IMG/VR virus record: IMGVR_UViG_3300030099_005086 | Location: 46,740-110,739 of that record | Source of the DNA: a virus | Length of the DNA: 64,000 bases | Reading direction: 5' to 3' (one strand) | Position numbers and translations under genes: made by a program | The notes under the pieces: model-generated | The model's database searches: none | What the model was told of the DNA's origin: nothing | The model's input: only the letters and a program-made list of their open reading frames with translations | Shown: in pieces, positions 1 to 64,000 of the stretch | Layout: every line of letters starts with the position of its first letter | Position numbering within the stretch: the first letter of the stretch is position 1

Positions 1-1834
1 TCTCTTCATCAGGATTAAAACCTTGTGGTTGTATAGGTAGATTACTTAATGCTTGACCATAAGGACTATCAGCATTTCTTTGCATATCATTATAGATATT
101 ATATGTTGTTTGATACCTACCTACTGCATCACTACCTTGTGCAACTGCAGTAGCAGGATCTAAACCTTCTGCTTCATATGCAGCTTTTGTTAAATCATCA
201 AAATTAAACTCTCCTCTACTTGAGTTTAAATTCTTTTGTATTTCTGGATCTGCAAGATACTCTTCATAAGATGAATGTTTATCTGCATTATAGCCAGGTA
301 ATTTATCTAAATGTTTTTCTATAACTTTTAACTGTCTGTTAAATCCAAAGAATTCATCTGCCCATTTATCAAAACTAGTATATGTATCTTTTATCTTTGT
401 TTTTTCAAGATTTTCTTTAGAAATCCAACTTGGTAAAGCATTAGGATCAAGATTTATAGTATTATTATACATTTCTTCAAATGCATCTCTATACTCATCT
501 TTAAAATTATCTAGTGTTAAACTACCATTAGGATCTTTAAGAATTAATTTTCTCATTATATCTGGATCAGAACTTTCTGTTCTTTTCGTAGATCCTTCAA
601 CAACTTCTCTATCTACCTCACTTGAACCTTCATCACCTTGAAATATAGGTAACCCATTTTCCATAGTCATTTGCATACCAGGATATGAACCACCCATCTC
701 TACACCAAATCTACCAAATGTTGCAGGATTAGTTTGTTGTAACTCTGTTATAGAATCTTCAGCTTTATCACCAGGATTTAAATACTCACTTGCTTTATCA
801 TATATAAACTTTCCTATTTTAAAAGTTTTTGCAATTTTACCAGGTGCAAACATTTCAGGTGCTTCTAATCTATTTGTTCTTAAACTTGCTTCATACATAG
901 AAGGACTAAATGCATAATTAGCTTTTTCAAATGGACTAAGACTACCATAACTAGGACCTATTGGTGCAACGTCTCCAAGGTTTCCTTTATCTTCAGCATT
1001 TCCATCTTGTGCCATGTTCATCATACCTTGTGCCATACCCATCATAGGATTTTGACCTTGTGTTGCTTGTTGTGCTGCAACCATTTGTTGTGGCATTTGT
1101 TGTGCTTGTTGCATGAACTCACGCATTGCTAAGACTTGCTCTCTTTGATCAGCTGGTAATTGATCAATCATTTTAAGTTCAGCTTGTTGTCTATTAAGAT
1201 CTTCTACTTTCATAGAAAACTCAATAGGATCTATATCTTGTGAAACTAAATAAGGATATGATGCTAAAGGTACACCTTCTTCAAAGTCTTTCTTTCTTTC
1301 TTGTATAAATGCTAATTGAGATAACTTCATTTTATTTTTCTGAAGCATCAAGTCTGCAGTTTTTTCTGTAATAGGATCAAAAAAGTTTTCATCTAATAAA
1401 CCTATATATTTATTTAATTGATATTTTTTAGATACAGCAGCTGGAGTCATTTTCTTTTTAGAGTTAATACCAAGTTCAGCTAACTCACTTGTATTTAATC
1501 TCATTTTAGCAGTATCAGAATAAATAAATGATTGTTCTGGTAAACTTAAAGGAGTACCACCTTCAGTATGTCTTTTACCACTAATATTATATAACTCCAT
1601 TGAGTTATCATTATTAAGATCAGTTAATACTGTTTCTCCTTTCTCAGCTTCAAGATTAGCCATATCACGTGGAACAGGACCAATAGTATTTTTAGTTACA
1701 GAAGTTTGAACAGGCATTTGCATTCCACCCATACCAGGCATATAATTAGATCCACCATGATAAAATGCTTTTACAACTTTACCATCTCTTATCATATATC
1801 CTTCTGGTAATTTATTTATTTTAATCTTAGCCAT
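1..1834 (-). CDS. Virion cargo/ejection protein, partial (C-terminus runs off the window start); missing from the ORF track
   Basis: ATG at 1834-1832. Segments translated by hand are in one frame reaching the window edge: MAKIKINKLPEGYMIRDGKVVKAFYHGG...ANLEAEKGETV...ISGKRHTEGGTPL. The E.E.GE / G..H..GG signature is typical of Bacteroidota-phage cargo and tape-measure-like proteins. Includes a Q/M-rich stretch near 1000-1130. Confidence 0.7.
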   Translation of the reverse strand, partial: MAKIKINKLPEGYMIRDGKVVKAFYHGGSNYMPGMGGMQMPVQTSVTKNTIGPVPRDMANLEAEKGETVLTDLNNDNSMELYNISGKRHTEGGTPLSLPEQSFIYSDTAKMRLNTSELAELGINSKKKMTPAAVSKKYQLNKYIGLLDENFFDPITEKTADLMLQKNKMKLSQLAFIQERKKDFEEGVPLASYPYLVSQDIDPIEFSMKVEDLNRQQAELKMIDQLPADQREQVLAMREFMQQAQQMPQQMVAAQQATQGQNPMMGMAQGMMNMAQDGNAEDKGNLGDVAPIGPSYGSLSPFEKANYAFSPSMYEASLRTNRLEAPEMFAPGKIAKTFKIGKFIYDKASEYLNPGDKAEDSITELQQTNPATFGRFGVEMGGSYPGMQMTMENGLPIFQGDEGSSEVDREVVEGSTKRTESSDPDIMRKLILKDPNGSLTLDNFKDEYRDAFEEMYNNTINLDPNALPSWISKENLEKTKIKDTYTSFDKWADEFFGFNRQLKVIEKHLDKLPGYNADKHSSYEEYLADPEIQKNLNSSRGEFNFDDLTKAAYEAEGLDPATAVAQGSDAVGRYQTTYNIYNDMQRNADSPYGQALSNLPIQPQGFNPDEE

Positions 1835-1836
1835 AA

Positions 1837-4800
1837 TTATAATATTTCTATGTCAGCACCAGCTTTCATTAATTCTTCTAACATTGCTTCATCTATATCT
1901 ACAACATCACCACCATCTTCAAATGTAACAGATGCACCTATTGTAGGTATCATACTTTTTGATGAAGGATTATACTGAGCATCTGTAAATAATCTTAAAT
2001 CAGTATTATCTATTGGTATTCTTGTTTGTGCACCTAACCCTAAGTTAAGACCTGAAGAATCACCATCTCCAAATTTATAACTAGCAGAAGGTATAAAACT
2101 AAATTGTGACCCCCTTCTACCCATATCAAATCCTAAGTTACCTCTTACTCCAACTGAACCTCTAGCATGTAGCTCAGGATCTTCTTTAAGATTAGGATTT
2201 AAATCAACACCAAGTTTGCCTTTTGCAAAAAGATCTGCACTTATTCTACCTGATCTATTAAATGCATCTAATAAATTCAAATTTGCATCAGCACCTACAA
2301 ATGGTATTAATGAATCTGAATCTTTTGTTACACCTAGTCTACTCATTATAGAACCCATGTCAGTGCTTGCTACTTTATTTCTTTGTTGTAATGTAAACTC
2401 ATTATCTCCATCTTTGTTTTTTACATTAAAACCTATTTGTTTTCTTTGTCTATATCTACAATCACGTGGATTAGCTGCACAATATGCTTCTTGCTCTTCT
2501 GCACTCATACTTTCAAAACCTTCATCAGCAATTCTTTGATCTGTAGTTATAGTAGGCATTTGTGATTTCATAAGCTCTTGTGTTGCAAGATCAATAAGTG
2601 AGCCTTGATTAAAAGTATTATAATAAGACTTATTGTAAGACTGTTTAGGATACTTAGATGTATAATCACCCATACTAAAGTTAGTATCACCAACATCTAA
2701 TTTTGTTGCTTGTTGTGCAAACATATCCATTATTGAGTTTGATTCAGTACCATCTTGTGCCATTTTACTTATTGTTTTATCATCAGTTCTAAATAAACCA
2801 GTATTAACATCATAATCACCACGGTCATCTGCAAATGTACTACCAAATATATTTTGAGCATCTGCTAATTGTAATTCTGACTCAGCATCTGCTCTATCTC
2901 TTTGTCTTTGTTCTAATAATTTATTTAAAACTTTTGCACCTTCTACAGCAACTTTAGATCCTTTTTCAAAATTTTGAAAACCTTTACTGTCTCTAAACTG
3001 ATTAAATCTATTATATATTTGATCACCTAATGTATCACCATAAGATGTTTCAACTGTAGCTTGTGGTTCTTCTACAGATGGTTCTTCTACATCCTCTTCA
3101 GATTCAAACATTGACATATCCATTTCAGGTGGACCCATTTGTGCACTTTCAACAACACTTACTCCTGTACCAGTACCTGCATCTACATCTATAGTATCTG
3201 GAATACCGTCACCATCTCTATCATTTTTACCAAAAGTTGGATCAAAAAATTCAAACTCAGTACCACCTTGAGCTTTAGCTAATTGTGTATTAGATGGAGT
3301 ATTACCATATACAATTTTAAATTTATCTCCTTTTTTAAGAAGCATCATAAAATCATATTCTTTTTTATCTGATGTAACTTTAGTACCAATCTTATCAAAA
3401 CCTCTTCTTTTATATCTTAATGGTAATGATCCAGATTCATCCATTAACTTTAATTCTCTTGGAGTTAAAAATGCAGTTTCTTCTGTTATAACGTCTTCAC
3501 CACCTCCTTGCATTTCTACCATATCTGCAAAATTCATAGGCATATAATCTGTCATCATATCAGAATACATTATACCACCTCCAACTTTTTTCTTTAACTC
3601 TTTTGTAAAAAAATCTTTACCAGTTAAAAATCCACCATACCTAATATTTTCAAGTTCTTCTTCAGTAGCTATTCTTGTTCTTTGTTGAATATCCGTAGGA
3701 TTACTTCTATCATAAGGATTAACTGCTAAATCTGGTTTATCACCTGTACCAACATTATATATTGTAGCTGATACTTTACTAGGATCTTCATTTTTTATAC
3801 CTATATATTGTGCACCAGGTTGAGCTGATTCTGCTATATCACCAGGTAAAAGAGCACCTGTCTCTGAATCATAATAAGTATTACCTTGTTCATCTACAGT
3901 AACTGGAGAAAATAAATTAGGAGCCATTTGACTTCTTTGTTTATAAAAATCTCTTTTTAAAACATTCTCAGTTTGTTGTCTATTTAAAAGTTGTTTATTA
4001 TCAAAAGGATTAATATACATAGTTTCGTCCGTAGGATTACTATATGTAGTCTTTTGATATTTTTCAGGACTGTTATCTTGAATATAACTTGATGGATTAA
4101 ATTCTTTAATAACATTCTGTGCAAAGTTTGCTACATCAAGCAAAGGACTATCCAATCCTTCATATATATTAGTAAATGCAGGACCTTCATCATTTACATT
4201 TATATCATATGCTCCTGATTCTTTTAGTTTAGAAATAGCTTCTTCTCTACTCATACCAGTAGACATAAACAATTGTATTGCTTGATCTCTTTGTTGTCTT
4301 TTACTAGGATCTACATTTTGTGTTACATCTTCAGAAACATTTTGATTAGATGTATTATCTGTAGTATTATCTACTGTATTATCTGTTGTTGCATCTTCTG
4401 AAGCATCATCTGAAGTATCATTAGATTGTGCAGGTGGAACAAAACTAGTACCATTCCATACAAAGTTACCTTGTTCACCTTCTTTTTGCATTTGAGTAAA
4501 ACCAATTCTAGCATAATAAGCATTTATAGTTTCACCTTCATTTGGTGGTTCATTACCAACATTAGTATTAAGGTTTATACTTTCACCAGCATCTTGATAT
4601 TTTATTAAACTTCCACCATCTTCAAATTCAGGAAAAGTAAAATTATCTAATGCTTTTTTATAGTCAGTATTAAATTTTTCTATATCATAAACAGAATCAC
4701 TTTCTTTATTAAAGTTTTTATTTACATCTAAATTTAATATTTTATAAACATAGTTTCTACTTTCTTCAGGTACTCTTGCATCCTCTAACCAATCAAGATT

Positions 4801-5346
4801 ATTATATATATCAGTATCATCTTTAATTGTTTCTAAAAGTTTTTTAGTATTACCTACACCATAATTATAACCTATTAATGCTTTAGCTAATTGAACTTCT
4901 GATGTACCTTTTGCTAAATATGGTCTATCTTGTATCCAATCAAAATATTTTTTTGCTGCAGGAATAGCTTGATTAGCATCAAATACATCAAAACTTTTAT
5001 CAGTAAAACCTAATCTTCTTAACTCTCCTAATGTATCAGGCATAAATTGTGCTATACCTTTTGCACCTACCTTAGATTTAGCTTTAGGATTAAAGTTTGA
5101 TTCAGCATATATTAATCTTTTAAATATCTCATTTGGATCATATTGTGTAGATTCTTCAACTAAAGGTTTATTATCAAGCATAAATCCTTTTGTTTTATCT
5201 ATAGAAAGTTCTTTACCTGTTTGTGCACAAGAAGAAGGACAGTACATACTAGGTTGATAGACATAACCACCACCTACAGGAAATATAAAGTTATCTCCTC
5301 CATGTTTATAAACTTCTAAAGTTTTGTTATTTGATTTCAAATTCAT
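1837..5346 (-). CDS. Modular virion cargo protein with an N-terminal SLT lytic transglycosylase domain
   Basis: SLT motifs AESNFNPKAKS, GAKGIAQFMP, YNYGVGN and ESRNYV. Also a DRDGDGIPD Ca-binding-like loop and C-terminal amphipathic beta-strands. Lies in the cargo cluster downstream of the muzzle gene. Confidence 0.8.
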   Translation of the reverse strand: MNLKSNNKTLEVYKHGGDNFIFPVGGGYVYQPSMYCPSSCAQTGKELSIDKTKGFMLDNKPLVEESTQYDPNEIFKRLIYAESNFNPKAKSKVGAKGIAQFMPDTLGELRRLGFTDKSFDVFDANQAIPAAKKYFDWIQDRPYLAKGTSEVQLAKALIGYNYGVGNTKKLLETIKDDTDIYNNLDWLEDARVPEESRNYVYKILNLDVNKNFNKESDSVYDIEKFNTDYKKALDNFTFPEFEDGGSLIKYQDAGESINLNTNVGNEPPNEGETINAYYARIGFTQMQKEGEQGNFVWNGTSFVPPAQSNDTSDDASEDATTDNTVDNTTDNTSNQNVSEDVTQNVDPSKRQQRDQAIQLFMSTGMSREEAISKLKESGAYDINVNDEGPAFTNIYEGLDSPLLDVANFAQNVIKEFNPSSYIQDNSPEKYQKTTYSNPTDETMYINPFDNKQLLNRQQTENVLKRDFYKQRSQMAPNLFSPVTVDEQGNTYYDSETGALLPGDIAESAQPGAQYIGIKNEDPSKVSATIYNVGTGDKPDLAVNPYDRSNPTDIQQRTRIATEEELENIRYGGFLTGKDFFTKELKKKVGGGIMYSDMMTDYMPMNFADMVEMQGGGEDVITEETAFLTPRELKLMDESGSLPLRYKRRGFDKIGTKVTSDKKEYDFMMLLKKGDKFKIVYGNTPSNTQLAKAQGGTEFEFFDPTFGKNDRDGDGIPDTIDVDAGTGTGVSVVESAQMGPPEMDMSMFESEEDVEEPSVEEPQATVETSYGDTLGDQIYNRFNQFRDSKGFQNFEKGSKVAVEGAKVLNKLLEQRQRDRADAESELQLADAQNIFGSTFADDRGDYDVNTGLFRTDDKTISKMAQDGTESNSIMDMFAQQATKLDVGDTNFSMGDYTSKYPKQSYNKSYYNTFNQGSLIDLATQELMKSQMPTITTDQRIADEGFESMSAEEQEAYCAANPRDCRYRQRKQIGFNVKNKDGDNEFTLQQRNKVASTDMGSIMSRLGVTKDSDSLIPFVGADANLNLLDAFNRSGRISADLFAKGKLGVDLNPNLKEDPELHARGSVGVRGNLGFDMGRRGSQFSFIPSASYKFGDGDSSGLNLGLGAQTRIPIDNTDLRLFTDAQYNPSSKSMIPTIGASVTFEDGGDVVDIDEAMLEELMKAGADIEIL

Positions 5347-5365
5347 AATGTTTAGAGTACAATTA

Positions 5366-5377
5366 TAATATACTAAA
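5366..5377 (-). promoter_or_regulatory. Recurrent late-promoter-like motif TTTWGTATATTA (this copy)
   Basis: Same or near-identical motif upstream of minus-strand genes at 15877, 17126, 21468, 26631, 28080, 32945, 41590, 47281 and 55458. Confidence 0.7.
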
Positions 5378-5388
5378 TAAATATGAGA

Positions 5389-7113
5389 CTATCTAATATA
5401 TCCTAGTTCTTTAAGATATTGTTTACCTGCACTAGATATATTCTCTCCTCCTTTAAATTTCTTAATTAGTTCTAAAGTTTTTTGATTTTTATTTTTTCTT
5501 AATTCAACACCAACTTTTTTCTCAGCTAATTTGTTATCTACTTTTCTAAATATTTGAAATGGTGGTTTTTCTTTACCTTGCTCATCCTTATAAATGTTAG
5601 TTTTAGTTAAAGGATTATTTTCATCAGGATCACTAATGTACATTTCATCTCCTACATATACACCTATGTGAAAAGGATAATCACCCATTGCTTCTATCTC
5701 AATATCATTAAAAAGTGTTTCTACAGTAAAAGCATCTCTAGCTGGAAAATAATATTGTAATATATCTCCTCTTTGTAAATCATTAGGATCTTCTATAAGT
5801 TCATATCCATAACTCTTATAATTTTCAAAAAAGGTTCTATTATCATATACATCATCAGGAATGTTTGATTCTATATCAGCTTCTTTATATATATCCTTAA
5901 CAGCTTGAACACAAGTATTATCAAAGTAACAATTTGTTGCAGGAAATAATGTACTAATCAGTCTTTCTTTTTTACCAGCAGGACCTCTAGTTATATCAGT
6001 TTTTTCTTCATATAATTTTTCTGCAGCATCAGCAATTTGTTCACCAGTAAAATTTGTGTTAATTCTCCTATCTGTAGGTAAACCATCATAAAACTTTTTT
6101 AAATCTTCATTAGCACCTGGATACATTTCAGGTACACCAGTTACTCTAAGTGTGTTAACATACTCAATAACTTCTGGATTTGTTACTTTACCTTCAACTA
6201 TATCTTGTTCTAATTTTGAAGCATCTGCATAACTATTAAGTATTTCCATTGCTTCATTAGACATTTGATTTGTTGAGTCACCTCCAAATTGTTTTATAGA
6301 ACCCTTTGGATTTTTTAAATATACATTCTCTAAAGCATCTGCATCAGTTTGCACATATCCATCTGGCATAAGATTATTATCTGAAAGAAAAGTTAATATA
6401 TTAGTTTTCTTCTCAGGACTCATATCTGTTGAACCTATAACTGATCCAATAAGATTATTAATTACATCTTCTCCACTTTCTTGTAGAGCTGCTAAGATAG
6501 GTCTATTATCTTCAAGCAATGTAGTAGCTTCATGACCTATTCCAAGAAGATTTGAACCAAGAAATCCTGCAAGTTTATCTACTCCTATTTTATCTAGAAA
6601 TCCACCTACTTTAGGAATATCTTTTATTTTATTTTGTATTTCTTCAGCAGCAAATCTACCTGCCATAGAATGTCTTAAATTATCAATATTTGCTAATTGC
6701 TCTTCACTATCAGAAAAATCTTTTGCTCTTTGACCTGGATTATTTAAATAAGTACCAATGTTATCTTGTAAATCTAATAACTTTTCAGATAAATATGATA
6801 TAGTATTTTCTTCTTCAGATAACTCTTCACCAACTTGTGCCATTGGTATTTCAAAAACCATATTACCTGGAAAAATATAATCAGCACCTGGCATCATTAT
6901 TTTACTATTACCTAAATTATCTATACCTAATACAGAGAAATCAACATCTTCCATAGTTATATTACCAGTAGGTATAATATTAAAATCATTATTTACATCA
7001 GGACTATCAGACTTATATCCTTGCATGCTTATAGAACCTTCTATTATGCTTACCTGTTCATTTGGTCCACCTGGTAAACCTTTACGCGTCTTTTTGTAAA
7101 ATGATTTTTTCAT
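5389..7113 (-). CDS. Modular virion protein with a C-terminal NlpC/P60-like peptidoglycan peptidase
   Basis: NTCVQAVKDIY (Cys), DLQRGDIL and FHIGVYVGD (His) match the NlpC/P60 pattern. The middle module has a D..RH...G..HE...D..NN..G pattern. Confidence 0.65.
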   Translation of the reverse strand: MKKSFYKKTRKGLPGGPNEQVSIIEGSISMQGYKSDSPDVNNDFNIIPTGNITMEDVDFSVLGIDNLGNSKIMMPGADYIFPGNMVFEIPMAQVGEELSEEENTISYLSEKLLDLQDNIGTYLNNPGQRAKDFSDSEEQLANIDNLRHSMAGRFAAEEIQNKIKDIPKVGGFLDKIGVDKLAGFLGSNLLGIGHEATTLLEDNRPILAALQESGEDVINNLIGSVIGSTDMSPEKKTNILTFLSDNNLMPDGYVQTDADALENVYLKNPKGSIKQFGGDSTNQMSNEAMEILNSYADASKLEQDIVEGKVTNPEVIEYVNTLRVTGVPEMYPGANEDLKKFYDGLPTDRRINTNFTGEQIADAAEKLYEEKTDITRGPAGKKERLISTLFPATNCYFDNTCVQAVKDIYKEADIESNIPDDVYDNRTFFENYKSYGYELIEDPNDLQRGDILQYYFPARDAFTVETLFNDIEIEAMGDYPFHIGVYVGDEMYISDPDENNPLTKTNIYKDEQGKEKPPFQIFRKVDNKLAEKKVGVELRKNKNQKTLELIKKFKGGENISSAGKQYLKELGYIR

Positions 7114-10100
7114 TATCTAAATGATAAATTTAATTTAGTATTACTTATTTTTAATAACATCTTGGTATTACCTGAGCGAGTTCTTCTAAATATAATATTA
7201 TTTTGATAATGTCTAAACTTCTTATGCTCTAATTCAAGTTTATTATAATTTAAATTAACAGCATTAAGATCTTTAACATAACCGTTTAGTCTTGTTATAA
7301 ATATTGAATTTTCTGTATTTGTAAACTCACCTCTATCATTTGTAATATCCCAAAACTGATTAAATCTATACTTCTGTTCTTCTTTAGAATATAAAATTTG
7401 TATATCAGCAAGACCAATAATAGGATATGTAGTTAACAAAGGTGCATTATTTTTAGGAGATATATTAAGTTTTAATAAACCTGATACTTGCTCTGAGTTA
7501 TATATAATAGCTTCATCAAAATTAAAATCTAATCTATGGAATCTATCAGAACCATTAAATGGATCAGAAGGATGAAAGTTTTTATATACATATGATTCTA
7601 ATTCATACTCTATACTTCTAACTGTGTTTACATTAATACCTGTAGATTCTATCAAATCTATTTCCCATGGGTAGTCTTCATCATAAAAATTTACAAATAA
7701 ATCATTTCTATCATTATGTTTCCAAATACCTGTAGATAACCCTGCTTCTAGAGGTATAATATCACTTGGGTTATTAATATTTCTACATGCAGGTGTACCA
7801 TCTGCTAAAGATATTGGAGTATAACCTGGCGGACATTCCCAAATATCACCCTCTACTATACTAGGTGGTGCTATTCTATTACCTTCTTTTGTAGTTAAGA
7901 AATGATCAATACTATTAAATGTTAAATCAGGATGCCAATCATGGAATGATACCCAAGATTTAGTTTTAGGATCAAAACTTACAGTCCATGATACATCATC
8001 AAAATAAGTACTATCAGTTAAATCTATTGGTATAACTTGATCAACTTTTTCTGGATCTACTGTTTCTAAATATTCACATATATCATCACCACTTGGTAAT
8101 GTTATAAGTGTTCCACCTTCACCACAAACTAATTCAAAACTTTCAACTAATCTTTGACAGTCAGGACATTCTTCTGAAAAAGGTGGTGTAGTTACAGTAG
8201 CATATCCTGGTGGACAAACAAATCTTGCTGCATTTTGAAATGCTTGACCTGTATCACTTCTAAATATATCATTTAATTCTTCTAAATTATTAGAATCTAT
8301 TAACTCTTGTTCTGTATTATTAAATAGAGCACATGCAAAAGCACCAGGAGTGCTATTATCATTAGCAACAGCTCTAATCTTAGTACAACCTATAGGTAAA
8401 TTAATTCTATATATAAATGCTCTTTGATATGGAACACTATCATCACCATATTGCATTGTGTAATTAGAACATCCACCATCAGGACATATAGGCTCTAAGT
8501 TATTTTCAATATAACCAGCAGTACCAAACATTGTTCCTGCACCTGTAGCTCCATTTGGATCAACATTTACAACTGTATTAAAACCAGCACCATTAATATC
8601 TGTTGATAATGTAAAACTATTATCTCCAGCTAAAAGAACATATAAAGGTAAAGTTCCTGGAAAATTAGGATCTGAGTTAAAATTTGGTTCATTACCATCT
8701 ATAGTAACTGCAAAATTATATTGTAAAGAAGCAACTGAATTTCCTAAATTATCAAAAGCCCATACAGATAACTGATTTACAACACCAGTTTGACCACCAG
8801 GTGCAGGCATATCAACCCACCATCCATTTCCATATCCTGATGGTGATGCAGTACATGATTGATGATTAGTATTATTAGCACCATTAATCATTTTTACATC
8901 CTGAATATTTGTAGAAACATTACCTGCTGCATCAACAGGTACACCATTTCCATTATATCTATTAATAATTAATGGACAATCTTTTCCATATCTCCAAACT
9001 TGCTGTCTTTGTACTACAAGAGGATTACCTACTTGTTGAGCTAATACAACTTCCGTATCTAATACTTGTACACTAAATGCTTCATCTTGAAAAGTTCTCT
9101 CACAAAGACCTGTTGCATTATTAAAAGTAAATCCATCAGGACATTCACTTATTTGTGCTGCTCCTTCACATTCTGTTATATTATATACAAAACCTAACTC
9201 AGGATCAAATTCAATACATTCTTTAAGTTCTGATTTAGGTATATAATCTTTTTTACAGAAATAAACAATATCATTATTAATATCATAAACTGTTTGACAA
9301 CCTGCAGCATTAACTGGATTATCACTATACTCTGGATAATCTTCTATACCAGGAAATGATTGTAATAATTTAGATGGTAAATATTTATTAAACCAGTTCT
9401 TCATTCCAAAGTTTGCAATATTAACTAAACTTCTACCATCATATTGGAATATCTTACCTTGCTCTTGTGATATATAGAATACACCACTAGGAGTATTAAG
9501 AACACTTCTTGAGCTTTCACAAGATCCATATTCATGTGATACATCAGAGTTAACAACGTTCTTTAAGTTTTTCATATTAAATAACTCTCCATCACCAAGT
9601 GTTATCTTTGTACCTAAATCAGTTGTAACTAAATCAACACCTCTAAACTGCATTGGTGATAATCTAGGGAATAAAATTAATGCACCATATTCAGAAATAG
9701 GTTTGATAGTATTTACTCTATCTTTAAAGTCATTATAGTTTAATGGTAAGAAAACTCTCCAGAAATCTCTTTTAGATTCTTTCTGTGCTTGTAAAGAATA
9801 GATAAGTCTTTTAGGATAATATGTATAACAAGTTTCTGCTACTTCAGGATTATAATCACGTGGTTGTATTTCACCAAAAGAAATTAGTTTAGTAAAGAAT
9901 CTGTCAATACTTAATGATGGATCATACTTATAAAAGTTACCCATCTTTATTATGTCAGCATGAAATAATTGTTTTACATCTGTATATGTAGCATAATCAT
10001 AAAATCTTTTTTCTGGCGGATCTTCAAAGTCTCTAAAATCAAGATTCATACTAGACTCTACAAAAAAATCATTTATACCACTACAGTGTGTATACATGTA

Positions 10101-13100
10101 TGCATTACCTAATACAAATAAACCTCCTGGTACGTTTCCACTAGTAGGAACATTTTGCTGACCTTGAAAACCAAAATTTCCCCCTTGTTGTGGGCCTTGT
10201 TGACCACCTATATCATTACCAAAACCTGAAGCACCACCAACATTAAATGTTGAAACAGGATCTCTATCTAAATGCCAATAATCATTAGGTAGTGCAGTAG
10301 AAAAATTAAAGTTAAGATTCATGAGAGGTTTAACCATTTCATCTAATCTATACTTATTTGTATCCATCCAGAATCTAGGAAAAGGTATATTACTTTTTAA
10401 TCTGTAATCATAACCTATCATATCTGGCTCTCCTTTTAAGAAGTCATACCAGAAAGGCATAATAGATTTTTCAGTATATCTATTTATATAAGTATCACCA
10501 CCAAATAAAACTCCTGTAGTAAACTCAGTTAAAGTACTTACAGTAGTCATATCTATAGGTTGATATACATCATTCTCATCTCTATAAAATTGATCTCTAA
10601 AATGTTGCACACAACCTTTAATAGGTATTTGTCTTATTGAATCTAATTGACCATATTGATTATCAAAGTTTATTTTTAGTGCAGCATAATTAGTTGAAAT
10701 AGGACTCTGCACTGGTGTACTAGGATTAGACCAACCTCCAAAATTTCCTATTATAAACTTAGAACCATCAGCTCCTACAGCTGGATTAGATGTTACAGGA
10801 TTCTGTGTAATTAATGCAACTGTAGCTGGTCTAAATAAATTTTGATATGTTACCGTATTACCAGCAGTTGAATCAAATAAAGATGAAATACTATTCTTAA
10901 TATATCTTGATGCATCAACATTATATCTTACTGTATTTGCTATAGCTCCACCACTATCTACAGCAGGATTATAAGTATTAAAAGATCTATAAAAACCATG
11001 AGAGTTATATTTATAAGCATACACTCTAGGTTTACTTAAGTTATAAATAAGATCAACAATTTCTTGACCTCCAGTAGCTGTAAAATTTAAAAACGTATAT
11101 AAACCTGATATAATTTGAAATGCATTTGGCATTGATCCAAATCTACTTCCTGTTAATTCTACAGTAGAGCTTGGACCTAATGCACCTGGAACTGCAGCCC
11201 AAGAACCATTTGCAGCTGCTGACCATGTTGGATATGCAATATCAAATGCTGCACCATCACCACCCAATGGAGCAACAAGACTTAAACCAGATCTAAGTGT
11301 AGTAGTAGCACCAGTTTCAGCAGCATCTGCTGTTGCTGCAAGTCCTGCATTAGCACCAATTCCTGGTGCTTGACCACCTCCAATAGCAGCAGGATTAATA
11401 GGAGCTTCACCACCTGTAACGTTAGTATTAATATTACCAGAAGTACCTGATGTTCCATTTCCTCCTACTAAAACTCCCTGTACCAAAGTATTAACCTCAG
11501 ATCCACCAGCTATACCTCGTTGACCTAGAGATAATATTTTACCACCATCAATTTTTCTATTTGTTGATCCACGCATAGAATGAAATGCATATCCTACACC
11601 TATAAATAATGCAACTAATGCTGCAATGTTTCTTAATAAAATATGTCCTGGATGTTCTTCTGAAGGTATAAACTGTCCACTTGAAGTTCCTGAAATATTA
11701 CCATATATTTTAACTTCTGAAGGATTTAAATAAATATCATTAAACATTGTTTCAGGAGAATGAAATGTATGATACCTAGCTGTTTGATCTATAGTCAAAC
11801 CTGGAGTTGTATTAAAATCTGGACCATTAGGACTATTTCCTGGAAATCCTGTTGGTCCAACTTGACCTAAAAAGTTTGTTGCAGCAGCTCCTGATGTAAG
11901 ATAAGGATCTACTTGTCTATCATTATAAGGATAATTAGGTAATACATTTACAGTAGAACCCTCAGATCCACCACCATCTTGAGGTGTATAACCTATGGTA
12001 TCTTTCATAATACCTTTAGCAATAATAGATTTATTACCTTCTCTTGATCCTGTTAAGATTTCATAACCTACTATATTTGGTATAAGATTATTATCATTAT
12101 CTCTTGGCCAAGCAATATCCATAAACCTAACCCCTAGTATATTTATAAATCTACCATCAGGTGTTGATAGCTGTGTTGATGGACTTATACTTTCATCTGG
12201 AAACTTATGATGTCTAATAGGTTTACCACATAAATCAAAATCATCTATACCAACATTAGAATTCCATCTTTCTGGATCTTGTGGATATAGTTCTGTAGAT
12301 TCCCAATATCCCATATGACCACGTCCTATTATAACTCCACCATCATCTATACTTGCTTGAGCTTGTGGGTCTTGTGGAAGTGAACCTACATTAAATGCAT
12401 CAGCTGTATTATATACTTTAAATAATTGATCAGTTGTATCTAGAGCATTTATATCACCACCTATGACAGTATCAAAAGTTGGTGCTGCTAATGGATTACT
12501 ATTAAATCCAACTAATGCTTCATTTCTTCTACCTGGTATATGATAAGATGCAGACCTTTCTCCTGTATTATATATAAATCTTATAAAGAATGCATAAACC
12601 TCATCTCTCATAAATGTAGGTTTATTACCGCCTTTCTTATAATAATCTGCTGGATATTGAACAGAAACCCAATGAGTGTGTATTCTATTAGCAAGAGGTT
12701 GATAATTAAAATCAAACTGTTCTGTAGGTTCAGATCTAATTAAATAATCATTTACTACAAACATTCTGCTAGATTTTTCATAAGCAGGATTTCTAGCAGG
12801 AAGATCTCCTAAATTAACAGCTTGTAATTTTTGATTTATAAAGTCAACTTTAATAGTCATAGGTAAACTAGTATCACCAATACTATAATAACCTAAACGT
12901 CTTGCTGACGTTTCCATATTTACATTGCTTACTATAACAATTTCAAAAAAATCAAATTGAGAATCTAAATTACTTATATCTATAATTAAAGAACTACTTG
13001 TATCCTCATGTGTCCATAATGATTGTACATTGGATATACCATAGTAATCACCAATCTTTTGATCATTTACTGTATATGCAATAAAAACTTGATATGAACC

Positions 13101-13745
13101 ATTTCTTAATGAACCAGCTTCAGGAGCTTTACTTAACTTAACACAAGGTACATCAATAAGTGGTGCTAATCTGATTCTTTCACAATCTAATTGTAAAGGT
13201 GTTACAGGAGCAAACTCTACACATGGATCACCTGGTGCAGAAACAATTTCTTGTACATATGGAATATTATCTAAGTTAATTGTACGTGATGGATTTAAAC
13301 CATCATCAAAATATATCTGATAAGAACAATCATAATTTTCTTTTGCAGCACCTGTAATTAAATGATCTGTACTAAAACTTAAACAAGCATCTACTATTAA
13401 ACTTGTATAAATACATTCACTTTCATTAAATCTACCAATGTGAGATAAAAGTCCATCTACACTAAATATAATCCATTCATCACCATATAAATGTATTGCA
13501 CCTATAACAATACCTGGTACATCTGCACATTTATAATTAGCAGGTTCATTACCTACTGTACCTATATTACCTTCAGTAGAATGATTAACAAGATTTATAG
13601 CATGATTCCAAGTTTGCTTATTATGATAAAGACCATCAGTATCTTTTACCATACCTTTGGTTACCATAGATGATTCAACAGAAGATGTATTCTGTTGTTT
13701 TGCTGCTCCTGGTCTAGATTGTTTAGCTTTTCTTTTTTTAGCCAT
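7113..13745 (-). CDS. Tail stabilization/muzzle protein (P22 gp10-like, crAss-type)
   Basis: 2210 aa. Motifs FMRDEVYAFFIRF, IRHHKFP, FHSPE, GGDTYI and WTVSFDPKTKSWVSFHDWHP are typical of crAss-like muzzle proteins. Lies directly after the ring-protein genes. Confidence 0.8.
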   Translation of the reverse strand: MAKKRKAKQSRPGAAKQQNTSSVESSMVTKGMVKDTDGLYHNKQTWNHAINLVNHSTEGNIGTVGNEPANYKCADVPGIVIGAIHLYGDEWIIFSVDGLLSHIGRFNESECIYTSLIVDACLSFSTDHLITGAAKENYDCSYQIYFDDGLNPSRTINLDNIPYVQEIVSAPGDPCVEFAPVTPLQLDCERIRLAPLIDVPCVKLSKAPEAGSLRNGSYQVFIAYTVNDQKIGDYYGISNVQSLWTHEDTSSSLIIDISNLDSQFDFFEIVIVSNVNMETSARRLGYYSIGDTSLPMTIKVDFINQKLQAVNLGDLPARNPAYEKSSRMFVVNDYLIRSEPTEQFDFNYQPLANRIHTHWVSVQYPADYYKKGGNKPTFMRDEVYAFFIRFIYNTGERSASYHIPGRRNEALVGFNSNPLAAPTFDTVIGGDINALDTTDQLFKVYNTADAFNVGSLPQDPQAQASIDDGGVIIGRGHMGYWESTELYPQDPERWNSNVGIDDFDLCGKPIRHHKFPDESISPSTQLSTPDGRFINILGVRFMDIAWPRDNDNNLIPNIVGYEILTGSREGNKSIIAKGIMKDTIGYTPQDGGGSEGSTVNVLPNYPYNDRQVDPYLTSGAAATNFLGQVGPTGFPGNSPNGPDFNTTPGLTIDQTARYHTFHSPETMFNDIYLNPSEVKIYGNISGTSSGQFIPSEEHPGHILLRNIAALVALFIGVGYAFHSMRGSTNRKIDGGKILSLGQRGIAGGSEVNTLVQGVLVGGNGTSGTSGNINTNVTGGEAPINPAAIGGGQAPGIGANAGLAATADAAETGATTTLRSGLSLVAPLGGDGAAFDIAYPTWSAAANGSWAAVPGALGPSSTVELTGSRFGSMPNAFQIISGLYTFLNFTATGGQEIVDLIYNLSKPRVYAYKYNSHGFYRSFNTYNPAVDSGGAIANTVRYNVDASRYIKNSISSLFDSTAGNTVTYQNLFRPATVALITQNPVTSNPAVGADGSKFIIGNFGGWSNPSTPVQSPISTNYAALKINFDNQYGQLDSIRQIPIKGCVQHFRDQFYRDENDVYQPIDMTTVSTLTEFTTGVLFGGDTYINRYTEKSIMPFWYDFLKGEPDMIGYDYRLKSNIPFPRFWMDTNKYRLDEMVKPLMNLNFNFSTALPNDYWHLDRDPVSTFNVGGASGFGNDIGGQQGPQQGGNFGFQGQQNVPTSGNVPGGLFVLGNAYMYTHCSGINDFFVESSMNLDFRDFEDPPEKRFYDYATYTDVKQLFHADIIKMGNFYKYDPSLSIDRFFTKLISFGEIQPRDYNPEVAETCYTYYPKRLIYSLQAQKESKRDFWRVFLPLNYNDFKDRVNTIKPISEYGALILFPRLSPMQFRGVDLVTTDLGTKITLGDGELFNMKNLKNVVNSDVSHEYGSCESSRSVLNTPSGVFYISQEQGKIFQYDGRSLVNIANFGMKNWFNKYLPSKLLQSFPGIEDYPEYSDNPVNAAGCQTVYDINNDIVYFCKKDYIPKSELKECIEFDPELGFVYNITECEGAAQISECPDGFTFNNATGLCERTFQDEAFSVQVLDTEVVLAQQVGNPLVVQRQQVWRYGKDCPLIINRYNGNGVPVDAAGNVSTNIQDVKMINGANNTNHQSCTASPSGYGNGWWVDMPAPGGQTGVVNQLSVWAFDNLGNSVASLQYNFAVTIDGNEPNFNSDPNFPGTLPLYVLLAGDNSFTLSTDINGAGFNTVVNVDPNGATGAGTMFGTAGYIENNLEPICPDGGCSNYTMQYGDDSVPYQRAFIYRINLPIGCTKIRAVANDNSTPGAFACALFNNTEQELIDSNNLEELNDIFRSDTGQAFQNAARFVCPPGYATVTTPPFSEECPDCQRLVESFELVCGEGGTLITLPSGDDICEYLETVDPEKVDQVIPIDLTDSTYFDDVSWTVSFDPKTKSWVSFHDWHPDLTFNSIDHFLTTKEGNRIAPPSIVEGDIWECPPGYTPISLADGTPACRNINNPSDIIPLEAGLSTGIWKHNDRNDLFVNFYDEDYPWEIDLIESTGINVNTVRSIEYELESYVYKNFHPSDPFNGSDRFHRLDFNFDEAIIYNSEQVSGLLKLNISPKNNAPLLTTYPIIGLADIQILYSKEEQKYRFNQFWDITNDRGEFTNTENSIFITRLNGYVKDLNAVNLNYNKLELEHKKFRHYQNNIIFRRTRSGNTKMLLKISNTKLNLSFR

Positions 13746-13755
13746 AATTTAGATA

Positions 13756-14670
13756 CTAATAAATATTTACAGGTGGATGACTTCTAAACATATCATAATA
13801 CTTATTATATTCTGCTCTTCTACTAACTTCATAGAACTTTCTCATTTCTTCAAAGTTTGGGGTATTAACAAAACCTAAAGCATTGTTTCTAGCTGCTCTT
13901 AATCTTCCTTCTATTAATCCTAATTGTTGAGATACATTTTCTCCAGCAAATAACATATTTTCTAATATTCTTTGTTTAAGAGCATACTCATAATATTCAT
14001 TACAATAAGGATGATCTAATACTAATAAATCACCAGCAGAATCTTCCATAGTAGCTTGATAACTCATATATACTGTGCCTGTTGTAAAAGTAGTTAATAA
14101 GTATCCATCTTTTATCTCTGCTTGATTATGAGATGTTGTATTTAAATTAGGACAATCACAATCAACATGACTTGTTTCTGTAATGCGTAAAGGATAAAAT
14201 CTTGTATATGTTCTATACTGAGTAGGACTATATTTTTGCACAACCATATACTCTGATTTAAATGTTACACGTCCTTTACGGTCTTCTTCAGGACAAGTTT
14301 TTATTGTACATACATCTTTACACTCTGGATCTTCACATGGTCCTTGCTCTCCTGGTGCAGGAGTATATTTAGCTTGAGTAGTATCTATATGTGTACCACT
14401 AGGAAAAGCTTGAGATACTTGATAATCATCACAAACAAAAGCATAATTTAATGTATAAAAATCTGAAGGTAATTGACCTTTACCATGTTCAACATCTACT
14501 ATTACCTCTTTAGTTCTATTTATTCTTAACCCTAAATCATAGTTAACCCTTATAGCTACCTTTATTAATTGTTGAGGTTCTACCATACCCTCTAAAGCAT
14601 ATGATTGAAAATCAACAGTTACATCTTCTAGAAGTTGATCAAATGTTCTATATTTATGTGATACACTCAT
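13756..14670 (-). CDS. Tail tubular/ring protein (P22 gp4-like)
   Basis: Motifs VEHGKGQLPSDFY and GTVYMSY...DHPYCNEYYEYALK; syntenic position before the muzzle in crAss-like phages. Confidence 0.7.
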   Translation of the reverse strand: MSVSHKYRTFDQLLEDVTVDFQSYALEGMVEPQQLIKVAIRVNYDLGLRINRTKEVIVDVEHGKGQLPSDFYTLNYAFVCDDYQVSQAFPSGTHIDTTQAKYTPAPGEQGPCEDPECKDVCTIKTCPEEDRKGRVTFKSEYMVVQKYSPTQYRTYTRFYPLRITETSHVDCDCPNLNTTSHNQAEIKDGYLLTTFTTGTVYMSYQATMEDSAGDLLVLDHPYCNEYYEYALKQRILENMLFAGENVSQQLGLIEGRLRAARNNALGFVNTPNFEEMRKFYEVSRRAEYNKYYDMFRSHPPVNIY

Positions 14671-15341
14671 TATCTATGGGGATTTAATTTATTATCAGAA
14701 TCTTCAGATGGTATTTGCAATGTATTTAAAATTATTTGTAACACTTGTTGTTCTATCTCTGCAAATAAAAATTCAGGTACATTAAAAGGTTGTTCACGTC
14801 TAGGAAGACAATCATCAGATTTATCACATGTATAAGTAGAAATATCTTCTTGAAATACTCCTTCTAATTTAATTGCATCCCACTCTACATTAGGTAAATA
14901 TATGTGACCATTAAGAAACCAATAGTATTTATTATTATTATATCTAAAAGATGTAGTCTTAGTCATTGAGGCATATGTACCAGGATAGGTAGGTTGCACC
15001 TCTATAGATCCATCTAATGAACTAATAGTTCTAATTAGTGGTCCCCAATAACCTTCAAAAAATGTAGGTAGCTTATGTTTTGTTCTTTTAATTTTAACAC
15101 CACTTCTAATACCACTACATTCTGCTTCTACTTTATCTACATCAATTAATTCAAGAAGAGGTAAGGTTTCCCAAACACTATTAAACTTAATTAGTTTGTT
15201 TGCATTATCTTGTCTTCTCATTAATAACTGAGCAAACTTTAAAAGTAAACTGTAAATATATCTATCTGTTACAAAAGCATCTTGAACCTCTGCTTTTACT
15301 TGACCTCTTACTCTAGAAATAACATCACCTATTTTTGTCAT
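14670..15341 (-). CDS. Tail ring protein
   Basis: Motifs IKRTKHKLP, KYYWFLNGHIY and IKLEGVFQE; crAss-like synteny. Confidence 0.6.
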   Translation of the reverse strand: MTKIGDVISRVRGQVKAEVQDAFVTDRYIYSLLLKFAQLLMRRQDNANKLIKFNSVWETLPLLELIDVDKVEAECSGIRSGVKIKRTKHKLPTFFEGYWGPLIRTISSLDGSIEVQPTYPGTYASMTKTTSFRYNNNKYYWFLNGHIYLPNVEWDAIKLEGVFQEDISTYTCDKSDDCLPRREQPFNVPEFLFAEIEQQVLQIILNTLQIPSEDSDNKLNPHR

Positions 15342-15861
15342 TGTTCTGTTTTTTATACATGTCTGCTACTCTCAGTTTATTTTTCATCACAATATACTTT
15401 TTCCAATTCTTAGGATAAAGTTTTGCAACTGCTCTTTTAAACTGTCTTATGGCAACAAACTGCCAAAGTTCTCTATTTTTAAAACGGTACTTAGTAGAGT
15501 AGTTAGTATAAAAAATCTTTCCAATGTTTCCATCTGTATCCCAATTTTTATTTTGTATAACCTTACCATACTTTTTAGATAAAGCATAATCAGTATTTAC
15601 ACTCTTTGGAGATGGACATGTTCCTATAAATAAATAACCTAATGAATCAGGTAATTGAACTCCATTTCTATTTTTTATTACATTCTCCCACACTTTCCCA
15701 TTAAAACATTTTATAATGTTCTTTAACTTAGTATTATCAATATCAGAATATATAGGATATTTATCCTTAAATTCTTCTATTAAACTATTATTTAATAATC
15801 CAAATACCTTCTCTCTATATCTAGGTTTATTTAAGTTAGGTATTTTAAAATTATTAATCAT
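15325..15861 (-). CDS. IHF/HU-like basic DNA-binding protein of the crAss tail module
   Basis: Basic protein; GVQLPDSLGYLFI resembles the HU/IHF arm motif; synteny. Confidence 0.55.
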   Translation of the reverse strand: MINNFKIPNLNKPRYREKVFGLLNNSLIEEFKDKYPIYSDIDNTKLKNIIKCFNGKVWENVIKNRNGVQLPDSLGYLFIGTCPSPKSVNTDYALSKKYGKVIQNKNWDTDGNIGKIFYTNYSTKYRFKNRELWQFVAIRQFKRAVAKLYPKNWKKYIVMKNKLRVADMYKKQNNDKNR

Positions 15862-15917
15862 ACTTAGTATACATTATAATTTACAAAAAATATAGGAGTA
15901 ATAAAAATTATTCATGG

Positions 15918-17099
15918 TTATTCAGGAGAGTAAGTTAATTCACATATTTCACCTTTATTTGGAGAATGTAAAGATAAAAGTCCTGATCTTCTTGATCCTA
16001 CAAACTTATTATGATAATGATAATAATCTGTTCTAGATAAACTAGGTAGAATTTTCATCATAAATCCAAAGTTATCATGCTGTGTAACATATTCAATTTT
16101 TTTCTTATGATGCAAGTGACCAGTATGTAGTATTCTAAACATTGTATCACCCCATTGTTTAGGAAACTCCATAGAATATAATAGTAAAGAATTTTTAGTA
16201 TTTACATCACCATGTTCAAAAGCAAAAAAGTTATCTCCATATGTATGCACTTTTCTTTCTAAATAAACTACATCCCAAAGAATATTTGGATTATCAAAAC
16301 ATTTAGATAATGCATGAGCTAAATGAAAAGAAGATAATCTATCATGATTACCTGGAATATATATAACTTGCAACTCATCACAGTATTGTTTTAAATAATT
16401 AATACTCCAATGTAAAGCATCAAATGCTTGTACATATGCTTCAGTAGCTGTCATACAATTATCTAAAGGAGTGCCTGATGTAGTAGTACCACTCCATGTA
16501 TCCATATTTATTAAATCACCACCAACTACATAAAATAATTTTTCTAAGTGATGTGAGTTTGTTGCTCTATCTATTAAATCTATAATGGTTTCTTCAAAGT
16601 CTTTATCTATAGTTTCATTACCCTCTTTACCAAAATGTATATCCTGTAAAGACAAAACTCCAGCTGTTTTAGTTTTGCCTGGAGTTTTTATTCTTTTTGG
16701 TATCTTAAAAGTTTTAGGTTTAAAATTCTTTAAAAGCTCTTTAATATCACTTATCTCATCTGCTTTTAATTTTGTAACCATTGCAGATACTCTCCAATGA
16801 TCTCCCATTTGTTTATTCCAATAACTTGAAAGTTTCCATTGAGTTGTATCTATTTTTAATAGATCTATTATTTCTTCAGGAGTTTTTGGTTCAGATGAAC
16901 ATACAGCTTCTAACTTTGCTTCTCCTTTTTCTAAATTATATTCATATGAAGAGTTTCCTCCTTCTACTGTATCAGTAGATTTAATCCAAGACTTTAACTT
17001 TTCATAATCATCTACTGTTATACCAAGCTTTTCAGCTGAATACTCAGAAGATTTTTTCCATTTAAATGATTGTTTAACTCTTTCTATAAATGAGTCCAT
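15918..17099 (-). CDS. Calcineurin-like metallophosphoesterase
   Basis: Motifs DIHFG, GGD, PGNHD, EHGD and GHLH occur in the canonical order. Confidence 0.85.
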   Translation of the reverse strand: MDSFIERVKQSFKWKKSSEYSAEKLGITVDDYEKLKSWIKSTDTVEGGNSSYEYNLEKGEAKLEAVCSSEPKTPEEIIDLLKIDTTQWKLSSYWNKQMGDHWRVSAMVTKLKADEISDIKELLKNFKPKTFKIPKRIKTPGKTKTAGVLSLQDIHFGKEGNETIDKDFEETIIDLIDRATNSHHLEKLFYVVGGDLINMDTWSGTTTSGTPLDNCMTATEAYVQAFDALHWSINYLKQYCDELQVIYIPGNHDRLSSFHLAHALSKCFDNPNILWDVVYLERKVHTYGDNFFAFEHGDVNTKNSLLLYSMEFPKQWGDTMFRILHTGHLHHKKKIEYVTQHDNFGFMMKILPSLSRTDYYHYHNKFVGSRRSGLLSLHSPNKGEICELTYSPE

Positions 17100-17135
17100 A
17101 ATAAATTTTATTTAAAAATTGTGAGCAATATACAT

Positions 17136-17170
17136 AAAAAAAAGAAAAGGTCCTAACAAAAGGACCTTCT
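17136..17170 (-). terminator. Intrinsic terminator
   Basis: Minus strand reads AAGGTCCT-TTTGTT-AGGACCTT followed by a T run. Confidence 0.75.
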
Positions 17171-17213
17171 CCCACCAAAAGAGTAATGTAAAACCAACAA
17201 AATCACTACTACT

Positions 17214-17789
17214 TTAACTTTTTGTTTTAGTAAAAATGGTAACTGAATCAGCAGGTGTTGTTGAAATAGTTGTCACTTTTACTCTATATGTTGTGTTACT
17301 TTTTAAACCTACAATATTAAAAGATGAAACATTAGATTTTAAATTTTCTGCACCAGGTGGTATTATAAATGAAGGATCACTTTTACCAGTGTTTCTACCT
17401 CTACCAGCTTCTGCATATTGTACTTTTACACCAGTAGCATTTTGAGGAACTCCAGCCCATCTTACTTCAGCAGATGATCTTGTTGTATTTCCAGATTGTA
17501 CATATTGTACTGCATTTTCTGCAGTGCTTGCATTTCTAGAATATAAAGCCATTTTTTGTAATATCCCTCCCATTCTTTCACCATTAGCAATTGTCATTCT
17601 ACCAGTTGCTTGTGAACCTACTTCAAATGAATCACCACAATCAACAACACAATCAATACAAATAGTTTCTGCACATGTTTCACCTTTACCATCTGTACAA
17701 GAAGAATACACACATGGTGTAGATAGACCTATATCTTTACATCCACATGAAACTTTACTACAATTACTTGAATTACAATTACAATTCAT
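17214..17789 (-). CDS. Small Cys-rich virion protein with a fibronectin type III-like domain
   Basis: Cys-rich N-terminus; FN3 pattern VRW...V.Y...GLKSNTTYRVKV. Confidence 0.6.
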   Translation of the reverse strand: MNCNCNSSNCSKVSCGCKDIGLSTPCVYSSCTDGKGETCAETICIDCVVDCGDSFEVGSQATGRMTIANGERMGGILQKMALYSRNASTAENAVQYVQSGNTTRSSAEVRWAGVPQNATGVKVQYAEAGRGRNTGKSDPSFIIPPGAENLKSNVSSFNIVGLKSNTTYRVKVTTISTTPADSVTIFTKTKS

Positions 17790-17807
17790 TTTATTTTTTA
17801 TTTAAGA

Positions 17808-20800
17808 TTAACATGATGCACTATTTATCCAATGTGGGAATGTTCTTTTATATTGTGCTACAGTACTTGATACTGAATCTGCATAATATTGTCCATCAAC
17901 TAATTCATATCTCCAATCTTGATTTTCATAAGCAGCCTGTGCTACACTAGCTGAGTTATCTCCATAAGCTCTAGAATTTGAATCAAATAATGTACCACTA
18001 CTATTGAATATAATAGTTGTTCCAGATCCTTTTGCACTACATGCTGCAGAAGAAGATACACCTGAACCAAACGTACTTGATCCCATTCTATTTGCTGTTT
18101 GTTGAGTAGGTAATGTATAAGTAGGATTATATAATGTAATAGATTTTTGAAGAACTTTTCTAGTTATTTCTTTATCTAATGGGAAATAACCATCAATAAA
18201 TGGTATTGTAGAAATCTTTTGATTAATTAATCCTGTAATAGTTAATGAACCACTTACTGTTGTTGCTAAAACTCCTTCATATGGATTTGTACCTGTCATA
18301 GCAGCTTCAGTAATAATAGAACTACTAAGTCCCATTGTTCCATATTTAAGTGCTGCATATTGAGTAGCTGTCATTGACTCAGCTTGTACAGCCATTAAAA
18401 CTTGTTTTAATAATCCTTTACTAACACCATCAGATCCATCATGACTACCTGCTACAACTGGTATTACATACATACCATCTAATTTAAATTTAGGTGTACT
18501 TGCAGTAACATTATCTACACCAAACTGTGATTGTTGTAAACCATTTAATACATCATTCATTTCAGTATAATGTAATTTATATGAACTAGCAACACCTAAA
18601 GAAGCAGCACCTGTTGCATTTCCATAACCATCAGTACCATTAGATTTACCTCCAAAATAAAATACAAGAACATTTGATGGTAAAGATACACCAGTTTGCC
18701 ACCAAGAATTTGATGATGGTGTAAGTGTTGCTGATGACCAACTTCCACCAGTTGCTAAAGTTGTAGCACTAAATTGTGAATATGTACCACCACTTGCACC
18801 AGCACTTCCTTTTGTTGCTATAGATGTAAGACATCTTAAATATCCATCAGGAGTACTCGTAGTACCAGCACCACCAAATGTAGCTACAGGTAATACATAT
18901 AGTTGACCTAACCAACCTGGAGCTTGTGCTTCAATTTCATCTTCAAGTGTGGTAAACATAGTTTTTATCTTAGCACCTTCTGTATCAGAAATAGAAGTAC
19001 TGTCAATAAATACTACAATATCAGTATAGATATTTTGAATTGGTAATGCTCTAAATAATGTTGAAATAGATGTATCTGTTAAACTACTACCATCTGCTTT
19101 TGTTATTGCACCACTTGTAGTATATGTATCTATAAATTTAAATCCTGATCCAGATTGATAAGTAAAATCTTGTGTATCTATCTTCCTAGGATTATTTGTA
19201 AATGTAACAGTACCTGTAGATGGTGAAGTATTAGAGTATGTGTAGAAAGACATATCAGTTTCTGCAGCTATAACATTTTGTTGTGCATTAACTGTTTTAG
19301 TAAATCTATTTGTACCATCCGTATTTAACTCTGATACTTCTACAAAACTTGCAAATTTATCATTCTGCTCTATTGCAAATGGTTCTTCACAAGAGAATAC
19401 AACTTTATTTATTGTAGCAGCAGTATCAAAATCTACATCATAATCAGCATATACATATCTTGTAATACTTTGTGGAGAAACAATTCTATCTACAAATCTC
19501 CAACCATCACCCATAACAGGTGTTCCTGTAACAGCATAAGTAGTACTATTTGTTACAAGTGAAGCATCTGGATCATTTACAGATACTGGTAAACCTGGTG
19601 ATACAGAAACTTTTGGAGTTCCAGCAACAGGTACAAAGAATGGAGATAGACTTTGTACAAATGAAGTAGCAAACTGAACAGATGCAGAAACAATCTGTGT
19701 ATCTGTAGGTGTTGTCTCTACTGGAGCACATGCTGCAATAAAATATGGATTAGTTACTGATCCACTACTTAATGTTTCTGAAATAATTAATGGAACTATT
19801 TGTCTTGTTATATCAATAGATCCTGAAGCAGGGTTAGTAGCAGAATTAAAGCTAGCTGCTGCTATACTAATATTTGCACATGTAATACCTGTTGTAGTTA
19901 CTTGACTTGTACTAGCTAAATATTCTTTTGAAGCAACACCTTTTGGTAAAACATATACATTAACAGTAAATGTAGTACCTGATGATAGTGTTCCACCAAT
20001 TGTTTGTGCAGTAAATGATACACTAGGTGGAGTATATAATTTGTTAAAGTGAGTTGATCCTGCAGAATTAATCATTTCTATTCTTACACTATCAGATGAA
20101 CTTAAATTACTTGCATCTAATGTAGCTGTAATACTTGTTGTACCAGGTGTAAATGAAATAGAAGGTTTAGGTTGTGTTGCAGTAATAACTCTATTTACTA
20201 TTCTTTCACATTGTGAACCTGCAGAGTTACTAAAACAGAAAGGAACTTCTACATCATAACTACTTGATGAAGCACTTAAACCTGATATAGAAATATTTGT
20301 TCCTGTTGAACTAGATGTAAAAGAACTAATTATAACATTACTTTCAATACTATTTCTATTATCATCTGTAATCTTAATACGTGCTCCTGTAGGATTACAA
20401 TCAGTAAATCCAGCTGGTAATATTGAATTATTAAAGTTTAAGTTTATATCTGTAACAGCACCAACAGATCCAACTGTTGTAGCAATAACATCATAAATAA
20501 TACCTGAACATGTAGTTGGACTTGTAGTGTCAATTAAACCATCAAGAGCATTACGTATATCATTTACAGTTAACCATAAATTTTGAAATGATTGTGCAAG
20601 ATTTGAAGGATTAGTTACCCAACCAGTAACACCATTCATATTACCATCACCATTGAGAGTTTTCTTTTGATTTAAACCTGACTCTTGATAACCAATACCA
20701 GTTATAATTTGAGGTGCTGTACCTGTTGCATTTAATAGTTCACCAAATGCAGACTCAGTATTTTTTAATACAATATCTACATCTTGAGGTCTACCAGGTG

Positions 20801-21428
20801 TACCAACAGTTGTAGGAACTACTTGTGGTAATGATTGTTTATCACTAAAATTTTTTATATTTCTTTCATTAGTTCTTATACGGTTTTCATGATCATCTAA
20901 TTGAAGTCTATGAACACTATGGCTACTTTTAATATCACAGAAAAGATTTTGTACAGCCTCTATCCAACTGTTAAAACTCATTTGTGTTCCACCTACTACA
21001 TCACCATTAAGTTGATTTTCACTTAATACGTCTACAAAACATGTTTGTAAAGATACACTGCATTCAAGAACTTCTTTACAATCTGTTACTGCACTACCAT
21101 TACTACCACCACCATCTTCTTGTAGCTCATCACATAATGCAGTAATCATTACTTGTAATAATTCTCCTAATGTTTGAGGATTACCATAACCTTGTTCTCT
21201 AAGACAATCATAATTTAAAGTTGTAACATCTTGAGTAAGTATGTTAATATCTATATTAACATCAGTAGTAAGTTTACAAAGTTTTTCACCTAATGCAGCT
21301 ACTACAGTACTAACAGTATCACCATTACAAATACTCAAACAAGAAATATCTGGTCCTTGCCATACTACGCAATTACTAGAAATTTCATCACATCCGTGTG
21401 CAGAACTTGAATTATAATTTGGTCTCAT
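17808..21428 (-). CDS. Tail fibre/spike-like structural protein
   Basis: 1206 aa. Cys-rich N-terminal segment, short coiled coil, then an S/T/G-rich beta-structured body; located in the structural module. Confidence 0.55.
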   Translation of the reverse strand: MRPNYNSSSAHGCDEISSNCVVWQGPDISCLSICNGDTVSTVVAALGEKLCKLTTDVNIDINILTQDVTTLNYDCLREQGYGNPQTLGELLQVMITALCDELQEDGGGSNGSAVTDCKEVLECSVSLQTCFVDVLSENQLNGDVVGGTQMSFNSWIEAVQNLFCDIKSSHSVHRLQLDDHENRIRTNERNIKNFSDKQSLPQVVPTTVGTPGRPQDVDIVLKNTESAFGELLNATGTAPQIITGIGYQESGLNQKKTLNGDGNMNGVTGWVTNPSNLAQSFQNLWLTVNDIRNALDGLIDTTSPTTCSGIIYDVIATTVGSVGAVTDINLNFNNSILPAGFTDCNPTGARIKITDDNRNSIESNVIISSFTSSSTGTNISISGLSASSSSYDVEVPFCFSNSAGSQCERIVNRVITATQPKPSISFTPGTTSITATLDASNLSSSDSVRIEMINSAGSTHFNKLYTPPSVSFTAQTIGGTLSSGTTFTVNVYVLPKGVASKEYLASTSQVTTTGITCANISIAAASFNSATNPASGSIDITRQIVPLIISETLSSGSVTNPYFIAACAPVETTPTDTQIVSASVQFATSFVQSLSPFFVPVAGTPKVSVSPGLPVSVNDPDASLVTNSTTYAVTGTPVMGDGWRFVDRIVSPQSITRYVYADYDVDFDTAATINKVVFSCEEPFAIEQNDKFASFVEVSELNTDGTNRFTKTVNAQQNVIAAETDMSFYTYSNTSPSTGTVTFTNNPRKIDTQDFTYQSGSGFKFIDTYTTSGAITKADGSSLTDTSISTLFRALPIQNIYTDIVVFIDSTSISDTEGAKIKTMFTTLEDEIEAQAPGWLGQLYVLPVATFGGAGTTSTPDGYLRCLTSIATKGSAGASGGTYSQFSATTLATGGSWSSATLTPSSNSWWQTGVSLPSNVLVFYFGGKSNGTDGYGNATGAASLGVASSYKLHYTEMNDVLNGLQQSQFGVDNVTASTPKFKLDGMYVIPVVAGSHDGSDGVSKGLLKQVLMAVQAESMTATQYAALKYGTMGLSSSIITEAAMTGTNPYEGVLATTVSGSLTITGLINQKISTIPFIDGYFPLDKEITRKVLQKSITLYNPTYTLPTQQTANRMGSSTFGSGVSSSAACSAKGSGTTIIFNSSGTLFDSNSRAYGDNSASVAQAAYENQDWRYELVDGQYYADSVSSTVAQYKRTFPHWINSASC

Positions 21429-21467
21429 ATCTTTTTATAGATTTATCATTGTATATAACCTACATAT

Positions 21468-21479
21468 TAATATACAAAA
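21468..21479 (-). promoter_or_regulatory. Promoter motif TTTTGTATATTA
   Basis: Intergenic, 40 nt upstream of the 1206-aa gene. Confidence 0.7.
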
Positions 21480-21515
21480 TATTATTTAATTTATTTATTT
21501 TATTTTTCATTATCA

Positions 21516-24500
21516 TTATGGGATAGTAAATGTCAACCCAAGTAAATCATCACCAGCTAGTGAACCTGCAGCTTCTCCATTATTTTTAAATAGAATCTGA
21601 TATGTTTGTCCTGAAACAAATCCATCTATTTCAAGAACACCACTAAGTATAGTTTCTTGTATATCAATAGGTCCTCCTATTACAGTAGGATCAAAAAACT
21701 CTCCAGGAGTTGTTACATTTTCTAAAGAAACAACAGTTATCAAATGCATTTCAACTGTATTTATAGCATTTAAAAAAGGAATATAATTATAAAATTGAGC
21801 AAATCTCATTTTATAAAGTCCAGTATAATTTTGACCTTGATATGTATATGTAACTGGATTATCTGAACAAAATACTTGATTTTCTATTCCCCAAGTATAT
21901 CTTACATTAGTAGATACACCATTACTATTTATAACGTTACCATAATTTCTTTGACCAGTAAATCTAGATGGACCAACTGGATATCCAAGACCATCACAAG
22001 GATTAGGACCATCTGATTCTAATGTAAATGTTGTTGTTGCAGTACAAGCTGCACTACTATATACATTATCTGTAGCTGTTATAGTAAATGTACCTGTAGG
22101 TAATGCATCACTATCTACAGTAAAACCAGAAGAATCAGTTATAGTAAAACTAAAGTCACCTGAACCACCAACAGTACTTATTTGTATATTACCATCAGTA
22201 GCACCATCAAATGTAGGATTAGTTTGTGAATCTATCACTATAGCAAAATTAGCACAATACGTACAAGATCCATCATCTGCATCAGCACTTGGATTATAAT
22301 TATCAGCATTTGGATCAGTACATCCTTCTGAAGTAGTTTGACATAGAATTGTAACTTGTGTTGAAGCAGTGCAACCATAAGTTACATCAACAATAGTGGC
22401 AATATAAACACCAGGTGCTAAAGCAAATGGATTCTGTGGCACACCAGCAAGGTTAGTAATAGTTAAAGTATAATCATTACTACCGTTAACACCAGTAGCC
22501 GTCACATAACCACTAGAACCAGAACATAGTGCATTATGACCAATACTTAAAATTTCTATATCAAAATTATTACAATACTCACAACTTCCATCATCTTCAG
22601 TTGCTTGAGGATTATAGTTATCAGCACCAGAATCTGTACAACCAACAAAACTACAACTACCATCGTCTTGACATGCATTAGGATCATAATTAACTGCAGC
22701 AGGATTAGTACAACCTCTAATATAACAACAAGATCCGTCATCATAAGTTGCAGATGGATTATAATTAATAGCATCAGGATCCATGCATCCTCCAACATCA
22801 TTGCCACCATCTACAGTTACAATCTCTTCTTGAACACATACATCTTTAAGTGCATCTATGTTTGGTGTAATTACTATCCTGTAATCACCAGCAGCAAGTC
22901 CAGTAATTAAAAGAGTAGTCCCTGATAAACCAATTGGCTCTATAGCAGTAGGAACTGTTGCACCACCTGGTAAAGGTATGATTTCAAAATTATAATGTCC
23001 ATATTGTCCTGCAGTCAAAGTTATATTACCATTAGCAATTGTTTCATCAGTACTAAGATCTAATCCTACATTATAAAAATAAATTGCACCATTATGATCT
23101 CCTGCTGCAGCTGGACCAGTATCTGGAACAAAACTATATACAGGATCATATACAGGACAGAATAAACAACTTCCGTCATCTTCTGTAGCATTAGGATTAT
23201 AATTAGCTGATCCTGGATCTGTACATCCTACTATTTTAGGAATTTCTACATCACATTCTTCAATAACTGGTGGTTCACATATTATTTCACAAGGATCATT
23301 TACAGTAACATTGATAAGTGTTGATCTACAATGACCTTGAACTTGCCAACAATGTTCTAATCCAAATGTATGAACATAATCAGATGGATTACTATAACTA
23401 TCTAAAAATATTGTAAAATCTAATTGACCTAATTCATCTGTATGTCCTAAATTACCACCATTATTAATAACTTCATATCCTTGTACTGGTGTACCATTTT
23501 GTGTTACAACTTGAACTTTAACACATTCATAGTTAACTGATTCTAAATCTGTATCAGGATTAAATTTAGGATTACAATTTCCTTTTGCATTTTTAACACA
23601 ATTTATATCAACCCATGCAGGAGCTCCTTGTGCATTTCCATCATAATGTACAATATTATATGTTACTGAATCATATACTTTTTCTTCTTTATCATCCCAA
23701 GCACATAATTCTTTTTTAATTGTTCTTTTATCAATTGTATTATGGCAGATATTTGTCATACCATATCTCATAGATGCCATTGTTTGATAAACATCAGTAC
23801 TAAATTTACATTCAGTATCTATTCTTTTTATTTCTTCATCTGATAATTCTATTTCTGTTATTGTACCTGTACCATCAGTTGTATCATATCTACAACTACC
23901 ATCATCAGTATTAGCTTGTGGATCATAGTTGTTAGATGTAGGATCAGTACAACCATATTTTATAGGAATACATGAGCCATCATCTTCATTAGCATCAGGA
24001 TTGTAATTAAATGAGTTAGGATCAGTACAACCTCTAAGATTATACTGACAAGAACCATCGTCAACAGTAGCCTCTGGATTATAATTTGTTGAACTAGGAT
24101 CAGTACAACCTGGTATATCAACTAATAAATTATTTGGATTTACTCCTGCATTAAATATATTTTGAGTAAAGCATCCATTAGCATCAGTTACTACAAGATA
24201 AAATGCATATTGTGTATTACCCCAACCATCAATACCAGCTGTTTCATTAAATGAAGTAGCATAATTTCCTATATTAAGTAATAAACCTGATGAACCACTT
24301 TGTATTAATTGACCATTACCAATTTCTGTAGCAGTATTAACATCTATTGAAGTATCATATGCATAAAAATCAAAGTTAAGAGGTGCTGTTGGTCCACCTG
24401 ATTCATTTACATTAGTTACAGTAAAATTAAAATCTGTATCACTATTAGAAAAGTAATTACTTTGAAGACTAAAACCAACATCATCACATGGATCTTCTCC

Positions 24501-25889
24501 TACATTTCCACTAACACATGCTTCACATCCAGTGCCTGAAGCTGCGTTAGGAAAATTACCTATAATCTCTATATCTTCAGGTAGTGTAGTTATAAAAGTA
24601 TTTACACTAACTGCATTAGTACCATCAGCTGTACTATGAAAATAAAAACATTGTCCTGCTGGATTATTATTACCAGCAATATTAATACCATTTAATTTAA
24701 TAACTGTTGTATTAGGTAATACAGGTAAATTATTTTCAATATTATTATCTGCTAATAGTTGAAAAAATGCAGCATTTGAATCTACATAAGTTTGTAAATT
24801 AGATTCACCACTTTCTATAAAATCAATTGTATTAAAACCAGGAGCACCACTAGTAGGTAAACCAGCTCCATTTAAACCTATTGTAACAATATTACCATTC
24901 CAACAACTTTTAAATTGATAAACTATTTCTGCAACAGATCTATCATCAGATCTTTCATCATTTACTGAAGTTGATTGAAAATTAAAACTTTGAACTTGTT
25001 CTTGACTTGTTTCTGCTGGTAAATTTATAGTTTCACTACCTTCATCATCAGGTCTTGAATCATCAACTATAAAATCAACTATGTCATTATTTACATCATC
25101 ATCTTCTAAAGAATTATAACTCTCTGATACACGATTACAATTTCTTACTGCAAATTCAAATTTACTCCAAACAACAACTGATCTATTTAAAACACTACTA
25201 AATCTTCCAAGTCTCCTTTTTCTACGTCTATTTCTTCTAATTGATACTGAAACTGCTTTAACTACTCCATTAATACAATAAAATCCTTTAACTCTAATTC
25301 TACCTGGTCTATTTCTATCTATATCAATTATTTCAGCACTTTCTTCATTACTATCATTAACATCAGTAACATCACCTGTTTCAGTATCTACTATTTGATT
25401 TGATAAATTAGATATAAGATTAGTATCTGCTGGACGTCCTTCATTTGCAGCATCTTGTAGTTCCTGTTGAATCTGTTGTACAATTTGTTGATTAGCTAAA
25501 GAAATATCTTGAGCAGAACTATCTTTATCTAAAAATGCTGGTGTTGGCTTAAGATCTTCTGGCCTTGGATCAGATGCTGGTTTTTCACCAAGAAGTGGTC
25601 TATAAATACCTTTTTCTATATCACGTATAACTAGTTGTTCTGCTATAATTAATCCTACTCTTTCAAGTTGTATAGCTGTACATTTAAGATAATCTTTAAG
25701 AACTTTTTCATACTGATCAGAATTAACTTTAAAAACCTTATAATTATGTCTAGATAAACAGTCAGCAATAAGAGAAATATAAAGTTTACTAGCCTCAGCT
25801 TCTTTTCTTAAACTGTCTAAATCTAAAGTTACATTATAAAAATTACCTTTAAATTCATACCTTTGTACTCCGTCTTGTAACCTTAACAT
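21516..25889 (-). CDS. Large structural protein with eight GCTDP..NYNP.A..DDGSC repeats and SprB-like repeats
   Basis: Eight copies of the repeat counted in the translation. SprB-like units, e.g. DGNIQISTVGGSGDFSF...LPTGTFTITATD. Confidence 0.7.
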   Translation of the reverse strand: MLRLQDGVQRYEFKGNFYNVTLDLDSLRKEAEASKLYISLIADCLSRHNYKVFKVNSDQYEKVLKDYLKCTAIQLERVGLIIAEQLVIRDIEKGIYRPLLGEKPASDPRPEDLKPTPAFLDKDSSAQDISLANQQIVQQIQQELQDAANEGRPADTNLISNLSNQIVDTETGDVTDVNDSNEESAEIIDIDRNRPGRIRVKGFYCINGVVKAVSVSIRRNRRRKRRLGRFSSVLNRSVVVWSKFEFAVRNCNRVSESYNSLEDDDVNNDIVDFIVDDSRPDDEGSETINLPAETSQEQVQSFNFQSTSVNDERSDDRSVAEIVYQFKSCWNGNIVTIGLNGAGLPTSGAPGFNTIDFIESGESNLQTYVDSNAAFFQLLADNNIENNLPVLPNTTVIKLNGINIAGNNNPAGQCFYFHSTADGTNAVSVNTFITTLPEDIEIIGNFPNAASGTGCEACVSGNVGEDPCDDVGFSLQSNYFSNSDTDFNFTVTNVNESGGPTAPLNFDFYAYDTSIDVNTATEIGNGQLIQSGSSGLLLNIGNYATSFNETAGIDGWGNTQYAFYLVVTDANGCFTQNIFNAGVNPNNLLVDIPGCTDPSSTNYNPEATVDDGSCQYNLRGCTDPNSFNYNPDANEDDGSCIPIKYGCTDPTSNNYDPQANTDDGSCRYDTTDGTGTITEIELSDEEIKRIDTECKFSTDVYQTMASMRYGMTNICHNTIDKRTIKKELCAWDDKEEKVYDSVTYNIVHYDGNAQGAPAWVDINCVKNAKGNCNPKFNPDTDLESVNYECVKVQVVTQNGTPVQGYEVINNGGNLGHTDELGQLDFTIFLDSYSNPSDYVHTFGLEHCWQVQGHCRSTLINVTVNDPCEIICEPPVIEECDVEIPKIVGCTDPGSANYNPNATEDDGSCLFCPVYDPVYSFVPDTGPAAAGDHNGAIYFYNVGLDLSTDETIANGNITLTAGQYGHYNFEIIPLPGGATVPTAIEPIGLSGTTLLITGLAAGDYRIVITPNIDALKDVCVQEEIVTVDGGNDVGGCMDPDAINYNPSATYDDGSCCYIRGCTNPAAVNYDPNACQDDGSCSFVGCTDSGADNYNPQATEDDGSCEYCNNFDIEILSIGHNALCSGSSGYVTATGVNGSNDYTLTITNLAGVPQNPFALAPGVYIATIVDVTYGCTASTQVTILCQTTSEGCTDPNADNYNPSADADDGSCTYCANFAIVIDSQTNPTFDGATDGNIQISTVGGSGDFSFTITDSSGFTVDSDALPTGTFTITATDNVYSSAACTATTTFTLESDGPNPCDGLGYPVGPSRFTGQRNYGNVINSNGVSTNVRYTWGIENQVFCSDNPVTYTYQGQNYTGLYKMRFAQFYNYIPFLNAINTVEMHLITVVSLENVTTPGEFFDPTVIGGPIDIQETILSGVLEIDGFVSGQTYQILFKNNGEAAGSLAGDDLLGLTFTIP
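22257..24114 (-). repeat. Dispersed ~22-aa Cys-bounded repeats (8 copies) within the 1457-aa gene
   Basis: Consensus GC[TM][DN]xxxxNY[ND]PxAxxDDGSC, in clusters of 3, 1, 3 and 1; also visible as degenerate DNA repeats (ggatcagtacaacc). Confidence 0.9.
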
Positions 25890-26033
25890 TTACTTATTTG
25901 TTATTACCTTTTTATTATATTCAGTTAAGCAAATTTTACATACAGTTTTGCCATCTACAGCTTTAGCTTTTTGACATCCACATGAAAAAGTTGTTTTGCA
26001 GTTTACACATTGATTTGGGTTTGGAGTACTCAT
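25890..26033 (-). CDS. Small Cys-rich, putatively Zn-binding protein, 47 aa; missing from the ORF track
   Basis: MSTPNPNQCVNCKTTFSCGCQKAKAVDGKTVCKICLTEYNKKVITNK. Fills the gap exactly; its TAA abuts the next ATG. Confidence 0.8.
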   Translation of the reverse strand: MSTPNPNQCVNCKTTFSCGCQKAKAVDGKTVCKICLTEYNKKVITNK

Positions 26034-26048
26034 TTTGGTTTGATTACA

Positions 26049-26600
26049 TTAACAACTAATATTACATACAATTTTTTCTAATTTTCTTTTTGCAAAATTA
26101 TATAATTCCATACCTTCATGTGGTGAATTACAATATTCTACTTTAGCTTTTGCAGCATCAATCATAGTTCTTATAAACTTCATTTCTAAAAGTAAATCTT
26201 TCATTTTACCTTTAGGTTCACAAGGTGTAATATCTATATCACAAAGTTTCTTATAATATGAACACATAATATTACAAGTTCTTAAAACGTTATATTCTAC
26301 AAAAACTTTATCATTAGGAGCTACACTATATCTAACTATGTATACTCCATCAGGAACATTAGATCTATTTGAACCACCACATCCAGTTGTTTGTAATCCT
26401 AAATTACAAGCTGTTAATGGTAAATCAAATCCAGGTTGTACCTCTATAAGTTTTCCTTGATTCCTACCTGGTGCTGTTATAAGTAACTCAGGACAAGTGA
26501 CATCCATGTTAGAAGAATATTCACTTACATCTTTTACTCTAAAAATTTCACAACTAGCTACTTCAGGAACCTCTAATCTTAGTATATGTCTATTAGCCAT
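26049..26600 (-). CDS. Putative tail hub/collar structural protein
   Basis: Motif VPDGVYIVRYSVAPN; Cys-rich; lies between the head and fibre genes. Confidence 0.45.
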   Translation of the reverse strand: MANRHILRLEVPEVASCEIFRVKDVSEYSSNMDVTCPELLITAPGRNQGKLIEVQPGFDLPLTACNLGLQTTGCGGSNRSNVPDGVYIVRYSVAPNDKVFVEYNVLRTCNIMCSYYKKLCDIDITPCEPKGKMKDLLLEMKFIRTMIDAAKAKVEYCNSPHEGMELYNFAKRKLEKIVCNISC

Positions 26601-26630
26601 TTATAATAATATTAACTCAGTGTTCATTAA

Positions 26631-26642
26631 TAATATACAAAA
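26631..26642 (-). promoter_or_regulatory. Promoter motif TTTTGTATATTA
   Basis: Just downstream of a terminator and 30 nt upstream of the 183-aa gene. Confidence 0.7.
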
Positions 26643-26653
26643 AATATTAGTAT

Positions 26654-26684
26654 AAAAAAAAAGGTGGGAACTAAATCCCACCTT
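26654..26684 (-). terminator. Intrinsic terminator
   Basis: Minus strand AAGGTGGGA-TTTAGT-TCCCACCTT followed by a T run, after the 434-aa gene. Confidence 0.85.
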
Positions 26685-26706
26685 CTTAATAAATATAATA
26701 AAACTA

Positions 26707-28011
26707 TTACGGTGCATCAAATCCTTCATGAGCACTAAACCCAGTACTCATATCTGTAGGAGTGCTACCAGCTCCAAATGCTTTAACAGCAAGTTGAGTT
26801 AATAAAGCAACTACTTCTGTCTTAAGACCTGAAGTATCAGTACCAATAGTTCCAATTTTAATTAAATACTGATCATTATCAAATACACCAGTAGGATTGT
26901 TAAAACGTGGAACGGTATGTAATAAATAAAATACATCATATAAAGCACTTCTAGTAATACCATAATTAGATACTGTCATCTGCTCAATCTCATTCATACG
27001 TACAGCATCTTTATTACCTTGGTGATAATAGTTTTGCTTGTAACGATCAAACATCAATGAATCTCTAAGTAAAGTTTCACCTTTAGTCTCAGCTTGAGTT
27101 CCTTTAGTTTCTACAGCAGTAGAACAAGAATCTTCACATGGATCACCTTCTCTATCAAAAAACTCAGCAAATAATTCCATTGGTTGTTTTCCATAGAAAT
27201 CACGTGAATCAAATGTAGGATCTGAGAATGTAGTTTCTAAACTTGATTTAGGAGTAATAGTAAGTTTAGCTAAAAAACTAGTAGTTACAGTATATGTACC
27301 TTCAATAATTCCATCTAAAGTTGCAATTACTGCATCTGCATTTGCTCCACCTGTTGCAAAACCATCAGTATCAACACTTGTACTATATCCAGATCCTGTA
27401 TCTATTTCAAGTTTTACATCAACAAGAGAAAAAGTAATAGGATCACTTACAATTTGTTTTGCCCAAGTTGCATAAACTACAGCAGGATGTAATAAAGTAC
27501 CTGCAGTACAATTACAATATCCATCAAACTGTAACAATTGATAATGATTACGGTTTAAAAGTCTAAGAACTGGAGATCCTTTAAGATCTAATCTCATTGC
27601 TTTGTAGTATCCACCTGCAAGTACATCATCACAATCCCAACATCCACCATCAGCTGGAGCTGCAGAAGTAATAACTACACTTGGTTCAAGTCCAGCTACA
27701 TCTGGTTGATGTCCTATAAAGCGTATATACTTAGGAACAATAATTTTGGATTTCCAAGACTCTTGGTATCCTCCGTGGAATTCATTTCCACCTAACGTGT
27801 CAGACAAACCTGTACCTTTCATTGGTGAACCCATACCTATAAGGTATTTATTAGAGGTATTTGCATTTAAACTACCAGATGCTACTGTTTGATAATCAAG
27901 AGCATCTAATACACCTATCTGAAGTGCAGTAAGAGCACTTGATGCTACACCGTTACCAGCAGCAGATCCAGGTACAAACGTTTGTTGAAACGCGTGATTA
28001 AAATAAGCCAT
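26707..28011 (-). CDS. Abundant virion structural protein (auxiliary capsid protein candidate)
   Basis: Starts MAYFNHAF; contains HTVPRFNNPTGVFDNDQY. Has its own promoter motif and terminator; third gene downstream of the MCP, as in crAss-like phages. Confidence 0.55.
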   Translation of the reverse strand: MAYFNHAFQQTFVPGSAAGNGVASSALTALQIGVLDALDYQTVASGSLNANTSNKYLIGMGSPMKGTGLSDTLGGNEFHGGYQESWKSKIIVPKYIRFIGHQPDVAGLEPSVVITSAAPADGGCWDCDDVLAGGYYKAMRLDLKGSPVLRLLNRNHYQLLQFDGYCNCTAGTLLHPAVVYATWAKQIVSDPITFSLVDVKLEIDTGSGYSTSVDTDGFATGGANADAVIATLDGIIEGTYTVTTSFLAKLTITPKSSLETTFSDPTFDSRDFYGKQPMELFAEFFDREGDPCEDSCSTAVETKGTQAETKGETLLRDSLMFDRYKQNYYHQGNKDAVRMNEIEQMTVSNYGITRSALYDVFYLLHTVPRFNNPTGVFDNDQYLIKIGTIGTDTSGLKTEVVALLTQLAVKAFGAGSTPTDMSTGFSAHEGFDAP

Positions 28012-28079
28012 TTTTTTAATGCCTGTTACCAGGACTTTTTTAATTAATAATACGTAACATATAATTGGTTTCTTATATA

Positions 28080-28091
28080 TAATATACTAAA
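28080..28091 (-). promoter_or_regulatory. Promoter motif TTTAGTATATTA
   Basis: Identical to the 5366 and 55458 copies; upstream of the 434-aa gene. Confidence 0.7.
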
Positions 28092-28111
28092 TAAATTTAA
28101 TACATTAAACT

Positions 28112-28819
28112 TTAATTGTTTCTTTCTGCAGCTTGCATTTCTCTTGTATAGTTATTTATATCTGCAATATCACCTGCAATTATAGATACAGCTTCATCAA
28201 TAATTAATTCACATATATCATCTTTAAACTCACAAATAACATCTGCTGCTGTAACCTGAGTAGTATAAGGATCTACACAACCTTCAATTTGTATATTTCT
28301 AGGTTTTCTATAGTATGTTAATCCAATAGATGAAATATTAAAGTCTCTTTTATAGACTCTAATTCTATCTTTCAACATAGTGCAGTATGTTTCACCCCAA
28401 TCAAAATCAGGTCTTTTTAATGCATCTCTCATAATAAGATCTACATTTGCTTCTTCAGCTAAATATACTGTCATTGAACGTGCTGGTTCAGGACAACATT
28501 CAGAAGTTGCAAAAGCACTAACTCTTTTAAACTCTAGATAATCAGTAGGAATATTAACACTTTCTACATAATTTTCTAAAGTACTACTAGCAACTAAAGC
28601 TGTTTCTGATAATAGTAGTTGTAAATCATCTACTCTTCTTTTAGACATTTCATCACCTTCTCTATAGTTATTAGTGCCATGCAACTGTCTTCTACACCAT
28701 TCAATTTGTGCCTTATTAAAAGCTTCAACAATTTGCCAGCATTCTATATTATCATAGTCATCACTGGCAATCTTGTTAAGCCTTTGTTTAAATTTTATTT
28801 GAAGTGTAGTATTATTCAT
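28112..28819 (-). CDS. Head-tail adaptor/ring protein
   Basis: Motifs FNKAQIEW, RRVDDLQ.L, YYRKP and ICELIIDEAV; crAss-like synteny. Confidence 0.6.
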   Translation of the reverse strand: MNNTTLQIKFKQRLNKIASDDYDNIECWQIVEAFNKAQIEWCRRQLHGTNNYREGDEMSKRRVDDLQLLLSETALVASSTLENYVESVNIPTDYLEFKRVSAFATSECCPEPARSMTVYLAEEANVDLIMRDALKRPDFDWGETYCTMLKDRIRVYKRDFNISSIGLTYYRKPRNIQIEGCVDPYTTQVTAADVICEFKDDICELIIDEAVSIIAGDIADINNYTREMQAAERNN

Positions 28820-28821
28820 AA

Positions 28822-29844
28822 TTAGCTATTCCAAAAATCTTCTATTCTTTCCATTAATGATTCTAATGCATCATCATTAATAGGGTTCTTTAAAAATTCT
28901 AATACCTCATGTGTATTTTTACCAAGTCTAGCTTTAGTATGTGCATCAATAATATAACCTTTACTATCAGTAATTATAACTTGATAGAATGTAGCATCTT
29001 TAACTAATGTTCTCAGTTTAAGATTTTCCATTGTGTCACTTGCATTTTCAATAAATGTTTTTGCACATCTTGATTGATTTTCATCATAACCCATACCATT
29101 GATATATAAATCCATATTTTCATATAAAATATCAATTGGTGTAGACTTTATATATTGTGAGCTATCATTATCTGTTAACTTTGTAACATAAAATAATTTA
29201 GTAGTATCTTCATCAAATAAATTTTGTAAACTAGACAATGCTTTATTTCTTAATTTACTTAACTTAGTTCTTGACTCAGTAGATTTTTTTAACTCATCTA
29301 AATAAAATCTACATCCTGATGCTTTTTTAGCATCTTCTAATGATTTTGCAACTAATGAAAAACCACCTGCTCTGATTGCACACAATTTAATTAAATCATA
29401 TGGATCAGTTTTTGGATCAAGATATAAAGGATCATTACCTACTTTTATATTCATCTTACTCCAAAAATCATAGTTATCTGGTTTTAATACAGTTACTTTA
29501 TTCCAAAACTCTGGATCTTTTACATCTATTACATTAGCTGCTAATTGTTGTTCAAGTTCAGCAACCATTGTTCTAATTTCTTTTATTTTTGCAGCTCTCT
29601 CTTTAGTTGGTAATGCTTTTACTTCTGGTGCAAATTCATTTAAACCTGTAATGTATCTTTTAATACCATTGATTTCTAAACAGGTTAATTCTTCCATGTG
29701 GTATACACCATCATGTACTGTCATATTATATTTTTCTAATCCCATATTTTCAAATGCAGGATTAAAGAAAGGACGTACAGCAATAGTTTGATCTTTATTT
29801 TGCTGGTACTTTTCAACAATTGTTAAATCTAAGTTTGTAGCCAT
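28822..29844 (-). CDS. Conserved crAss-like virion/assembly protein directly downstream of the MCP
   Basis: Motifs RYITGLNE and EFLKNP.N; synteny. Confidence 0.5.
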   Translation of the reverse strand: MATNLDLTIVEKYQQNKDQTIAVRPFFNPAFENMGLEKYNMTVHDGVYHMEELTCLEINGIKRYITGLNEFAPEVKALPTKERAAKIKEIRTMVAELEQQLAANVIDVKDPEFWNKVTVLKPDNYDFWSKMNIKVGNDPLYLDPKTDPYDLIKLCAIRAGGFSLVAKSLEDAKKASGCRFYLDELKKSTESRTKLSKLRNKALSSLQNLFDEDTTKLFYVTKLTDNDSSQYIKSTPIDILYENMDLYINGMGYDENQSRCAKTFIENASDTMENLKLRTLVKDATFYQVIITDSKGYIIDAHTKARLGKNTHEVLEFLKNPINDDALESLMERIEDFWNS

Positions 29845-29875
29845 TTTTATATTGGTTTATAAATTAATAATTAAT

Positions 29876-29910
29876 AAAAGAATAGTGGGAGGGTTTCCCC
29901 TCCCCCATTC
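29876..29910 (-). terminator. Intrinsic terminator after the major capsid gene
   Basis: Minus strand GGGAGGG-GAAA-CCCTCCC (GNRA loop) followed by ACTATTCTTTT. Confidence 0.8.
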
Positions 29911-29925
29911 AACAAAAAAGATATA

Positions 29926-31581
29926 TTAGAATGATCCTCCTGTAATAGGATTCTTCATCACAATCTTAAGAACTTTAGTTGGGTCCTTCACCCATACAGC
30001 AGGCATGGTTTGAGTCATATATACTCTATAACCATTAAACTGTCCTGTAGAAGCAAATCCTTGTGTACGTCCCATATAGTCCATAGTACCATTTTGATAG
30101 AACCACTTTAATTGGTTATCCCAAGAAAGTTTCAATAAGAACAAGTTATCTTGTACATTATCAGTAATATCAAAGATAATAAAACTATAAGATGAAAGTG
30201 GACGTCCATCAATTAATGGATTCTCTACATCATTAGTATGTAAGTTATCAAATGCAGGATTCAATACAAATCTAATATTTGCTAAGAATGGAATTACATA
30301 AGATGTAAATGCATATCCAAATCCTAAATCCATAGGATCACCTTTAACAATACCTAAAGCATCTGCATTAATAGTACCTGCACTACCAATACCACTATTA
30401 TTGTAGCTAAATGCAGATCCAAATGTAGCAGCTTCTTTACGGATTGCTTCATTGATTAATTTCATACCACCCATACCAGTTTGTACAACTAATGTACGAC
30501 CTGGATCTGGACCTTCTAATTCAACTTTACCTTGATAGAAGTTATATAGTTCATTCTTGAACATTTCAAGATCAAATGAAGACTTGTTATAAACTCTTTT
30601 GTAAGAGTTATCTAATTGTCTCCAAAGACCAACAGATAATCTAATATCATCTGGACCATCTTGTTTAACTCTACCACCAGCACCCCACATTAAGTATGTC
30701 TCAATGTCGTTTGCAATTTTAGTTAAGTGAGCTGCTTCAAGACCAGTAAGGAATGTTCTAGTCAAAGAACCATTATCAAACGCACGTCTGATATAATCTT
30801 TACCCATTGCACCAACCATATCAGTTAGTGTAGTAATTGAAGGATCCATGTTTTTATCAAAGTTTCTCCAAATTTCAGTAACAGGTACAGTACCATCAGC
30901 ATTCATTCCACCTTTAAGCATTAAATCTGCTCTAGAAGAAATAGAATAATGTACGTGTGCTTCTGCTCCTCCTACAAAGTTGTAGAACTCACGGAAACCA
31001 GCACCTGTTTGAATATCAGAAAATCTTTCACCGTACTCACCTCTTGCAGAACCTTTTCTGAAGAACTTAGTACCCATTGTTAAATATTTAGTTGCATCTA
31101 AAGTTGTACCATTAGAGTTGTTTACTAACTGTACAGTATAGATGAAACCATCACCTGCAGGAAGAATATCATCCGCTGTGATGTAAAGTTCAAGTCCATT
31201 ATACTTATCATAAGTAATAATGTCCCCATGACCAAAAGCACGTTCAGATAATTTAATTCTAAAAGGTACACCGTCTGCACCTAAGTCATTAACACCTGAA
31301 ATGTTGCCCATACAATATGGTAAGTCTTTAGAGACAGGTGTCTGCCACTTATACTCACCTCTAGCATTGTCCACCTCAATTGTATTCTGTCCACCAAAGC
31401 TAGACATCTGATACAAAGGCATTTCTACCTTTTGTGTCATTGCCCATAGATCAACAGGACCAAAATCCATTGGCTCTGCTGTTCCTAGCATGTTAGCTAA
31501 GTGATATGAATCAACGTGGGAACTTGCTTTGTAGCTTGTATCTCTTAGAAACAAGCCGTTGTTTAAAACTGGAGTTGCCAT
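29926..31581 (-). CDS. Major capsid protein (crAss-like, HK97 fold)
   Basis: 551 aa. Portal-scaffold-MCP gene order; motifs VQTGMGG, FVLNPAFD and VWVKDPT; followed by a strong terminator. Confidence 0.85.
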   Translation of the reverse strand: MATPVLNNGLFLRDTSYKASSHVDSYHLANMLGTAEPMDFGPVDLWAMTQKVEMPLYQMSSFGGQNTIEVDNARGEYKWQTPVSKDLPYCMGNISGVNDLGADGVPFRIKLSERAFGHGDIITYDKYNGLELYITADDILPAGDGFIYTVQLVNNSNGTTLDATKYLTMGTKFFRKGSARGEYGERFSDIQTGAGFREFYNFVGGAEAHVHYSISSRADLMLKGGMNADGTVPVTEIWRNFDKNMDPSITTLTDMVGAMGKDYIRRAFDNGSLTRTFLTGLEAAHLTKIANDIETYLMWGAGGRVKQDGPDDIRLSVGLWRQLDNSYKRVYNKSSFDLEMFKNELYNFYQGKVELEGPDPGRTLVVQTGMGGMKLINEAIRKEAATFGSAFSYNNSGIGSAGTINADALGIVKGDPMDLGFGYAFTSYVIPFLANIRFVLNPAFDNLHTNDVENPLIDGRPLSSYSFIIFDITDNVQDNLFLLKLSWDNQLKWFYQNGTMDYMGRTQGFASTGQFNGYRVYMTQTMPAVWVKDPTKVLKIVMKNPITGGSF

Positions 31582-31613
31582 AATTCAAATTTGTTATTAA
31601 TAATTAATTTAGT

Positions 31614-32912
31614 TTAAAATCTTTTAAATATATTTTTACCAGAGTTTCTAGAAAGTTTTTTTCTAGTATCCTTTGGTTCTACGGTTTTAGTGCTTGACTG
31701 TTTAGATGCTTGTGCAGTTTTTAATTTACGCACAGTTTTCTCTACAGCTGCTGTCTCACCTTTAGTCATAATCTGTGATTTATAAGAATCTGGGTCTGCT
31801 AATAACCACAATGCTTCTGAAATAAGACTATAATTAGGTTCAACAAATTGGTATTTTTCTAGTAAATGTCCTAACAAGTTAGTATTCTTCCCAGAAATAG
31901 AAGGATACTGAGGATTCACTAAACCGTTATATAACATAGATTGTACTTTCTTATCTATCTTAACATCATTTAGTTTACCTTCTTTTAATGTGTTATAAAC
32001 ATTTTCCATATAATCTTGTGATGCTTTTTGTTGTTGAGCTTTTTTCATCTCTTGCTCTTTTAATTTAGCAGCAACAACTTTTTCTTGCATCTTATCTAAC
32101 TTTGGTTTAAATTTCTTAGCTTGTTGTTCTAACTTACCAAGATCTTTCCAAAGTTCAATCTCTTCATCAATTTCTTCTCTATTACCATAACCCGTAGCAG
32201 CAAGATATTCTCTTATAATATACTCTTGATCATCTTGAGTTTTAACATTTAAATCTCTTGTTTCTTCTACTTGAGCTAATGTTTGAAACAAACTCTTTAA
32301 ATCTTGACCACCATCTGCTACATATTTTGCAGCTATTTGTAATTCTTGTGGTAAACTATTAAAAAACTGTGCAGGTGTTTCACGTCTAACAGCATTTGCT
32401 TTTTCTTCTAAGTTAGCTTCTATTAGTTCTTCCCAATCTTTTGCAGAATAATCTGATAAATCTTTATCATCATCAAAACCAATTATCTTTTCATCTTTAA
32501 TTAATTTTGTAAATACATCTGCTATACCTTCAATTTTCTTTCTACCAGGTTTTTTCTTTTCTGTTTGTTCTTCTTCATCAATAGATAATATCTCATCTAT
32601 TTCTTCTTTTTTTACATCTACTTTTATTTCTTCTGTAGATTCTTCTTCAGTTTCTTCTTTAACTTCAGCCTTTTCATTTAGATCAGTAGCTTCATTCTGT
32701 GGCTCTTCAATTATTTTTTCTTCTTTAGGACCTTCATCATCTTCATTTAAAAAAGATAAATCTACTTTACCACCTCTTGAAAAAACATTTGGTTTACTCT
32801 TTTCCTCTTCAGGTAATGTAACTGAATCAGAAGTAACTACACCATCAAATATTTCATCAATGTTTACGTCTACTTCTTTAACTTTAGTTTCTATAACTTT
32901 TTCTTCTGCCAT
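31614..32912 (-). CDS. Putative scaffolding protein
   Basis: Highly acidic N-half, helical or coiled-coil body and basic C-tail; lies between the portal and the MCP. Confidence 0.6.
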   Translation of the reverse strand: MAEEKVIETKVKEVDVNIDEIFDGVVTSDSVTLPEEEKSKPNVFSRGGKVDLSFLNEDDEGPKEEKIIEEPQNEATDLNEKAEVKEETEEESTEEIKVDVKKEEIDEILSIDEEEQTEKKKPGRKKIEGIADVFTKLIKDEKIIGFDDDKDLSDYSAKDWEELIEANLEEKANAVRRETPAQFFNSLPQELQIAAKYVADGGQDLKSLFQTLAQVEETRDLNVKTQDDQEYIIREYLAATGYGNREEIDEEIELWKDLGKLEQQAKKFKPKLDKMQEKVVAAKLKEQEMKKAQQQKASQDYMENVYNTLKEGKLNDVKIDKKVQSMLYNGLVNPQYPSISGKNTNLLGHLLEKYQFVEPNYSLISEALWLLADPDSYKSQIMTKGETAAVEKTVRKLKTAQASKQSSTKTVEPKDTRKKLSRNSGKNIFKRF

Positions 32913-33024
32913 AACTATATTGGTTTTAATAATTAATACACATATAATATAATAAGATTTTTATTAATAAACCTTAAAAATTTTATTTTTATAAAAGATT
33001 TCTTGTAGTATATAGCTAACTATG

Positions 33025-35781
33025 TTATTCTTCTTCTGTATTAGAAGAATTAACATCATATTTGTTTTTATTCTCTCTAGCTATTTGTAGATTTTTATCT
33101 GCAATATCACGTTGAGTAGCAAGTCTTTCTCGTTCTATATTAATTTTTTCTTGACTATCAGAATTTTTTATTGCAGCCTGTTCTCTTTTAAAGTTCATCT
33201 GCTCTCTATATTGATCTCTTTGACGTATATCTTTCAATGCATCTTGATAATCACTCTGTAAATTTTGATTAATATCTACTTGAGCACCATAACCTGCAGA
33301 TCTAATTTCTGCAACAGTAATATCTTTTTGTATTTCTGCTTGAGACTTTTGCATTTCAAACTCACGTTCTGCAGCTTTTTCTTTAGCTTGTGCTTCTAAT
33401 TGTTGTTGCTGCATCTGTTGTTGTTGCTGCATTTGCTGCTGTCTTTGCATCTCTTGTTTATTCTCTGCATCTTTTAGTATATCAGAAACCTCAGCAATAG
33501 AATCAGCTTTTATTATATTACCTAAATCATATATACTTGCACCTGTAGTATTATTAGTTAATGCCATTTGTTTTAACTGATCAAGTATTGATCTATGATT
33601 TGTTTTTGTTGTAGCAAATACATTAAAGTCTCTTAATAATAAATCTGTACCATTTATAGTAAAGTTTACTTTTTCAGCTTCAGAAGACATATAGGTTAAT
33701 CTTACAGAAGGATTTGTACTATGATAATACTGTGCTAAATCAGTTCTCATTTGATGTACACGTGGCATTAAATGATCTGAGTGTTGTACAAAATATACTT
33801 CAGTTTGAGCATATGATTGATTTAAAGCTTGTGTTACACCTGTAGCAGTTTGTTGTCCAATAGGTGCACCAAGTCTTTGAGGATTAACTCCTATAGCATC
33901 AAATGCTTGTTGTTTAAAATAATTAGCTAATTGTATTCTAGACATTATTCTATTAGTCTGCTCTAGATTTAATGTTTGATAATGATTAAAGTTTGTAGCA
34001 TTTTCTGTATTTGTAATAGAAGTATCTAATGGTAACATACCAAAATCTTTCATAGCTACATATGCTTTTGCCATATTGTTCTTACCCCAATCTTCACCCA
34101 TAGAATGACGTGGTAATGCATTTTGATCAAACATAATTACAGTACCAAGTTCATCTACTAAAATGTCAGCTATCTGGTTATTAACCATATTATATCCTAC
34201 TTGATAAGGTTTCATAAGATCTACTAAAGAAGTTGATCTAGTGTTTCTATCAGAAAATACTCTACCTTCTATAGGTAATTTGCAACCATATAAATTATTA
34301 TCTCCTTTAAATTGAAAATGTAATCTACCTGGTTTCTTTTTATTTATACCTAAATATATAGGATGGAATCCGTCAACATCTTCTGATTTCCAATATGTAG
34401 GTAAGTTAGGACCAATCTTAATACCACCCCAAACTTCATTAATCCAAAAATAATCTACATGTTCACCTTGAATTAAATTATCTTTTGACTTTTCTTTAAA
34501 TAGATTTGTATTATAAATAGCTTTTTCAGTTATCTTGTAGTTTTCATCTACTATTTCTTGTATAACTTCTCCATCTTCAAGAACTCTAGTAAGATGTCCT
34601 ATTTTTCTTTGTGTTTTCCAATATACAGTAGTTACTCTAAGTAAATCTAAATCACCCCAATATCCTACATCATCACCTTCACTTAATATTTGATTTACAA
34701 TATCACCACCTACAGTAGGATCTTTATCCCAATTAGATATAAATTGTCTATATGCAAGTGATGGTGCACCTGTATTCCAAGCATGTGATTTATTTGCATC
34801 ATAGTATGAACCATCATTTTGATAACCATTAACTAAATATTTAGCACCTGCAGTAGGACGTATATTCTCTAATGATGTTAATTGTTCTTGTGTCATTAGA
34901 TAACCATAATTATCTATAACATCTGCAGGAGTCATCATATCACATTTACCTGCAAAGTTTCCTTCAGATATATATCTTGAATCTGGTGACTTATGATAAA
35001 AGGTTAATACAGGATTCCAAAGTTCTACTTCATAATCATCTTCTAACATTTTAAAATGCCAAAACTCTCTATCAGTAATAAGCATATCACGGAAACCTCT
35101 TTCCTCTAACTCATCTATTTTAAATCTTTCTACATCAACAATTGTTTGATGAGATGCCCACTCTTCTACTAAACTTCTATAATCTTTTGAAAAGAAATCT
35201 TCTATTTCAGGAAGTGATTTTAATTTTTCTGGAGCCAGTTCTTTTTTAAATTCTTCTTGATTAGGATCTAAACCCATATTAAGAAGTTCAACTGTCATTT
35301 TATTATAAGCATCTTTTAGTAAATTATCTTCAATAAGTGCTCTCTTTGCTTCAAGCATTTCATTATATGATAAATCATCTACTGCTCTAAATTGTACTTT
35401 ATGAAATCTTTTTGTAAACTCTCCAGTAAGAACATTTATTACATTAGGAATAATTGGATAAAATTTAAGTTCTAATGCAGATTCATCTTCTTTAGTTAAG
35501 ATGTCCATTAACTCTTTATACTCATTATTCTCTTCTACAATATAATCTGTCTTATCAATAATACCTTTTGCAAGTTTATAATTTTTAAGTAACTTGCGGG
35601 CATTACTTCTAAGATATTCCATACCTCTCATTTCTAACCAATCAAGATTCCAAGCTGCCCAGTTTTCATCTTTTTCTTTGTTAGAAATAAATTGTGTAGG
35701 TTGTGTTAAAGAGCTACTTGATATTTCATTACCTTTAACCTTAGCTCCTTTTTTTAACTGTAGTGCGTTATATAATTGCAT
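33025..35781 (-). CDS. Portal protein
   Basis: 918 aa, directly after TerL. Motifs YPIIPNVINVLTGE, SLVDLMKPYQ and GVNPQRLG; Q-rich coiled-coil C-terminus. Confidence 0.85.
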   Translation of the reverse strand: MQLYNALQLKKGAKVKGNEISSSSLTQPTQFISNKEKDENWAAWNLDWLEMRGMEYLRSNARKLLKNYKLAKGIIDKTDYIVEENNEYKELMDILTKEDESALELKFYPIIPNVINVLTGEFTKRFHKVQFRAVDDLSYNEMLEAKRALIEDNLLKDAYNKMTVELLNMGLDPNQEEFKKELAPEKLKSLPEIEDFFSKDYRSLVEEWASHQTIVDVERFKIDELEERGFRDMLITDREFWHFKMLEDDYEVELWNPVLTFYHKSPDSRYISEGNFAGKCDMMTPADVIDNYGYLMTQEQLTSLENIRPTAGAKYLVNGYQNDGSYYDANKSHAWNTGAPSLAYRQFISNWDKDPTVGGDIVNQILSEGDDVGYWGDLDLLRVTTVYWKTQRKIGHLTRVLEDGEVIQEIVDENYKITEKAIYNTNLFKEKSKDNLIQGEHVDYFWINEVWGGIKIGPNLPTYWKSEDVDGFHPIYLGINKKKPGRLHFQFKGDNNLYGCKLPIEGRVFSDRNTRSTSLVDLMKPYQVGYNMVNNQIADILVDELGTVIMFDQNALPRHSMGEDWGKNNMAKAYVAMKDFGMLPLDTSITNTENATNFNHYQTLNLEQTNRIMSRIQLANYFKQQAFDAIGVNPQRLGAPIGQQTATGVTQALNQSYAQTEVYFVQHSDHLMPRVHQMRTDLAQYYHSTNPSVRLTYMSSEAEKVNFTINGTDLLLRDFNVFATTKTNHRSILDQLKQMALTNNTTGASIYDLGNIIKADSIAEVSDILKDAENKQEMQRQQQMQQQQQMQQQQLEAQAKEKAAEREFEMQKSQAEIQKDITVAEIRSAGYGAQVDINQNLQSDYQDALKDIRQRDQYREQMNFKREQAAIKNSDSQEKINIERERLATQRDIADKNLQIARENKNKYDVNSSNTEEE

Positions 35782-35832
35782 AGTTTATTTCTATATTTCC
35801 ACAAGTTGTTGTTGTAATCCAGTAGTTTTCCA

Positions 35833-38016
35833 TTATCTAATATTTTTAAATCCTGATCTTCTTGGTCTAGAACTATACCTGGATCTACCACCTAAATTCC
35901 TAAAAGGACTCATATTTAATTTATACAAATTCTTAGACTTATCCAAGTTATTGTCTGATTCTTTTTCAATCCGTTTGCTATATCCTCTATTAGATTGTTG
36001 TATTTTAGCAAAAGCAACTAATGCAGCAAATGAAACTAATCTATCCACGTTTAATCCAGGATAATAAGCAAGCATTTCTGTTAATAGCATTTTATCTGGT
36101 ATTCTTTCTACACCTAATGTTTGTGATATAACTTCACCATTATCATCTAATTGTTCATCTATTGATTCTCTAAGAAATTCTATTGCATAAGATATTAAAT
36201 GATTTTTAAATAATGTACCAGTATTTTTCCAACCATACTCTTGATATACTGTTCTATTTGAACCAAGATCTTTTAAAAATAATACTTGTTGTTTTGGTAC
36301 AAGATATTTTTGTTTTCTTTTTGAAATCATATGTTGAATAAATAAAGATATATTGTTCTCTACTAATGTCCATGCATTATACCATTCAATAATCATTTCA
36401 AGTTGTTCATGTGTTTTATTTATATCATCATATCTACCACACCATGAAGCAACTATTTTATCTCTTTCTATAAAACTTTCTAATCCATTTTTAGTTTCTC
36501 TTGTAACTTCTACAGGATTCTTATAAACAAAAATACTACATAAAGAATCTGATGTAGTAGTTTTACCTTCTGACACAGGGTCAATAGATGCATAATAAGT
36601 ACCAAACTCTGGATTTTTTACAGGTCTTTCCCATACAACTAATACTCCAGTTTTATCTTCTCTTTTTCTATTTACAGGAAATTCAGTAATAGGTAGTTTT
36701 TTAGAACGTGTAGCTATAATACCTTTTTGATCTTTATCTAATTCAATAAATTCATATGGATATTTTTTTTCCTCTATTTGTTTTAATTGTTTAGATAAAA
36801 TACTTTGTGGAAAGATTGAAGCTTTTCTATAAGCAAATGCTTCTGCAATATTAACAGGTTTTTGTGATATACGTAATTGATATTGTTCTGGTGATAGTTC
36901 TCGTTTCCAATCTTTTCTTTCTTTGTGTATTGCTTCTAATGCTTCTTTAACTAAAGAGTTGCCATATTTATCAATATAAGGGGGCATAGAGTGCTGTTCA
37001 GGAATAAATAGACCTGCTATACCAATTGTACCTTTATCATCTAATAGATTAGTTTCTATAGCATATATATCATTAGCTTGTGGATTTAGTATCATATCTT
37101 TTAATGGATTACATTGTGTAAGATCACCCACTGATCCTGCAGCAATAAACATACCAGTTGTCATCATACCAGATGTCATTGCTGGTCTAATATATTCATA
37201 TGTTTGATCCATTTTAGGTGCAATACCTGCCTCCTCATGAAAAAAGAAAGTACATGGTCCACCTACTCCAGTTGTTGCATTTTTTTCAAAAGAAGCTCCT
37301 TGTATCTTAGACATAAGACCTTTGTTAGTTTTTCTATTATTTATTCTAACTTCTATCTTCTGTTCCCACAATAATACTTTTTCTGGTGTACATGGTCTAT
37401 ACCAAGCTGTATGCTCATTAAGAAAAGTTTTATATTCATCTAAAAACTTCCATGAACCTTTATCATTAATATAATCTTTTAATGATGCACCTATTTTACA
37501 TATAGATCCCTCTTCAAACCAAAACTGATTTATAATCTTACCCATATGAAAGTATGAAGATGCTATCTGTCTTTTTTTAAGAATAGCTGCATGCTTGTAA
37601 TTTAATTCAGCAAGTAACTCATATAATGCCATATGATATTGTGCATCTCTAACTTTAGCAAATCCGTACTTTTTTTCTTCTTTATCAAAGATTGGTAAGA
37701 AGTTTAACCACATATAATAATCTCTTGTTAAATACCATATATGTTTATCTCCATAAAAGATAACTCCTTCTCTACATTTTTCTTTTTCTTTATTCCAATA
37801 ATTTATAAAGTCTTTTGATCTAAATGGTTTATCACAATAAAAACCATTAGTATTAAAATTTTTTGCTTGTTCATTAAATAGCAAAGCAGTATCATCAAAC
37901 TGATACTGCCCTGGTTCTCTAAATAAAGTATTTAAAAATTTTATAAAACTTTCTTTAGTTTCAAATTCTTTATAAATCCATTCACCATCTTTATATGTAG
38001 GAATTTTTTTAAACAT
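35833..38016 (-). CDS. terL: Terminase large subunit
   Basis: Walker A variant LKKRQIASS, Walker B FFHEEAG, nuclease motifs ASIDP and LVENN, and NVDR near the C-terminus. Confidence 0.9.
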   Translation of the reverse strand: MFKKIPTYKDGEWIYKEFETKESFIKFLNTLFREPGQYQFDDTALLFNEQAKNFNTNGFYCDKPFRSKDFINYWNKEKEKCREGVIFYGDKHIWYLTRDYYMWLNFLPIFDKEEKKYGFAKVRDAQYHMALYELLAELNYKHAAILKKRQIASSYFHMGKIINQFWFEEGSICKIGASLKDYINDKGSWKFLDEYKTFLNEHTAWYRPCTPEKVLLWEQKIEVRINNRKTNKGLMSKIQGASFEKNATTGVGGPCTFFFHEEAGIAPKMDQTYEYIRPAMTSGMMTTGMFIAAGSVGDLTQCNPLKDMILNPQANDIYAIETNLLDDKGTIGIAGLFIPEQHSMPPYIDKYGNSLVKEALEAIHKERKDWKRELSPEQYQLRISQKPVNIAEAFAYRKASIFPQSILSKQLKQIEEKKYPYEFIELDKDQKGIIATRSKKLPITEFPVNRKREDKTGVLVVWERPVKNPEFGTYYASIDPVSEGKTTTSDSLCSIFVYKNPVEVTRETKNGLESFIERDKIVASWCGRYDDINKTHEQLEMIIEWYNAWTLVENNISLFIQHMISKRKQKYLVPKQQVLFLKDLGSNRTVYQEYGWKNTGTLFKNHLISYAIEFLRESIDEQLDDNGEVISQTLGVERIPDKMLLTEMLAYYPGLNVDRLVSFAALVAFAKIQQSNRGYSKRIEKESDNNLDKSKNLYKLNMSPFRNLGGRSRYSSRPRRSGFKNIR

Positions 38017-38287
38017 CTTCTAGAATAGCAATTACATATCCTTCACTAATAATTAAATGTTTTTCTCCTTGATGATCAAATTCATATTCATCATTGTTTG
38101 TCATTGGCCATTGAATAAAATCACCAACTTTAATTTCACCACTACACTCTCTACCACATGCTACAACATGTCCTTGAGGTTTTTGTAATTGTTGTTGTTC
38201 AGGTAAATAAATACCACTTGCTGTTTTAGTTTCAATTTTAACAGGTTTAACTAATAATTTTTTACCTACAGGTTTTACACTTTTCAT
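38009..38287 (-). CDS. groES: GroES-like co-chaperonin
   Basis: KPVGKKLLVKP...KTASGIYLP...G.VVA.G...IKVGD...ILE matches the Cpn10 pattern. Confidence 0.9.
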   Translation of the reverse strand: MKSVKPVGKKLLVKPVKIETKTASGIYLPEQQQLQKPQGHVVACGRECSGEIKVGDFIQWPMTNNDEYEFDHQGEKHLIISEGYVIAILEDV

Positions 38288-38306
38288 AATTTAATTTAAT
38301 TTAGTT

Positions 38307-38825
38307 TTATAATTGATCATATGCTAATCCTTGTCCACCACGGACTTGGCTTTTTTGTTCATCTTTCATATCATTGTAAGCACCTTTAAATGATTGTCTT
38401 ATTTGATCAAATTTAGCTGCTGTATTTACCAATGATGTTAGGTTACCATCTCTACCATGTTCAATAGATGTAGTTTCCATATATCTTGCTAATCTATCTA
38501 ACATAGATTTGATACCTTTATATGCTCTAAATGTTGGTGTTTGATATAAGTCTTCACAAAATCTTATTGCATTTCTAATAGATTCATCTTCTGGAGATTC
38601 TTCTAATCCTATTTCATCTATAATTATATCTTCTTTTTCATGCTCAGGCATATTAAAAAAAGGATTCATATCAGGATCAGGACATGTCATATAAAATACA
38701 AATAGATAAACTTGTAAATGAGTATCTGGATATTTATCCATTATATTCTTTAATGTTTTTAAAGAATAACAATGTTCTGATGGAATAACTTTACCATTTT
38801 GTACATCAAATAGTTTTGCTAACAT
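38307..38825 (-). CDS. Conserved protein upstream of the terminase (possible small terminase subunit)
   Basis: Helical 172-aa protein ending VRGGQGLAYDQL; assignment rests on position only. Confidence 0.35.
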   Translation of the reverse strand: MLAKLFDVQNGKVIPSEHCYSLKTLKNIMDKYPDTHLQVYLFVFYMTCPDPDMNPFFNMPEHEKEDIIIDEIGLEESPEDESIRNAIRFCEDLYQTPTFRAYKGIKSMLDRLARYMETTSIEHGRDGNLTSLVNTAAKFDQIRQSFKGAYNDMKDEQKSQVRGGQGLAYDQL

Positions 38826-39649
38826 TATAAATTATCTTTTAACCACATAATAAGACTAGTAACTTCATCTTTTAAATATGGTAAATTATACATCTTAATA
38901 TCTTCAATAATAGGTTCTCCATTCTCTACTTTATTTATTGGATAACCATATTTATCTTCACCTTCTTTTTCAAACTTAACATGTTGTATTTGCAACTTAC
39001 CAATTTTAAGTTTAGGATTATGCTTTTTAATTATATAAGCATATAAAGATAATTGTAAATTGTAGTGATTCAAATTACAATCTTCTAGATTATTAACAGG
39101 TTTAAACATTTTAGAAACAACACCTTCCCAGTTTTTAAAACCATTTTCTTTTATCTCTTTATTTGTTTTATAATCAAGAATATTTATATAACCATTTACA
39201 ATAGATACTAAATCTGCTTGTCCACATATACCTGCAGACTTAAGATATACAAAATGTTCTGGATATACACCTTCATCAAGCTTTTGATTTGGTGCAATCT
39301 TAATACCATTTTGATCTACTATAGGTCTAATTATAGGTACTTCTTTACCATCACGTTCAATAGTATTAAACTCACAAATATTTTCTTCTCTTTGATTATG
39401 ATACCAATTACCTAAAGATATAGCACGTTCAGTTTCATTATCCCATGCATTCATTATTTCTTTTGGTGTCATACCATACCACTTAGATCTTTTATTCTTA
39501 GAAGACTTTTTAGCTTGTCCTTTTTTATCAAACTTAGGTTTAAATTTACCTACAAAACTAGTTACACTAGTCCAAGTAATTTGATCTTTTTCTAAGTTTT
39601 CATCTAAGCTTTCATATACATGACCCTTTTCTTTAAATACTACTGCCAT
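38825..39649 (-). CDS. PD-(D/E)xK (Cas4/RecB-like) nuclease
   Basis: Motifs SVTSFV, G...H, ICGQADLV, ILDYKTN and YNLQLSLY. Confidence 0.85.
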   Translation of the reverse strand: MAVVFKEKGHVYESLDENLEKDQITWTSVTSFVGKFKPKFDKKGQAKKSSKNKRSKWYGMTPKEIMNAWDNETERAISLGNWYHNQREENICEFNTIERDGKEVPIIRPIVDQNGIKIAPNQKLDEGVYPEHFVYLKSAGICGQADLVSIVNGYINILDYKTNKEIKENGFKNWEGVVSKMFKPVNNLEDCNLNHYNLQLSLYAYIIKKHNPKLKIGKLQIQHVKFEKEGEDKYGYPINKVENGEPIIEDIKMYNLPYLKDEVTSLIMWLKDNL

Positions 39650-39651
39650 AA

Positions 39652-39966
39652 CTATTCTTTTAGACTCTCTCTTAATTTACTTTCATCCTCTTCAGATAAT
39701 AAAGCTTTCCAATATCCTTTAGGACATTCAGTTGATAATGCTCTAATTTTAAAAGATAATGTGCAACCACAATCTGAACAACAAGGTTGACTTCCTGGAG
39801 CTACACAATATGATCCTTCTCTATCTATAAATTTACACTGATCACATATCTCCCATCTATACTTTGCTATCTTTTCAATATCATCTGTTTTAAAAATATT
39901 ATTTTTTATACCTTCAAATATTTGATCAGCATTTTTAAATACGTTTAATAATTTATTTAATTTCAT
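39652..39966 (-). CDS. Small Cys-rich Zn-binding protein
   Basis: R..IC..C...C...C..CGC.L..K......CPKG.W pattern. Confidence 0.65.
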   Translation of the reverse strand: MKLNKLLNVFKNADQIFEGIKNNIFKTDDIEKIAKYRWEICDQCKFIDREGSYCVAPGSQPCCSDCGCTLSFKIRALSTECPKGYWKALLSEEDESKLRESLKE

Positions 39967-40312
39967 TTTTAAAATCTTTTTTTTCTTGAATTTGTTGTTC
40001 TAAATTATCTAAAGCATTTTCCATGCTATTAATTTTTTCTTTTATTGGTATATGTTTTGCATAACCTTTATACGTATTCTTTTCAATATTACCTAATATG
40101 TCTTTATTTCTCTTAATACTTTTTTTAAGTCTACCTAGTCTTAACTTAAATGTGCCTAAATTAGGTAAATAAATATTACTATGATTTAATTCAGATAATT
40201 GTTTTCTAACTTTACTATAAAAAAAAGATATAAAGTCTGATACTAAATCTTTATGTACATTGCATTCTTCTGCAATATCATCATAAAAGTCTTTATAATT
40301 CTTTGGTTTCAA
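39953..40312 (-). CDS. HU/IHF-like DNA-binding protein
   Basis: N-terminal helices followed by IYLPNLGTFKLR. Confidence 0.6.
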   Translation of the reverse strand: MKPKNYKDFYDDIAEECNVHKDLVSDFISFFYSKVRKQLSELNHSNIYLPNLGTFKLRLGRLKKSIKRNKDILGNIEKNTYKGYAKHIPIKEKINSMENALDNLEQQIQEKKDFKNEIK

Positions 40313-40667
40313 GACCTAATATTTTAAAATCTAATAATACAGTACCATCTGTTTGTATTTCAATATCAGGATTAATTTTAATATTCTTTTTATTATCACC
40401 ATTTTTTACAATAAGATTTTTTTTAGTAGCTTTTGTTACTGCATTTCTTACTGATTGTGGACTTTTAAATATTTTTAATTCTGATATATAATCACAAAAT
40501 TTAGTTAATTCAGATGACTTTAATTTAGCTAACTCAGTTAAACAATTTAAATCTGATTGACTTATTTGTATATCATTTAAAAAGCAGTAAGTAAGGAATT
40601 GATATTTTATAATATCATCCTTACCCACCTTAACTTTTTTTTCTACTTTAAAAACTTTCATATCCAA
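40293..40667 (-). CDS. Putative winged-helix protein
   Basis: FKSPQSVRNAVTKATKKNLIVK resembles a recognition helix plus wing. Confidence 0.45.
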   Translation of the reverse strand: MDMKVFKVEKKVKVGKDDIIKYQFLTYCFLNDIQISQSDLNCLTELAKLKSSELTKFCDYISELKIFKSPQSVRNAVTKATKKNLIVKNGDNKKNIKINPDIEIQTDGTVLLDFKILGLETKEL

Positions 40668-41287
40668 GTTTTAATTATTTCTTTTGACTCTAATAGTGTA
40701 TATGAAAATGAATTACCCCAAATATCTCTAGCTTTTCTCATAATTTTCATAAAGAATGTCCAATCATCATTAGATGCAATAACTTGACATCCTGCTGACC
40801 ATTTATCTATTTGTGTAGATTTCTTACCAGCATACTTAGTAGCTCTATGAATGTTAATACCAAAAATACCTTCATGAATATTTTCAGTATTTAAATTATA
40901 AATATCATCTCTATTATTATCACGGTAAACTTTAACAGGTTTTTTTTGACATAATGCTTCATATCTACCTTGATGTTTTCTAATCATATGAGAACCTCTA
41001 TATTGATTTGGCACAAGTATTGCTACACCATTAGGATTTAATAAATTATCTACCCAATGTGTACCAGGATCTGTAGTACAATCAAATTCATGATAACACC
41101 AAACACCTTTATCATCTTTATATGATAATGTAAGTATATCATCAAAACGGTTAGTTACTTTATTATTAGTATCAGAATTTCTAATACCAACTATATTAAC
41201 ATCATAACCTTTATTTTGTGAATCATTAAACCATTTATAGTTCTTATGATCTACAGTTCTTTTGATTTGCTCTAAAGAATATAACAT
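40658..41287 (-). CDS. Putative lysin with a YkuD/L,D-transpeptidase-like catalytic motif
   Basis: GINIHRA...WSAGCQV gives the H...S.GC arrangement; also TTDPG and FSYTL. Confidence 0.6.
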   Translation of the reverse strand: MLYSLEQIKRTVDHKNYKWFNDSQNKGYDVNIVGIRNSDTNNKVTNRFDDILTLSYKDDKGVWCYHEFDCTTDPGTHWVDNLLNPNGVAILVPNQYRGSHMIRKHQGRYEALCQKKPVKVYRDNNRDDIYNLNTENIHEGIFGINIHRATKYAGKKSTQIDKWSAGCQVIASNDDWTFFMKIMRKARDIWGNSFSYTLLESKEIIKTWI

Positions 41288-41556
41288 TACTTAGATCTTT
41301 TAAGAGTTTTCTTTACTGATTCTTCTGATGTTTCTTCAGCATTATTATTTTGTGCTACACTTTGAGCTAAAAACATTTGTGCTTGTACTCTTTCTGCACG
41401 TGTTTTTTCAATATCTCTTAAGAGTTCTTCATATTTAAGTTGAACTTCTAAGTGATCAATACTTTCTTTATAGTAATTAGTTAGTTCTTCACGTCTGTTA
41501 TCTAACTCTTCTTTACTTAATTGCTGCGTTTCAGCTTCTTGTTGTAATGTTGCCAT
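41287..41556 (-). CDS. Small coiled-coil hypothetical protein
   Basis: ORF coupled to the next gene; upstream promoter motif and AAACCAA leader. Confidence 0.6.
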   Translation of the reverse strand: MATLQQEAETQQLSKEELDNRREELTNYYKESIDHLEVQLKYEELLRDIEKTRAERVQAQMFLAQSVAQNNNAEETSEESVKKTLKRSK

Positions 41557-41589
41557 TGTAAATTGGTTTTAAATTAATAGATTACAATA

Positions 41590-41602
41590 CAAATATACAA
41601 AA
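41590..41602 (-). promoter_or_regulatory. Promoter with a Bacteroidota -7 box (TATATTTG)
   Basis: Minus strand TTTTGTATATTTG matches TAnnTTTG. Confidence 0.7.
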
Positions 41603-41661
41603 AAAGTTTAAATATAAAAAGTTTATAGTATGTGTAATGTGTAAAACATCATGGGTGAGGT

Positions 41662-42327
41662 TTAATGATACCCATTTAATAATTCTAGTAGCTCTTCTAT
41701 TGCATCATGTCTATGACTATCTTCTAATACAGATTTAAAGACATATTTAGAAGCAACTAACTTTGCCATATCATGATATGCAGAATAATTTTTATCTTTT
41801 AAATCTATTTGATAAGAGTCTCCACAAAAAATCATTTTAGAATCTTTACCTAATCTTCCAATAGCCATTGCTAATTGACTTCTAGTTAAGTTTTGAAACT
41901 CATCTACTATAACAATAGAATTATCAAATGTACGTCCTCTAAAATGTGCAAGAGATACAAGTTCTATCTCTTCATCTTGCTCCATCTTTTGAAGCTTTTC
42001 AGGTTTATTATATACCTTACGCATGTTAGATTTAATTGGTACTAACCACGGTTCCATTTTTTCTTTTTCAGAACCTGGTAAAAATCCATTGTCTTCTGTA
42101 GAAACTGTAGGTCTTGTAATTATAATCTTATTATATTGACGTTTAAAAAATTGATCTAGTGCTACTTGTACAGCTAATAATGTTTTACCACTACCAGCTC
42201 TTCCTACAATAAAGTTATAAGGATGATTTAATATTTCTGTTTTAGCTTTCTTTTGTTCTTCTGATAAAGATATAGAAAACCTTATAGCTCCCTTTGGAGG
42301 AGTCTTTGATTTATTAAGTAAAGGCAT
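41662..42327 (-). CDS. phoH: PhoH-family ATPase
   Basis: Motifs GRAGSGKT, IITRP, GFLPG...EKMEPW, FRGRTF, DEFQN, GRLG and GD..QID. Confidence 0.95.
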   Translation of the reverse strand: MPLLNKSKTPPKGAIRFSISLSEEQKKAKTEILNHPYNFIVGRAGSGKTLLAVQVALDQFFKRQYNKIIITRPTVSTEDNGFLPGSEKEKMEPWLVPIKSNMRKVYNKPEKLQKMEQDEEIELVSLAHFRGRTFDNSIVIVDEFQNLTRSQLAMAIGRLGKDSKMIFCGDSYQIDLKDKNYSAYHDMAKLVASKYVFKSVLEDSHRHDAIEELLELLNGYH

Positions 42328-42330
42328 ATA

Positions 42331-42678
42331 TTATAAATTATTTTCAATAATTTGTATCTTATGACACTTTTCATATTCTTCTGTTTCTATAAAATAATCT
42401 TTCATATTTTGTAGAAATGCAATTTTTAAATTTTCAGCAGGATCATGTGCAAGTATTGCACCATTTTTTTGTGCCTCTAAAATATCTTCAAAAGTTTTTT
42501 CTCCTGTAATAATTTTATATGAATTATTAAATGCTTTTTCTAGTATTTTATATTCAGCTTCTTCTCTTTGCCAATCTTCTAAATCATCAAAATTTTCTAG
42601 TGGGTCTCTTAGTGACATATGTTCTATTTTTTCTTCTTGGTTATAATAAAAAAATAAGAAATTTTTAATTACGTTCAT
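42331..42678 (-). CDS. Small protein with a C-terminal UVR (UvrB/UvrC)-like motif; true start may be 42618
   Basis: YFIETEEYEKCHKI. The first 20 codons look like AT-rich leader sequence. Confidence 0.5.
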   Translation of the reverse strand: MNVIKNFLFFYYNQEEKIEHMSLRDPLENFDDLEDWQREEAEYKILEKAFNNSYKIITGEKTFEDILEAQKNGAILAHDPAENLKIAFLQNMKDYFIETEEYEKCHKIQIIENNL

Positions 42679-42691
42679 ATTTACAAAGGTA

Positions 42692-45600
42692 TTATTTTTT
42701 TAATAACTTTAGTTTTCCTCTTATAATAAGTGGTGATCCAAACTCTAATCCTTTACTTGCTTTCCTTTTAGAAACTTTGTAAAATGGATTTATTTCTTTA
42801 TCATATTCTTCTTTATTTATTTTTAATTCTGCACCATTTGCAAATATTATTTTAAATTCTGGTTTGCCATTTTTGTAAATAATCTCTTGTTCTATAGCAC
42901 CACCATTTTTTGCAAGTGTAAGAGATTGTTCTTGTTCATCCATAGCAACTTCATTCATAAACTTAATTACATTATTGTCTATCTTTTTTTGCTGTTCTTT
43001 ATATTTTTCTTTTTCTATATTAAACTTTTGATCAATTCTATTTTGTTCTATTCTATTATTTCCTTCAAAAAGTCTTTTTTGACTATCAATTTCATTAGCT
43101 ATATAACTTTGAATATTATTGATAGCATGACTTATACTGCTTATTATATAATCTGGTGCTGCATCATCCCCAAGGTCTATATAATTATCTTTAAATTTAG
43201 ACTTACGTATTGTAGCACTATTTAGTTCTCTAGGAACAATATTACCATCTTCACCTATATTTGCAAACCATTCTAAAGCTTTTCTTTGATATTCAGGTAA
43301 ATTATTAAAAGCATCTTCTCTTAATTTATTAGGATTTAAATTAAATCCTTGTTCTTCTAAAAATTGTAAACTTTTACCATCATCATAACTAGCATTTTCA
43401 GATATATCTTGATTATTAAAGTGTGTATTACCTGGTATTAATCTAGCTATATTTTTTTGATCTGATATAAAAGCTGCTGGATCATAGTTTCTATTAGAAT
43501 TAATACCTGTAAATTTTTTTCTAGTTACATTCATGAAGTCATTTTGAATTTCAGTAATTAACCCAGGATTACGCTCATCAGGAAGATTATCTCTACTATG
43601 TGCTGTATACCCTTCCTTGTTTGCTAATTCATAAAAAGTTTTATAATCAGTATCATTATCTTTATTAAATCTTTTTAAAAATTTATTTCTTTGTTTTATT
43701 GTTTTACTTCCTATTTTTTGCATAAATGTTGATAACGCAGTGTCTGGAGTATTACCAAATCCTTTTGGTGCACTATCATTCCATTCATCTCTTTCTTTAT
43801 CATAATTAACATATGCATTTCTATCTATTGTAGGAAATACTTCATTTACAAATTTATCATACATTTCATCACTATAAGGTGAATGATATTTATTTGGTTG
43901 ATTTCGTTTTAATTCTGCAAGTTCTTCTTCTGATCTTTTAGTTATACCTCTTTCAGCTAACCAATCTTCATATGCTCCAGCATTATAATTATTTGACTCA
44001 CCTAACTTTTGCATTGCATTATAAGGATTTATATCTTTAGTTCCTTTAGATCCAAATAACTTATAAGCAATTTCTGCATTTATATCTTGTACTGGTTCAT
44101 TACTTAACCACTCTTTTACTTTTTTTTGTGTTCTTGGATTAGATCCTAATTTATTTCTAACTCTATCTATAGCTTGTTGTTCAGGATTAGTTCCAACTAA
44201 AAATTCATTTATTCTATCTAAATATGAAATATTTGAATCTCCAAAAGTATAAGGATTCTCATCTTTTTTAGGTATTTCTGTAGAAGGATTAATTGCTTCT
44301 AATAATGGTGCATCAGGCATTTCAAATCCTCTTTCATTTAATAAGTTTAAATGTTCTTGAGTAAATTCACCTTCTTCTGGATTCCATATACCCGCATCTT
44401 GTAATGCAGATTCTAAATTACGTTTATAGGATTTAACTTCTTGAGGCATTGTATAATACTCAGTCTCAGCTTTATCTCCCTCATAATCTGGACTATATGG
44501 ATTTTCTTTACTAGCATTTGTAAAGAATGTATTATAATAATCTTTAAACTGTTGATAATTTGGACTATATTTCCCTGAACCCATTATACCCATGTTATTA
44601 GATAAATGATCTAATTCATGTGTGATAGTTCCTTTTAATAATGTTTCTTTAGGTTTAATTACATCTCCATCAATGTTATAATATGGAAGCTGTGTATATG
44701 ATAAACCTAATGGATCTTTTGGTGTATCAGGATTTAAATATACACCTGTTTGTTTATCTGGATCATTAAGTTGTAATGGAAAAGTACCTTCTTGATAATT
44801 AACAAAAGCTAGAACTCCAGCAACATTTGGATCATAAGTAAAACCAGGTGCTTGTTGTGTGCTTCCTTTCACTTTAGATCCAGTGCTATATATTAGTTCA
44901 ACATTTTTGTTTACAATATCATCTAACTGCGTGTCAGTTAAAGTTTCACCTGTAGCATTTAAATGTTCTTTTCTTAATCTTTCTCTTTCAGGTGCACTTC
45001 TGTAATGTGTTTCTAATTCTTTTTGTTCTTGACTAATATCAAAATTACCTGATTCAATAGTTTGTTTTAAGTTATCTGCTGTTACATTTTCTGTGGTTAC
45101 TTCATTTGAACCATCAGTACCTTGGAATGTAGGTAAAGATCCACCATTCTGTTTTAAAGTTTTTAAATATTTTTTATAATCTGATAAATTACCAATTTCT
45201 TCTACATTACTTAAATAAATTAATCCATCTGGAACATCAAACTCTTTAAAACTTGTTCCTGCACGAAACTTGCTTCCTTGTTGTGGACCACCTCTATATA
45301 TTTCATTAAGAAATTTATTATCTATATCTATTTTGTATACATTTCCTTTATAGTTTAATAGATCACTTCTATAGTCTGCATATCTTAAAGGATCAAATGG
45401 ATCTGCTGAAAACCATCCTGATGTTTTATCTCCATAATTAAATGGTGAATCACCATATCTATATAAAGTTGTTGTTCCATCATCTCCTAATTTGTTAACA
45501 TAACTTTGTATATTTTCTGCTTCTACACCAGGCAATCTAGATCTTGCATGAAAATAATCTAAACCAGATTCAGCATCTTTTGCAACATTAAGTTTAACAT

Positions 45601-47260
45601 TATCTAGAAAATTAACTTTACTAGAAACTGCATCAGTTTTTCCTCCAGGTAATACTTTAATTTCTCCATCAATATATTTTCTATTAGGACTATAATGACC
45701 ATATGTTGTATTCCAGTTATCAATAAATGTTTGAGCTTTTTTAGGATCTTCTTCAATTAATTTTACAAGTTCTTTATCAGATTGTGGAACACCTAGTCTT
45801 TTTGCTCTATTAAATTGATAACCAGCTTTTACAGCCATGTCTGCTTCTCCTATCTCATTAATTTTTTTTAATTGTTGAAATAACATTTCATCTTGTAACG
45901 CTAGTTTACCAGTACTTCTAAAACCTATAAAAGGATTAATAGCTAGATCTAATGCTCCTGCTTTACTAAATAAGTTTGGAGAAAAAGTTCTAGCACCAAG
46001 AAGAAAATCTATAGGTGACATACTAAGTTCTGCTCCCGCAGGCATATCAGGATTAATTGTACCATCTGGAAGTATTTCACTACTTTCTATAGCTTTATCA
46101 AAATATCTTTGTGTTGCATCCCTTTCAAGTTGATTTATATATTCATCAAACCTAAGCTGTTCTTCTGGTGTAAGATTAGATTGTTGTGGTACAGTTATCT
46201 TTGGTGTTTCTCTACCATCCTGAGCTCTCATACTACCTTCAGGTAAATCATCTGCAATCTCTGGATCAAATGCAACATTGTTCATTTGCCATACTATGTC
46301 TTCTTTGTTAAATAATTGTAACATTCTATCAGCAACTGAAAATCCTTTTTCATCTTTACCTTTTTGATTAAAGACTCCCTCTTGCTCTAAAAGTTTATTT
46401 AGATCATCCATAGTAAATGGTCTTGTATCTTCTGCTTTATAAATATTAAATTTATCTGCTAAATATCTTAAGGCCATTACATCAGAACGTCTTTCATGGG
46501 GACTACGATCATGTGCTAGTATTGCTTGTCTTTCTTTATTTATCCAGTCTTCTTTAGCATCTTCAAGAGAATTATAACCCATATCTTCCACAACAGCAAC
46601 AAAACTATTATAACCTTCTCTATTTGGATTAGTTTGTTCTTGCCATCTTTTTTCTACTGCTTCATCTAAATTTTTATTGTATTTATCTGTACCTACTTTT
46701 GATCTAGAGGCTAATTCATTTTGAATGCTCTTTGGCATATACATACCGTGCATATCATGAGTATAAGTATAGAAGTCATCAATACTCATATCTTGAATAT
46801 TTAACATATGACCATATTCATGTGCTAGTATTGCTTCTTGAAGTGTTGGATTATTTTCTGCATCTGCAACTGTAGGATCAAATCTGATACTTCTATCACT
46901 TGGTTCATAATCTGATAAAAAACTAAGTAAGCTCATACCTGGATCAAACATAGAATCAAAAAATCCTTTATCTGTTCTATCAACCATACTATGACCTGCA
47001 AATGCTGCAGCTACACCATAAGGTCCCATATCTACTTGTAATCCTGGACCACGACTAAAACCTTCACGTTCATTGGCTATATATTGTCTATACAAACCAC
47101 GTTTAGGATCAATAGGATAATTACCTTCTTCTATTAGCCGTTTATAGTTATCACTAGTTACATACCTTTTGTAAAAGTCATCAACTCTTGACATAATCTC
47201 ATCAAAAGGTACTGCAGAAGATTCACCTGCATTTTGCTTTTTTTTCAACTTTCTCATCAA
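42692..47260 (-). CDS. Polyvalent protein: two zincin (HExxH) modules flanking an ADP-ribosyltransferase-like module
   Basis: AHEYGH (46808-46822) and THELDH (44606-44620), each with a downstream Glu. LYRYG...GWFSAD...VYKIDI...KEFDVP lies between them. Confidence 0.65.
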   Translation of the reverse strand: MMRKLKKKQNAGESSAVPFDEIMSRVDDFYKRYVTSDNYKRLIEEGNYPIDPKRGLYRQYIANEREGFSRGPGLQVDMGPYGVAAAFAGHSMVDRTDKGFFDSMFDPGMSLLSFLSDYEPSDRSIRFDPTVADAENNPTLQEAILAHEYGHMLNIQDMSIDDFYTYTHDMHGMYMPKSIQNELASRSKVGTDKYNKNLDEAVEKRWQEQTNPNREGYNSFVAVVEDMGYNSLEDAKEDWINKERQAILAHDRSPHERRSDVMALRYLADKFNIYKAEDTRPFTMDDLNKLLEQEGVFNQKGKDEKGFSVADRMLQLFNKEDIVWQMNNVAFDPEIADDLPEGSMRAQDGRETPKITVPQQSNLTPEEQLRFDEYINQLERDATQRYFDKAIESSEILPDGTINPDMPAGAELSMSPIDFLLGARTFSPNLFSKAGALDLAINPFIGFRSTGKLALQDEMLFQQLKKINEIGEADMAVKAGYQFNRAKRLGVPQSDKELVKLIEEDPKKAQTFIDNWNTTYGHYSPNRKYIDGEIKVLPGGKTDAVSSKVNFLDNVKLNVAKDAESGLDYFHARSRLPGVEAENIQSYVNKLGDDGTTTLYRYGDSPFNYGDKTSGWFSADPFDPLRYADYRSDLLNYKGNVYKIDIDNKFLNEIYRGGPQQGSKFRAGTSFKEFDVPDGLIYLSNVEEIGNLSDYKKYLKTLKQNGGSLPTFQGTDGSNEVTTENVTADNLKQTIESGNFDISQEQKELETHYRSAPERERLRKEHLNATGETLTDTQLDDIVNKNVELIYSTGSKVKGSTQQAPGFTYDPNVAGVLAFVNYQEGTFPLQLNDPDKQTGVYLNPDTPKDPLGLSYTQLPYYNIDGDVIKPKETLLKGTITHELDHLSNNMGIMGSGKYSPNYQQFKDYYNTFFTNASKENPYSPDYEGDKAETEYYTMPQEVKSYKRNLESALQDAGIWNPEEGEFTQEHLNLLNERGFEMPDAPLLEAINPSTEIPKKDENPYTFGDSNISYLDRINEFLVGTNPEQQAIDRVRNKLGSNPRTQKKVKEWLSNEPVQDINAEIAYKLFGSKGTKDINPYNAMQKLGESNNYNAGAYEDWLAERGITKRSEEELAELKRNQPNKYHSPYSDEMYDKFVNEVFPTIDRNAYVNYDKERDEWNDSAPKGFGNTPDTALSTFMQKIGSKTIKQRNKFLKRFNKDNDTDYKTFYELANKEGYTAHSRDNLPDERNPGLITEIQNDFMNVTRKKFTGINSNRNYDPAAFISDQKNIARLIPGNTHFNNQDISENASYDDGKSLQFLEEQGFNLNPNKLREDAFNNLPEYQRKALEWFANIGEDGNIVPRELNSATIRKSKFKDNYIDLGDDAAPDYIISSISHAINNIQSYIANEIDSQKRLFEGNNRIEQNRIDQKFNIEKEKYKEQQKKIDNNVIKFMNEVAMDEQEQSLTLAKNGGAIEQEIIYKNGKPEFKIIFANGAELKINKEEYDKEINPFYKVSKRKASKGLEFGSPLIIRGKLKLLKK

Positions 47261-47472
47261 TCAAACTCTTGCTTATAAAACAATATACTCAAATTTGACC
47301 AGACCCCCAAGCAAACTAAATCAAACTTGTCCCCCCTGGGTATTAGAAATTTTGTATATATAGGGTTGGGTGGAGGTATCTATTATCTGCTCCCCAGATC
47401 AAAAATGGTTTGTGTCTACCCCCCTAGGGTTGTGCAAGCTAATACAAAATTTATAAATCTAAAATAAAAATT

Positions 47473-47760
47473 ATGTTGTACTTTGTAAAATTTACCCAAA
47501 CAGGTAAAGGTATGGTCTTTTCAAGTGAAAAGATAGGTGAAAAAATAACCAAGACAGTAGGTACTGGTGACAATGCTGTAAGTATTACTATTAGTAAACA
47601 AACGCCAAATGTCAAATTTGGGTTTTGTCCAACTAATGGTAAAACAGCAGAGCTCAAGAAAGTATTAAAACCAGGTCAACAAGTTGATGGTTTTAAACTG
47701 TCTGATGAGAAGGTAGAGATTGAAGGTGTGCCATCTGACAATCTCTTCTGGGTAGAGTAA
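47473..47760 (+). CDS. First gene of the plus arm, hypothetical small beta-rich protein
   Basis: A-rich leader; followed by a terminator. Confidence 0.7.
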   Translation: MLYFVKFTQTGKGMVFSSEKIGEKITKTVGTGDNAVSITISKQTPNVKFGFCPTNGKTAELKKVLKPGQQVDGFKLSDEKVEIEGVPSDNLFWVE

Positions 47761-47767
47761 TACTCTA

Positions 47768-47800
47768 AGGTGTGTATGTAACAATGCACACCTAATTTTT
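47768..47800 (+). terminator. Intrinsic terminator
   Basis: AGGTGTGTAT-GTAACA-ATGCACACCT followed by AATTTTT. Confidence 0.65.
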
Positions 47801-48009
47801 CTAAATGCGTAGGTATTGTCACACAATGTTACGCGTTAGGTCACATGTTACTAGCTTTTTGCTGTAATGTGTCACAAAAGTTATAAATACTTGTAATTAA
47901 TTTTAAATAGTTGTGTGTGTTACAGTGTGTGTGATAGGTCCATATTCCCACTTATTACCACATTGTTCCACATACTAACCTTCACAATCACCTAAAATAT
48001 AATATAGCT

Positions 48010-48210
48010 ATGACTAGCATTCAAAAAGAATTAAAAAAGGCTCAATTAAATAATGATTGGAACAGCATCAAAAGAATATTTGATAAGCTAAATAACATCT
48101 GTAAAGAAGAAGCAGACATGAGTTTATTTGAGTTCTTAACGTATAGAGATAATACTTCAGAACTTTGTAGATATTATTCTTTAGGTCCACATAAATCTAA
48201 AATGACATGA
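48010..48210 (+). CDS. Hypothetical early protein
   Basis: ORF with an ATGA overlap to the next gene. Confidence 0.55.
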   Translation: MTSIQKELKKAQLNNDWNSIKRIFDKLNNICKEEADMSLFEFLTYRDNTSELCRYYSLGPHKSKMT

Positions 48211-48383
48211 AAATAGTAAACATAGAAAGAACATATAACAAGTATGAAGATAAGTATGAGATTGTTATGTGGGTAAAAGATAAAATAAACTATTGTACAA
48301 CACCTATAGTAGTTGAGGATACTGCATATGCAAATAGCCTTTTAAACTCTTGGAATAGTGTTAATAGTAACTCTGAAGAATAG
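48207..48383 (+). CDS. Hypothetical early protein, 58 aa; missing from the ORF track
   Basis: MKIVNIERTYNKYEDKYEIVMWVKDKINYCTTPIVVEDTAYANSLLNSWNSVNSNSEE; ATGA overlap with the previous gene. Confidence 0.6.
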   Translation: MKIVNIERTYNKYEDKYEIVMWVKDKINYCTTPIVVEDTAYANSLLNSWNSVNSNSEE

Positions 48384-48387
48384 TATT

Positions 48388-48780
48388 ATGAAAGCAAAAA
48401 TAGAATTTATACGTGCACAAGCTAATGTTACATATGAAGCATTGCTTACACTCATGAACACTTTCAATAGTGCAATAGATGAGGAGAGAGATAAAATCAA
48501 ACATTACTTTAATATTAATAGAGATATAGAAGGTAATGATGCTGCTCTACAAGCATTAAATATTTATAATGGAGATATGGTAGATTTACTTGACCTTATA
48601 AGAGGTATTAAGTATGATGCCCAGTTCTTCTATGGTGAGATTGATAAACCTGAATGCACCGCAACAGGTGAGAGATATAATATTAGTCACTTTGAGTACA
48701 TGAATGAGAAGCTTGACTGGATATATAATAATACATTGAAACATTATATTAATTTTCTAACAGAGGAAAAAAGATCATGA
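48388..48780 (+). CDS. Hypothetical early protein (start moved from 48358 to ATG 48388)
   Basis: ATG lies 4 nt after the upstream stop; ATGA overlap downstream. Confidence 0.65.
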   Translation: MKAKIEFIRAQANVTYEALLTLMNTFNSAIDEERDKIKHYFNINRDIEGNDAALQALNIYNGDMVDLLDLIRGIKYDAQFFYGEIDKPECTATGERYNISHFEYMNEKLDWIYNNTLKHYINFLTEEKRS

Positions 48781-49073
48781 GTAAAATAACAAAAATGTAT
48801 GGTGTCTATTTAGATATAGAAGACCAAGAAGTTACAAGTATGGTTATAGCAGCTGTTACAGCATACTTAAAAAGTCAAAAGACTTTATATAAAATAGACT
48901 ATCAGAAAGGTGATGTCTGTAAAGTTAAAAGAGTAGTGTATATAATGGAAAATAATACTAATCTTTGTAAATCAGTTTCTAAAAATTTGCAGGTTATATT
49001 TCCACAGTTAGAAATTGTAGTAGATGATATTGTATTACACTCAGAACTAGAGGAGGGTAATCATGTTATTTGA
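48777..49073 (+). CDS. Hypothetical early protein
   Basis: Coupled ORF. Confidence 0.6.
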   Translation: MSKITKMYGVYLDIEDQEVTSMVIAAVTAYLKSQKTLYKIDYQKGDVCKVKRVVYIMENNTNLCKSVSKNLQVIFPQLEIVVDDIVLHSELEEGNHVI

Positions 49074-49236
49074 GGAAGCACAAGATGCTTGGGATTTATA
49101 TAGTATAAGTCCTGAGCTAACATGTGCGTGTGATGAAGTACATACATGTCAACAATGTTATGAAGAATGGCAAGAAGAAAAGAAACTTATACTTCAAAAA
49201 CTTGAAGATGCTTTAAAAGAAAGCAAAGATGAATAA
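49063..49236 (+). CDS. Small Cys/His-containing protein, 57 aa; missing from the ORF track
   Basis: MLFEEAQDAWDLYSISPELTCACDEVHTCQQCYEEWQEEKKLILQKLEDALKESKDE; CxC-x3-H-x-CxxC. Confidence 0.65.
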   Translation: MLFEEAQDAWDLYSISPELTCACDEVHTCQQCYEEWQEEKKLILQKLEDALKESKDE

Positions 49237-49242
49237 TACAAG

Positions 49243-49272
49243 TGTATTCCTAAGCAAGAAGATAAACTGCTT
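49243..49272 (+). ncRNA. Candidate small H-type pseudoknot
   Basis: TTC(49247-49)/GAA(49258-60) stem; loop AAGCA(49252-56) is complementary to TGCTT(49268-72) after an AAAC linker. Confidence 0.5.
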
Positions 49273-49322
49273 TACTAATGTAGCCAAGGACGGTCACAAG
49301 CCCGTGTAAATACAGAGTGGTA
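49273..49322 (+). ncRNA. Twister ribozyme (type P1)
   Basis: TAC-TAA-TGTA-GCC-AAGG-ACGG-TCACAAGC-CCGT-GTAAA-TACA-GAG-TG-GTA. P1 TAC/GTA, P2 TGTA/TACA, P4 ACGG/CCGT; conserved UAA, GC, U...AAGC loop and GAG; pseudoknot CA/TG. Predicted cleavage between 49276 and 49277. Confidence 0.9.
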
Positions 49323-49352
49323 TAACAATGTTTAATTAAATTCAAAAGTCAA

Positions 49353-49484
49353 ATGGCAAAAAACGTAGGATTTCAGTATAGAGCTGAAGGTAAAAGAAAA
49401 AGAAAAGGTATACACTCTAAGAACAAGAGTAGAACCAAAGGTGGAAAACAGTATAAGAAACGTTATAACGGACAAGGTAGGTAA
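49353..49484 (+). CDS. Small very basic peptide ending Y.GQGR, 43 aa; missing from the ORF track
   Basis: MAKNVGFQYRAEGKRKRKGIHSKNKSRTKGGKQYKKRYNGQGR. A-rich leader; its stop is 1 nt before the next ATG. Resembles the KxYRGQG peptides common in aquatic phages. Confidence 0.8.
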   Translation: MAKNVGFQYRAEGKRKRKGIHSKNKSRTKGGKQYKKRYNGQGR

Positions 49485-49485
49485 G

Positions 49486-50085
49486 ATGAAAACAATATTA
49501 AAATCAAAGAAGAAAAGTTATAAAGATACTGAGTATACAGTATTACAAGATAACAATGAAATTGTATTCTCTAGAAATTTTGTTGGAGGTGCATGGTCAA
49601 TTGACACTCTTAACTTAAATACCAAGCTTGTTAAGCAAAGAACTGCTATAGATTATGTAAATACTAAATATCTTGAACAAAGATTCAAAGATATAAATGA
49701 TTTAATTGAAGCAGATGAGTATTATTCTGCTAAGATTAAGAGATTACATGGAGATCATAACTTGAGTTATAGTTATAATTTAAGTATTGTAGTGCCTAAT
49801 GTAGGATCAGGTATAAAAACCAAAGTTGATGTTTGGGATAATGGTCTAATGTTTGTAAGCATGGACAATAATTCTGATGAAGTTAGAACTAGTTGGGACT
49901 GTGTAACTGATATTAAAACTACAAGATCTATAGGTAAAGACTTTAGATTTAAGTTAAAGCACCTAAATCTTGATTGGATTAGATATGCAATACAAGAAAG
50001 AGCTTTGTATATTGATGAAGGAACTACTGATATATGTATTCCTTGGCAATATGTGAATCCTGTAGAGCTGCTTGAAGCAGAATAA
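49486..50085 (+). CDS. Hypothetical early protein (start moved from GTG 49441 to ATG 49486)
   Basis: In-frame ATG directly after the stop of the basic peptide. Confidence 0.65.
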   Translation: MKTILKSKKKSYKDTEYTVLQDNNEIVFSRNFVGGAWSIDTLNLNTKLVKQRTAIDYVNTKYLEQRFKDINDLIEADEYYSAKIKRLHGDHNLSYSYNLSIVVPNVGSGIKTKVDVWDNGLMFVSMDNNSDEVRTSWDCVTDIKTTRSIGKDFRFKLKHLNLDWIRYAIQERALYIDEGTTDICIPWQYVNPVELLEAE

Positions 50086-50216
50086 CAGCATACATGAGGT
50101 ACTAACAGTACCATAGTATAATACTTACATATCATATGTATAGTTACATATGGTATGGGGTTGATTGTGTGAATAGTGAGGGGTAATTAAGTTTACTCCT
50201 CACTCAAAATTTAAAA

Positions 50217-50300
50217 AGGGTGTTGAATGGTGTAAGACCAGACGTGGCAATACCAACTTAATTGAGGAGAAAACGGTTGCGTTAACCAACCCTCAGCCCT
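50217..50300 (+). ncRNA. Candidate multi-stem structured RNA
   Basis: Closing AGGGT/GCCCT; GTTG/CAAC enclosing TGGT/ACCA and GTG-GCAA-TAC; TGAGG/CCTCA enclosing GGTT/AACC. GC-rich relative to the genome. Confidence 0.5.
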
Positions 50301-50327
50301 AAACTTATTATCTAAAAATATAATATA

Positions 50328-50834
50328 ATGGCAATAGAGATTACAAAAAAGACTGCTGCCAAGCTTATAAATGCATATATTGATTCTTCTCAATCTAGAT
50401 ATGCTGTTGATTTAATTGTTAATTCACTTACTAGTGATAAGATTAGCAAGCTTGTAGAGATATTAACTATGAATGAAGAACCTCAGACTTATAAGATTGG
50501 TGACTTTGTTGGAGTTAGATCTACTGAATCATATCAAATTAAAGATTTAATAAAAAATAAGTCTTTTGATAAACTATTAGAAGCAAACTTATGTAAGTTT
50601 ACTCCAGAAGGTTATATATTGTTTGGTATGATAAAAGATTCTGCTGGTTATGGTGACTTTGATAAGTGGGCAGATAGATTTACTATTGAAGTTATTTATC
50701 CAGATGATAAAGGTAATGTTACTACAGGATCAGCAAGAATAGATGCAAGTGAGTTTGTATCAGCACATAACTATAAAAAAAGATTAGATGAATACTTTTC
50801 TACAGAAAAATATAATGTACGTGAAGAGGCTTAG
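50328..50834 (+). CDS. Hypothetical protein
   Basis: ORF with an A-rich leader. Confidence 0.7.
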   Translation: MAIEITKKTAAKLINAYIDSSQSRYAVDLIVNSLTSDKISKLVEILTMNEEPQTYKIGDFVGVRSTESYQIKDLIKNKSFDKLLEANLCKFTPEGYILFGMIKDSAGYGDFDKWADRFTIEVIYPDDKGNVTTGSARIDASEFVSAHNYKKRLDEYFSTEKYNVREEA

Positions 50835-50908
50835 GTTTATCATATTACTATTAATATGTTATTTGTTTTGGTTAGCGTCAGTTATGATATTACTTACTAA
50901 AGTACTTT

Positions 50909-51160
50909 ATGGCTGATAAGATAGAAAAATTTGGGATTGTTAATAAGATAGTTATTGATGATCCTGAACTATCTATCCAAGCAAAAGGTATATATAGTAT
51001 CCTTTGTACCTATGCAAATAAGAATAGACTTTGTTTTCCTTCAATAAATACCATTGCTAATACTGCAAATGTTAGTACAAGCACAGTTGATAGGAAAATA
51101 AAAGAGTTAAAACAGCGTAAATACATACAAAAAATAGGTAGAAAATACAAAATTTTATAA
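50909..51160 (+). CDS. Helix-turn-helix protein (HTH_36-like)
   Basis: LSIQAKGIY..L......CFPS..TIA....VS.STV.R.IKEL....YI. Confidence 0.8.
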   Translation: MADKIEKFGIVNKIVIDDPELSIQAKGIYSILCTYANKNRLCFPSINTIANTANVSTSTVDRKIKELKQRKYIQKIGRKYKIL

Positions 51161-51256
51161 ACACTTAGCTATATATCTGTTAAAAAGTTAATGTAGCTTA
51201 TATATAATTACTAGATACAGGTTCATATTTTAATATATTTGTTAAAACACTGAACA

Positions 51257-51520
51257 ATGATTTATCAGCTGCCAAATGGTAGAACCATAGAAATTTCTTT
51301 AGAGCAATACCTTGAGCTCACTGATATAGAATTACAAGAACTTGTAGGTCTAGGTAATCAGTATACTATGGAGATAAATGATCCTTTTTATAAAAGTTTC
51401 TCAGGAAATTTTAAAGAAGAAGGTGTAACATTAACAGATGATGATATTGAACTAGATCTAGATCAAATAGATTCCATTGAAAAACTATCTGATAGTACAT
51501 TTCATAGGGATGACCTTTAA
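51257..51520 (+). CDS. Conserved acidic hypothetical protein
   Basis: Starts MIYQLPNGRTIEISLEQYL; TATATTTG promoter box at 51234-51241. Confidence 0.65.
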   Translation: MIYQLPNGRTIEISLEQYLELTDIELQELVGLGNQYTMEINDPFYKSFSGNFKEEGVTLTDDDIELDLDQIDSIEKLSDSTFHRDDL

Positions 51521-51555
51521 AACTTTTTTATTAATTTTTCTTTAAACTTCAAAAA

Positions 51556-52158
51556 ATGCAAAAGAAGAACAGTTCTGTTACTGTAGTTCAAGATGAGCTA
51601 GGTAACAACATCCGTGTGTCCAAAAACAATGTGGAGTATGGTCACATCAGAGTATCTCAAACTAAAGTTGGATTTTCAGCTACAGGTTGGGTTAAAAAAT
51701 CAAATGTAAGTACACTTATACATGGTACTGTAGAAGATCTACAAGAAGTAGGTTTAAATGAGGTAACTGAGTTACCTGGTAATATTGTAGTAAAAGAATC
51801 AACTACACCATTTAATGAAGAAGATCCAGATAGAGATCTTAAAGTTGCTGGTGAAACTGGTATTGTATGTTGTATTCATGGTGAACCAATTTATAGAAAG
51901 ACTTTCTATGATGCATCTGGATTACAAGAAGATGAATTGATAGCACATGATAATGGTGATGCAATTAGAGAAGCTAATGCTGCACCAACAAATGCTAAAA
52001 TAGATGAATTGCTTGATAAAGCAGAAGAAGTTAAATCTAAACAAGTTGATTTAGAAGACTCTATTGAAGAAGTAATGTCAGAAGATACTGAAGAAGTAGA
52101 AGATGTTGTTACTGATGAAATAGAAGAAGAGGTAGAAGATGCTACTTTTGAGCTATAA
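51556..52158 (+). CDS. Putative ssDNA-binding-like protein with an acidic tail
   Basis: Beta-rich N-domain and long acidic tail ending EDATFEL; followed by a terminator. Confidence 0.45.
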   Translation: MQKKNSSVTVVQDELGNNIRVSKNNVEYGHIRVSQTKVGFSATGWVKKSNVSTLIHGTVEDLQEVGLNEVTELPGNIVVKESTTPFNEEDPDRDLKVAGETGIVCCIHGEPIYRKTFYDASGLQEDELIAHDNGDAIREANAAPTNAKIDELLDKAEEVKSKQVDLEDSIEEVMSEDTEEVEDVVTDEIEEEVEDATFEL

Positions 52159-52187
52159 AAGATAGCTAGTTAATTTTTCATTGTTAG

Positions 52188-52220
52188 AGGGGTAGTATTA
52201 ATTTACTATCCCTTTTTTTT
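52188..52220 (+). terminator. Intrinsic terminator
   Basis: AGGGGTAGTA-TTAATT-TACTATCCCT followed by a T run. Confidence 0.85.
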
Positions 52221-52241
52221 CACTTTTAATACACCTAAAAA

Positions 52242-52736
52242 ATGCTTAATACAATTCAATACAACAACCTGAAAGAAAATTTCATTAGACAAAGATTAAA
52301 TACACTGTGTATTTTAGAAGATTATGAGAATAATGCTCACACAATACCATTAAGATTTGAATATACAAAATTAAATCCACAACAACATTTCTTATTTAAA
52401 AGAGTGTTACATGGTCTTAAGATGTATAAGAAAGAAGAGATTGATAGCATGCATAATGCAAAAAGAAAAAGAATAATTAAAGTCTGGAAGCGTGGACAAG
52501 ATACAATCAACTTTATGAAACAACGTATTTGTAATAGAAAAGCAAATATTATTTTTAGTATATTTACACACAGCACTTTTGCTAAAAATTTACTAGAAAA
52601 TTATCCAGATACTGATTGTGAACCTACATATATTAATAAATTAAACTTAAAAGATTTGAATATTAAATATGAAGATCTAATTATAAAGTTTATAAGTGTA
52701 GGATTACTACCTAAAAACTTTTTTGACATTAAATGA
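52242..52736 (+). CDS. Hypothetical protein
   Basis: Coupled ORF. Confidence 0.65.
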   Translation: MLNTIQYNNLKENFIRQRLNTLCILEDYENNAHTIPLRFEYTKLNPQQHFLFKRVLHGLKMYKKEEIDSMHNAKRKRIIKVWKRGQDTINFMKQRICNRKANIIFSIFTHSTFAKNLLENYPDTDCEPTYINKLNLKDLNIKYEDLIIKFISVGLLPKNFFDIK

Positions 52737-53002
52737 AAAGTCAATCTAAAAAACTTGCAAAGGCAAATGCAAAATATTCTAAGTTAAGAAAAGAATTTTT
52801 GTGGGATAAACCTAATTGTCAAGCAAGAATGCCTGGATGTACATTAAAATCAACAGATATACATCACAAGTTAGGACGTGGAAAGTATTTAAATGATACT
52901 TCCACGTGGCTATCTTGTTGTAGAAAGTGTCATGATTGGATAGAGTTACATCCTGAAGAATCAATAGAATTAAATTTTACTATAAGTAGACATGACAGAT
53001 AG
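52733..53002 (+). CDS. Small HNH-type Zn-binding nuclease-like protein
   Basis: C.....GC....TDIHH...RG......W...CRKCH. Confidence 0.75.
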   Translation: MKSQSKKLAKANAKYSKLRKEFLWDKPNCQARMPGCTLKSTDIHHKLGRGKYLNDTSTWLSCCRKCHDWIELHPEESIELNFTISRHDR

Positions 53003-53186
53003 AGAAAGAGCAATTGAAACTTGTAAAAATCTTATGGGGACTATACAAACTATGTCAAATAGAAAAGAATATAGTCACTTATTACATGATATGTTTGATA
53101 AACCTCAACCAAAATCAAGTAAGCTTAAATATATGCTTAGAAAAATAATAAAAGAAAATAATATTACTAAAGAGGAATTAAAATGA
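52992..53186 (+). CDS. Hypothetical protein
   Basis: Overlapping, coupled ORF. Confidence 0.55.
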   Translation: MTDRERAIETCKNLMGTIQTMSNRKEYSHLLHDMFDKPQPKSSKLKYMLRKIIKENNITKEELK

Positions 53187-53491
53187 TAGATGCATTTAAA
53201 AAAGGAGAATATTGGTCAGAACAAAATAAAAAAGACTTTGAAAAATTACCACCAGAAAGTCAACGCGTAGTTAGAAGTAATGAAGTACGTCATAAATTAA
53301 CTATGCCTAATCTTAAATTAAGAGGTTATAAAAAATTAAGTGAATATACAACACATGAAATGTATGAAGATTTACGTCAATTGACTGGAAGAGATATGAT
53401 AGAAGTATGTGTAGAGTTCTGGGGGACTATAAAATATTTACAAGAAGAAATAAAAAAACTTTCTAATGAACAGGGAACAAGTACAGACTAA
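53183..53491 (+). CDS. Hypothetical protein
   Basis: ATGA-coupled ORF. Confidence 0.55.
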   Translation: MIDAFKKGEYWSEQNKKDFEKLPPESQRVVRSNEVRHKLTMPNLKLRGYKKLSEYTTHEMYEDLRQLTGRDMIEVCVEFWGTIKYLQEEIKKLSNEQGTSTD

Positions 53492-54563
53492 AGCTCTAGA
53501 AGTTATATCAGATAAAAAAAGATGTGGATTAGGTATATCAATGGGTGTTGGTAAAACTAGAATAGCAATCAACCATTTGAAGAGTAACTTTAATCCATTT
53601 ATAAAAGCATTAGTAGTAATACCAAAACTATCTGTCAAAGATTCTTGGATGGAAGAGTTAGATAAAACTAACTTAGTAACATTAAAAGAACATTTAACAT
53701 TTACAACTTATCTATCTTTAAATAAACATAATCCAAATGAATATGATATTGTTTATTTAGATGAGTGTCATAGTTTGTTACTATCACATGAACCATTTCT
53801 ATCTACTTATAATGGTAAGATCCTTGGTCTAACTGGTACACCACCAAAGAGACATGGATCAGAAAAGTATAGAATGGTACAGAAATACTGTCCTATAGTA
53901 TATAAGTTTAGTGTTGATCAAGCAACGGACAATAATATATTAAATGATTATAAAATTATTGTTCATGAGTTACAACTAAATAAGCTACAGACAGTAAAAA
54001 AGAATAACAAAAATGGTGGACATTGGTACACATCTGAGTTAAAAGATTATCAATACTTTAGTCAAAGACTGGAAGATGCACAAACACAAAAGCAAAAACA
54101 GTTTTCTGCAGTAATGAGAATGAAAGCAATGATGGAGTATCCTACTAAAGAAAGTTATGTTAAAGGTGTGTTACAAAATATATCTGATCAAGTAGTTATT
54201 TTTGCTAATACACAAAAGCAAGCTGATAGATTATGTAAATATAGTTATCACTCTAAAAATAAGCAGTCTGAACATAACTTGGAGTTATTTAGTGATGGTA
54301 GAATATCACAGTTATCTTGTGTGTTACAACTTAATGAAGGTGTTACAATACCTAACTTAAAACAAGGTATTATAATGCATGCATATGGTAATGAAAGAAA
54401 AACATCACAGCGTATTGGTAGATTACTTAGATTAAATCCTAATGAAACAGCAATATGTCATATATTGTGTTACAAAAATACAGTAGATGCTAAGTGGGTT
54501 AAGTCTGCATTATCAACATTTGATCAAGATAAGATACATTATTATAATCCATTAACAGATTGA
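53466..54563 (+). CDS. Superfamily 2 (DExH, UvsW-like) helicase
   Basis: Motifs SMGVGKT, DECH, GLTGTP, LNEGV.IP and QRIGRLLR. Confidence 0.9.
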   Translation: MNREQVQTKALEVISDKKRCGLGISMGVGKTRIAINHLKSNFNPFIKALVVIPKLSVKDSWMEELDKTNLVTLKEHLTFTTYLSLNKHNPNEYDIVYLDECHSLLLSHEPFLSTYNGKILGLTGTPPKRHGSEKYRMVQKYCPIVYKFSVDQATDNNILNDYKIIVHELQLNKLQTVKKNNKNGGHWYTSELKDYQYFSQRLEDAQTQKQKQFSAVMRMKAMMEYPTKESYVKGVLQNISDQVVIFANTQKQADRLCKYSYHSKNKQSEHNLELFSDGRISQLSCVLQLNEGVTIPNLKQGIIMHAYGNERKTSQRIGRLLRLNPNETAICHILCYKNTVDAKWVKSALSTFDQDKIHYYNPLTD

Positions 54564-54564
54564 T

Positions 54565-54951
54565 ATGCCAAAAGGATATTTCTTTTCACAAATGGTTAAA
54601 GATGGTGATGAACTTAATCACAGTATAAAAGCCAAAGGTAAACTTTATGATAACTTTGTAAAAGAATTACCTGAAGGTACTAAAGTAGAAGTATTTATTA
54701 ATATAGTTGGAAAGAAAGCAAGCAATGCTCAGATTGCAAGAGTGCATGTAATGATACGTGAACTAGCAGCAGAGATTGGTTATAGCTTTCAAGAAACTAA
54801 ATTACAAGTAAAAAGAAAAGCAGGATTGTGTTTTAATAGAGATGGTCAAGAATATTGTAAATCATTTGGTGATTGTGATATTCAAGAAATGTCTTCTGTT
54901 ATACAAACTATTATAGATATGGGTGATTTTGTGGGTGCTAATCTTCGTTAG
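54565..54951 (+). CDS. NinB/YbcN-like recombination accessory protein
   Basis: S.AQ...VH..IRELA.EIGY....K...K and KS.......EMS..I pattern. Confidence 0.55.
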   Translation: MPKGYFFSQMVKDGDELNHSIKAKGKLYDNFVKELPEGTKVEVFINIVGKKASNAQIARVHVMIRELAAEIGYSFQETKLQVKRKAGLCFNRDGQEYCKSFGDCDIQEMSSVIQTIIDMGDFVGANLR

Positions 54952-55417
54952 CATCCTTATCTATTCTTTTTTGTAGTTCTTCACCACTAAGTGGATGAAC
55001 ATCATTTTGTAATTTACCAGCTATCCAGCTATTATATTCTTCTTTATCATATACAGCAGTTTTCTTTTGTTTAGCTGCTTGATAATTGAATTCATTTATT
55101 AACATTGATACAGTCCATATAGCTTCATCAAATGGAGTTATTTTATCAGTAGGAGTATCTTTAAAATTAGATTTAACTTTTATTAAAGATTCAAATAATT
55201 CTTCTTCAGAGACTGTAGATAATAAATAGTTTAAGGTATTCTGCAAATTGTGCATAAAATTACCTTCAAAAGCTAAATGTATTAATGCTTTACTTGGTAT
55301 AGCAACAAATGTATCGTCAGGTAATTTATCTCTTAGTTCATTAGCAAGATTAATATCTTCTGCTGTAATATGAGATTCAAAATCAGATTCTATTTCTTTG
55401 GTTTTTTTATCAGACAT
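54938..55417 (-). CDS. Hypothetical protein in inverted orientation within the plus arm
   Basis: 159 aa filling a gap with no plus-strand ORF; own promoter motif at 55458-55469. Confidence 0.75.
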   Translation of the reverse strand: MSDKKTKEIESDFESHITAEDINLANELRDKLPDDTFVAIPSKALIHLAFEGNFMHNLQNTLNYLLSTVSEEELFESLIKVKSNFKDTPTDKITPFDEAIWTVSMLINEFNYQAAKQKKTAVYDKEEYNSWIAGKLQNDVHPLSGEELQKRIDKDANED

Positions 55418-55475
55418 ACTAGTAATTTTTACAAAGATAGTTAAATATATACATATATAATATACTAAAATTTCA

Positions 55476-55483
55476 TATCTTTG
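55476..55483 (+). promoter_or_regulatory. Bacteroidota -7 promoter box TATCTTTG
   Basis: Matches TAnnTTTG, 20 nt upstream of the replication operon. Confidence 0.7.
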
Positions 55484-55503
55484 TAAGCTAAATATTTTAA
55501 AAA

Positions 55504-56013
55504 ATGCAAAACAATATTTTAGAAATGACCACTGATATTCAGAGGTTTAAAAAAGCATTCTATAACAAACATAATAAGACCATTGAAGTTGAACTAGAAG
55601 ATATTTCAGTGATAGAAGATAAAGTTATACTTGGTCTTAACTTTATGAGAAAATTAGCTGAAGATGTTATGTTTAGAGAACATCCTGACTTTAGAAAAAA
55701 ATATAAGAAAGGTCTTAAAGGTAAACATAGACAGCATGAGTTTGTTATATGGAAGCAAGTATTTTCATACATTGCTTGGATGAATAGATATAGTAAATCA
55801 GAAATTGCAAGAGAGTTAAATCAAAATCATGCAACTATAATCTATAATACTAGAAATATAGAAGATTTATTATCTATTAATGATAGGCAATGTCTATTTG
55901 TATATAATAATTTATTAAAAGAATACTACAAGTATGTGGGAATTAATGCAAAAGATACTGAAGGACAAGTTGACTCCAAATCAATTGCTTCTGCTGTATT
56001 GTTTGAAAAATAA
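55504..56013 (+). CDS. Protein with a DnaA C-terminal (domain IV) DNA-binding domain
   Basis: KHRQHEFVIWKQVFSYIA....YSKSEIARELNQNHATIIY matches the R...V..RQ...Y......IG......DH.TV pattern; no AAA domain. Confidence 0.75.
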   Translation: MQNNILEMTTDIQRFKKAFYNKHNKTIEVELEDISVIEDKVILGLNFMRKLAEDVMFREHPDFRKKYKKGLKGKHRQHEFVIWKQVFSYIAWMNRYSKSEIARELNQNHATIIYNTRNIEDLLSINDRQCLFVYNNLLKEYYKYVGINAKDTEGQVDSKSIASAVLFEK

Positions 56014-56530
56014 AGTATCAACTCAACAGATTAATAACTGGCTTGAACTAAAAGGCTTGCAAGATAATAATCTAGTTGAAGGTGAAGAAGGAAGCTTCTC
56101 TATTACTACACAAGGTAAGATGATCTTACGTAAGTATGATAACTATTTTGTTAAAGCAAAAAAGAAAACTAATATTCAATTAATGGGTAAAGATTTTCTT
56201 GATAAAATAAATGAGTATAGAAATATATTTCCTGCAGGTAAATTACCTAGTGGCAAACCTGCAAGAGTAAATGTTAGATCACTTGAAACAAATTTTAGAT
56301 GGTTCTTTGAAGAGTATTCACATGATTGGGATACTATAATAAAAGCTACTAAGATGTATGTTAATCAATATGAAGAGAATGACTTTAACTATATGATGAC
56401 AAGTCAATACTTTATAGCTAAACAAGATAAACATAAAGTTAAAACATCTACACTTGCAGATTATTGTGATATGATCATAGATGGAGTATCAGAAATAACT
56501 GATAATCATTTTAAAGAAAAAGTTGTATGA
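55934..56530 (+). CDS. Putative replication initiator/helicase loader
   Basis: N-terminal winged-helix-like part; F...Y...FP and YMMTSQYFI motifs; directly upstream of DnaB. Confidence 0.45.
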   Translation: MWELMQKILKDKLTPNQLLLLYCLKNKVSTQQINNWLELKGLQDNNLVEGEEGSFSITTQGKMILRKYDNYFVKAKKKTNIQLMGKDFLDKINEYRNIFPAGKLPSGKPARVNVRSLETNFRWFFEEYSHDWDTIIKATKMYVNQYEENDFNYMMTSQYFIAKQDKHKVKTSTLADYCDMIIDGVSEITDNHFKEKVV

Positions 56531-57474
56531 CAAAAGCATGGGATGGACAATATAAAGCATTTAATGAAGCTCTTAAATATATGCTTGATAGACAATCTGG
56601 TAAAGAAAAGTCTATATATACACCGTGGGCAAAATTTAATGATGCAGTTACGGATGGATTAGAATGGAATACTCTTACTGTTATTGGTGGTAGACCTGGT
56701 TCAGGTAAAACACTTATTAAAGATCAGATAATAAGAGAATCATTTGTTTTAAATCCACATGATAAGTTTAGAGTATTAGAATTTCAATTTGAAATGGTTG
56801 GTAGAACATCAGCTATCAGAGAGTTTAGTTCTATTACAGGTAAAACTTATAAGGAACTATGTAGTGCAGGTAGTAAACTATCTAGTGAAGTATTTAATAA
56901 ATGTCATTTGTATGCAAAAGATAGAGTTAAGTATCCAGTAGATATTGTATCTACACCTATGACAGTTAATCAAATGCGTGAGCAAGTTGATGCTTATATG
57001 ACTGAGCATAAAGGTGAGAAGACTATTATTACTCTTGATCACACAATACTAGTAAAACGTGCACCTTATCAGAACAATAGATTAGATATGTTGTTTGAGT
57101 TAGGTGAATTTTTTACACAAGTAAAACGTGAGTATCCTTGTTTATTTATAGCATTGTCTCAACTTAACAGGAATATAGATAATCCTGATAGAGCAATAGA
57201 TGGTAAGTATGGTAACTATGTACTTGAATCAGATATATTTGGTTCAGATGCAATGTTACAACATGCTGATACACTGATTGGTATTAACAGACCAGCCAAA
57301 CAGAAGATAAGATTGTATGGTCCAGATAGATATGTAATCAAAGATGATAGAACATTAGTATTACATTTTCTAAAAGCTAGAAACGGTGATGCACGTATGA
57401 GTTTCTTTGAAGCACATTTTGAAAAAATGGAAATAAAAGAAATGAATACACCACCTCAACAACCTAAGAGATGA
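56527..57474 (+). CDS. dnaB: DnaB-like replicative helicase (ATPase domain only)
   Basis: Motifs GGRPGSGKT, FQFEM, ITLDH, LSQLNR, SDIFGSDAMLQHAD and KARNG. Confidence 0.9.
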   Translation: MTKAWDGQYKAFNEALKYMLDRQSGKEKSIYTPWAKFNDAVTDGLEWNTLTVIGGRPGSGKTLIKDQIIRESFVLNPHDKFRVLEFQFEMVGRTSAIREFSSITGKTYKELCSAGSKLSSEVFNKCHLYAKDRVKYPVDIVSTPMTVNQMREQVDAYMTEHKGEKTIITLDHTILVKRAPYQNNRLDMLFELGEFFTQVKREYPCLFIALSQLNRNIDNPDRAIDGKYGNYVLESDIFGSDAMLQHADTLIGINRPAKQKIRLYGPDRYVIKDDRTLVLHFLKARNGDARMSFFEAHFEKMEIKEMNTPPQQPKR

Positions 57475-57998
57475 TTAGCACAAGTAAAAGAAAAAAAGGT
57501 TTAAGTCCTGAAGAACGCAAGAGTGTTGTTGCAGAACTTAGAAAAGAGCATGAAGACTATTTTAAAAGTATAGATAGTCCTAATGCATTATACATTCCTA
57601 AGATGGCATATAGACCATCTGGTAAAGATGAACTTCATATTGGTTTCTTTCCAAGTGAGATGAATAAAAATGCAGATATTTATACAGAGTTTGTAAGTAT
57701 TGATTATGTAAGTGAAGATCCTAAAAGAACTTTATACTTACTTAAATTTAATCCACATTGGGAAGAGGAGTATGAGCTTATAACAAGTAATGCTGGTTTT
57801 GAAAGACATATCATACCTGTTAGTGAACTAAAAGTTATTAATGATATTAACTCTAGAAATAATATTGAAGAAAAAATTCAAGAGTTATCTAATTATGAAC
57901 TACCTAGTCCTGAAGATAGAGACTTGATAGATGTTCTTAAAGGTATTGAGAAAGCATTAACTGGTATATATACAGTATTAAATAATAGAATCAAATAA
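57471..57998 (+). CDS. Hypothetical replication-region protein
   Basis: ATGA-coupled to DnaB. Confidence 0.65.
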   Translation: MISTSKRKKGLSPEERKSVVAELRKEHEDYFKSIDSPNALYIPKMAYRPSGKDELHIGFFPSEMNKNADIYTEFVSIDYVSEDPKRTLYLLKFNPHWEEEYELITSNAGFERHIIPVSELKVINDINSRNNIEEKIQELSNYELPSPEDRDLIDVLKGIEKALTGIYTVLNNRIK

Positions 57999-58000
57999 CT

Positions 58001-58678
58001 ATGGCACAATCAGTATTAATTATTGCAGACTCAGGTACAGGTAAATCAACTAGTATGAGAAACCTAGACCCAAAAGAAACTTTTATAATAAATATAGCAA
58101 ACAAACCATTACCTTTCAAAGGATGGAAAAAAAACTATACTAATATTAGTAAAGATAATCCTAAAGGTAATATGACTTCAGCTTCTTCAGCTGCTGGTAT
58201 TATAAAAGCAATACAACATGTTAATGATAAGATGCCACACGTCACTAATTTAATTATTGATGATTGGCAGTATATGTCTAGCTTTGAGTATTTTGATAGA
58301 GCATCAGAAAAAGGTTATGATAAATTTACTCAGATTGCAGCAAGTTTAGCACAAGTTGCTAAGATGCCTAAAGATTTAAGAGATGATTTATATGTATTTT
58401 TCTTGACTCACTCAGAAGAAACAACAGATGTAAATGGACACAGGAAAGTTAAAGCTAAAACTATTGGGAAAATGATAGATAATACTTTAACTTTGGAGGG
58501 TCTTTTCTCTATAGTATTATTTGGTAGAGTTAAAAAGACTGAAGACAGTTTAGAATATGGATTTGATACAGTTAACAATGGTGAAAACACATGTAAATCA
58601 CCAATGGATATGTTTAAAGAATCCTTTATACCCAATGATTTACAATTTGTAAAAGATTGTATTAAAGATTATGAATAA
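58001..58678 (+). CDS. AAA_24/Sak4-like P-loop ATPase (single-strand annealing)
   Basis: Motifs ADSGTGKSTS, KPLPF, IIDDWQY, LTH and KTIGKMID...EGLFSIV, CKSP. Confidence 0.85.
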   Translation: MAQSVLIIADSGTGKSTSMRNLDPKETFIINIANKPLPFKGWKKNYTNISKDNPKGNMTSASSAAGIIKAIQHVNDKMPHVTNLIIDDWQYMSSFEYFDRASEKGYDKFTQIAASLAQVAKMPKDLRDDLYVFFLTHSEETTDVNGHRKVKAKTIGKMIDNTLTLEGLFSIVLFGRVKKTEDSLEYGFDTVNNGENTCKSPMDMFKESFIPNDLQFVKDCIKDYE

Positions 58679-58703
58679 TTTTATTAATTAAAAAGAAGAA
58701 AGT

Positions 58704-59387
58704 ATGTTAAGTACGAAAGACATGACAGTTGGTGGTGGTAAAGCAAGACCAATTTTAGGACCAGGTAATAATACAGTAAAGATTAATAATATTAGTCTAG
58801 ATCAAACACCATATGATAAGGAAGCATTTAATATTACATTGAATGTAGAAACAGAACCAGTTGGTGGAGACTTTGAAGGTTTCTATAAAGACATGCAAGA
58901 TCAGTCTAAAGGTAGATATGAAGGTCAAGTAGGACGTGTAAGATATTCTCAATATCCTTACAAAGATACTACACTTGCAAGTGGTAGAGAAATCAGCAGA
59001 GATCAAGAGATCTTAAAAGCAATGATATTTCTAGGTGAAGTATTAAACAAAAGAGAGGAGTTAGATGCTATTGAAGCAGCAACTATTGAAGACTTTATGG
59101 TAAAATGTAATAATCTATTTACTAATAATGGTTCAGGTTCAGACTTTGTTAATGTTTGTCTAGCAAGTAGAGAGTGGGAAAACAAAGAAGGTTATATTAA
59201 CAATGATTTGTATTTACCTAAGCTTTCTAAAGATGGAGTACCTGTTGAGGCAAAGGATGTAGAAAATAGTAGAGTTATCAAGTTTGATAGAGATACTCAT
59301 GTACGTCCTGTACAAAAGAAAACTGATACATCAGTAAATTCTTTTGAGCCAACAAAGGCTACAGCAAGCTCTGACTTTGAGCTATAA
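58704..59387 (+). CDS. Putative single-stranded DNA-binding protein
   Basis: Follows the Sak4-like gene; beta-rich; ends SSDFEL; followed by a terminator. Confidence 0.55.
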   Translation: MLSTKDMTVGGGKARPILGPGNNTVKINNISLDQTPYDKEAFNITLNVETEPVGGDFEGFYKDMQDQSKGRYEGQVGRVRYSQYPYKDTTLASGREISRDQEILKAMIFLGEVLNKREELDAIEAATIEDFMVKCNNLFTNNGSGSDFVNVCLASREWENKEGYINNDLYLPKLSKDGVPVEAKDVENSRVIKFDRDTHVRPVQKKTDTSVNSFEPTKATASSDFEL

Positions 59388-59409
59388 TTAAATTTTTGTA
59401 TTTTTAAAG

Positions 59410-59437
59410 AGAGCAGGTAATTGTGCCTGCTCTTTTT
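59410..59437 (+). terminator. Intrinsic terminator
   Basis: AGAGCAGGTA-ATTG-TGCCTGCTCT followed by TTTT. Confidence 0.8.
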
Positions 59438-59450
59438 AATCTCTATTCAA

Positions 59451-60428
59451 ATGCTTTCAACAAAGAATTTTGCAAAAGAAAAAAATGATATAGACTCCAG
59501 ATGGGTGTTTGAATATTATTTAAGTTTACCTGAAAGATTATCAGGTCAAGATCTTAAAATAAAATCTGTATTTAATCCTACAGAAAGAACACCAAGTATG
59601 TTTATATATTTTGATTCTCTAACGAATCAATATAAATACAAAGACTTTTCTACAGGAAACCAAGGTAGTGGTGTTGACTTAGTAAAAGATATGAATGGTA
59701 TAGATTACAAGCAAGCACTATTTATGGTAATAGAAGATTATAATTCTTTTGTTTTAAAGAATGGTAGTATTAAACCTATTGACATAAAACCTGTTGCAAA
59801 ATATAAAGTTGATTTTGCAAAGAGAAGAGGATGGTTAAAAGAAGATGCTGATTATTGGTTACCTTATAACATTGGTACATCTTTACTTGATGAGTATAAT
59901 GTTCGTCCATTAGAATATTATACTATGATTAGAGAATCTATTGGTGAGATAACTGATAAAATAACTATAAATAAAAAAAGAACTTATGGTTATTATACTA
60001 AGCATAATGAACTAAATAAAATATATCATCCAGAACAAGATAAATATAAGTTCATAAAAATTGGTAGTAATATACAAGGTTTAGACCAATTAAAATATAA
60101 TAAACCTACATTAGTTATTTGTTCATCATTAAAAGATGTAATGTGTCTAAGAAGTTTTAACTTTAATATAGAAGCAATTGCACCTGATAGTGAGAACACT
60201 ATAATAAAACCACATATAATACAGCTACTTAAATCTAAGTACAAATCTATTATAACTTTATTTGATAATGATAAAGCAGGACATGCTGCTATAGAAAAAT
60301 ATTTATCTTTGTATGGAATACAGGGTACATATTTAGATATAGAAAAAGATTTATCAGATGCAGTTAAGATACACTCTGTAGATAAAGTGTTTGATAGATT
60401 AGTAAATAGATTAAGAGAAGTATTATGA
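59451..60428 (+). CDS. DnaG-like Toprim primase (start moved from TTG 59421 to ATG 59451)
   Basis: Motifs ERTPSM, YKDFSTG..G, VICSSLKDVM, LFDNDKAG and KDLSD. The longer start lies inside the terminator hairpin. Confidence 0.85.
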   Translation: MLSTKNFAKEKNDIDSRWVFEYYLSLPERLSGQDLKIKSVFNPTERTPSMFIYFDSLTNQYKYKDFSTGNQGSGVDLVKDMNGIDYKQALFMVIEDYNSFVLKNGSIKPIDIKPVAKYKVDFAKRRGWLKEDADYWLPYNIGTSLLDEYNVRPLEYYTMIRESIGEITDKITINKKRTYGYYTKHNELNKIYHPEQDKYKFIKIGSNIQGLDQLKYNKPTLVICSSLKDVMCLRSFNFNIEAIAPDSENTIIKPHIIQLLKSKYKSIITLFDNDKAGHAAIEKYLSLYGIQGTYLDIEKDLSDAVKIHSVDKVFDRLVNRLREVL

Positions 60429-60832
60429 AGTGGTTTATCCCAGGAAATGTTCCAAGTTCAAAAAATAGTAGAAGATGGACAGGTAAATATTTTATAGCTA
60501 GTAAAGCTACAATGAAATATAGATCTGATACAGAGACTTACTACAAGAAATTTGCATCTAGTTTTGTAAAAGAGTTTGATAAATATCAAGCTCCTGTGTA
60601 TATATCTTTTAAATTTATTAGAGGTACACGGCATAAGTTTGATTATGTAAATCCTTTACAAACTGTTCAAGATGAAATGACTAAACATGGTTGGATAGAA
60701 GATGATAACGCATCTTTTATTATACCAGTATTAGAACAATATGAATATGATAAACAAAATCCTGGGGTAATTATTGAGATATTAAATGAATATATATTTA
60801 AGAATAACCTATGTATAAAACAGAAAAACTAA
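60425..60832 (+). CDS. RusA-like Holliday junction resolvase
   Basis: Motifs IPGNVPSSKN, FDYVN...TVQD, GWIEDDN and DKQNPGV.I. Confidence 0.75.
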   Translation: MKWFIPGNVPSSKNSRRWTGKYFIASKATMKYRSDTETYYKKFASSFVKEFDKYQAPVYISFKFIRGTRHKFDYVNPLQTVQDEMTKHGWIEDDNASFIIPVLEQYEYDKQNPGVIIEILNEYIFKNNLCIKQKN

Positions 60833-61182
60833 TACAACTATTATCTATACTAAAAGATAATAATGTACAAAAAATTTATGTACACTATGATGGTGGTGGT
60901 GATGACGGTATGATACACGATGTTGAGTTTAAAGATCATGATAATAACAATAGAGATATAATCTTTAAAGAAAATGAAGAGAACCTTGCATTTAATAAAT
61001 TAACAGATAATTTAGAAGAATATTTATATTCAAAAATATCTAATACTGTTGATTGGGATTGGGTTAACAATGAAGGTGGCTATGGTTATCTTAGTTTAGA
61101 TATTAATGATCTTAAAATAAATATAGCTCATACACAACGTGTATGTGAAGATTATGACTATCATAGTTCTATGAATATATAA
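60811..61182 (+). CDS. Conserved hypothetical protein (DUF6878-like)
   Basis: V.YDGGGDDG.I and W.NNEGGYG motifs. Confidence 0.65.
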   Translation: MYKTEKLIQLLSILKDNNVQKIYVHYDGGGDDGMIHDVEFKDHDNNNRDIIFKENEENLAFNKLTDNLEEYLYSKISNTVDWDWVNNEGGYGYLSLDINDLKINIAHTQRVCEDYDYHSSMNI

Positions 61183-61529
61183 TGGCACATCCATTGCTTC
61201 ATGCAAAATCCTCTGTTAAAAAATGGGGAGGTAAACCTGAAGATTATATTCACATACATGATTGGTTTGATGCAACTAAATCATGGTTAGGTAATTCTTT
61301 TCACAGAATGTTTAGACATCACAGTGAAGGAATATTTGAATGTGAAGAAAGGTTTGGTAAAAGTTTTCAAAACTCAGACGGTAAAACAGTATATACAAGA
61401 TATGTTGGAGAACAACATGTTAAAGAAGATTGTAATAATTATATTCCTACAGCAAAAGAATGGCTTGTTGCTGAAAAAGAAAAAGTTAAACCAATCTGGA
61501 TGTTAAAAACCTTAAAAATAGAAGACTAA
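61182..61529 (+). CDS. Conserved His-rich hypothetical protein (DUF6915-like)
   Basis: MAHP..HA.SS.KKWGG..EDY..IH.WFD.TK......HR..RHH.EG...GEQHV.ED. Confidence 0.75.
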   Translation: MAHPLLHAKSSVKKWGGKPEDYIHIHDWFDATKSWLGNSFHRMFRHHSEGIFECEERFGKSFQNSDGKTVYTRYVGEQHVKEDCNNYIPTAKEWLVAEKEKVKPIWMLKTLKIED

Positions 61530-61925
61530 ATGTCAAAAGTAAAATTAAATTCAGAGACATTTTATAATGTAATTACTTTATTAGCTTCAAATGAAGAGGA
61601 TAGAGAACTAGGTTATGAAACTGTAAGAAATATGAACATAAGTGCTTTACATTATTTTTTAATAGTAAAACACTTATCAGGTTCTGATAGAAGTTTATTT
61701 CTAGATAATGTTAAAAGTCCACATTTAAATAATACTACAATAGATGATGAGAGCTTAACATGGCCTAACTTACTAGATAGTATTAAAAAGTTTAATCTAC
61801 CTTTAAAAAATTGGGAGAAAAAAGTTATAGAAGACTCAGTCAAAGAACATTTATTTGGTTATATAAAAGTAGGAAGTTGGAAAACTGTAGTAAAAGATAT
61901 TGATTTACAAATAAAATGGACGTAA
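61530..61925 (+). CDS. Hypothetical protein
   Basis: Coupled ORF. Confidence 0.6.
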   Translation: MSKVKLNSETFYNVITLLASNEEDRELGYETVRNMNISALHYFLIVKHLSGSDRSLFLDNVKSPHLNNTTIDDESLTWPNLLDSIKKFNLPLKNWEKKVIEDSVKEHLFGYIKVGSWKTVVKDIDLQIKWT

Positions 61926-63073
61926 AAGAAAAAGTATCAAGAAGTATAAAAACATTAATTCTCAAGGAGCCTTTTTATGGGCTCTTTGTTGTTGGACTTA
62001 ATAAGTCTTATATAAAAACTATACCTACAGCAGGTGTATCTAAACATGGTATAGGTGTAAAGCTTAGTATTAATCCAGATTTCTTTGATAGCTTAAATGA
62101 TAAGCATCAAATAGGTTTGATTAAACATGAAGTATTACACATATCATTTGGACATCTTGTCTTAAGAGATAAGTATCCTGATCATAAATTATTTAATATT
62201 GCTGCAGATATTGAGATCAATCAATATATAGCAGATGATTATCTACCAGAAGGTGGTTTAACATTAGAAACGTTTTCTGATTTAGATTTACCTAAGAAAG
62301 CAGGTACTGATACATATTATAAACTTCTACAAGAAGCAAAAGAAGAAGGTAGCTGTGATGCATTAAATAATGTACTTGATGAAATGAATGGTGATAGTCA
62401 ATATGACCACCAAACATGGGATGAATTTGATGATTTAACAGAAGCTGATAAGAAGCTTGTTCAAAAACAAATAGAACATCAATTAAAAGAAACTGCAGAG
62501 ACAACTGAGAAAAGACGTGGTACTATACCAGGTGAACTTGCAGGATTAATTGAAAGACTTACAAATATTGAACCACCAAAATTTAATTGGAAAGCTTTCT
62601 TAAGAAGATTTGTTGGTAACTCTACAATTAGTTATACTAAAAAACTTAGACGTAAGTATAATAAGAGATACAATGCAAATCCAGGTCTTAAAATTAAATT
62701 TAAAAATCATGTTTGTGTAGGTGTTGATACATCAGGATCAGTATCTAATGATGAACTAAAAGAGTTTATGAGTGAATTAGTGCATATGCATAAGACGGGT
62801 CACAAGATTACAGTTGTTCAATGTGATACTCAAATAAATTCTGTAGAAGAATTCAATCCAAGAAAAGATTGGGAAGTTAAAGGTAGAGGAGGCACAAGCT
62901 TCCAACCAGTTATAGATCATTATAATGAAAAGGGATATTATACATCTCTTATATATTTAACAGATGGTGAAGCTTATACTCCAGACAACTGTCCAAAGAA
63001 TACCTTATGGGTACATAGCAGTCGTTGTGATGTGAATGAAGAATTACCAGGATTAAAAATACAATTAAATTAA
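61916..63073 (+). CDS. Metallopeptidase-vWA protein (DUF2201-like), MoxR partner
   Basis: HEVLH zincin motif, NIAAD.EIN, MIDAS DTSGS, GRGGTSF.P and YLTDG. Confidence 0.9.
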   Translation: MDVKEKVSRSIKTLILKEPFYGLFVVGLNKSYIKTIPTAGVSKHGIGVKLSINPDFFDSLNDKHQIGLIKHEVLHISFGHLVLRDKYPDHKLFNIAADIEINQYIADDYLPEGGLTLETFSDLDLPKKAGTDTYYKLLQEAKEEGSCDALNNVLDEMNGDSQYDHQTWDEFDDLTEADKKLVQKQIEHQLKETAETTEKRRGTIPGELAGLIERLTNIEPPKFNWKAFLRRFVGNSTISYTKKLRRKYNKRYNANPGLKIKFKNHVCVGVDTSGSVSNDELKEFMSELVHMHKTGHKITVVQCDTQINSVEEFNPRKDWEVKGRGGTSFQPVIDHYNEKGYYTSLIYLTDGEAYTPDNCPKNTLWVHSSRCDVNEELPGLKIQLN

Positions 63074-63079
63074 TTAAAC

Positions 63080-64000
63080 ATGGCAGAAGTAAATTTAAAC
63101 ATTGATGAGTTAAAAGGTTTTGTTAACCACATTATCAATAACAATAGATATTTACAAGAGCAAGGAAAAAATCCAGTTGCTGTAGAAATAGTAGGTGAAT
63201 CAGGTATTGGTAAGACCTCAGCAGTTATAGAACTGGCTAAAGAAAATAATCTAAATTTTGTTAAGTTAAACTTAGCACAGATAGAAGAACTTGGTGACTT
63301 AGTTGGTTTCCCTGTACGTCAATTCCAGATGTATAAAGAAAAACAAGTATCAAAGAAGATTGATGATCTTCAATATACAACAGCACAAAAAGCTGCAGCA
63401 GCTGCACAAGTAGCAAATGCTACAATGACTAAGAAAGTTGGTCAGTGGGTAGATGAATTAGCAGTTGATGAATATCTTAAACAAGGTTGGAAAGTAACAG
63501 GTAAGAACAGAATGTCTTACTGTGCACCTGAGTGGATTGCAGATAAAAAAGATGGAGGTATACTTCTTCTTGATGACTGGAACCGTGCAGATGTTAGATT
63601 CATCCAAGCTGTGATGGAGTTGGTTGATAGACAAACTTATATCTCATGGTCATTACCAAAAGATTGGCACATTATGTTAACTGCTAATCCTGACAATGGT
63701 GACTATATGGTAAATAGTATTGACACAGCTCAAAAGACTAGATATATTACTGCAAACTTAAAGTTTGATGTAGATGTATGGGCAAGATGGGCAGAAGAAG
63801 CAGGTATTGATACAAGATGTATTAACTTCTTACTTCTTAATCCAGAATTAGTAACAAAAGAAACTAATTCAAGATCTATTACTACATTCTTTAATGCTAT
63901 CTCTAGCTTTGAAGACTTTGAGAAAAGTTTATCTATGATTCAAATGATTGGTGAAGGTAGTGTAGGTGATACATTTGCATCTATGTTTACTACATTCATT
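63080..64000 (+). CDS. MoxR-like AAA+ ATPase, partial (runs off the window end); missing from the ORF track
   Basis: ATG 63080: MAEVNLNIDELK...VGESGIGKTS (Walker A), LAQIEELGDLVGFP, ILLLDDWNRA (Walker B), LTANPD. Confidence 0.9.
   Translation, partial: MAEVNLNIDELKGFVNHIINNNRYLQEQGKNPVAVEIVGESGIGKTSAVIELAKENNLNFVKLNLAQIEELGDLVGFPVRQFQMYKEKQVSKKIDDLQYTTAQKAAAAAQVANATMTKKVGQWVDELAVDEYLKQGWKVTGKNRMSYCAPEWIADKKDGGILLLDDWNRADVRFIQAVMELVDRQTYISWSLPKDWHIMLTANPDNGDYMVNSIDTAQKTRYITANLKFDVDVWARWAEEAGIDTRCINFLLLNPELVTKETNSRSITTFFNAISSFEDFEKSLSMIQMIGEGSVGDTFASMFTTFI

Follow-up and report, generated by a model that had tools for sequence, protein, structure and literature searches.

The cargo proteins of a complete, uncultured, crAss-like phage genome of 110.7 kb, the source of the 64,000-nucleotide window analyzed here, carry a recurrent junction tag that is real, clade-wide and confined to this class of proteins; no earlier description of it was found in the literature searched. 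The four proteins concerned (574, 1169, 946 and 1522 amino acids, hereafter C574, B1169, A946 and D1522) are built as beads on a string, with exchangeable folded modules (SLT lysozyme-like and others) between fixed ends: a module or basic leader at the N-terminus, and a tail at the C-terminus. The tag closes each leader and each module and opens each tail. Its unit has the form hydrophobic-[A/Y/F]-[Q/K]-x-G-[G/x], and the full tandem form is [K/R]-Y-G-G-x-L-P-K-A-Q-x-G-x-E (in short, YGG-x-LPKAQ-x-G-x-E), a peptide of ∼13–16 residues with two conserved halves. The muzzle gene marks the start of the cargo block, which runs downstream on the minus strand and contains the first three of these genes, the fourth being a separate gene outside the block:

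7113–13745, minus strand: muzzle protein gene (PF25731 crAss_MUZ, E 1.6e-26), with no tag sites
5389–7113, minus strand: C574, first cargo protein, with a conserved N-module, two middle modules and a conserved C-terminal tail
1837–5346, minus strand: B1169, second cargo protein, with an SLT domain (PF01464, residues 67–173) and module homologies
2–1834, minus strand: first 611 of the 946 residues of A946, third cargo protein, whose gene extends past the window start
42692–47260, minus strand: D1522, multi-module protein outside the cargo block, with HExxH at residues 147 and 881

Enrichment of the tag in cargo proteins

An initial annotation of this DNA had listed 24 short strings as copies of one motif in the four proteins, and retranslation found all of them where it had placed them. 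Independently of that list, a 17-residue position weight matrix (PWM) was trained on 355 sites in the cargo proteins of 80 other phage loci, with a threshold score of 10 or more; it had 8 matches in the 110.7-kb genome versus 0.59 in shuffles. Six of the 8 were inside the four proteins and, with the whole genome scanned, none was in the MCP, portal, TerL or replication proteins, in agreement with the distribution first proposed.

As for simpler patterns, AQ.G had 8 occurrences over the 4,211 aa of the four proteins versus 2 in the remaining 31,218 aa, and AQ.G.E 5 times versus none elsewhere in the proteins of the genome; judged by composition alone, AQ.G had a family-wise p of ∼0.1 over the full set of gapped tri-residue patterns. 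Leave-one-protein-out models derived from the listed strings gave an enrichment of ∼4-fold and a loose regular expression one of ∼2-fold (17 vs 8.9), GG context alone was a weak discriminator, and the 12-mer pair LPIFQG../LPTFQG.. scored no better than the best pairs arising by chance elsewhere in the proteome.

Among the related phages, 78 of 79 loci carried the tag, and at 70% identity these represent 30 lineages. Over the 80 related loci, the three cargo genes had 1.70, 2.18 and 1.64 tag sites per 1000 residues, versus 0.04 for the muzzle gene and 0.06 and 0.00 for the two giant genes downstream, a 30- to 100-fold contrast between gene classes; similarly, GG lay within the first 35 residues in 52/64 equivalents of the second cargo protein, versus 0/64 and 0/65 in the two downstream genes.

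Regarding the individual strings, the core ones held and about 7 of the 24 are unsupported. A composite model supports seven sites, corresponding to nine strings: MAQVGEE, FEDGG with YQDAGE, KAQGGTE, MAQDGTE, RAQDGRE, KQNGG with LPTFQG..., and MAQDG of A946. FYHGG, YKHGG, the second FEDGG, KFKGGE, KQNAGE and LPIFQGDEGSSEV are backed by orthology to the conserved leaders, tails or variants of relatives, and KQFGG by the homology ends at its position; AKNGG has weak support, as does AQTGKE in the model, though the latter is located before the SLT domain. EMGG, RYGG, KKVGGG, MQGGGE, KKVGVE and FANGAE are without individual support and are likely chance occurrences. The treatment of AQ-x-G and x-x-GG as forms of one motif was correct, as both alternate at one orthologous position: after one conserved N-terminal module, M-A-Q-x-G-x-E in some relatives alternates with M-A-K-x-G-G-x-L in others.

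Tags at module boundaries

Homology to the cargo proteins of other phages ends at most 12 residues from a tag in 62–65% of cases, versus 3–7% at random, and the SLT, N-terminal and 547–713 modules reappear at different positions in the proteins of other phages; the view of the tag as punctuation at the edges of swappable cassettes is thereby sustained. In AlphaFold2 (AF2) models, the tags lie in disordered linkers or at the last strand of a domain. Of the domain labels first assigned, SLT was confirmed, while NlpC/P60 (E 0.13), zincin and ART were not confirmed by Pfam.

The tag-related features of C574 are:

6820–6852, minus strand: tag EIPMAQVGEEL, residues 88–98 (PWM 22.6, the top match of the genome)
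6280–6294, minus strand: KQFGG half-tag, residues 274–278, at the end of module 112–274 (PWM weak)
5392–5460, minus strand: C-terminal tail of the ..LNSLGLL type with KFKGGE, residues 552–574

The N-module (residues 1–98) is common to 38 distinct first-cargo proteins of other phages, and all its homologies end at EIPMAQVGEEL, which directly follows the last strand of the module; AF2 places this strand at residues 86–90, and the pLDDT drops from 92 to 55 past residue 90. At the half-tag, BLAST homology ends at residues 274–280, and the same class of tail occurs on the first-cargo proteins of loci L009, L013, L027, L056 and L078.

B1169 consists of a leader, the SLT module, middle modules, an inserted beta-rich unit and a conserved tail:

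5293–5319, minus strand: leader unit LEVYKHGGD, residues 10–18, matching the leaders of relatives
5209–5235, minus strand: SSCAQTGKE, residues 38–46, before the SLT module (weak, PWM 0.2)
4582–4626, minus strand: full composite tag FEDGGSLIKYQDAGE, residues 241–255, at the end of the SLT module (PWM 19.2)
3256–3285, minus strand: tag QLAKAQGGTE, residues 688–697 (PWM 12.7)
2743–2772, minus strand: tag ISKMAQDGTE, residues 859–868, at the end of a conserved module (PWM 9.2)
1840–1923, minus strand: FEDGG and conserved C-terminal tail ..LMKAGADIEIL, residues 1142–1169

In relatives, the leaders of the equivalent gene read ..NKTLEVYQQGG or ..NKKSLKQxGG. SSCAQTGKE contains AQ-x-G-x-E, and the SLT homology begins at about residue 72. 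Twelve homology ends fall within residues 240–260, around FEDGGSLIKYQDAGE, and 11 within residues 860–880, by ISKMAQDGTE, in whose context relatives have ..NTG..AQMG.E. The beta-rich unit, an insertion of 270 residues, separates a conserved module from the conserved tail, is flanked by tags on both sides, and has no homologues in the 80 loci; the tail, GGE-x-VD...LIAAGADIEIL, closes nearly all B1169 equivalents in these loci, despite differing upstream parts.

A946, with 1,694 homologues in a representative library, has a conserved N-domain (residues 1–250) and C-domain (residues 660–900) that flank a variable middle:

1751–1777, minus strand: VVKAFYHGG, residues 20–28, at the end of the conserved N-terminal leader of the family
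989–1024, minus strand: tag MMNMAQDGNAED, residues 271–282, at the end of the conserved N-domain (PWM 10.7)
611–658, minus strand: long variant ..NGLPIFQGDEGSSEV, residues 393–408, disordered in AF2

G27 and G28 are almost invariant in the family (73 sequences), GG occurs in the first 35 residues of 73/73 homologues, and the leader GG lies at the start of a stretch, residues 26–43, with pLDDT <50. The region 247–422 is also disordered (pLDDT <50), and the internal tags, including MMNMAQDGNAED and NGLPIFQGDEGSSEV, fall there; AQ.G.E was observed 59 times in the homologues versus 4 expected, mostly at residues 250–350, and the NGLPIFQGDEGSSEV variant recurs in other phages, where it has 6 distinct contexts, one of them being LAKLGGSLPIFQGDEGSSEV at an N-terminus.

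Finally, D1522 as a whole is not conserved in the 5 complete relatives, where only its 541–713 module recurs; modules 141–354, 547–713 and 741–1051 reappear within the cargo proteins of other phages:

47225–47260, minus strand: N-terminal leader MRKLKKKQNAGE, residues 1–12, resembling the L017 leader ..NKKGLAKFQNAGE
46208–46237, minus strand: tag GSMRAQDGRE, residues 342–351, at the end of module 141–354 (PWM 12.7)
45098–45154, minus strand: composite long tag KQNGGSLPTFQGTDGSNEV, residues 703–721, at the end of module 547–713 (PWM 11.4)

The leader has no PWM score because of its terminal position and the 17-residue width of the matrix. Homology to L026 stops at residue 354, by GSMRAQDGRE, and four homology ends fall at residues 713–717, by KQNGGSLPTFQGTDGSNEV.

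Possible functions of the tag

As for its role, the best reading, which we hold tentatively and at a little less than an even chance, is that the tag is an uncut docking or threading handle. It would remain intact as a repeated flexible element, made of a Gly-Gly hinge and a recognition patch, that may make weak, multivalent contacts with some repeated surface inside the particle (candidates are the tail-barrel rings, portal wing, scaffold and capsid interior) and keep the modules separable during N-to-C threading through the tail; a tag-flanked module of any kind would then be packed and ejected, leaving cassettes free to be swapped between fixed end handles. The length of the tag and its two conserved halves agree with this role, and a hinge or handle is plausible at the places that the tag occupies, at the close of short N-terminal leaders and just ahead of the conserved C-terminal tail of 22 residues. 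S77, S78, ClpP, C48 and C39 proteases (T4-, HK97-, ClpP-, Ulp- and C39-type, respectively) are not encoded in the complete genome, and the G-x-E end is absent from whole subclades (..YGGSLPKAQWYN..), both points counting for an uncut handle.

Further indications come from gp45, a cargo protein of Bacteroides phage crAss001, which has 6 aromatic-GG units versus 0.2 expected. Three of them (GG at 427, 434 and 447) are uncut in virions, because they lie within one continuous stretch, residues 425–552, resolved by cryo-EM (PMC10172136); the resolved pieces 214–245 and 425–552 are flanked by GG at 209, 263 and 562. The aromatic-GG units may be homologous to the tag of this clade; against this, a matrix derived from gp45 did not pick out the tags when applied to this genome.

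Other points count against an uncut handle: conserved inter-domain motifs of viral multi-domain proteins are usually protease sites, the tag-ended N-terminal leaders are similar to the capsid-targeting sequence that is cleaved from T4 internal proteins, the neighboring giant protein has an invariant zincin-like site, YHEAFH, that is packaged in the virion, and the first cargo gene has an excess of additional HExxH modules (25 vs 0.6 expected). The main rival, possible though somewhat doubtful, is that the tags are proteolytic processing sites: cargo polyproteins would be loaded via their end handles and then cut, in the particle or after ejection, to free enzymes and effectors, with the zincin-like domain of the giant RNA-polymerase protein, the embedded HExxH modules or a host envelope protease as candidate enzymes. 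Tags follow modules as the P-side recognition site of a protease would, tag-ended short leaders occur at the majority of N-termini, and the G-x-E end found here recalls the S/A/G-x-E sites of the phiKZ head protease. In the 5162-aa giant protein, YHEAFH...E is invariant across 12 homologues at 30–35% identity and is shared with the virion protein gp47 of crAss001 (E 4e-08); crAss001 mass spectrometry, done on one gel band, is compatible with cleavage. Moreover, this site has been described as part of a zincin-like protease domain and the fused giant protein is expected to be cleaved (bioRxiv 10.1101/2020.03.07.982082), and polyvalent-protein theory predicts that embedded metallopeptidases release domains (PMC5512222).

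However, tags are absent from the giant that bears the zincin-like site and whose own cleavage is expected (relatives: 0 sites over 122,568 residues), which also counts for the uncut handle; in addition, the loss of G-x-E in subclades, the uncut GG units within the resolved gp45 domain and the missing classical head or GG-specific protease families all weigh against processing. Pfam gave no peptidase match for the zincin-like region, and the one hint from the PDB, a Pro-Pro endopeptidase, was non-significant (E 0.32). The lack of conservation of D1522 and its HExxH modules counts against the earlier suggestion that the zincin-like modules of this protein are the processing enzymes; no more than 22/79 loci have HExxH modules in their cargo genes, versus 78/79 for the tag.

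As a separate observation, the YHEAFH zincin-like site is order-wide invariant in the giant RNA-polymerase protein, and that protein carries no tags.

Action after ejection, in the host envelope, via a periplasmic protease, chaperone or insertion machinery, or else as a refolding or spacing element for cell-wall and outer-membrane modules, is unlikely. The tag-bearing proteins do contain cell-wall modules (SLT here; in relatives, LysM-like and SLT-like modules that begin directly behind tags), and the beta-rich unit of B1169 ends with ..ASVTF just ahead of FEDGG, an ending that we take to resemble the outer-membrane beta-signal; more speculatively, the conserved A-Q pair is reminiscent of Bacteroidota, where as a rule Gln follows the signal-peptidase cut. 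Nevertheless, no hydrophobic signal-like segment precedes the tags, position -3 is often Pro or Lys, and the beta-rich unit is the one without homologues in the 80 loci.

A DNA-level recombination box that promotes cassette exchange, with the peptide as a by-product, would account for the coincidence of homology breakpoints with the tag, but is very improbable and largely refuted by codon use: over 360 distinct sites, Gly, Pro, Lys, Ala, Gln and Glu codons follow the usage of the same genes (Gly GGT/GGA 0.59/0.30 vs 0.57/0.34), Leu being the only residue with a shift, and a modest one. It follows that the amino acids are constrained while synonymous sites vary freely, so that selection acts on the protein and not on the DNA; the alternation of Q/K and of A/Y/F at one orthologous position also fits peptide-level selection. 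Lastly, a chance or composition effect of Gly/Gln-rich linkers, to which the loose expression, AQ.G alone, the 12-mer pair and the GG context would point, is scarcely credible and, for the core sites, refuted by the independent PWM test, the contrast between gene classes, orthologous conservation and the breakpoints.

Comparison with known systems

T4 internal proteins bear an N-terminal capsid-targeting sequence that is cut by the gp21 prohead protease, and there, as here, a short shared peptide labels a diverse and fast-evolving set of injected proteins for particle loading. The leaders of the present proteins are 10–30 residues long and tag-ended; in T4, separate small genes have one leader each, whereas here the tag repeats between modules and before tails, and no S77 (gp21-type) protease is encoded. 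In phiKZ, inner-body and head proteins are processed at S/A/G-x-E by the gp175 protease, and a short Glu-ended site is likewise common to many virion-internal proteins; the tag, though ending in G-x-E here, is far longer, loses this end in subclades, and a related protease was not found in the genome.

Short conserved elements at the exchange point of variable cassettes are also known from polymorphic toxins (VENN of CdiA, DPxGL of Rhs, pre-toxin domains) and from the boxes of T-even tail-fibre genes. Polymorphic toxins, however, have one boundary before the C-terminal toxin and T-even boxes act in DNA recombination, while the present element is at every joint and is constrained as peptide, not DNA.

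By position, the three cargo genes correspond to those of crAss001 cargo C1 (gp45) and C2 (gp46), which directly follow the muzzle gene (Bayfield et al. 2023, PMC10172136). The A946 family has no detectable homology to gp45 (hhalign probability 0.5), and gp45 lacks the LPKAQ-x-G-x-E half; in PMC10172136, no motif, modularity or processing is described, and cleav-, proteoly- and protease have 0 occurrences.

The polyvalent proteins of phages and conjugative elements are codelivered with DNA and join enzymatic modules that are unrelated to one another; zincin-like peptidases embedded in them have been proposed to free the units (Iyer et al. 2017, PMC5512222). D1522, with its two HExxH modules and weak LPD23-like leads, fits this picture. 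The polyvalent class is defined by domain content, and no conserved junction peptide is described for it ("linker" occurs 0 times in PMC5512222); here, instead, it is the junction peptide that defines the class, and the proteins are envelope-directed and encoded beside the muzzle gene.

Virion gene block and cargo genes

The virus record, from an uncultured phage, is 110,739 bp long, complete with terminal repeats, and has about 30% G+C; the window is its right-hand 64 kb. The genes considered here are the following:

35833-38016 (-): TerL (PHROGs)
33025-35781 (-): portal (PHROGs)
29926-31581 (-): MCP (PHROGs)
13756-15341 (-): ring proteins 1 and 2 (PF24228 and PF25702)
7113-13745 (-): muzzle protein (PF25731)
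3' of the muzzle gene (-): first, second and third cargo genes, C574 (574 aa), B1169 (1169 aa) and A946 (946 aa)
42692-47260 (-): D1522, a multi-module protein; opening gene of the minus-strand block, distant from the cargo genes

The minus-strand block is a Crassvirales virion module. The cargo genes lie directly downstream of the muzzle gene, in the same gene order as crAss001 gp44-gp47, and D1522 lacks this muzzle-adjacent position. Only the first 611 residues of A946 fall inside the window; beyond it, A946 is followed by genes of 1031, 5162 and 1874 aa. Regarding near relatives, Megablast and tblastn against a phage collection found none, the single weak match being csAssE-Sib; a search for related loci with B1169 alone found none either, and its word-indexed protein search had a sole match, a copy at 93% identity that is too similar to be informative.

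Other genes of the region include one in the tail gene block (15918-17099, minus strand) for a 393-aa homologue of SbcD/Mre11-like DNA repair exonucleases (phrog_704, E 3e-45), with the ring proteins on one side and a fibronectin-III protein (17214-17789) on the other. Between the portal and MCP genes, a strongly acidic 432-aa protein without a family match (31614-32912, minus strand) is probably the scaffold; it has a single unit-like stretch, ..NVFSRGGKVDL, close to its N-terminus. Arrays of a ~30-residue Cys-containing repeat (GCTDP.A.NYNP.A..DDGSC), probably surface or fibre carbohydrate-binding-like, are common to proteins of 1457 aa (21516-25889, minus strand) and 1079 aa (L002:654-3893, minus strand), with a mutual E of 2e-25. 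Finally, small and highly basic ORFs of 63-122 aa lie in a row outside the window (L001, G000:C1:10088-13052, minus strand); several have a K-rich stretch and then Y/K-GG (KKKKAYGGSIIEN at a C-terminus, SVYQKGGEK, SKYGGKP, QMKKGGSK). They score well in a model of cargo-type GG context, and may be additional small proteins that are tagged and packaged, or a product of chance.

The junction tag in this genome and in relatives

The initial annotation had proposed that a short motif, [KM]-[AFYM]-[QE]-x-G-[G/x]-(E), recurs in the three cargo proteins and D1522 as a cleavage or docking signal, and all the strings that it listed are indeed present. AQ.G occurs eight times in these four proteins versus twice in the remaining 31 kaa, and AQ.G.E five times versus none. 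Set against all gapped tri-residue patterns, AQ.G gets no further than roughly the 10th percentile of the shuffle null, the loose regex is enriched about 2-fold in the four proteins, leave-one-out matrices give about 4-fold, and the LPIFQG/LPTFQG pair scores no better than other top chance pairs among the best ungapped 12-mer pairs of the whole proteome; because of these values, the case from this genome alone is suggestive, not proven. A discriminative model from GG context alone was weak, and the GG-unit matrix of crAss001 gp45 failed to transfer to this genome (10 versus 6.4 matches).

A phmmer search with A946 against 1.84 billion representatives gave 1,694 homologues, whose N-termini are near-identical in pattern (..KLPEGFxxxxGKVVxxMxxGG.TGDQ.YGLVT); FYHGG, one of the strings first noticed, is therefore a conserved feature of the family. 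Right behind the conserved N-domain, at residues 250-350, the homologues have [Y]GG-x-LPK-A-Q-x-G-x-E, and AQ.G.E was observed 59 times versus 4 expected; RYGGALRKFQGDTGSSEV, in one homologue, is a long variant also found in A946 and D1522. Via the A946 family alignment, 80 related viral loci were collected with 10-kb flanks, and their ORFs were called. The density of AQ.G.E per kaa is 0.50 for each of the two genes that precede the A946 homologue, 0.29 for the homologue, and 0.01-0.02 for the muzzle gene and both giant genes further downstream. A matrix seeded with a simple regex and iterated to 355 distinct sites has the consensus [A/K]-[K/R]-Y-G-G-[E/S]-L-P-K-A-Q-x-G-x-E-[T/L/V/I]; its site density is 1.70, 2.18 and 1.64 per kaa in the three cargo genes, the same classes on which it was trained, and 0.04, 0.06 and 0.00 in the negative classes (the muzzle gene and both giant genes downstream), which are at the noise floor. 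Of 79 loci, 78 have the tag, in 30 lineages at 70% identity, counts that are of non-independent events as the 80 loci are mutually related; the median spacing between tags is about 300 residues.

In orthologues of the first cargo gene, M-A-Q-x-G-x-E interchanges with M-A-K-x-G-G-x-L, M-Y-K-R-G-G and M-F-x-x-G-G after a conserved N-terminal module, and all homology among these proteins stops just past the alternating tag. Since Q/K and A/Y/F forms alternate at one orthologous position, the alignments define the tag unit as hydrophobic-[A/Y/F]-[Q/K]-x-G-[G/x], essentially the consensus initially annotated, and the long form as two tandem units. A second strongly conserved element near the N-terminus in nearly all relatives, GLPGGPNE (C574 residues 13-20; 6724-7113, minus strand), is separate from the tag.

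When the relatives-trained matrix was applied to this genome, which took no part in the training, eight matches scored >=10, where 0.59 were expected, and the four flagged proteins account for six; D1522 has two, though its gene class is absent from the training set. The enrichment in cargo over other proteins that the initial annotation anticipated thus holds. The peptide has no mention in the searchable literature: the crAss001 atlas (PMC10172136) mentions neither motifs nor proteolysis, and the polyvalent-protein paper (PMC5512222) describes no linker.

Modules, end pieces and zincin-like sites

For BLAST matches of the four proteins to the 80 loci, 65% of the internal ends in B1169, 65% in C574 and 62% in D1522 lie within 12 residues of a tag, versus 3-7% of random positions, as expected if module swaps break at the motif. 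The SLT module of B1169 (72-256; SLT domain, 67-173) is found elsewhere in 539-2110-aa proteins, where it occupies residues 215-382, 703-865 or 1828-1989, residues 1-98 of C574 are the N-terminal head of 509-2191-aa proteins in other phages, and residues 547-713 of D1522 recur within another phage's cargo protein. Module identity was verified for SLT alone; Pfam gave no significant match for nine module segments, and Foldseek of the two AlphaFold2 models gave nothing at E up to 0.001.

As for these models, that of A946 (73-sequence alignment, mean pLDDT 69) has confident domains at residues 45-246 and 660-860, and all four strings listed for this protein are within residues 26-43 and 247-422, with pLDDT <50; that of C574 residues 1-130 (39 sequences) is a beta domain with its last strand at 86-90, and confidence collapses over the tag at 91-99. 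In neither model is the motif inside a folded domain.

The ends of the cargo proteins are conserved as well. GG occurs within the first 35 residues of 42/50, 52/64 and 73/73 cargo proteins versus 0/64 and 0/65 downstream proteins, with leaders of the type ..NKKSLKQxGG or ..KLPEGFxxxxGKVVxxMxxGG. The gene preceding the A946 homologue usually starts with a basic leader closing with the unit (..NKKSLKQxGG), matched by those of B1169 and D1522, and almost always ends with ..GGE-x-VD...LIAAGADIEIL, regardless of the upstream part; the end of B1169 is FEDGG-DVVDIDEAMLEELMKAGADIEIL. The first cargo gene has conserved C-terminal tails of two classes, one including C574 (KFKGGE). In B1169, a 270-residue beta-rich insert separates a conserved module ending in MAQDGTE from the tail starting with FEDGG, which in relatives comes almost directly after the MAQDGTE-type module; none of the 80 loci has a homologue of its unit 869-1146. 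Residues 869-1169 (1840-2742, minus strand) are beta-rich and Gly/Ser/Asn-rich, with ..IGASVTF right before FEDGG, and they resemble an outer-membrane barrel that ends in a beta-signal.

D1522 has HExxH at residues 147 and 881, in two mutually dissimilar modules with no Pfam match and protein-atlas leads to LPD23 of 0.86-0.87, below 0.9. These modules were rejected as a universal processing enzyme: whole D1522 is missing from five complete relatives, and HExxH modules occur in the cargo genes of only 22/79 loci. In the first cargo gene of the relatives (L007-L086), HExxH occurs 25 times versus 0.6 expected, in 18/68 proteins, frequently twice and in varied contexts, which suggests many different zincin-like cassettes.

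The giant 5162-aa protein outside the window (L003:87-15575, minus strand; G000:C1:27087-42575) has YHEAFH at Y2154, H2155, E2156, A2157, F2158 and H2159, invariant like the downstream E2181 in 12 homologues of 30-35% identity, fused with a virion RNA-polymerase DFDID site (3873-3877) and with DUF7831 near its end. Its residues 2133-2290 match by BLASTP the C-terminus of the crAss001 virion protein gp47, with YHEAFH aligned (E 4e-08); this region is a putative peptidase, the zincin-like protease domain reported earlier in bioRxiv 10.1101/2020.03.07.982082, where the fused giant protein is expected to be cleaved. Pfam and PDB searches of the region gave no significant peptidase match. By the matrix, the giant protein has no junction tags here or in relatives; if cleaved, it would be at other sites.

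Readings of the tag and comparison with known systems

Weighing the points for and against cutting, with crAss001 mass spectrometry from a single gel band (PMC10172136) that does not discriminate cut from uncut, we rank first, tentatively, an uncut docking or threading handle, and second, as possible, a proteolytic processing site. Leaders closing with the tag are similar to the capsid-targeting sequence of T4, tags come after modules, as P-side sites would, HExxH exceeds expectation 40-fold in the first cargo gene, and the YHEAFH region, with its invariant residues, its gp47 alignment and the cleavage expected in the literature (compare PMC5512222), would provide an enzyme. Against cutting, the complete genome has no match to the five protease families searched, Peptidase_S77 (gp21-type, PF03420; E up to 1), Peptidase_S78 (PF04586), ClpP (PF00574), Peptidase_C48 (PF02902) and C39 (PF03412); D1522 and HExxH modules are patchily distributed, the zincin-bearing giant protein lacks tags, the tag is long and bipartite, its G-x-E end is lost in subclades, and three aromatic-GG units lie within a continuous resolved stretch of crAss001 gp45 (425-552).

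A fuller scenario, which we consider rather unlikely, is a virion-internal polyprotein processing of Crassvirales: cargo would be loaded by fixed end handles and cut at the tag by the YHEAFH zincin-like domain of the RNA-polymerase-associated giant protein, conserved across the order, or by embedded zincin modules, releasing effectors. These would be a freely re-assortable cell-wall, membrane and host-takeover cocktail, and the scenario would account for the gp45 pieces on both portal sides in crAss001. A host-side role of the tag is improbable. A DNA recombination box is rejected as highly improbable: over 360 distinct sites, the conserved Gly, Pro, Lys, Ala, Gln and Glu have codons that track background usage, Leu codons being the sole modest shift, so constraint acts on the peptide. 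Chance, set beside the eight matches in this genome, is the least credible.

Few viruses of guts and oceans are as abundant as the crAss-like phages, and the tag bears on the way in which these load and eject megadaltons of protein. It is a signature to find packaged cargo, also outside the cargo block, as for D1522, and a map of cassette boundaries that explains the extreme variation in length and content of the cargo genes. With one conserved peptide per joint of the first-ejected proteins, it is also a concrete mutable target on tethered versus processed cargo: a loading handle could bring foreign modules into laboratory phage particles, and a cutting site would establish a new specificity among virion proteases.

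Among known systems, the Gly-Gly cysteine proteases (Ulp/adenain/ASFV-type, and the double-glycine leader C39) and HK97/ClpP-type head maturation differ in that a C48/C39 gene and a cognate protease gene, respectively, were not found here. The T4 capsid-targeting system has in common the short shared N-terminal leader, but not the gp21-type Peptidase_S77. With the crAss001 cargo C1/C2 (gp45/gp46), the three cargo genes share the position directly 3' of the muzzle gene, but not a detectable homology to gp45: hhalign of the 73-sequence A946 profile gave a probability of 0.5, and there was no PDB sequence match or Foldseek match. As in polyvalent proteins (PMC5512222), several unrelated domains are present per polypeptide near the virion genes, and SLT and unrelated modules of the cargo proteins recur independently in proteins of other phages. 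Finally, the zincin-like domain of the RNA-polymerase-associated virion protein (phi14:2 gp65, crAss001 gp47) has its counterpart in the giant protein, with a conserved HExxH in a region homologous to gp47.

Follow-up and report, generated by a model that had tools for sequence, protein, structure and literature searches.

The 64,000-nucleotide window analysed here lies inside the complete genome of a marine crAss-like phage (110,739 bp, with terminal repeats). It carries a cargo block in which the genes follow one another in the order ring protein, muzzle, a 574-aa ORF and P0001 (Table 1). P0001 matches PHROG 342, "internal virion protein with endolysin domain", with an E value of 5.9e-12, and tblastn gives matches to "internal (core) protein D". 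The catalytic Glu-Ser (E-S) motif and the downstream SLT motifs of its lytic transglycosylase domain are legible in the translation. Because of this domain and the location of the gene in the block that follows the muzzle gene, P0001 is plausibly a cargo or ejection protein, which would be packaged in the virion. No signal peptide was found in P0001, whose N-terminus is polar, and no hydrophobic helix was found anywhere in the protein (the maximum 19-residue Kyte-Doolittle mean over its whole length is 0.77). The module that is the main subject of this analysis begins only near residue 940 of the 1169.

Table 1. Features at the cargo locus; positions are those of the window and residues are those of P0001.
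Feature	Position	Strand	Basis
Tail ring protein 1 gene (context)	13756..14670	minus	Pfam PF24228, E 9.4e-10
Muzzle protein gene (context)	7113..13745	minus	Pfam PF25731 crAss_MUZ, E 1.6e-26
P0001, putative cargo/ejection protein, 1169 aa	1837..5346	minus	Sole long ORF at that place; second gene downstream of muzzle gene, same strand
SLT lytic transglycosylase domain, residues 67-173	4828..5148	minus	Pfam PF01464, E 1.4e-15, 57.3 bits vs cut-off 21.3
First FEDGG, residues 241-245, just past SLT domain	4612..4626	minus	Six-frame motif scan
Acidic helix with invariant Cys pair, residues 944-963, opens cassette	2458..2517	minus	Conservation, models
Beta module, eight candidate strands within residues 998-1142	1921..2355	minus	Dyad pattern, AlphaFold strands, shuffle test, conserved register
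Candidate strand borders: residues 998-1007, 1013-1026, 1034-1049, 1063-1075, 1080-1092, 1099-1112, 1115-1126, 1131-1142			
Last strand, T-I-G-A-S-V-T-F, beta-signal-like	1921..1956	minus	P1134, G1137, F1142 invariant (alignment A3)
Second FEDGG, residues 1142-1146, closes cassette	1909..1923	minus	F-E-x-G-G-D form kept in distant family
Acidic amphipathic C-terminal helix, residues 1147-1169	1840..1908	minus	Helical in model

A preliminary description of this DNA had placed a module resembling an outer-membrane beta-barrel at positions 1909-2440, which correspond to residues ~970-1146 of P0001. All seven of the strand sequences that it listed are found in the translation of P0001, between residues 1014 and 1142. 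Its account of Gly-rich amphipathic strands holds, with the module on the minus strand; its picture of a terminal Phe does not, since 27 residues follow that Phe. Eight candidate strands can be delimited, the last six predicted by AlphaFold (11-14 residues each) and the first two taken from the dyad pattern only. The pattern was scored in 11-residue windows by a strict dyad criterion, in which one face is at least 5/6 hydrophobic with no charge and the opposite face holds at most one bulky hydrophobic residue. Residues 1013-1142 contain six non-overlapping windows of this kind, a number reached by none of 20,000 composition-preserving shuffles of the same 130 residues (mean 0.85, maximum 4). 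The amphipathic periodicity of the module is not due to chance. The module has the top dyad score among all ORFs of the genome, another of which reaches five such strands.

The two faces of the six modelled strands differ sharply in composition. On the hydrophobic face, 30 of 39 residues are hydrophobic and none is charged, while the 36 positions of the opposite face include 9 Gly, 7 Ser and 10 charged residues. The loops on one side are short turns of 4 and 2 residues, those on the other are longer (13, 7 and 4 residues), and the aromatic residues are located at the strand ends rather than in mid-strand. Glycine makes up 12.3% of the module versus 6.1% genome-wide. The strand pattern supports an all-beta module built of long, dyad-amphipathic strands, with the combination expected of OMP barrels: an even number of strands (at least eight), antiparallel, of about 10-14 residues and with dyad hydrophobicity.

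Only two small groups, both of marine crAss-like phages, were found to have relatives of the module. In the more distant of them (28% identity; loci L004 and L005), the gene straight after the muzzle gene encodes a 1576-1628-aa protein that contains the module, with about 750 residues following it. Both groups keep the same strand register and end the module with a P..G....F strand. When the face columns are read in the distant family, 23 of 38 residues are hydrophobic on the "hydrophobic-face", which is again free of charge, versus 4 of 33 on the "polar-face". Among three close relatives, dN/dS is 0.25-0.59 for the module and 0.36-0.46 for the rest of the gene, the counts being too small to separate the two.

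Wider searches added little to this distribution. A HMMER search of 1.84 billion proteins with the module gave only 3 clusters, word-index searches with the module gave only close relatives, and scans of IMG/VR with the module and P0005 as queries gave no matches. With only two small sequence families at hand, covariation could not be used. At 80 other crAss-like muzzle loci (862 ORFs), the maximum under the strict dyad criterion was 4 strands, and no top region was OMP-like. The criterion is insensitive, finding about 4 strands in E. coli OmpA and 3 in the distant module of L004, so the scan is no evidence that other loci lack such modules.

The module is set between conserved borders. No other stretch is as well conserved between the two families as the Cys-pair helix at the opening end, which is helical in the models of both and has a dN/dS of 0-0.11 among close relatives. 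At the closing end, the last strand reads G1137-x-x-V1140-x-F1142, just as the preliminary description had stated, and F1142 is also the first residue of the closing FEDGG.

Two AlphaFold models bear on the fold of the module. Model 1, of the P0001 module (mean pLDDT 44.9), has six strands, with the first two candidate strands not placed, and appears as a curved sheet that is left open and overlays only a portion of 12-16-strand barrels. The solved fold nearest to it is the BrkA beta-domain (3qq2; Z 12.0, rmsd 2.1 Å over 102 residues), followed by TamA, PgaA, Omp33, KdgM and NanC; transmembrane barrels account for 22 of the first 24 rows. Model 2, of the distant family (mean pLDDT 32.7), has as neighbours the designed barrel TMB10 (8uzl, Z 8.8), the OmpA transmembrane domain (8.8), NspA (1p4t, 8.5) and BrkA (8.2), and covers 122 of the 143 residues of the 10-strand TMB10. 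The nearest solved folds of both models are mostly outer-membrane barrels, which lends the barrel proposed earlier some support; this is limited by the pLDDT values of 45 and 33 and, for model 2, by soluble barrels that score almost as high. The models weakly suggest an outer-membrane-barrel type of fold.

Foldseek searches of the PDB and BFVD gave no match at E ≤0.001. The nearest viral predicted structures in BFVD are cyanophage "outer membrane protein-like beta-barrel domain" proteins and DUF680 (Foldseek probability 0.93-1.00, E 0.008-0.03, TM-score at most 0.33 on the query). At the sequence level, searches of the PDB with the module gave nothing relevant, and NCBIfam gave no match to it. 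The best of the Pfam OMP families was Autotransporter PF03797 (E 0.11, 12.7 bits against a cut-off of 26), aligned in a strand register that differs from that of the structural match. A comparison of the module with E. coli OmpA by hhalign gave a probability of 1.9%, and a profile search for PF01389 found it absent from the genome. A T9SS C-terminal sorting domain was also considered and dropped, as neither Pfam nor NCBIfam gave a match and a signal peptide is lacking.

Among known structures, the closest likeness is to small OMP barrels and autotransporter beta-domains (BrkA, OmpA, NspA, TMB10). Like the module, these have long antiparallel meander strands in which one face is hydrophobic and free of charge and the other is made up of Gly, Ser and polar residues. 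They also turn tightly on one side and finish in a G-x-x-hydrophobic-x-Phe strand, and the end of the OmpA barrel is likewise internal. Unlike them, the module has no signal peptide and no match to an OMP sequence family, and is embedded in an 1169-aa phage protein made in the cytoplasm. Small OMP-like barrels encoded by phages do appear among predicted structures, namely the cyanophage proteins and DUF680 mentioned above, but those are free-standing proteins of ~110-175 aa and not modules of a cargo protein.

Among phage proteins, the comparison is with cargo and ejection proteins. In PhiCrAss001, the genes of the cargo proteins C1 (gp45) and C2 (gp46) lie directly downstream of the muzzle gene, and the two proteins were proposed to be ejected first and to build a trans-envelope channel (Bayfield et al. 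2023, PMC10172136). The module-bearing genes of L004 and L005 have the same position straight after the muzzle gene; P0001 itself is likened to gp45 and gp46 by gene position and proposed role, not by direct sequence comparison. The proteins differ in build: a transmembrane helix is predicted in gp45, the resolved parts of which are helical, and gp46, too, has been predicted as helical, whereas P0001 combines an SLT domain and a beta cassette with no hydrophobic helix. The ejection proteins of podoviruses (T7 gp14/gp15/gp16, P22 gp7, DEV gp73) are also carried in the virion and breach the envelope, and those of the T7 gp16 type carry an SLT domain, as does P0001. The characterised outer-membrane components of this machinery, T7 gp14, P22 gp7 and DEV gp73, are helical (PMC11445570). 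A member of this class would be a small protein with a hydrophobic or transmembrane helix, and P0001, with an all-beta module fused to an SLT polypeptide and no such helix, does not belong with them.

One way to model these observations is that residues ~940-1146 form a conserved, swappable cassette in the cargo proteins of a few marine crAss-like phages, made up of the short Cys-pair helix and then eight (possibly ten) long antiparallel strands of the OMP-barrel type. P0001 would be packed in the virion and would exit through the tail at least partly unfolded, as we infer from other crassvirus cargo. The SLT domain would then cut peptidoglycan, and the beta cassette would fold into the host outer membrane with no energy source. 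OMP barrels enter membranes from the unfolded state, with no energy source needed, and such folding would suit a protein that is threaded unfolded through the tail. There the cassette would be a small anchor, holding the enzyme and the ejection apparatus at the envelope. In place of the part in the ejection channel that was suggested earlier, an anchor is favoured here, since a small barrel of 8-10 strands would be too narrow for a DNA conduit. That the module is an outer-membrane anchor delivered by ejection is quite possible, and is the reading that we tentatively prefer. More doubtful is the full proposal, in which some marine crAss-like phages would deliver their own signal-peptide-less, outer-membrane-type barrel in ejected cargo, and this barrel would fold into the host outer membrane, possibly with BAM acting through the last strand, and anchor the peptidoglycan-cutting machinery. 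Counting against a membrane anchor is that a barrel with a hydrophobic surface has no obvious way of staying soluble in the capsid.

A rival reading makes the module a soluble up-and-down beta-barrel or curved sheet of the avidin, lipocalin or nitrobindin type, with the hydrophobic face turned inward or packed on a part of the virion, serving as a binding or docking domain in the capsid, tail or periplasm. We consider this somewhat unlikely. Soluble 8-10-strand barrels come within 1 Z unit of the OMPs for model 2 (Rv2717c 8.0, streptavidin 7.2, nitrobindin 7.0), DUF3224 proteins are soluble neighbours of model 1 at Z 8.2-8.6, and P0001 has neither a signal peptide nor an OMP family match. One buried face is enough to give any beta sheet a dyad periodicity, and the other ORF mentioned above reaches five such strands. 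The polar face, however, has Gly or Ser at an unusually large share of its positions (16 of 36), as is typical for the lumen of an OMP but not for a surface that faces solvent. The strands run to 11-16 residues, with aromatics at their ends. For model 1, BrkA stands ~2 Z units above everything else, and membrane barrels fill 22 of the top 24 rows. A compact domain of PhiCrAss001 gp45 does bind the portal inside the capsid (PMC10172136), but it is described as helical. Quite unlikely, in turn, is that the module lacks a fixed fold: it would then be either a flexible spacer or an amphipathic, Gly-rich segment which, like attacins and gloverins, disturbs the outer membrane or attaches to LPS. Attacins and gloverins are Gly-rich and amphipathic and act on Gram-negative outer membranes; to our knowledge the attacin fold is not established. 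The low pLDDT of both models and the doubled glycine content would fit such a stretch, and by the protein-language-model features of the ESM Atlas the nearest named clusters are Attacin_C (PF03769 for the insect attacins) and Gloverin (PF10793), at 0.83-0.86. These scores are leads only, as the Atlas gave no match at 0.9, and no Pfam match to Attacin_C or other sequence match accompanies them. Moreover, the strict dyad register is kept at 28% identity and the dN/dS of the module is similar to that of the SLT domain, which argues for a structured element.

Two further readings keep the module in the outer membrane and give it another role or route. Several modules might associate through their edges to build one large oligomeric beta pore, which would carry the DNA ejection channel across the outer membrane in place of the helical T7 gp14, P22 gp7 and DEV gp73 of other podoviruses. 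The open sheet of model 1, the lumen-type face built of small residues and the need of known podoviruses for an outer-membrane pore protein are in line with such a pore, as are the 6-12 copies of crassvirus cargo proteins (PMC10172136). We nevertheless judge it unlikely, because model 2 fits small closed barrels over almost their full length and a monomeric barrel needs no more than the eight candidate strands, which begin and end on the same side. Least likely, and in our view improbable, is the reading of the preliminary description, in which the module is a genuine BAM substrate whose last strand is recognised by host BamA/BamD in the periplasm, possibly after cleavage at FEDGG. The polar-x-G-x-x-hydrophobic-x-aromatic motif of a beta-signal is indeed present in both families, with P, G and F invariant, and resembles the internal last strand of the E. 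coli OmpA barrel. This is a low-information match at the level of a motif: the pattern occurs 35 times in the 35,783 residues of the genome (0.98 per 1000), and six times in P0001. Four of these six lie outside the module, each right after a GG motif, and F1142 is therefore also part of a recurring F/Y-x-x-GG motif. A cut after GG would leave four residues past the Phe, ~750 residues follow the module in the distant family, and neither a protease nor a processed form is in evidence. Nor is cleavage required for an outer-membrane barrel, since the last strand of the OmpA barrel ends in Phe, is internal and is followed by a periplasmic domain.

An anchor that is delivered by ejection would be of interest in several respects. 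We know of no described phage entry machine that uses a small barrel of the outer-membrane type, nor of an established mechanism by which short-tailed phages of Bacteroidota cross the outer membrane. The host of such a phage is probably a marine member of the Bacteroidota. If the anchor is real, the ejectosome would gain a new class of component, one that uses beta structure at a step where helical proteins alone are known from phages. It would also be a natural example of an OMP-type domain arriving in the outer membrane by a route other than Sec, and nanopore work might profit from a compact barrel scaffold that inserts by itself. The module is a clean test case, with ~200 residues and defined borders, and is expressible alone.

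Some minor features of the cassette borders can be added. FEDGG has just two copies in the six-frame translation of the window, both in P0001. The looser motif F/Y/W/M-x(1-2)-GG shows no clear enrichment in the other large ORFs of the genome, and in P0001 it was observed 5 times versus 1.75 expected. A helix similar to the C-terminal helix of P0001 follows the module in L004. It has been lost in L005 through a deletion between two GGD motifs, arguing that the helix is dispensable for the module.

The C-terminal part of the 1169-aa putative cargo protein contains a beta module (residues ~940-1146) whose strands are strongly dyad-amphipathic, and all of the strand strings quoted in the preliminary description were recovered in its translation, at residues 1014 to 1142. 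Under a strict dyad criterion (11 residues, with one face at least 5/6 hydrophobic and uncharged and the other holding at most one bulky hydrophobic residue), six non-overlapping windows were found in residues 1013-1142. Shuffling these residues 20,000 times never gave this number (mean 0.85, maximum 4), and no region of the genome scored higher. The next-densest run, with 5 dyad-amphipathic strands in 130 residues, lies outside the window at G000:C1:13854-17093 (minus strand), residues ~631-770. By inspection of the sequence, 30 of the 39 residues on the hydrophobic face of the six best strands are hydrophobic and none is charged; the 36 on the other face include 9 Gly, 7 Ser and 10 charged residues. 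Turns of 4 and 2 residues lie on one side of the module and loops of 13, 7 and 4 on the other, with aromatic residues at the strand ends. With two more candidate strands (998-1007 and 1013-1026) the module would have eight, and with a possible hairpin at 971-990, ten.

An AlphaFold2 model built from a 7-row alignment had a mean pLDDT of 44.9 and contained six strands, each 11-14 residues long (pLDDT 50-63). Foldseek returned nothing significant for this model. An exhaustive VIA-align search ranked the beta-domain of the autotransporter BrkA highest (Z 12.0, rmsd 2.1 A over 102 residues, 15% identity), followed by TamA, PgaA, Omp33, KdgM, NanC, AIDA-I, Sam50 and BamA; transmembrane barrels made up 22 of the top 24 rows, and models without a clear match typically peak at Z 7-8 according to VIA-align's own note. 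Among the viral models in BFVD, those of cyanophage "outer membrane protein-like beta-barrel" proteins came nearest, but their E-values were not significant. A model from a distant family of the module (see below) was poorer, at pLDDT 32.7, and again fell on small membrane barrels, namely the designed TMB10 (Z 8.8, 122 of 143 residues), the OmpA transmembrane domain (8.8), NspA (8.5), BrkA (8.2) and OprF (8.1).

Curated outer-membrane protein (OMP) families gave no match above cut-off. The best, Autotransporter (E 0.11, 12.7 bits, cut-off 26), has a strand register unlike that of the structural match and so probably reflects periodic composition. An NCBIfam search of the module found nothing, and hhalign against E. 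coli OmpA gave 1.9% probability. Since the 1169-aa protein also lacks a signal peptide, the module at least looks like an OMP barrel, and possibly works like one, yet can be filed under no OMP family.

The module is rare: an HMMER search across all 1.84 billion representatives recovered it in three clusters, to which word-index searches added only close relatives. These make up two families, the query's own (93-97% identical; P0002, L002, L003) and one that is 28% identical (P0005-P0008, L004, L005), from marine metagenomes including one from TARA. Members of the second family carry the module at residues ~620-850 of a protein of 1576-1628 aa, whose gene immediately follows that of the muzzle protein. 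Pairwise comparison showed that the two module-bearing proteins have the module alone in common, which argues that it behaves as a cassette. GG motifs mark its borders: in locus L004 these are E-E-G-G-D before and F-E-H-G-G-D after the module, and in the query a degenerate D-E-G-F before and F-E-D-G-G-D after it. A deletion in L005 (10580-10648), relative to L004 (4450-4592), spans exactly the interval between one GGD motif and the next and removes the helix of about 30 residues that follows the module; the GG motifs thus act as cassette junctions. Both families share the dyad register: the distant one is hydrophobic in 23 of 38 hydrophobic-face columns, which are free of charge, versus 4 of 33 polar-face columns. 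Gly accounts for most invariant columns, and the last strand contributes P1134, G1137 and F1142. The strict dyad scan, an insensitive criterion, detected no comparable module at 80 other muzzle loci.

The virus record is complete (110,739 bp with direct terminal repeats), and the window is its right-hand 64 kb; G+C is ~30%. The minus-strand gene order, tail ring, muzzle, 574-aa ORF and 1169-aa ORF, is that of crAss-like phage. The genes that come after the muzzle gene in PhiCrAss001 code for cargo proteins gp45 and gp46, which are stored in capsid and tail and are proposed to be ejected in a partly unfolded state and to build the trans-envelope channel (PMC10172136). The 1169-aa protein has an SLT lytic transglycosylase domain at residues 67-173 (57.3 bits, cut-off 21.3), a part linked to the T7-type "internal virion protein with endolysin domain" (PHROGs) and "internal core protein D" (tblastn), and no hydrophobic helix anywhere. 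The C-terminal third of the 574-aa ORF has a Cys...His arrangement resembling NlpC/P60 or CHAP cell-wall peptidases, a likeness without support from Pfam, PHROG-function or PDB sequence matches.

Features of the cargo gene block and of the module-bearing protein
Feature	Window position	Strand	Remarks
Tail ring protein gene		minus	PF24228
Muzzle protein gene		minus	2210 aa; PF25731
574-aa ORF	5389-7113	minus	between muzzle gene and 1169-aa ORF
1169-aa ORF	1837-5346	minus	carries beta module
FEDGG, second copy	4612-4626	minus	right after SLT domain
D-x-D-G-D-G-I-P-D motif	~3196-3222	minus	residues 709-717; P0005 residues 1281-1289
FEDGG	1909-1923	minus	closes beta module

The last strand had been described as ending in a BAM-type beta-signal. 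The pattern polar-x-G-x-x-hydrophobic-x-aromatic does fit it in both families, but is common, with 35 matches in 35,783 residues genome-wide and six in the 1169-aa protein versus ~1.15 expected. Four of the six (residues 15, 243, 587 and 693) lie outside the module, directly on or after GG motifs, which may be the tight turns of short beta hairpins. Moreover, the Phe also opens a recurring F/Y-x-x-GG motif, abundant in the distant homologue at places without a beta module. The internal position of the strand is no argument against a barrel, because the last barrel strand of E. coli OmpA likewise ends in Phe, followed by G-Q-G-E and then a whole periplasmic domain.

We tentatively favor a delivered outer-membrane anchor: the cargo protein would exit the tail unfolded, its SLT domain would open the peptidoglycan, and the cassette would fold into the outer membrane and hold the apparatus in place. 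The proposed barrel is partly supported, in that both low-pLDDT models lie nearest OMP barrels, but for the distant family soluble up-and-down barrels are within one Z unit (Rv2717c 8.0, streptavidin 7.2, nitrobindin 7.0). The models point to long strands in an up-and-down meander or barrel that resembles OMPs most, and stop short of showing closure or the outward face. A soluble barrel or docking domain is a somewhat less likely alternative.

The other alternatives are less probable than either. An ejection channel, as suggested in the preliminary description, does not suit a single barrel, since 8-10 strands are too narrow for DNA; a DNA channel would need oligomerisation, and such an oligomeric pore seems improbable. 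Slightly less probable again is an unstructured, attacin-like region perturbing the outer membrane, with the low pLDDT values on one side and the conserved strand register on the other. A true BAM substrate with processing is the least likely: the last strand fits the signal, but there is no sign of a protease or processed form for the suggested cleavage near FEDGG, and a cut after GG would leave four residues past the Phe.

Characterized podovirus outer-membrane ejection proteins, namely DEV gp73, T7 gp14 and P22 gp7, are helical (PMC11445570), and full-text literature searches turned up no description of an OMP-like barrel in crassvirus cargo. What is new here is the cassette fused to an SLT-bearing protein, the strand register maintained in two families, and the variant with a GGD-to-GGD deletion.

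The 1169-aa protein has only four cysteines, in two close pairs (residues 36/40 and 956/963). The latter pair, within Y-C-A-A-N-P-x-x-C, is retained without change in the 28%-identical family and could be a disulfide or metal site, fit for an extracytoplasmic location. A calcium-binding-like D-x-D-G-D-G-I-P-D motif is common to both otherwise unrelated cargo proteins (pairwise comparison, E 0.029). Outside the window, a giant ORF of 5162 aa (G000:C1:27087-42575, minus strand), three genes farther along the cargo block, is possibly the fused virion RNA polymerase; its translation has 4 X residues from masked or ambiguous bases.

Follow-up and report, generated by a model that had tools for sequence, protein, structure and literature searches.

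A gap of 116 nt, running from the stop codon of a 57-aa ORF (49236) to the next ATG (49353), interrupts a tightly packed run of small phage genes, and raises the question of whether this gap carries a self-cleaving ribozyme, as a first-pass annotation had proposed, and what such an RNA would do for the genes on either side of it. The window (the whole stretch of 64,000 nucleotides that was analysed) comprises bases 46740-110739 of a complete virus record of 110,739 bp with direct terminal repeats. Its - strand genes, up to 47260, code for a portal, a large terminase (TerL), a capsid protein and several giant virion proteins, and its + strand genes, from 47473, are first small ORFs without known families and then a replication initiator, a helicase and others. 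This is a Crassvirales-like context, with a Crass-type major capsid protein (94.1 bits against Pfam Crass_capsid, cut-off 27), a terminase and a portal (both with PHROG matches), and one arm that carries large virion proteins. It is a distant relationship: the best matches of TerL, aligned over about 88% of its length, are Crassvirales proteins with 25-26% identity. The DNA runs containing the stretch carry a marine label, and two such runs contain relatives at 90-99% identity. Because of the capsid match, the TerL identity of about 26% to Crassvirales and the marine-labelled runs, the phage may fairly be described as a distant, marine crAss-like lineage, in agreement with its earlier designation as a crAss-like phage; the label "early region" given to the ribozyme locus is plausible, being based on position. 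A BLAST search of the 3-kb region against GenBank phages gave no match, and no twister was found in four reference Crassvirales (crAss001, Cellulophaga phi14:2, cr1_1 and cr50_1) by a search that recovers positives.

The element (49273-49322, + strand) has the architecture of a type-P1 twister without P3, an assignment based on alignment to Rfam, on a covariance model of our own and on covariation in 27 homologues. P1 consists of three contiguous pairs (UAC, 49273-75, with GUA, 49320-22) and is followed by the cleavage loop UAA (49276-78), in which alignment to the Rfam consensus UAA predicts the cleavage site between U49276 and A49277. P2 is fully paired (UGUA, 49279-82, with UACA, 49311-14), and P4 is formed by ACG(G) (49290-93) and (C)CGU (49302-05), of which ACG (49290-92) and CGU (49303-05) pair fully. 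The loop L4, GUCACAAGCC (49293-49302), contains AAGC and takes part in both pseudoknots: T1, where CAC (49295-97) pairs with GUG (49317-19) of L1, and T2, where GC (49300-01) pairs with GC (49283-84) of L2. A 5-nt linker, CAAGG (49285-89), replaces P3, and GAG (49315-17) provides the conserved guanine at the base of P2, G49315. All the conserved core nucleotides are present, including this guanine and the scissile U49276-A49277 dinucleotide, whose roles have been described for the class (PMC6154101), and the sole departure from the consensus within the core is a compensated change from C-G to A-U in T1. The twister consensus elements listed in the first-pass annotation proved correct in every detail.

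The Rfam twister-P1 covariance model (RF03160), the check suggested for this claim, aligns end to end with 49272-49323 (model positions 1-68 of 68) and gives a significant match of 53.7 bits, with an E-value of 1.6e-11 locally and of 3.3e-9 for the whole window against 4227 families; it is the sole ribozyme match in the 110.7-kb genome. A search of the window with a degenerate pattern of the 42-nt core gave a single match, and 100 shuffled sequences gave none, even when three mismatches were tolerated. An origin of the element as a chance match was also considered and is ruled out by the covariance-model E-value and the shuffle test. Two points against the assignment are minor: the nested-fold energy is no lower than that of shuffled sequence (z +0.41 for the element and +0.82 for the whole gap), a measure that is uninformative for a pseudoknotted RNA of 50 nt, and, in the minimum-free-energy fold, GAG and the U of the cleavage site would be sequestered in an alternative helix (UUACU/AGUGG). 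Judged by its alignment and its pairings, 49273-49322 is confirmed as a genuine type-P1 twister, predicted to adopt the minimal, P3-less form, in which P1, P2 and P4 are combined with T1 and T2. In the rest of the genome, Rfam detected no other ribozyme or structured RNA above threshold, and the weak sub-threshold matches were to c4-2 (E 0.3), an L20 leader (E 0.73) and a snoRNA (E 0.045). The first of these, to the c4-2 antisense RNA (29848-29918, - strand, 26.7 bits), falls in the gap just downstream of the stop codon of the - strand capsid gene and is probably due to chance.

The element is reported as nothing by a default Rfam scan, in which 53.7 bits are set against a gathering cut-off of 67.2 bits, an operational threshold that corresponds to no structural feature. 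The score is low because the P3 hairpin, which accounts for 16 model positions, is deleted, and the miss therefore does not count against the element. Scans of five further phage twisters without P3 gave 55.8-60 bits, all under 67.2, so that the miss is a threshold artefact of the whole subclass. [quoted passage not shown] With its curated cut-off, Rfam twister-P1 thus fails systematically to report twisters without P3, a form common in phage contigs.

The comparison with other viral twisters is based on 84 stretches of IMG/VR viral contigs that match the core pattern exactly, from which 55 unique copies were parsed; 29 of these 55 carry the same linker of 5-6 nt in place of P3. The middle pair of T1 is A-U in 46 copies, U-A in five, C-G in three and G-C in one, with no mispairs, and this covariation test is unbiased because the 3' partner (position 51) lies outside the search pattern. 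P1 was left wholly unconstrained by the core-pattern search, and in a gapless alignment of 27 P3-less copies each of its five inner pairs is represented by 5-6 pair types, 85.7% of the cells being paired overall, against 73% in shuffled alignments and 22-50% when the partners are slid. P2 shows three pair types at two positions in the 27 homologues, with the reservation that the parser had required P2 to be paired. A covariance model built from the 27 P3-less viral twisters, the window's own sequence included, scores the window element at 79.2 bits. With three contiguous pairs, its P1 is at the short end of the range and is not unusual (exactly three are found in 15 of the 55 copies), and P1 has been reported as dispensable for cleavage (PMC6154101). 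Among GenBank phages, BLAST with the 56-nt element retrieved only three records, which correspond to Clostridium phage c-st (two records) and one faecal phage. A separate, large group, comprising L002, L006, L007 and about 25 further loci on contigs of 60-125 kb from one metagenome, bears a twister with P3, which a Shine-Dalgarno sequence follows at a distance of about 20 nt; in one subgroup P1 pairing is not evident in the expected register, and megablast of this contig family returned a tRNA match alone.

The element is placed between genes in the manner of most viral twisters, which lie 10-40 nt after a stop codon and about 20-45 nt ahead of a start codon: here, the ribozyme begins 39 nt after the TAA (49234-49236) of the 57-aa ORF (49063-49236, + strand), and the next ATG comes 30 nt past its end. 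Between the ribozyme and this start codon there is an A/U-rich leader of 29 nt (49324-49352), predicted by folding to be unpaired. The first cistron after the cut (49353-49484, + strand) codes for a highly basic peptide of 43 aa with the core KRKGIHSKNKSRTKGG.QY, and is followed, 1 nt past its stop codon, by a 199-aa ORF (49486-50085, + strand) of no known family, for which no relatives were found in viral contigs. The genes at 48010-49236 abut or overlap, as do those from 49353 onward, and a simple consensus scan of the + strand found no terminator-like site between 47794 and 51600, which bears out the intergenic setting, in a tightly packed run of small ORFs, that had been claimed for the ribozyme. 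Co-transcription across the gap is inferred from this packing. Candidate promoters around the gap, in a simple scan, are no more numerous than in shuffled sequence. A terminator-like hairpin of 10 bp with a T-run (47768-47793, + strand) lies directly 3' of a 95-aa ORF (47473-47760). It is the only such hairpin nearby on the + strand and is located upstream of the gene run that contains the ribozyme, suggesting that the first + strand gene is transcribed as a separate unit, after which the unit with the ribozyme begins.

Upstream of the ribozyme, where a pseudoknot had been described, there are instead two weak tandem A/U-rich hairpins (49235-49272, + strand), formed by AAUAC/GUAUU (49235-48) and by AAGCA/UGCUU (49252-72, with an 11-nt loop), whose energy of -3.8 kcal/mol (z -0.05) is no better than that of shuffled sequence. 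The second of them directly abuts P1, in the position of the optional P0 hairpin, and is marginal in the window phage; the hairpin adjoining P1 is strong in many other viral twisters.

The first-pass annotation had also suggested that pseudoknot, ribozyme and basic peptide gene form a compact expression cassette, a proposal that finds no support in the comparison. The peptide is one of a tightly conserved family whose members have 42-44 aa and the invariant core given above. This family comprises 56 protein clusters at 55-98% identity, matches 274 stretches of IMG/VR viral contigs and includes many marine metagenome proteins, and it has no match in Pfam, PHROG or (by profile search) PDB. A twister was found within 3 kb of the peptide gene at 0 of the 80 other viral loci fetched, whether with the covariance model or with a loose pattern that recovers the positive controls, and the genes downstream of the 55 viral twisters are heterogeneous. 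The three parts adjoin in the window phage, yet they appear, from these comparisons, to form no conserved unit. Of 20 loci inspected, most show the peptide gene abutting or overlapping the gene upstream of it. At three loci (L157, L159 and L164), a GC-rich hairpin with A-runs on either side precedes the peptide gene by about 60-100 nt. With a hairpin ahead of the gene in a few phages and direct abutment in most, the upstream boundary is therefore variable. In the seawater metatranscriptome run X20, a single contig of 158 nt covers the peptide gene (49343-49487, depth 3.8) and leaves the ribozyme uncovered.

We consider it likely that the element is a functional type-P1 twister which cuts its own transcript at U49276/A49277 and in this way separates the upstream and downstream halves of the message. 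The twister itself is supported directly by sequence, predicted structure and comparison, and we infer cleavage in vivo and any effect on expression. As RNA polymerase transcribes through the gap, the RNA would fold and cut itself between U49276 and A49277, with no protein needed. The upstream RNA, carrying the genes at 48010-49236, would be left ending in ...UGCUUUACU with a 2',3'-cyclic phosphate on U49276, and the downstream RNA would start with a 5'-OH on A49277, followed by the compact ribozyme fold, the unstructured leader and the genes for the 43-aa and 199-aa proteins; these end groups are those described for twister cleavage in the literature on the class (PMC6154101, PMC8782182). The cut would act as an intercistronic processing site or insulator and, because it would split the message, the stability and translation of the two halves would no longer be interdependent.

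That phage ribozymes act by cleaving their own polycistronic RNA is the standard hypothesis (PMC3088659, PMC6765202). It was put forward in 2011 for hammerheads that flank phage genes, which were proposed to be RNA processors that release shorter mRNAs, with polycistronic RNAs of about 2 kb being cleaved in vitro and the 5' end of a halovirus early transcript mapping to a hammerhead site (PMC3088659), and a processing role was later proposed for twisters too (PMC6765202). The hammerheads of prophages, phages and haloviruses resemble the window element in being self-cleaving RNAs that lie, in a long transcript, between small phage genes or in front of them; they differ from it in class and fold, and also in that in vitro or in vivo cleavage data exist for them, whereas the window element is known from its sequence (PMC3088659).

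It had been further proposed that the 5'-OH end would protect the downstream mRNA, a suggestion that we regard as uncertain and one for which the glmS ribozyme, by analogy, would point the opposite way. In glmS, the one well-understood bacterial case, cleavage is followed by degradation by cellular RNases (PMC6765202), and this precedent favours an alternative in which the ribozyme is active and the cut mainly marks the RNA for decay, limiting expression of the downstream (or upstream) gene. The upstream product would fit such a role in having no convincing protective 3' hairpin, unlike that of many other viral twisters. However, the twister fold would stay on the 5' end of the downstream RNA, an end that has been described as buried in structure (PMC8782182), and the consistent presence of start codons 20-45 nt downstream suggests that the downstream gene is meant to be expressed. 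We think it rather unlikely that decay is the main outcome of the cut.

A further explanation is that the twister is a passenger module, spread by recombination, that does no harm, is retained for that reason and serves no specific function in the operon. Several observations speak for it. Contig G001, which is complete (117,753 bp), has a capsid protein 78% identical to that of the window phage and syntenic homologues of six of its + strand genes, among them a homologue of the 57-aa ORF (on L044; 74% identity over 35 aligned residues), and it carries exactly one twister (L044:4997-5078, - strand), at a different junction of the same gene module: this twister precedes a 76-aa ORF, itself ahead of the homologue of the 57-aa ORF, and none was found in G001 after that homologue. 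The L044 twister has a P1 of 6 bp, and the hairpin abutting P1 has a folding energy of -8.6 kcal/mol (z -2.75). The 45-nt core of the window element is also present, identical, in two unrelated contigs (L023 and L048), and in marine DNA runs this core occurs within other flanks at 3-10 times the depth of neighbouring sequence, from which it follows that several co-occurring phages share it. Closer relatives found in these runs have the twister and the genes that follow it in common with the window phage, and lose homology upstream of 49244, about 30 nt before the twister; in addition, there is normally no gap between the peptide gene and the gene preceding it. On the other hand, all catalytic and structural positions are preserved, with covariation among the copies, exactly one copy is kept in each of the six genomes checked (five other twister-bearing contigs examined in full, together with the window's own), and the placement is consistently just upstream of a start codon, all of which points to selection for function and makes a role-free passenger improbable.

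That the twister would be a mobile intergenic module, moving among marine phage genomes, is a separate and tentative idea, which would account for the single copy per genome, the non-orthologous junctions even between close relatives, the 45-nt core shared with unrelated phages of the same waters, the break in homology and the insertion of the element ahead of a peptide gene that is elsewhere fused to the gene before it; on this evidence we regard it as possible, although unlikely. If that were so, phages would be using small ribozymes as exchangeable "punctuation marks", traded to rewire how their operons are expressed.

Finally, the alternative offered in the first-pass annotation, that cleavage is gated by the upstream hairpins or by a bound factor competing with a weak P1, could draw on the shortness of P1, on the 3' arm of the second hairpin (UGCUU, 49268-72) that directly abuts it and on the alternative helix able to sequester the cleavage site, but it is very improbable, since the hairpins are no more stable than shuffled sequence, P1 is reported to be dispensable for catalysis (PMC6154101) and Rfam found no ligand-binding or protein-binding motif.

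A functional twister that splits the message, the reading that we prefer, has close counterparts among known systems. Type-P1 twisters (RF03160, clan CL00120; the class of Roth et al. 2014, according to PMC6154101) have the same P1-UAA-P2-P4-T1/T2 order as the window element and share with it the conserved nucleotides GC, GGUC.CAAGCCCG, GUAAA and GAG, the closest form being O. sativa Osa-1-4 (PDB 4OJI), which is likewise minimal and P3-less. The window element differs from them in its P1 of three contiguous pairs, in the A-U rather than C-G middle pair of T1, in its score below the Rfam cut-off and in its host, a marine Crassvirales-like phage, its cleavage being predicted from sequence. The P3-less twisters from uncultured IMG/VR phages (among them L023, L048, L044, L008 and L011) have an identical or near-identical core of 42-45 nt, CNNNG linker included, and are, like the window element, single-copy, intergenic and just upstream of a start codon; most of them, unlike it, have a stronger P0-like hairpin abutting P1 and a P1 of 4-6 bp, and their downstream genes are unrelated to the 43-aa peptide. 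RiboJ-type synthetic insulators, which are engineered from hammerheads and placed in the 5' UTR, are cut in such a way that the upstream context is stripped off and a structured 5'-OH end remains before the coding region, and their likeness to the window twister is one of analogy only.

Twisters are an established class, as are their occurrence in phages and the hypothesis of RNA processing, and the present case is an ordinary one, since phages with this arrangement have been described before; only the marine crAss-like setting and the systematic miss by the Rfam cut-off are mildly new. The finding leaves the knowledge of ribozymes unchanged. It adds a clean twister, predicted to be probably active, to a marine lineage related to crAss-like phages, and its single-copy site, between two defined gene blocks, offers a simple place in which the purpose of phage self-cleaving RNAs may be tested.
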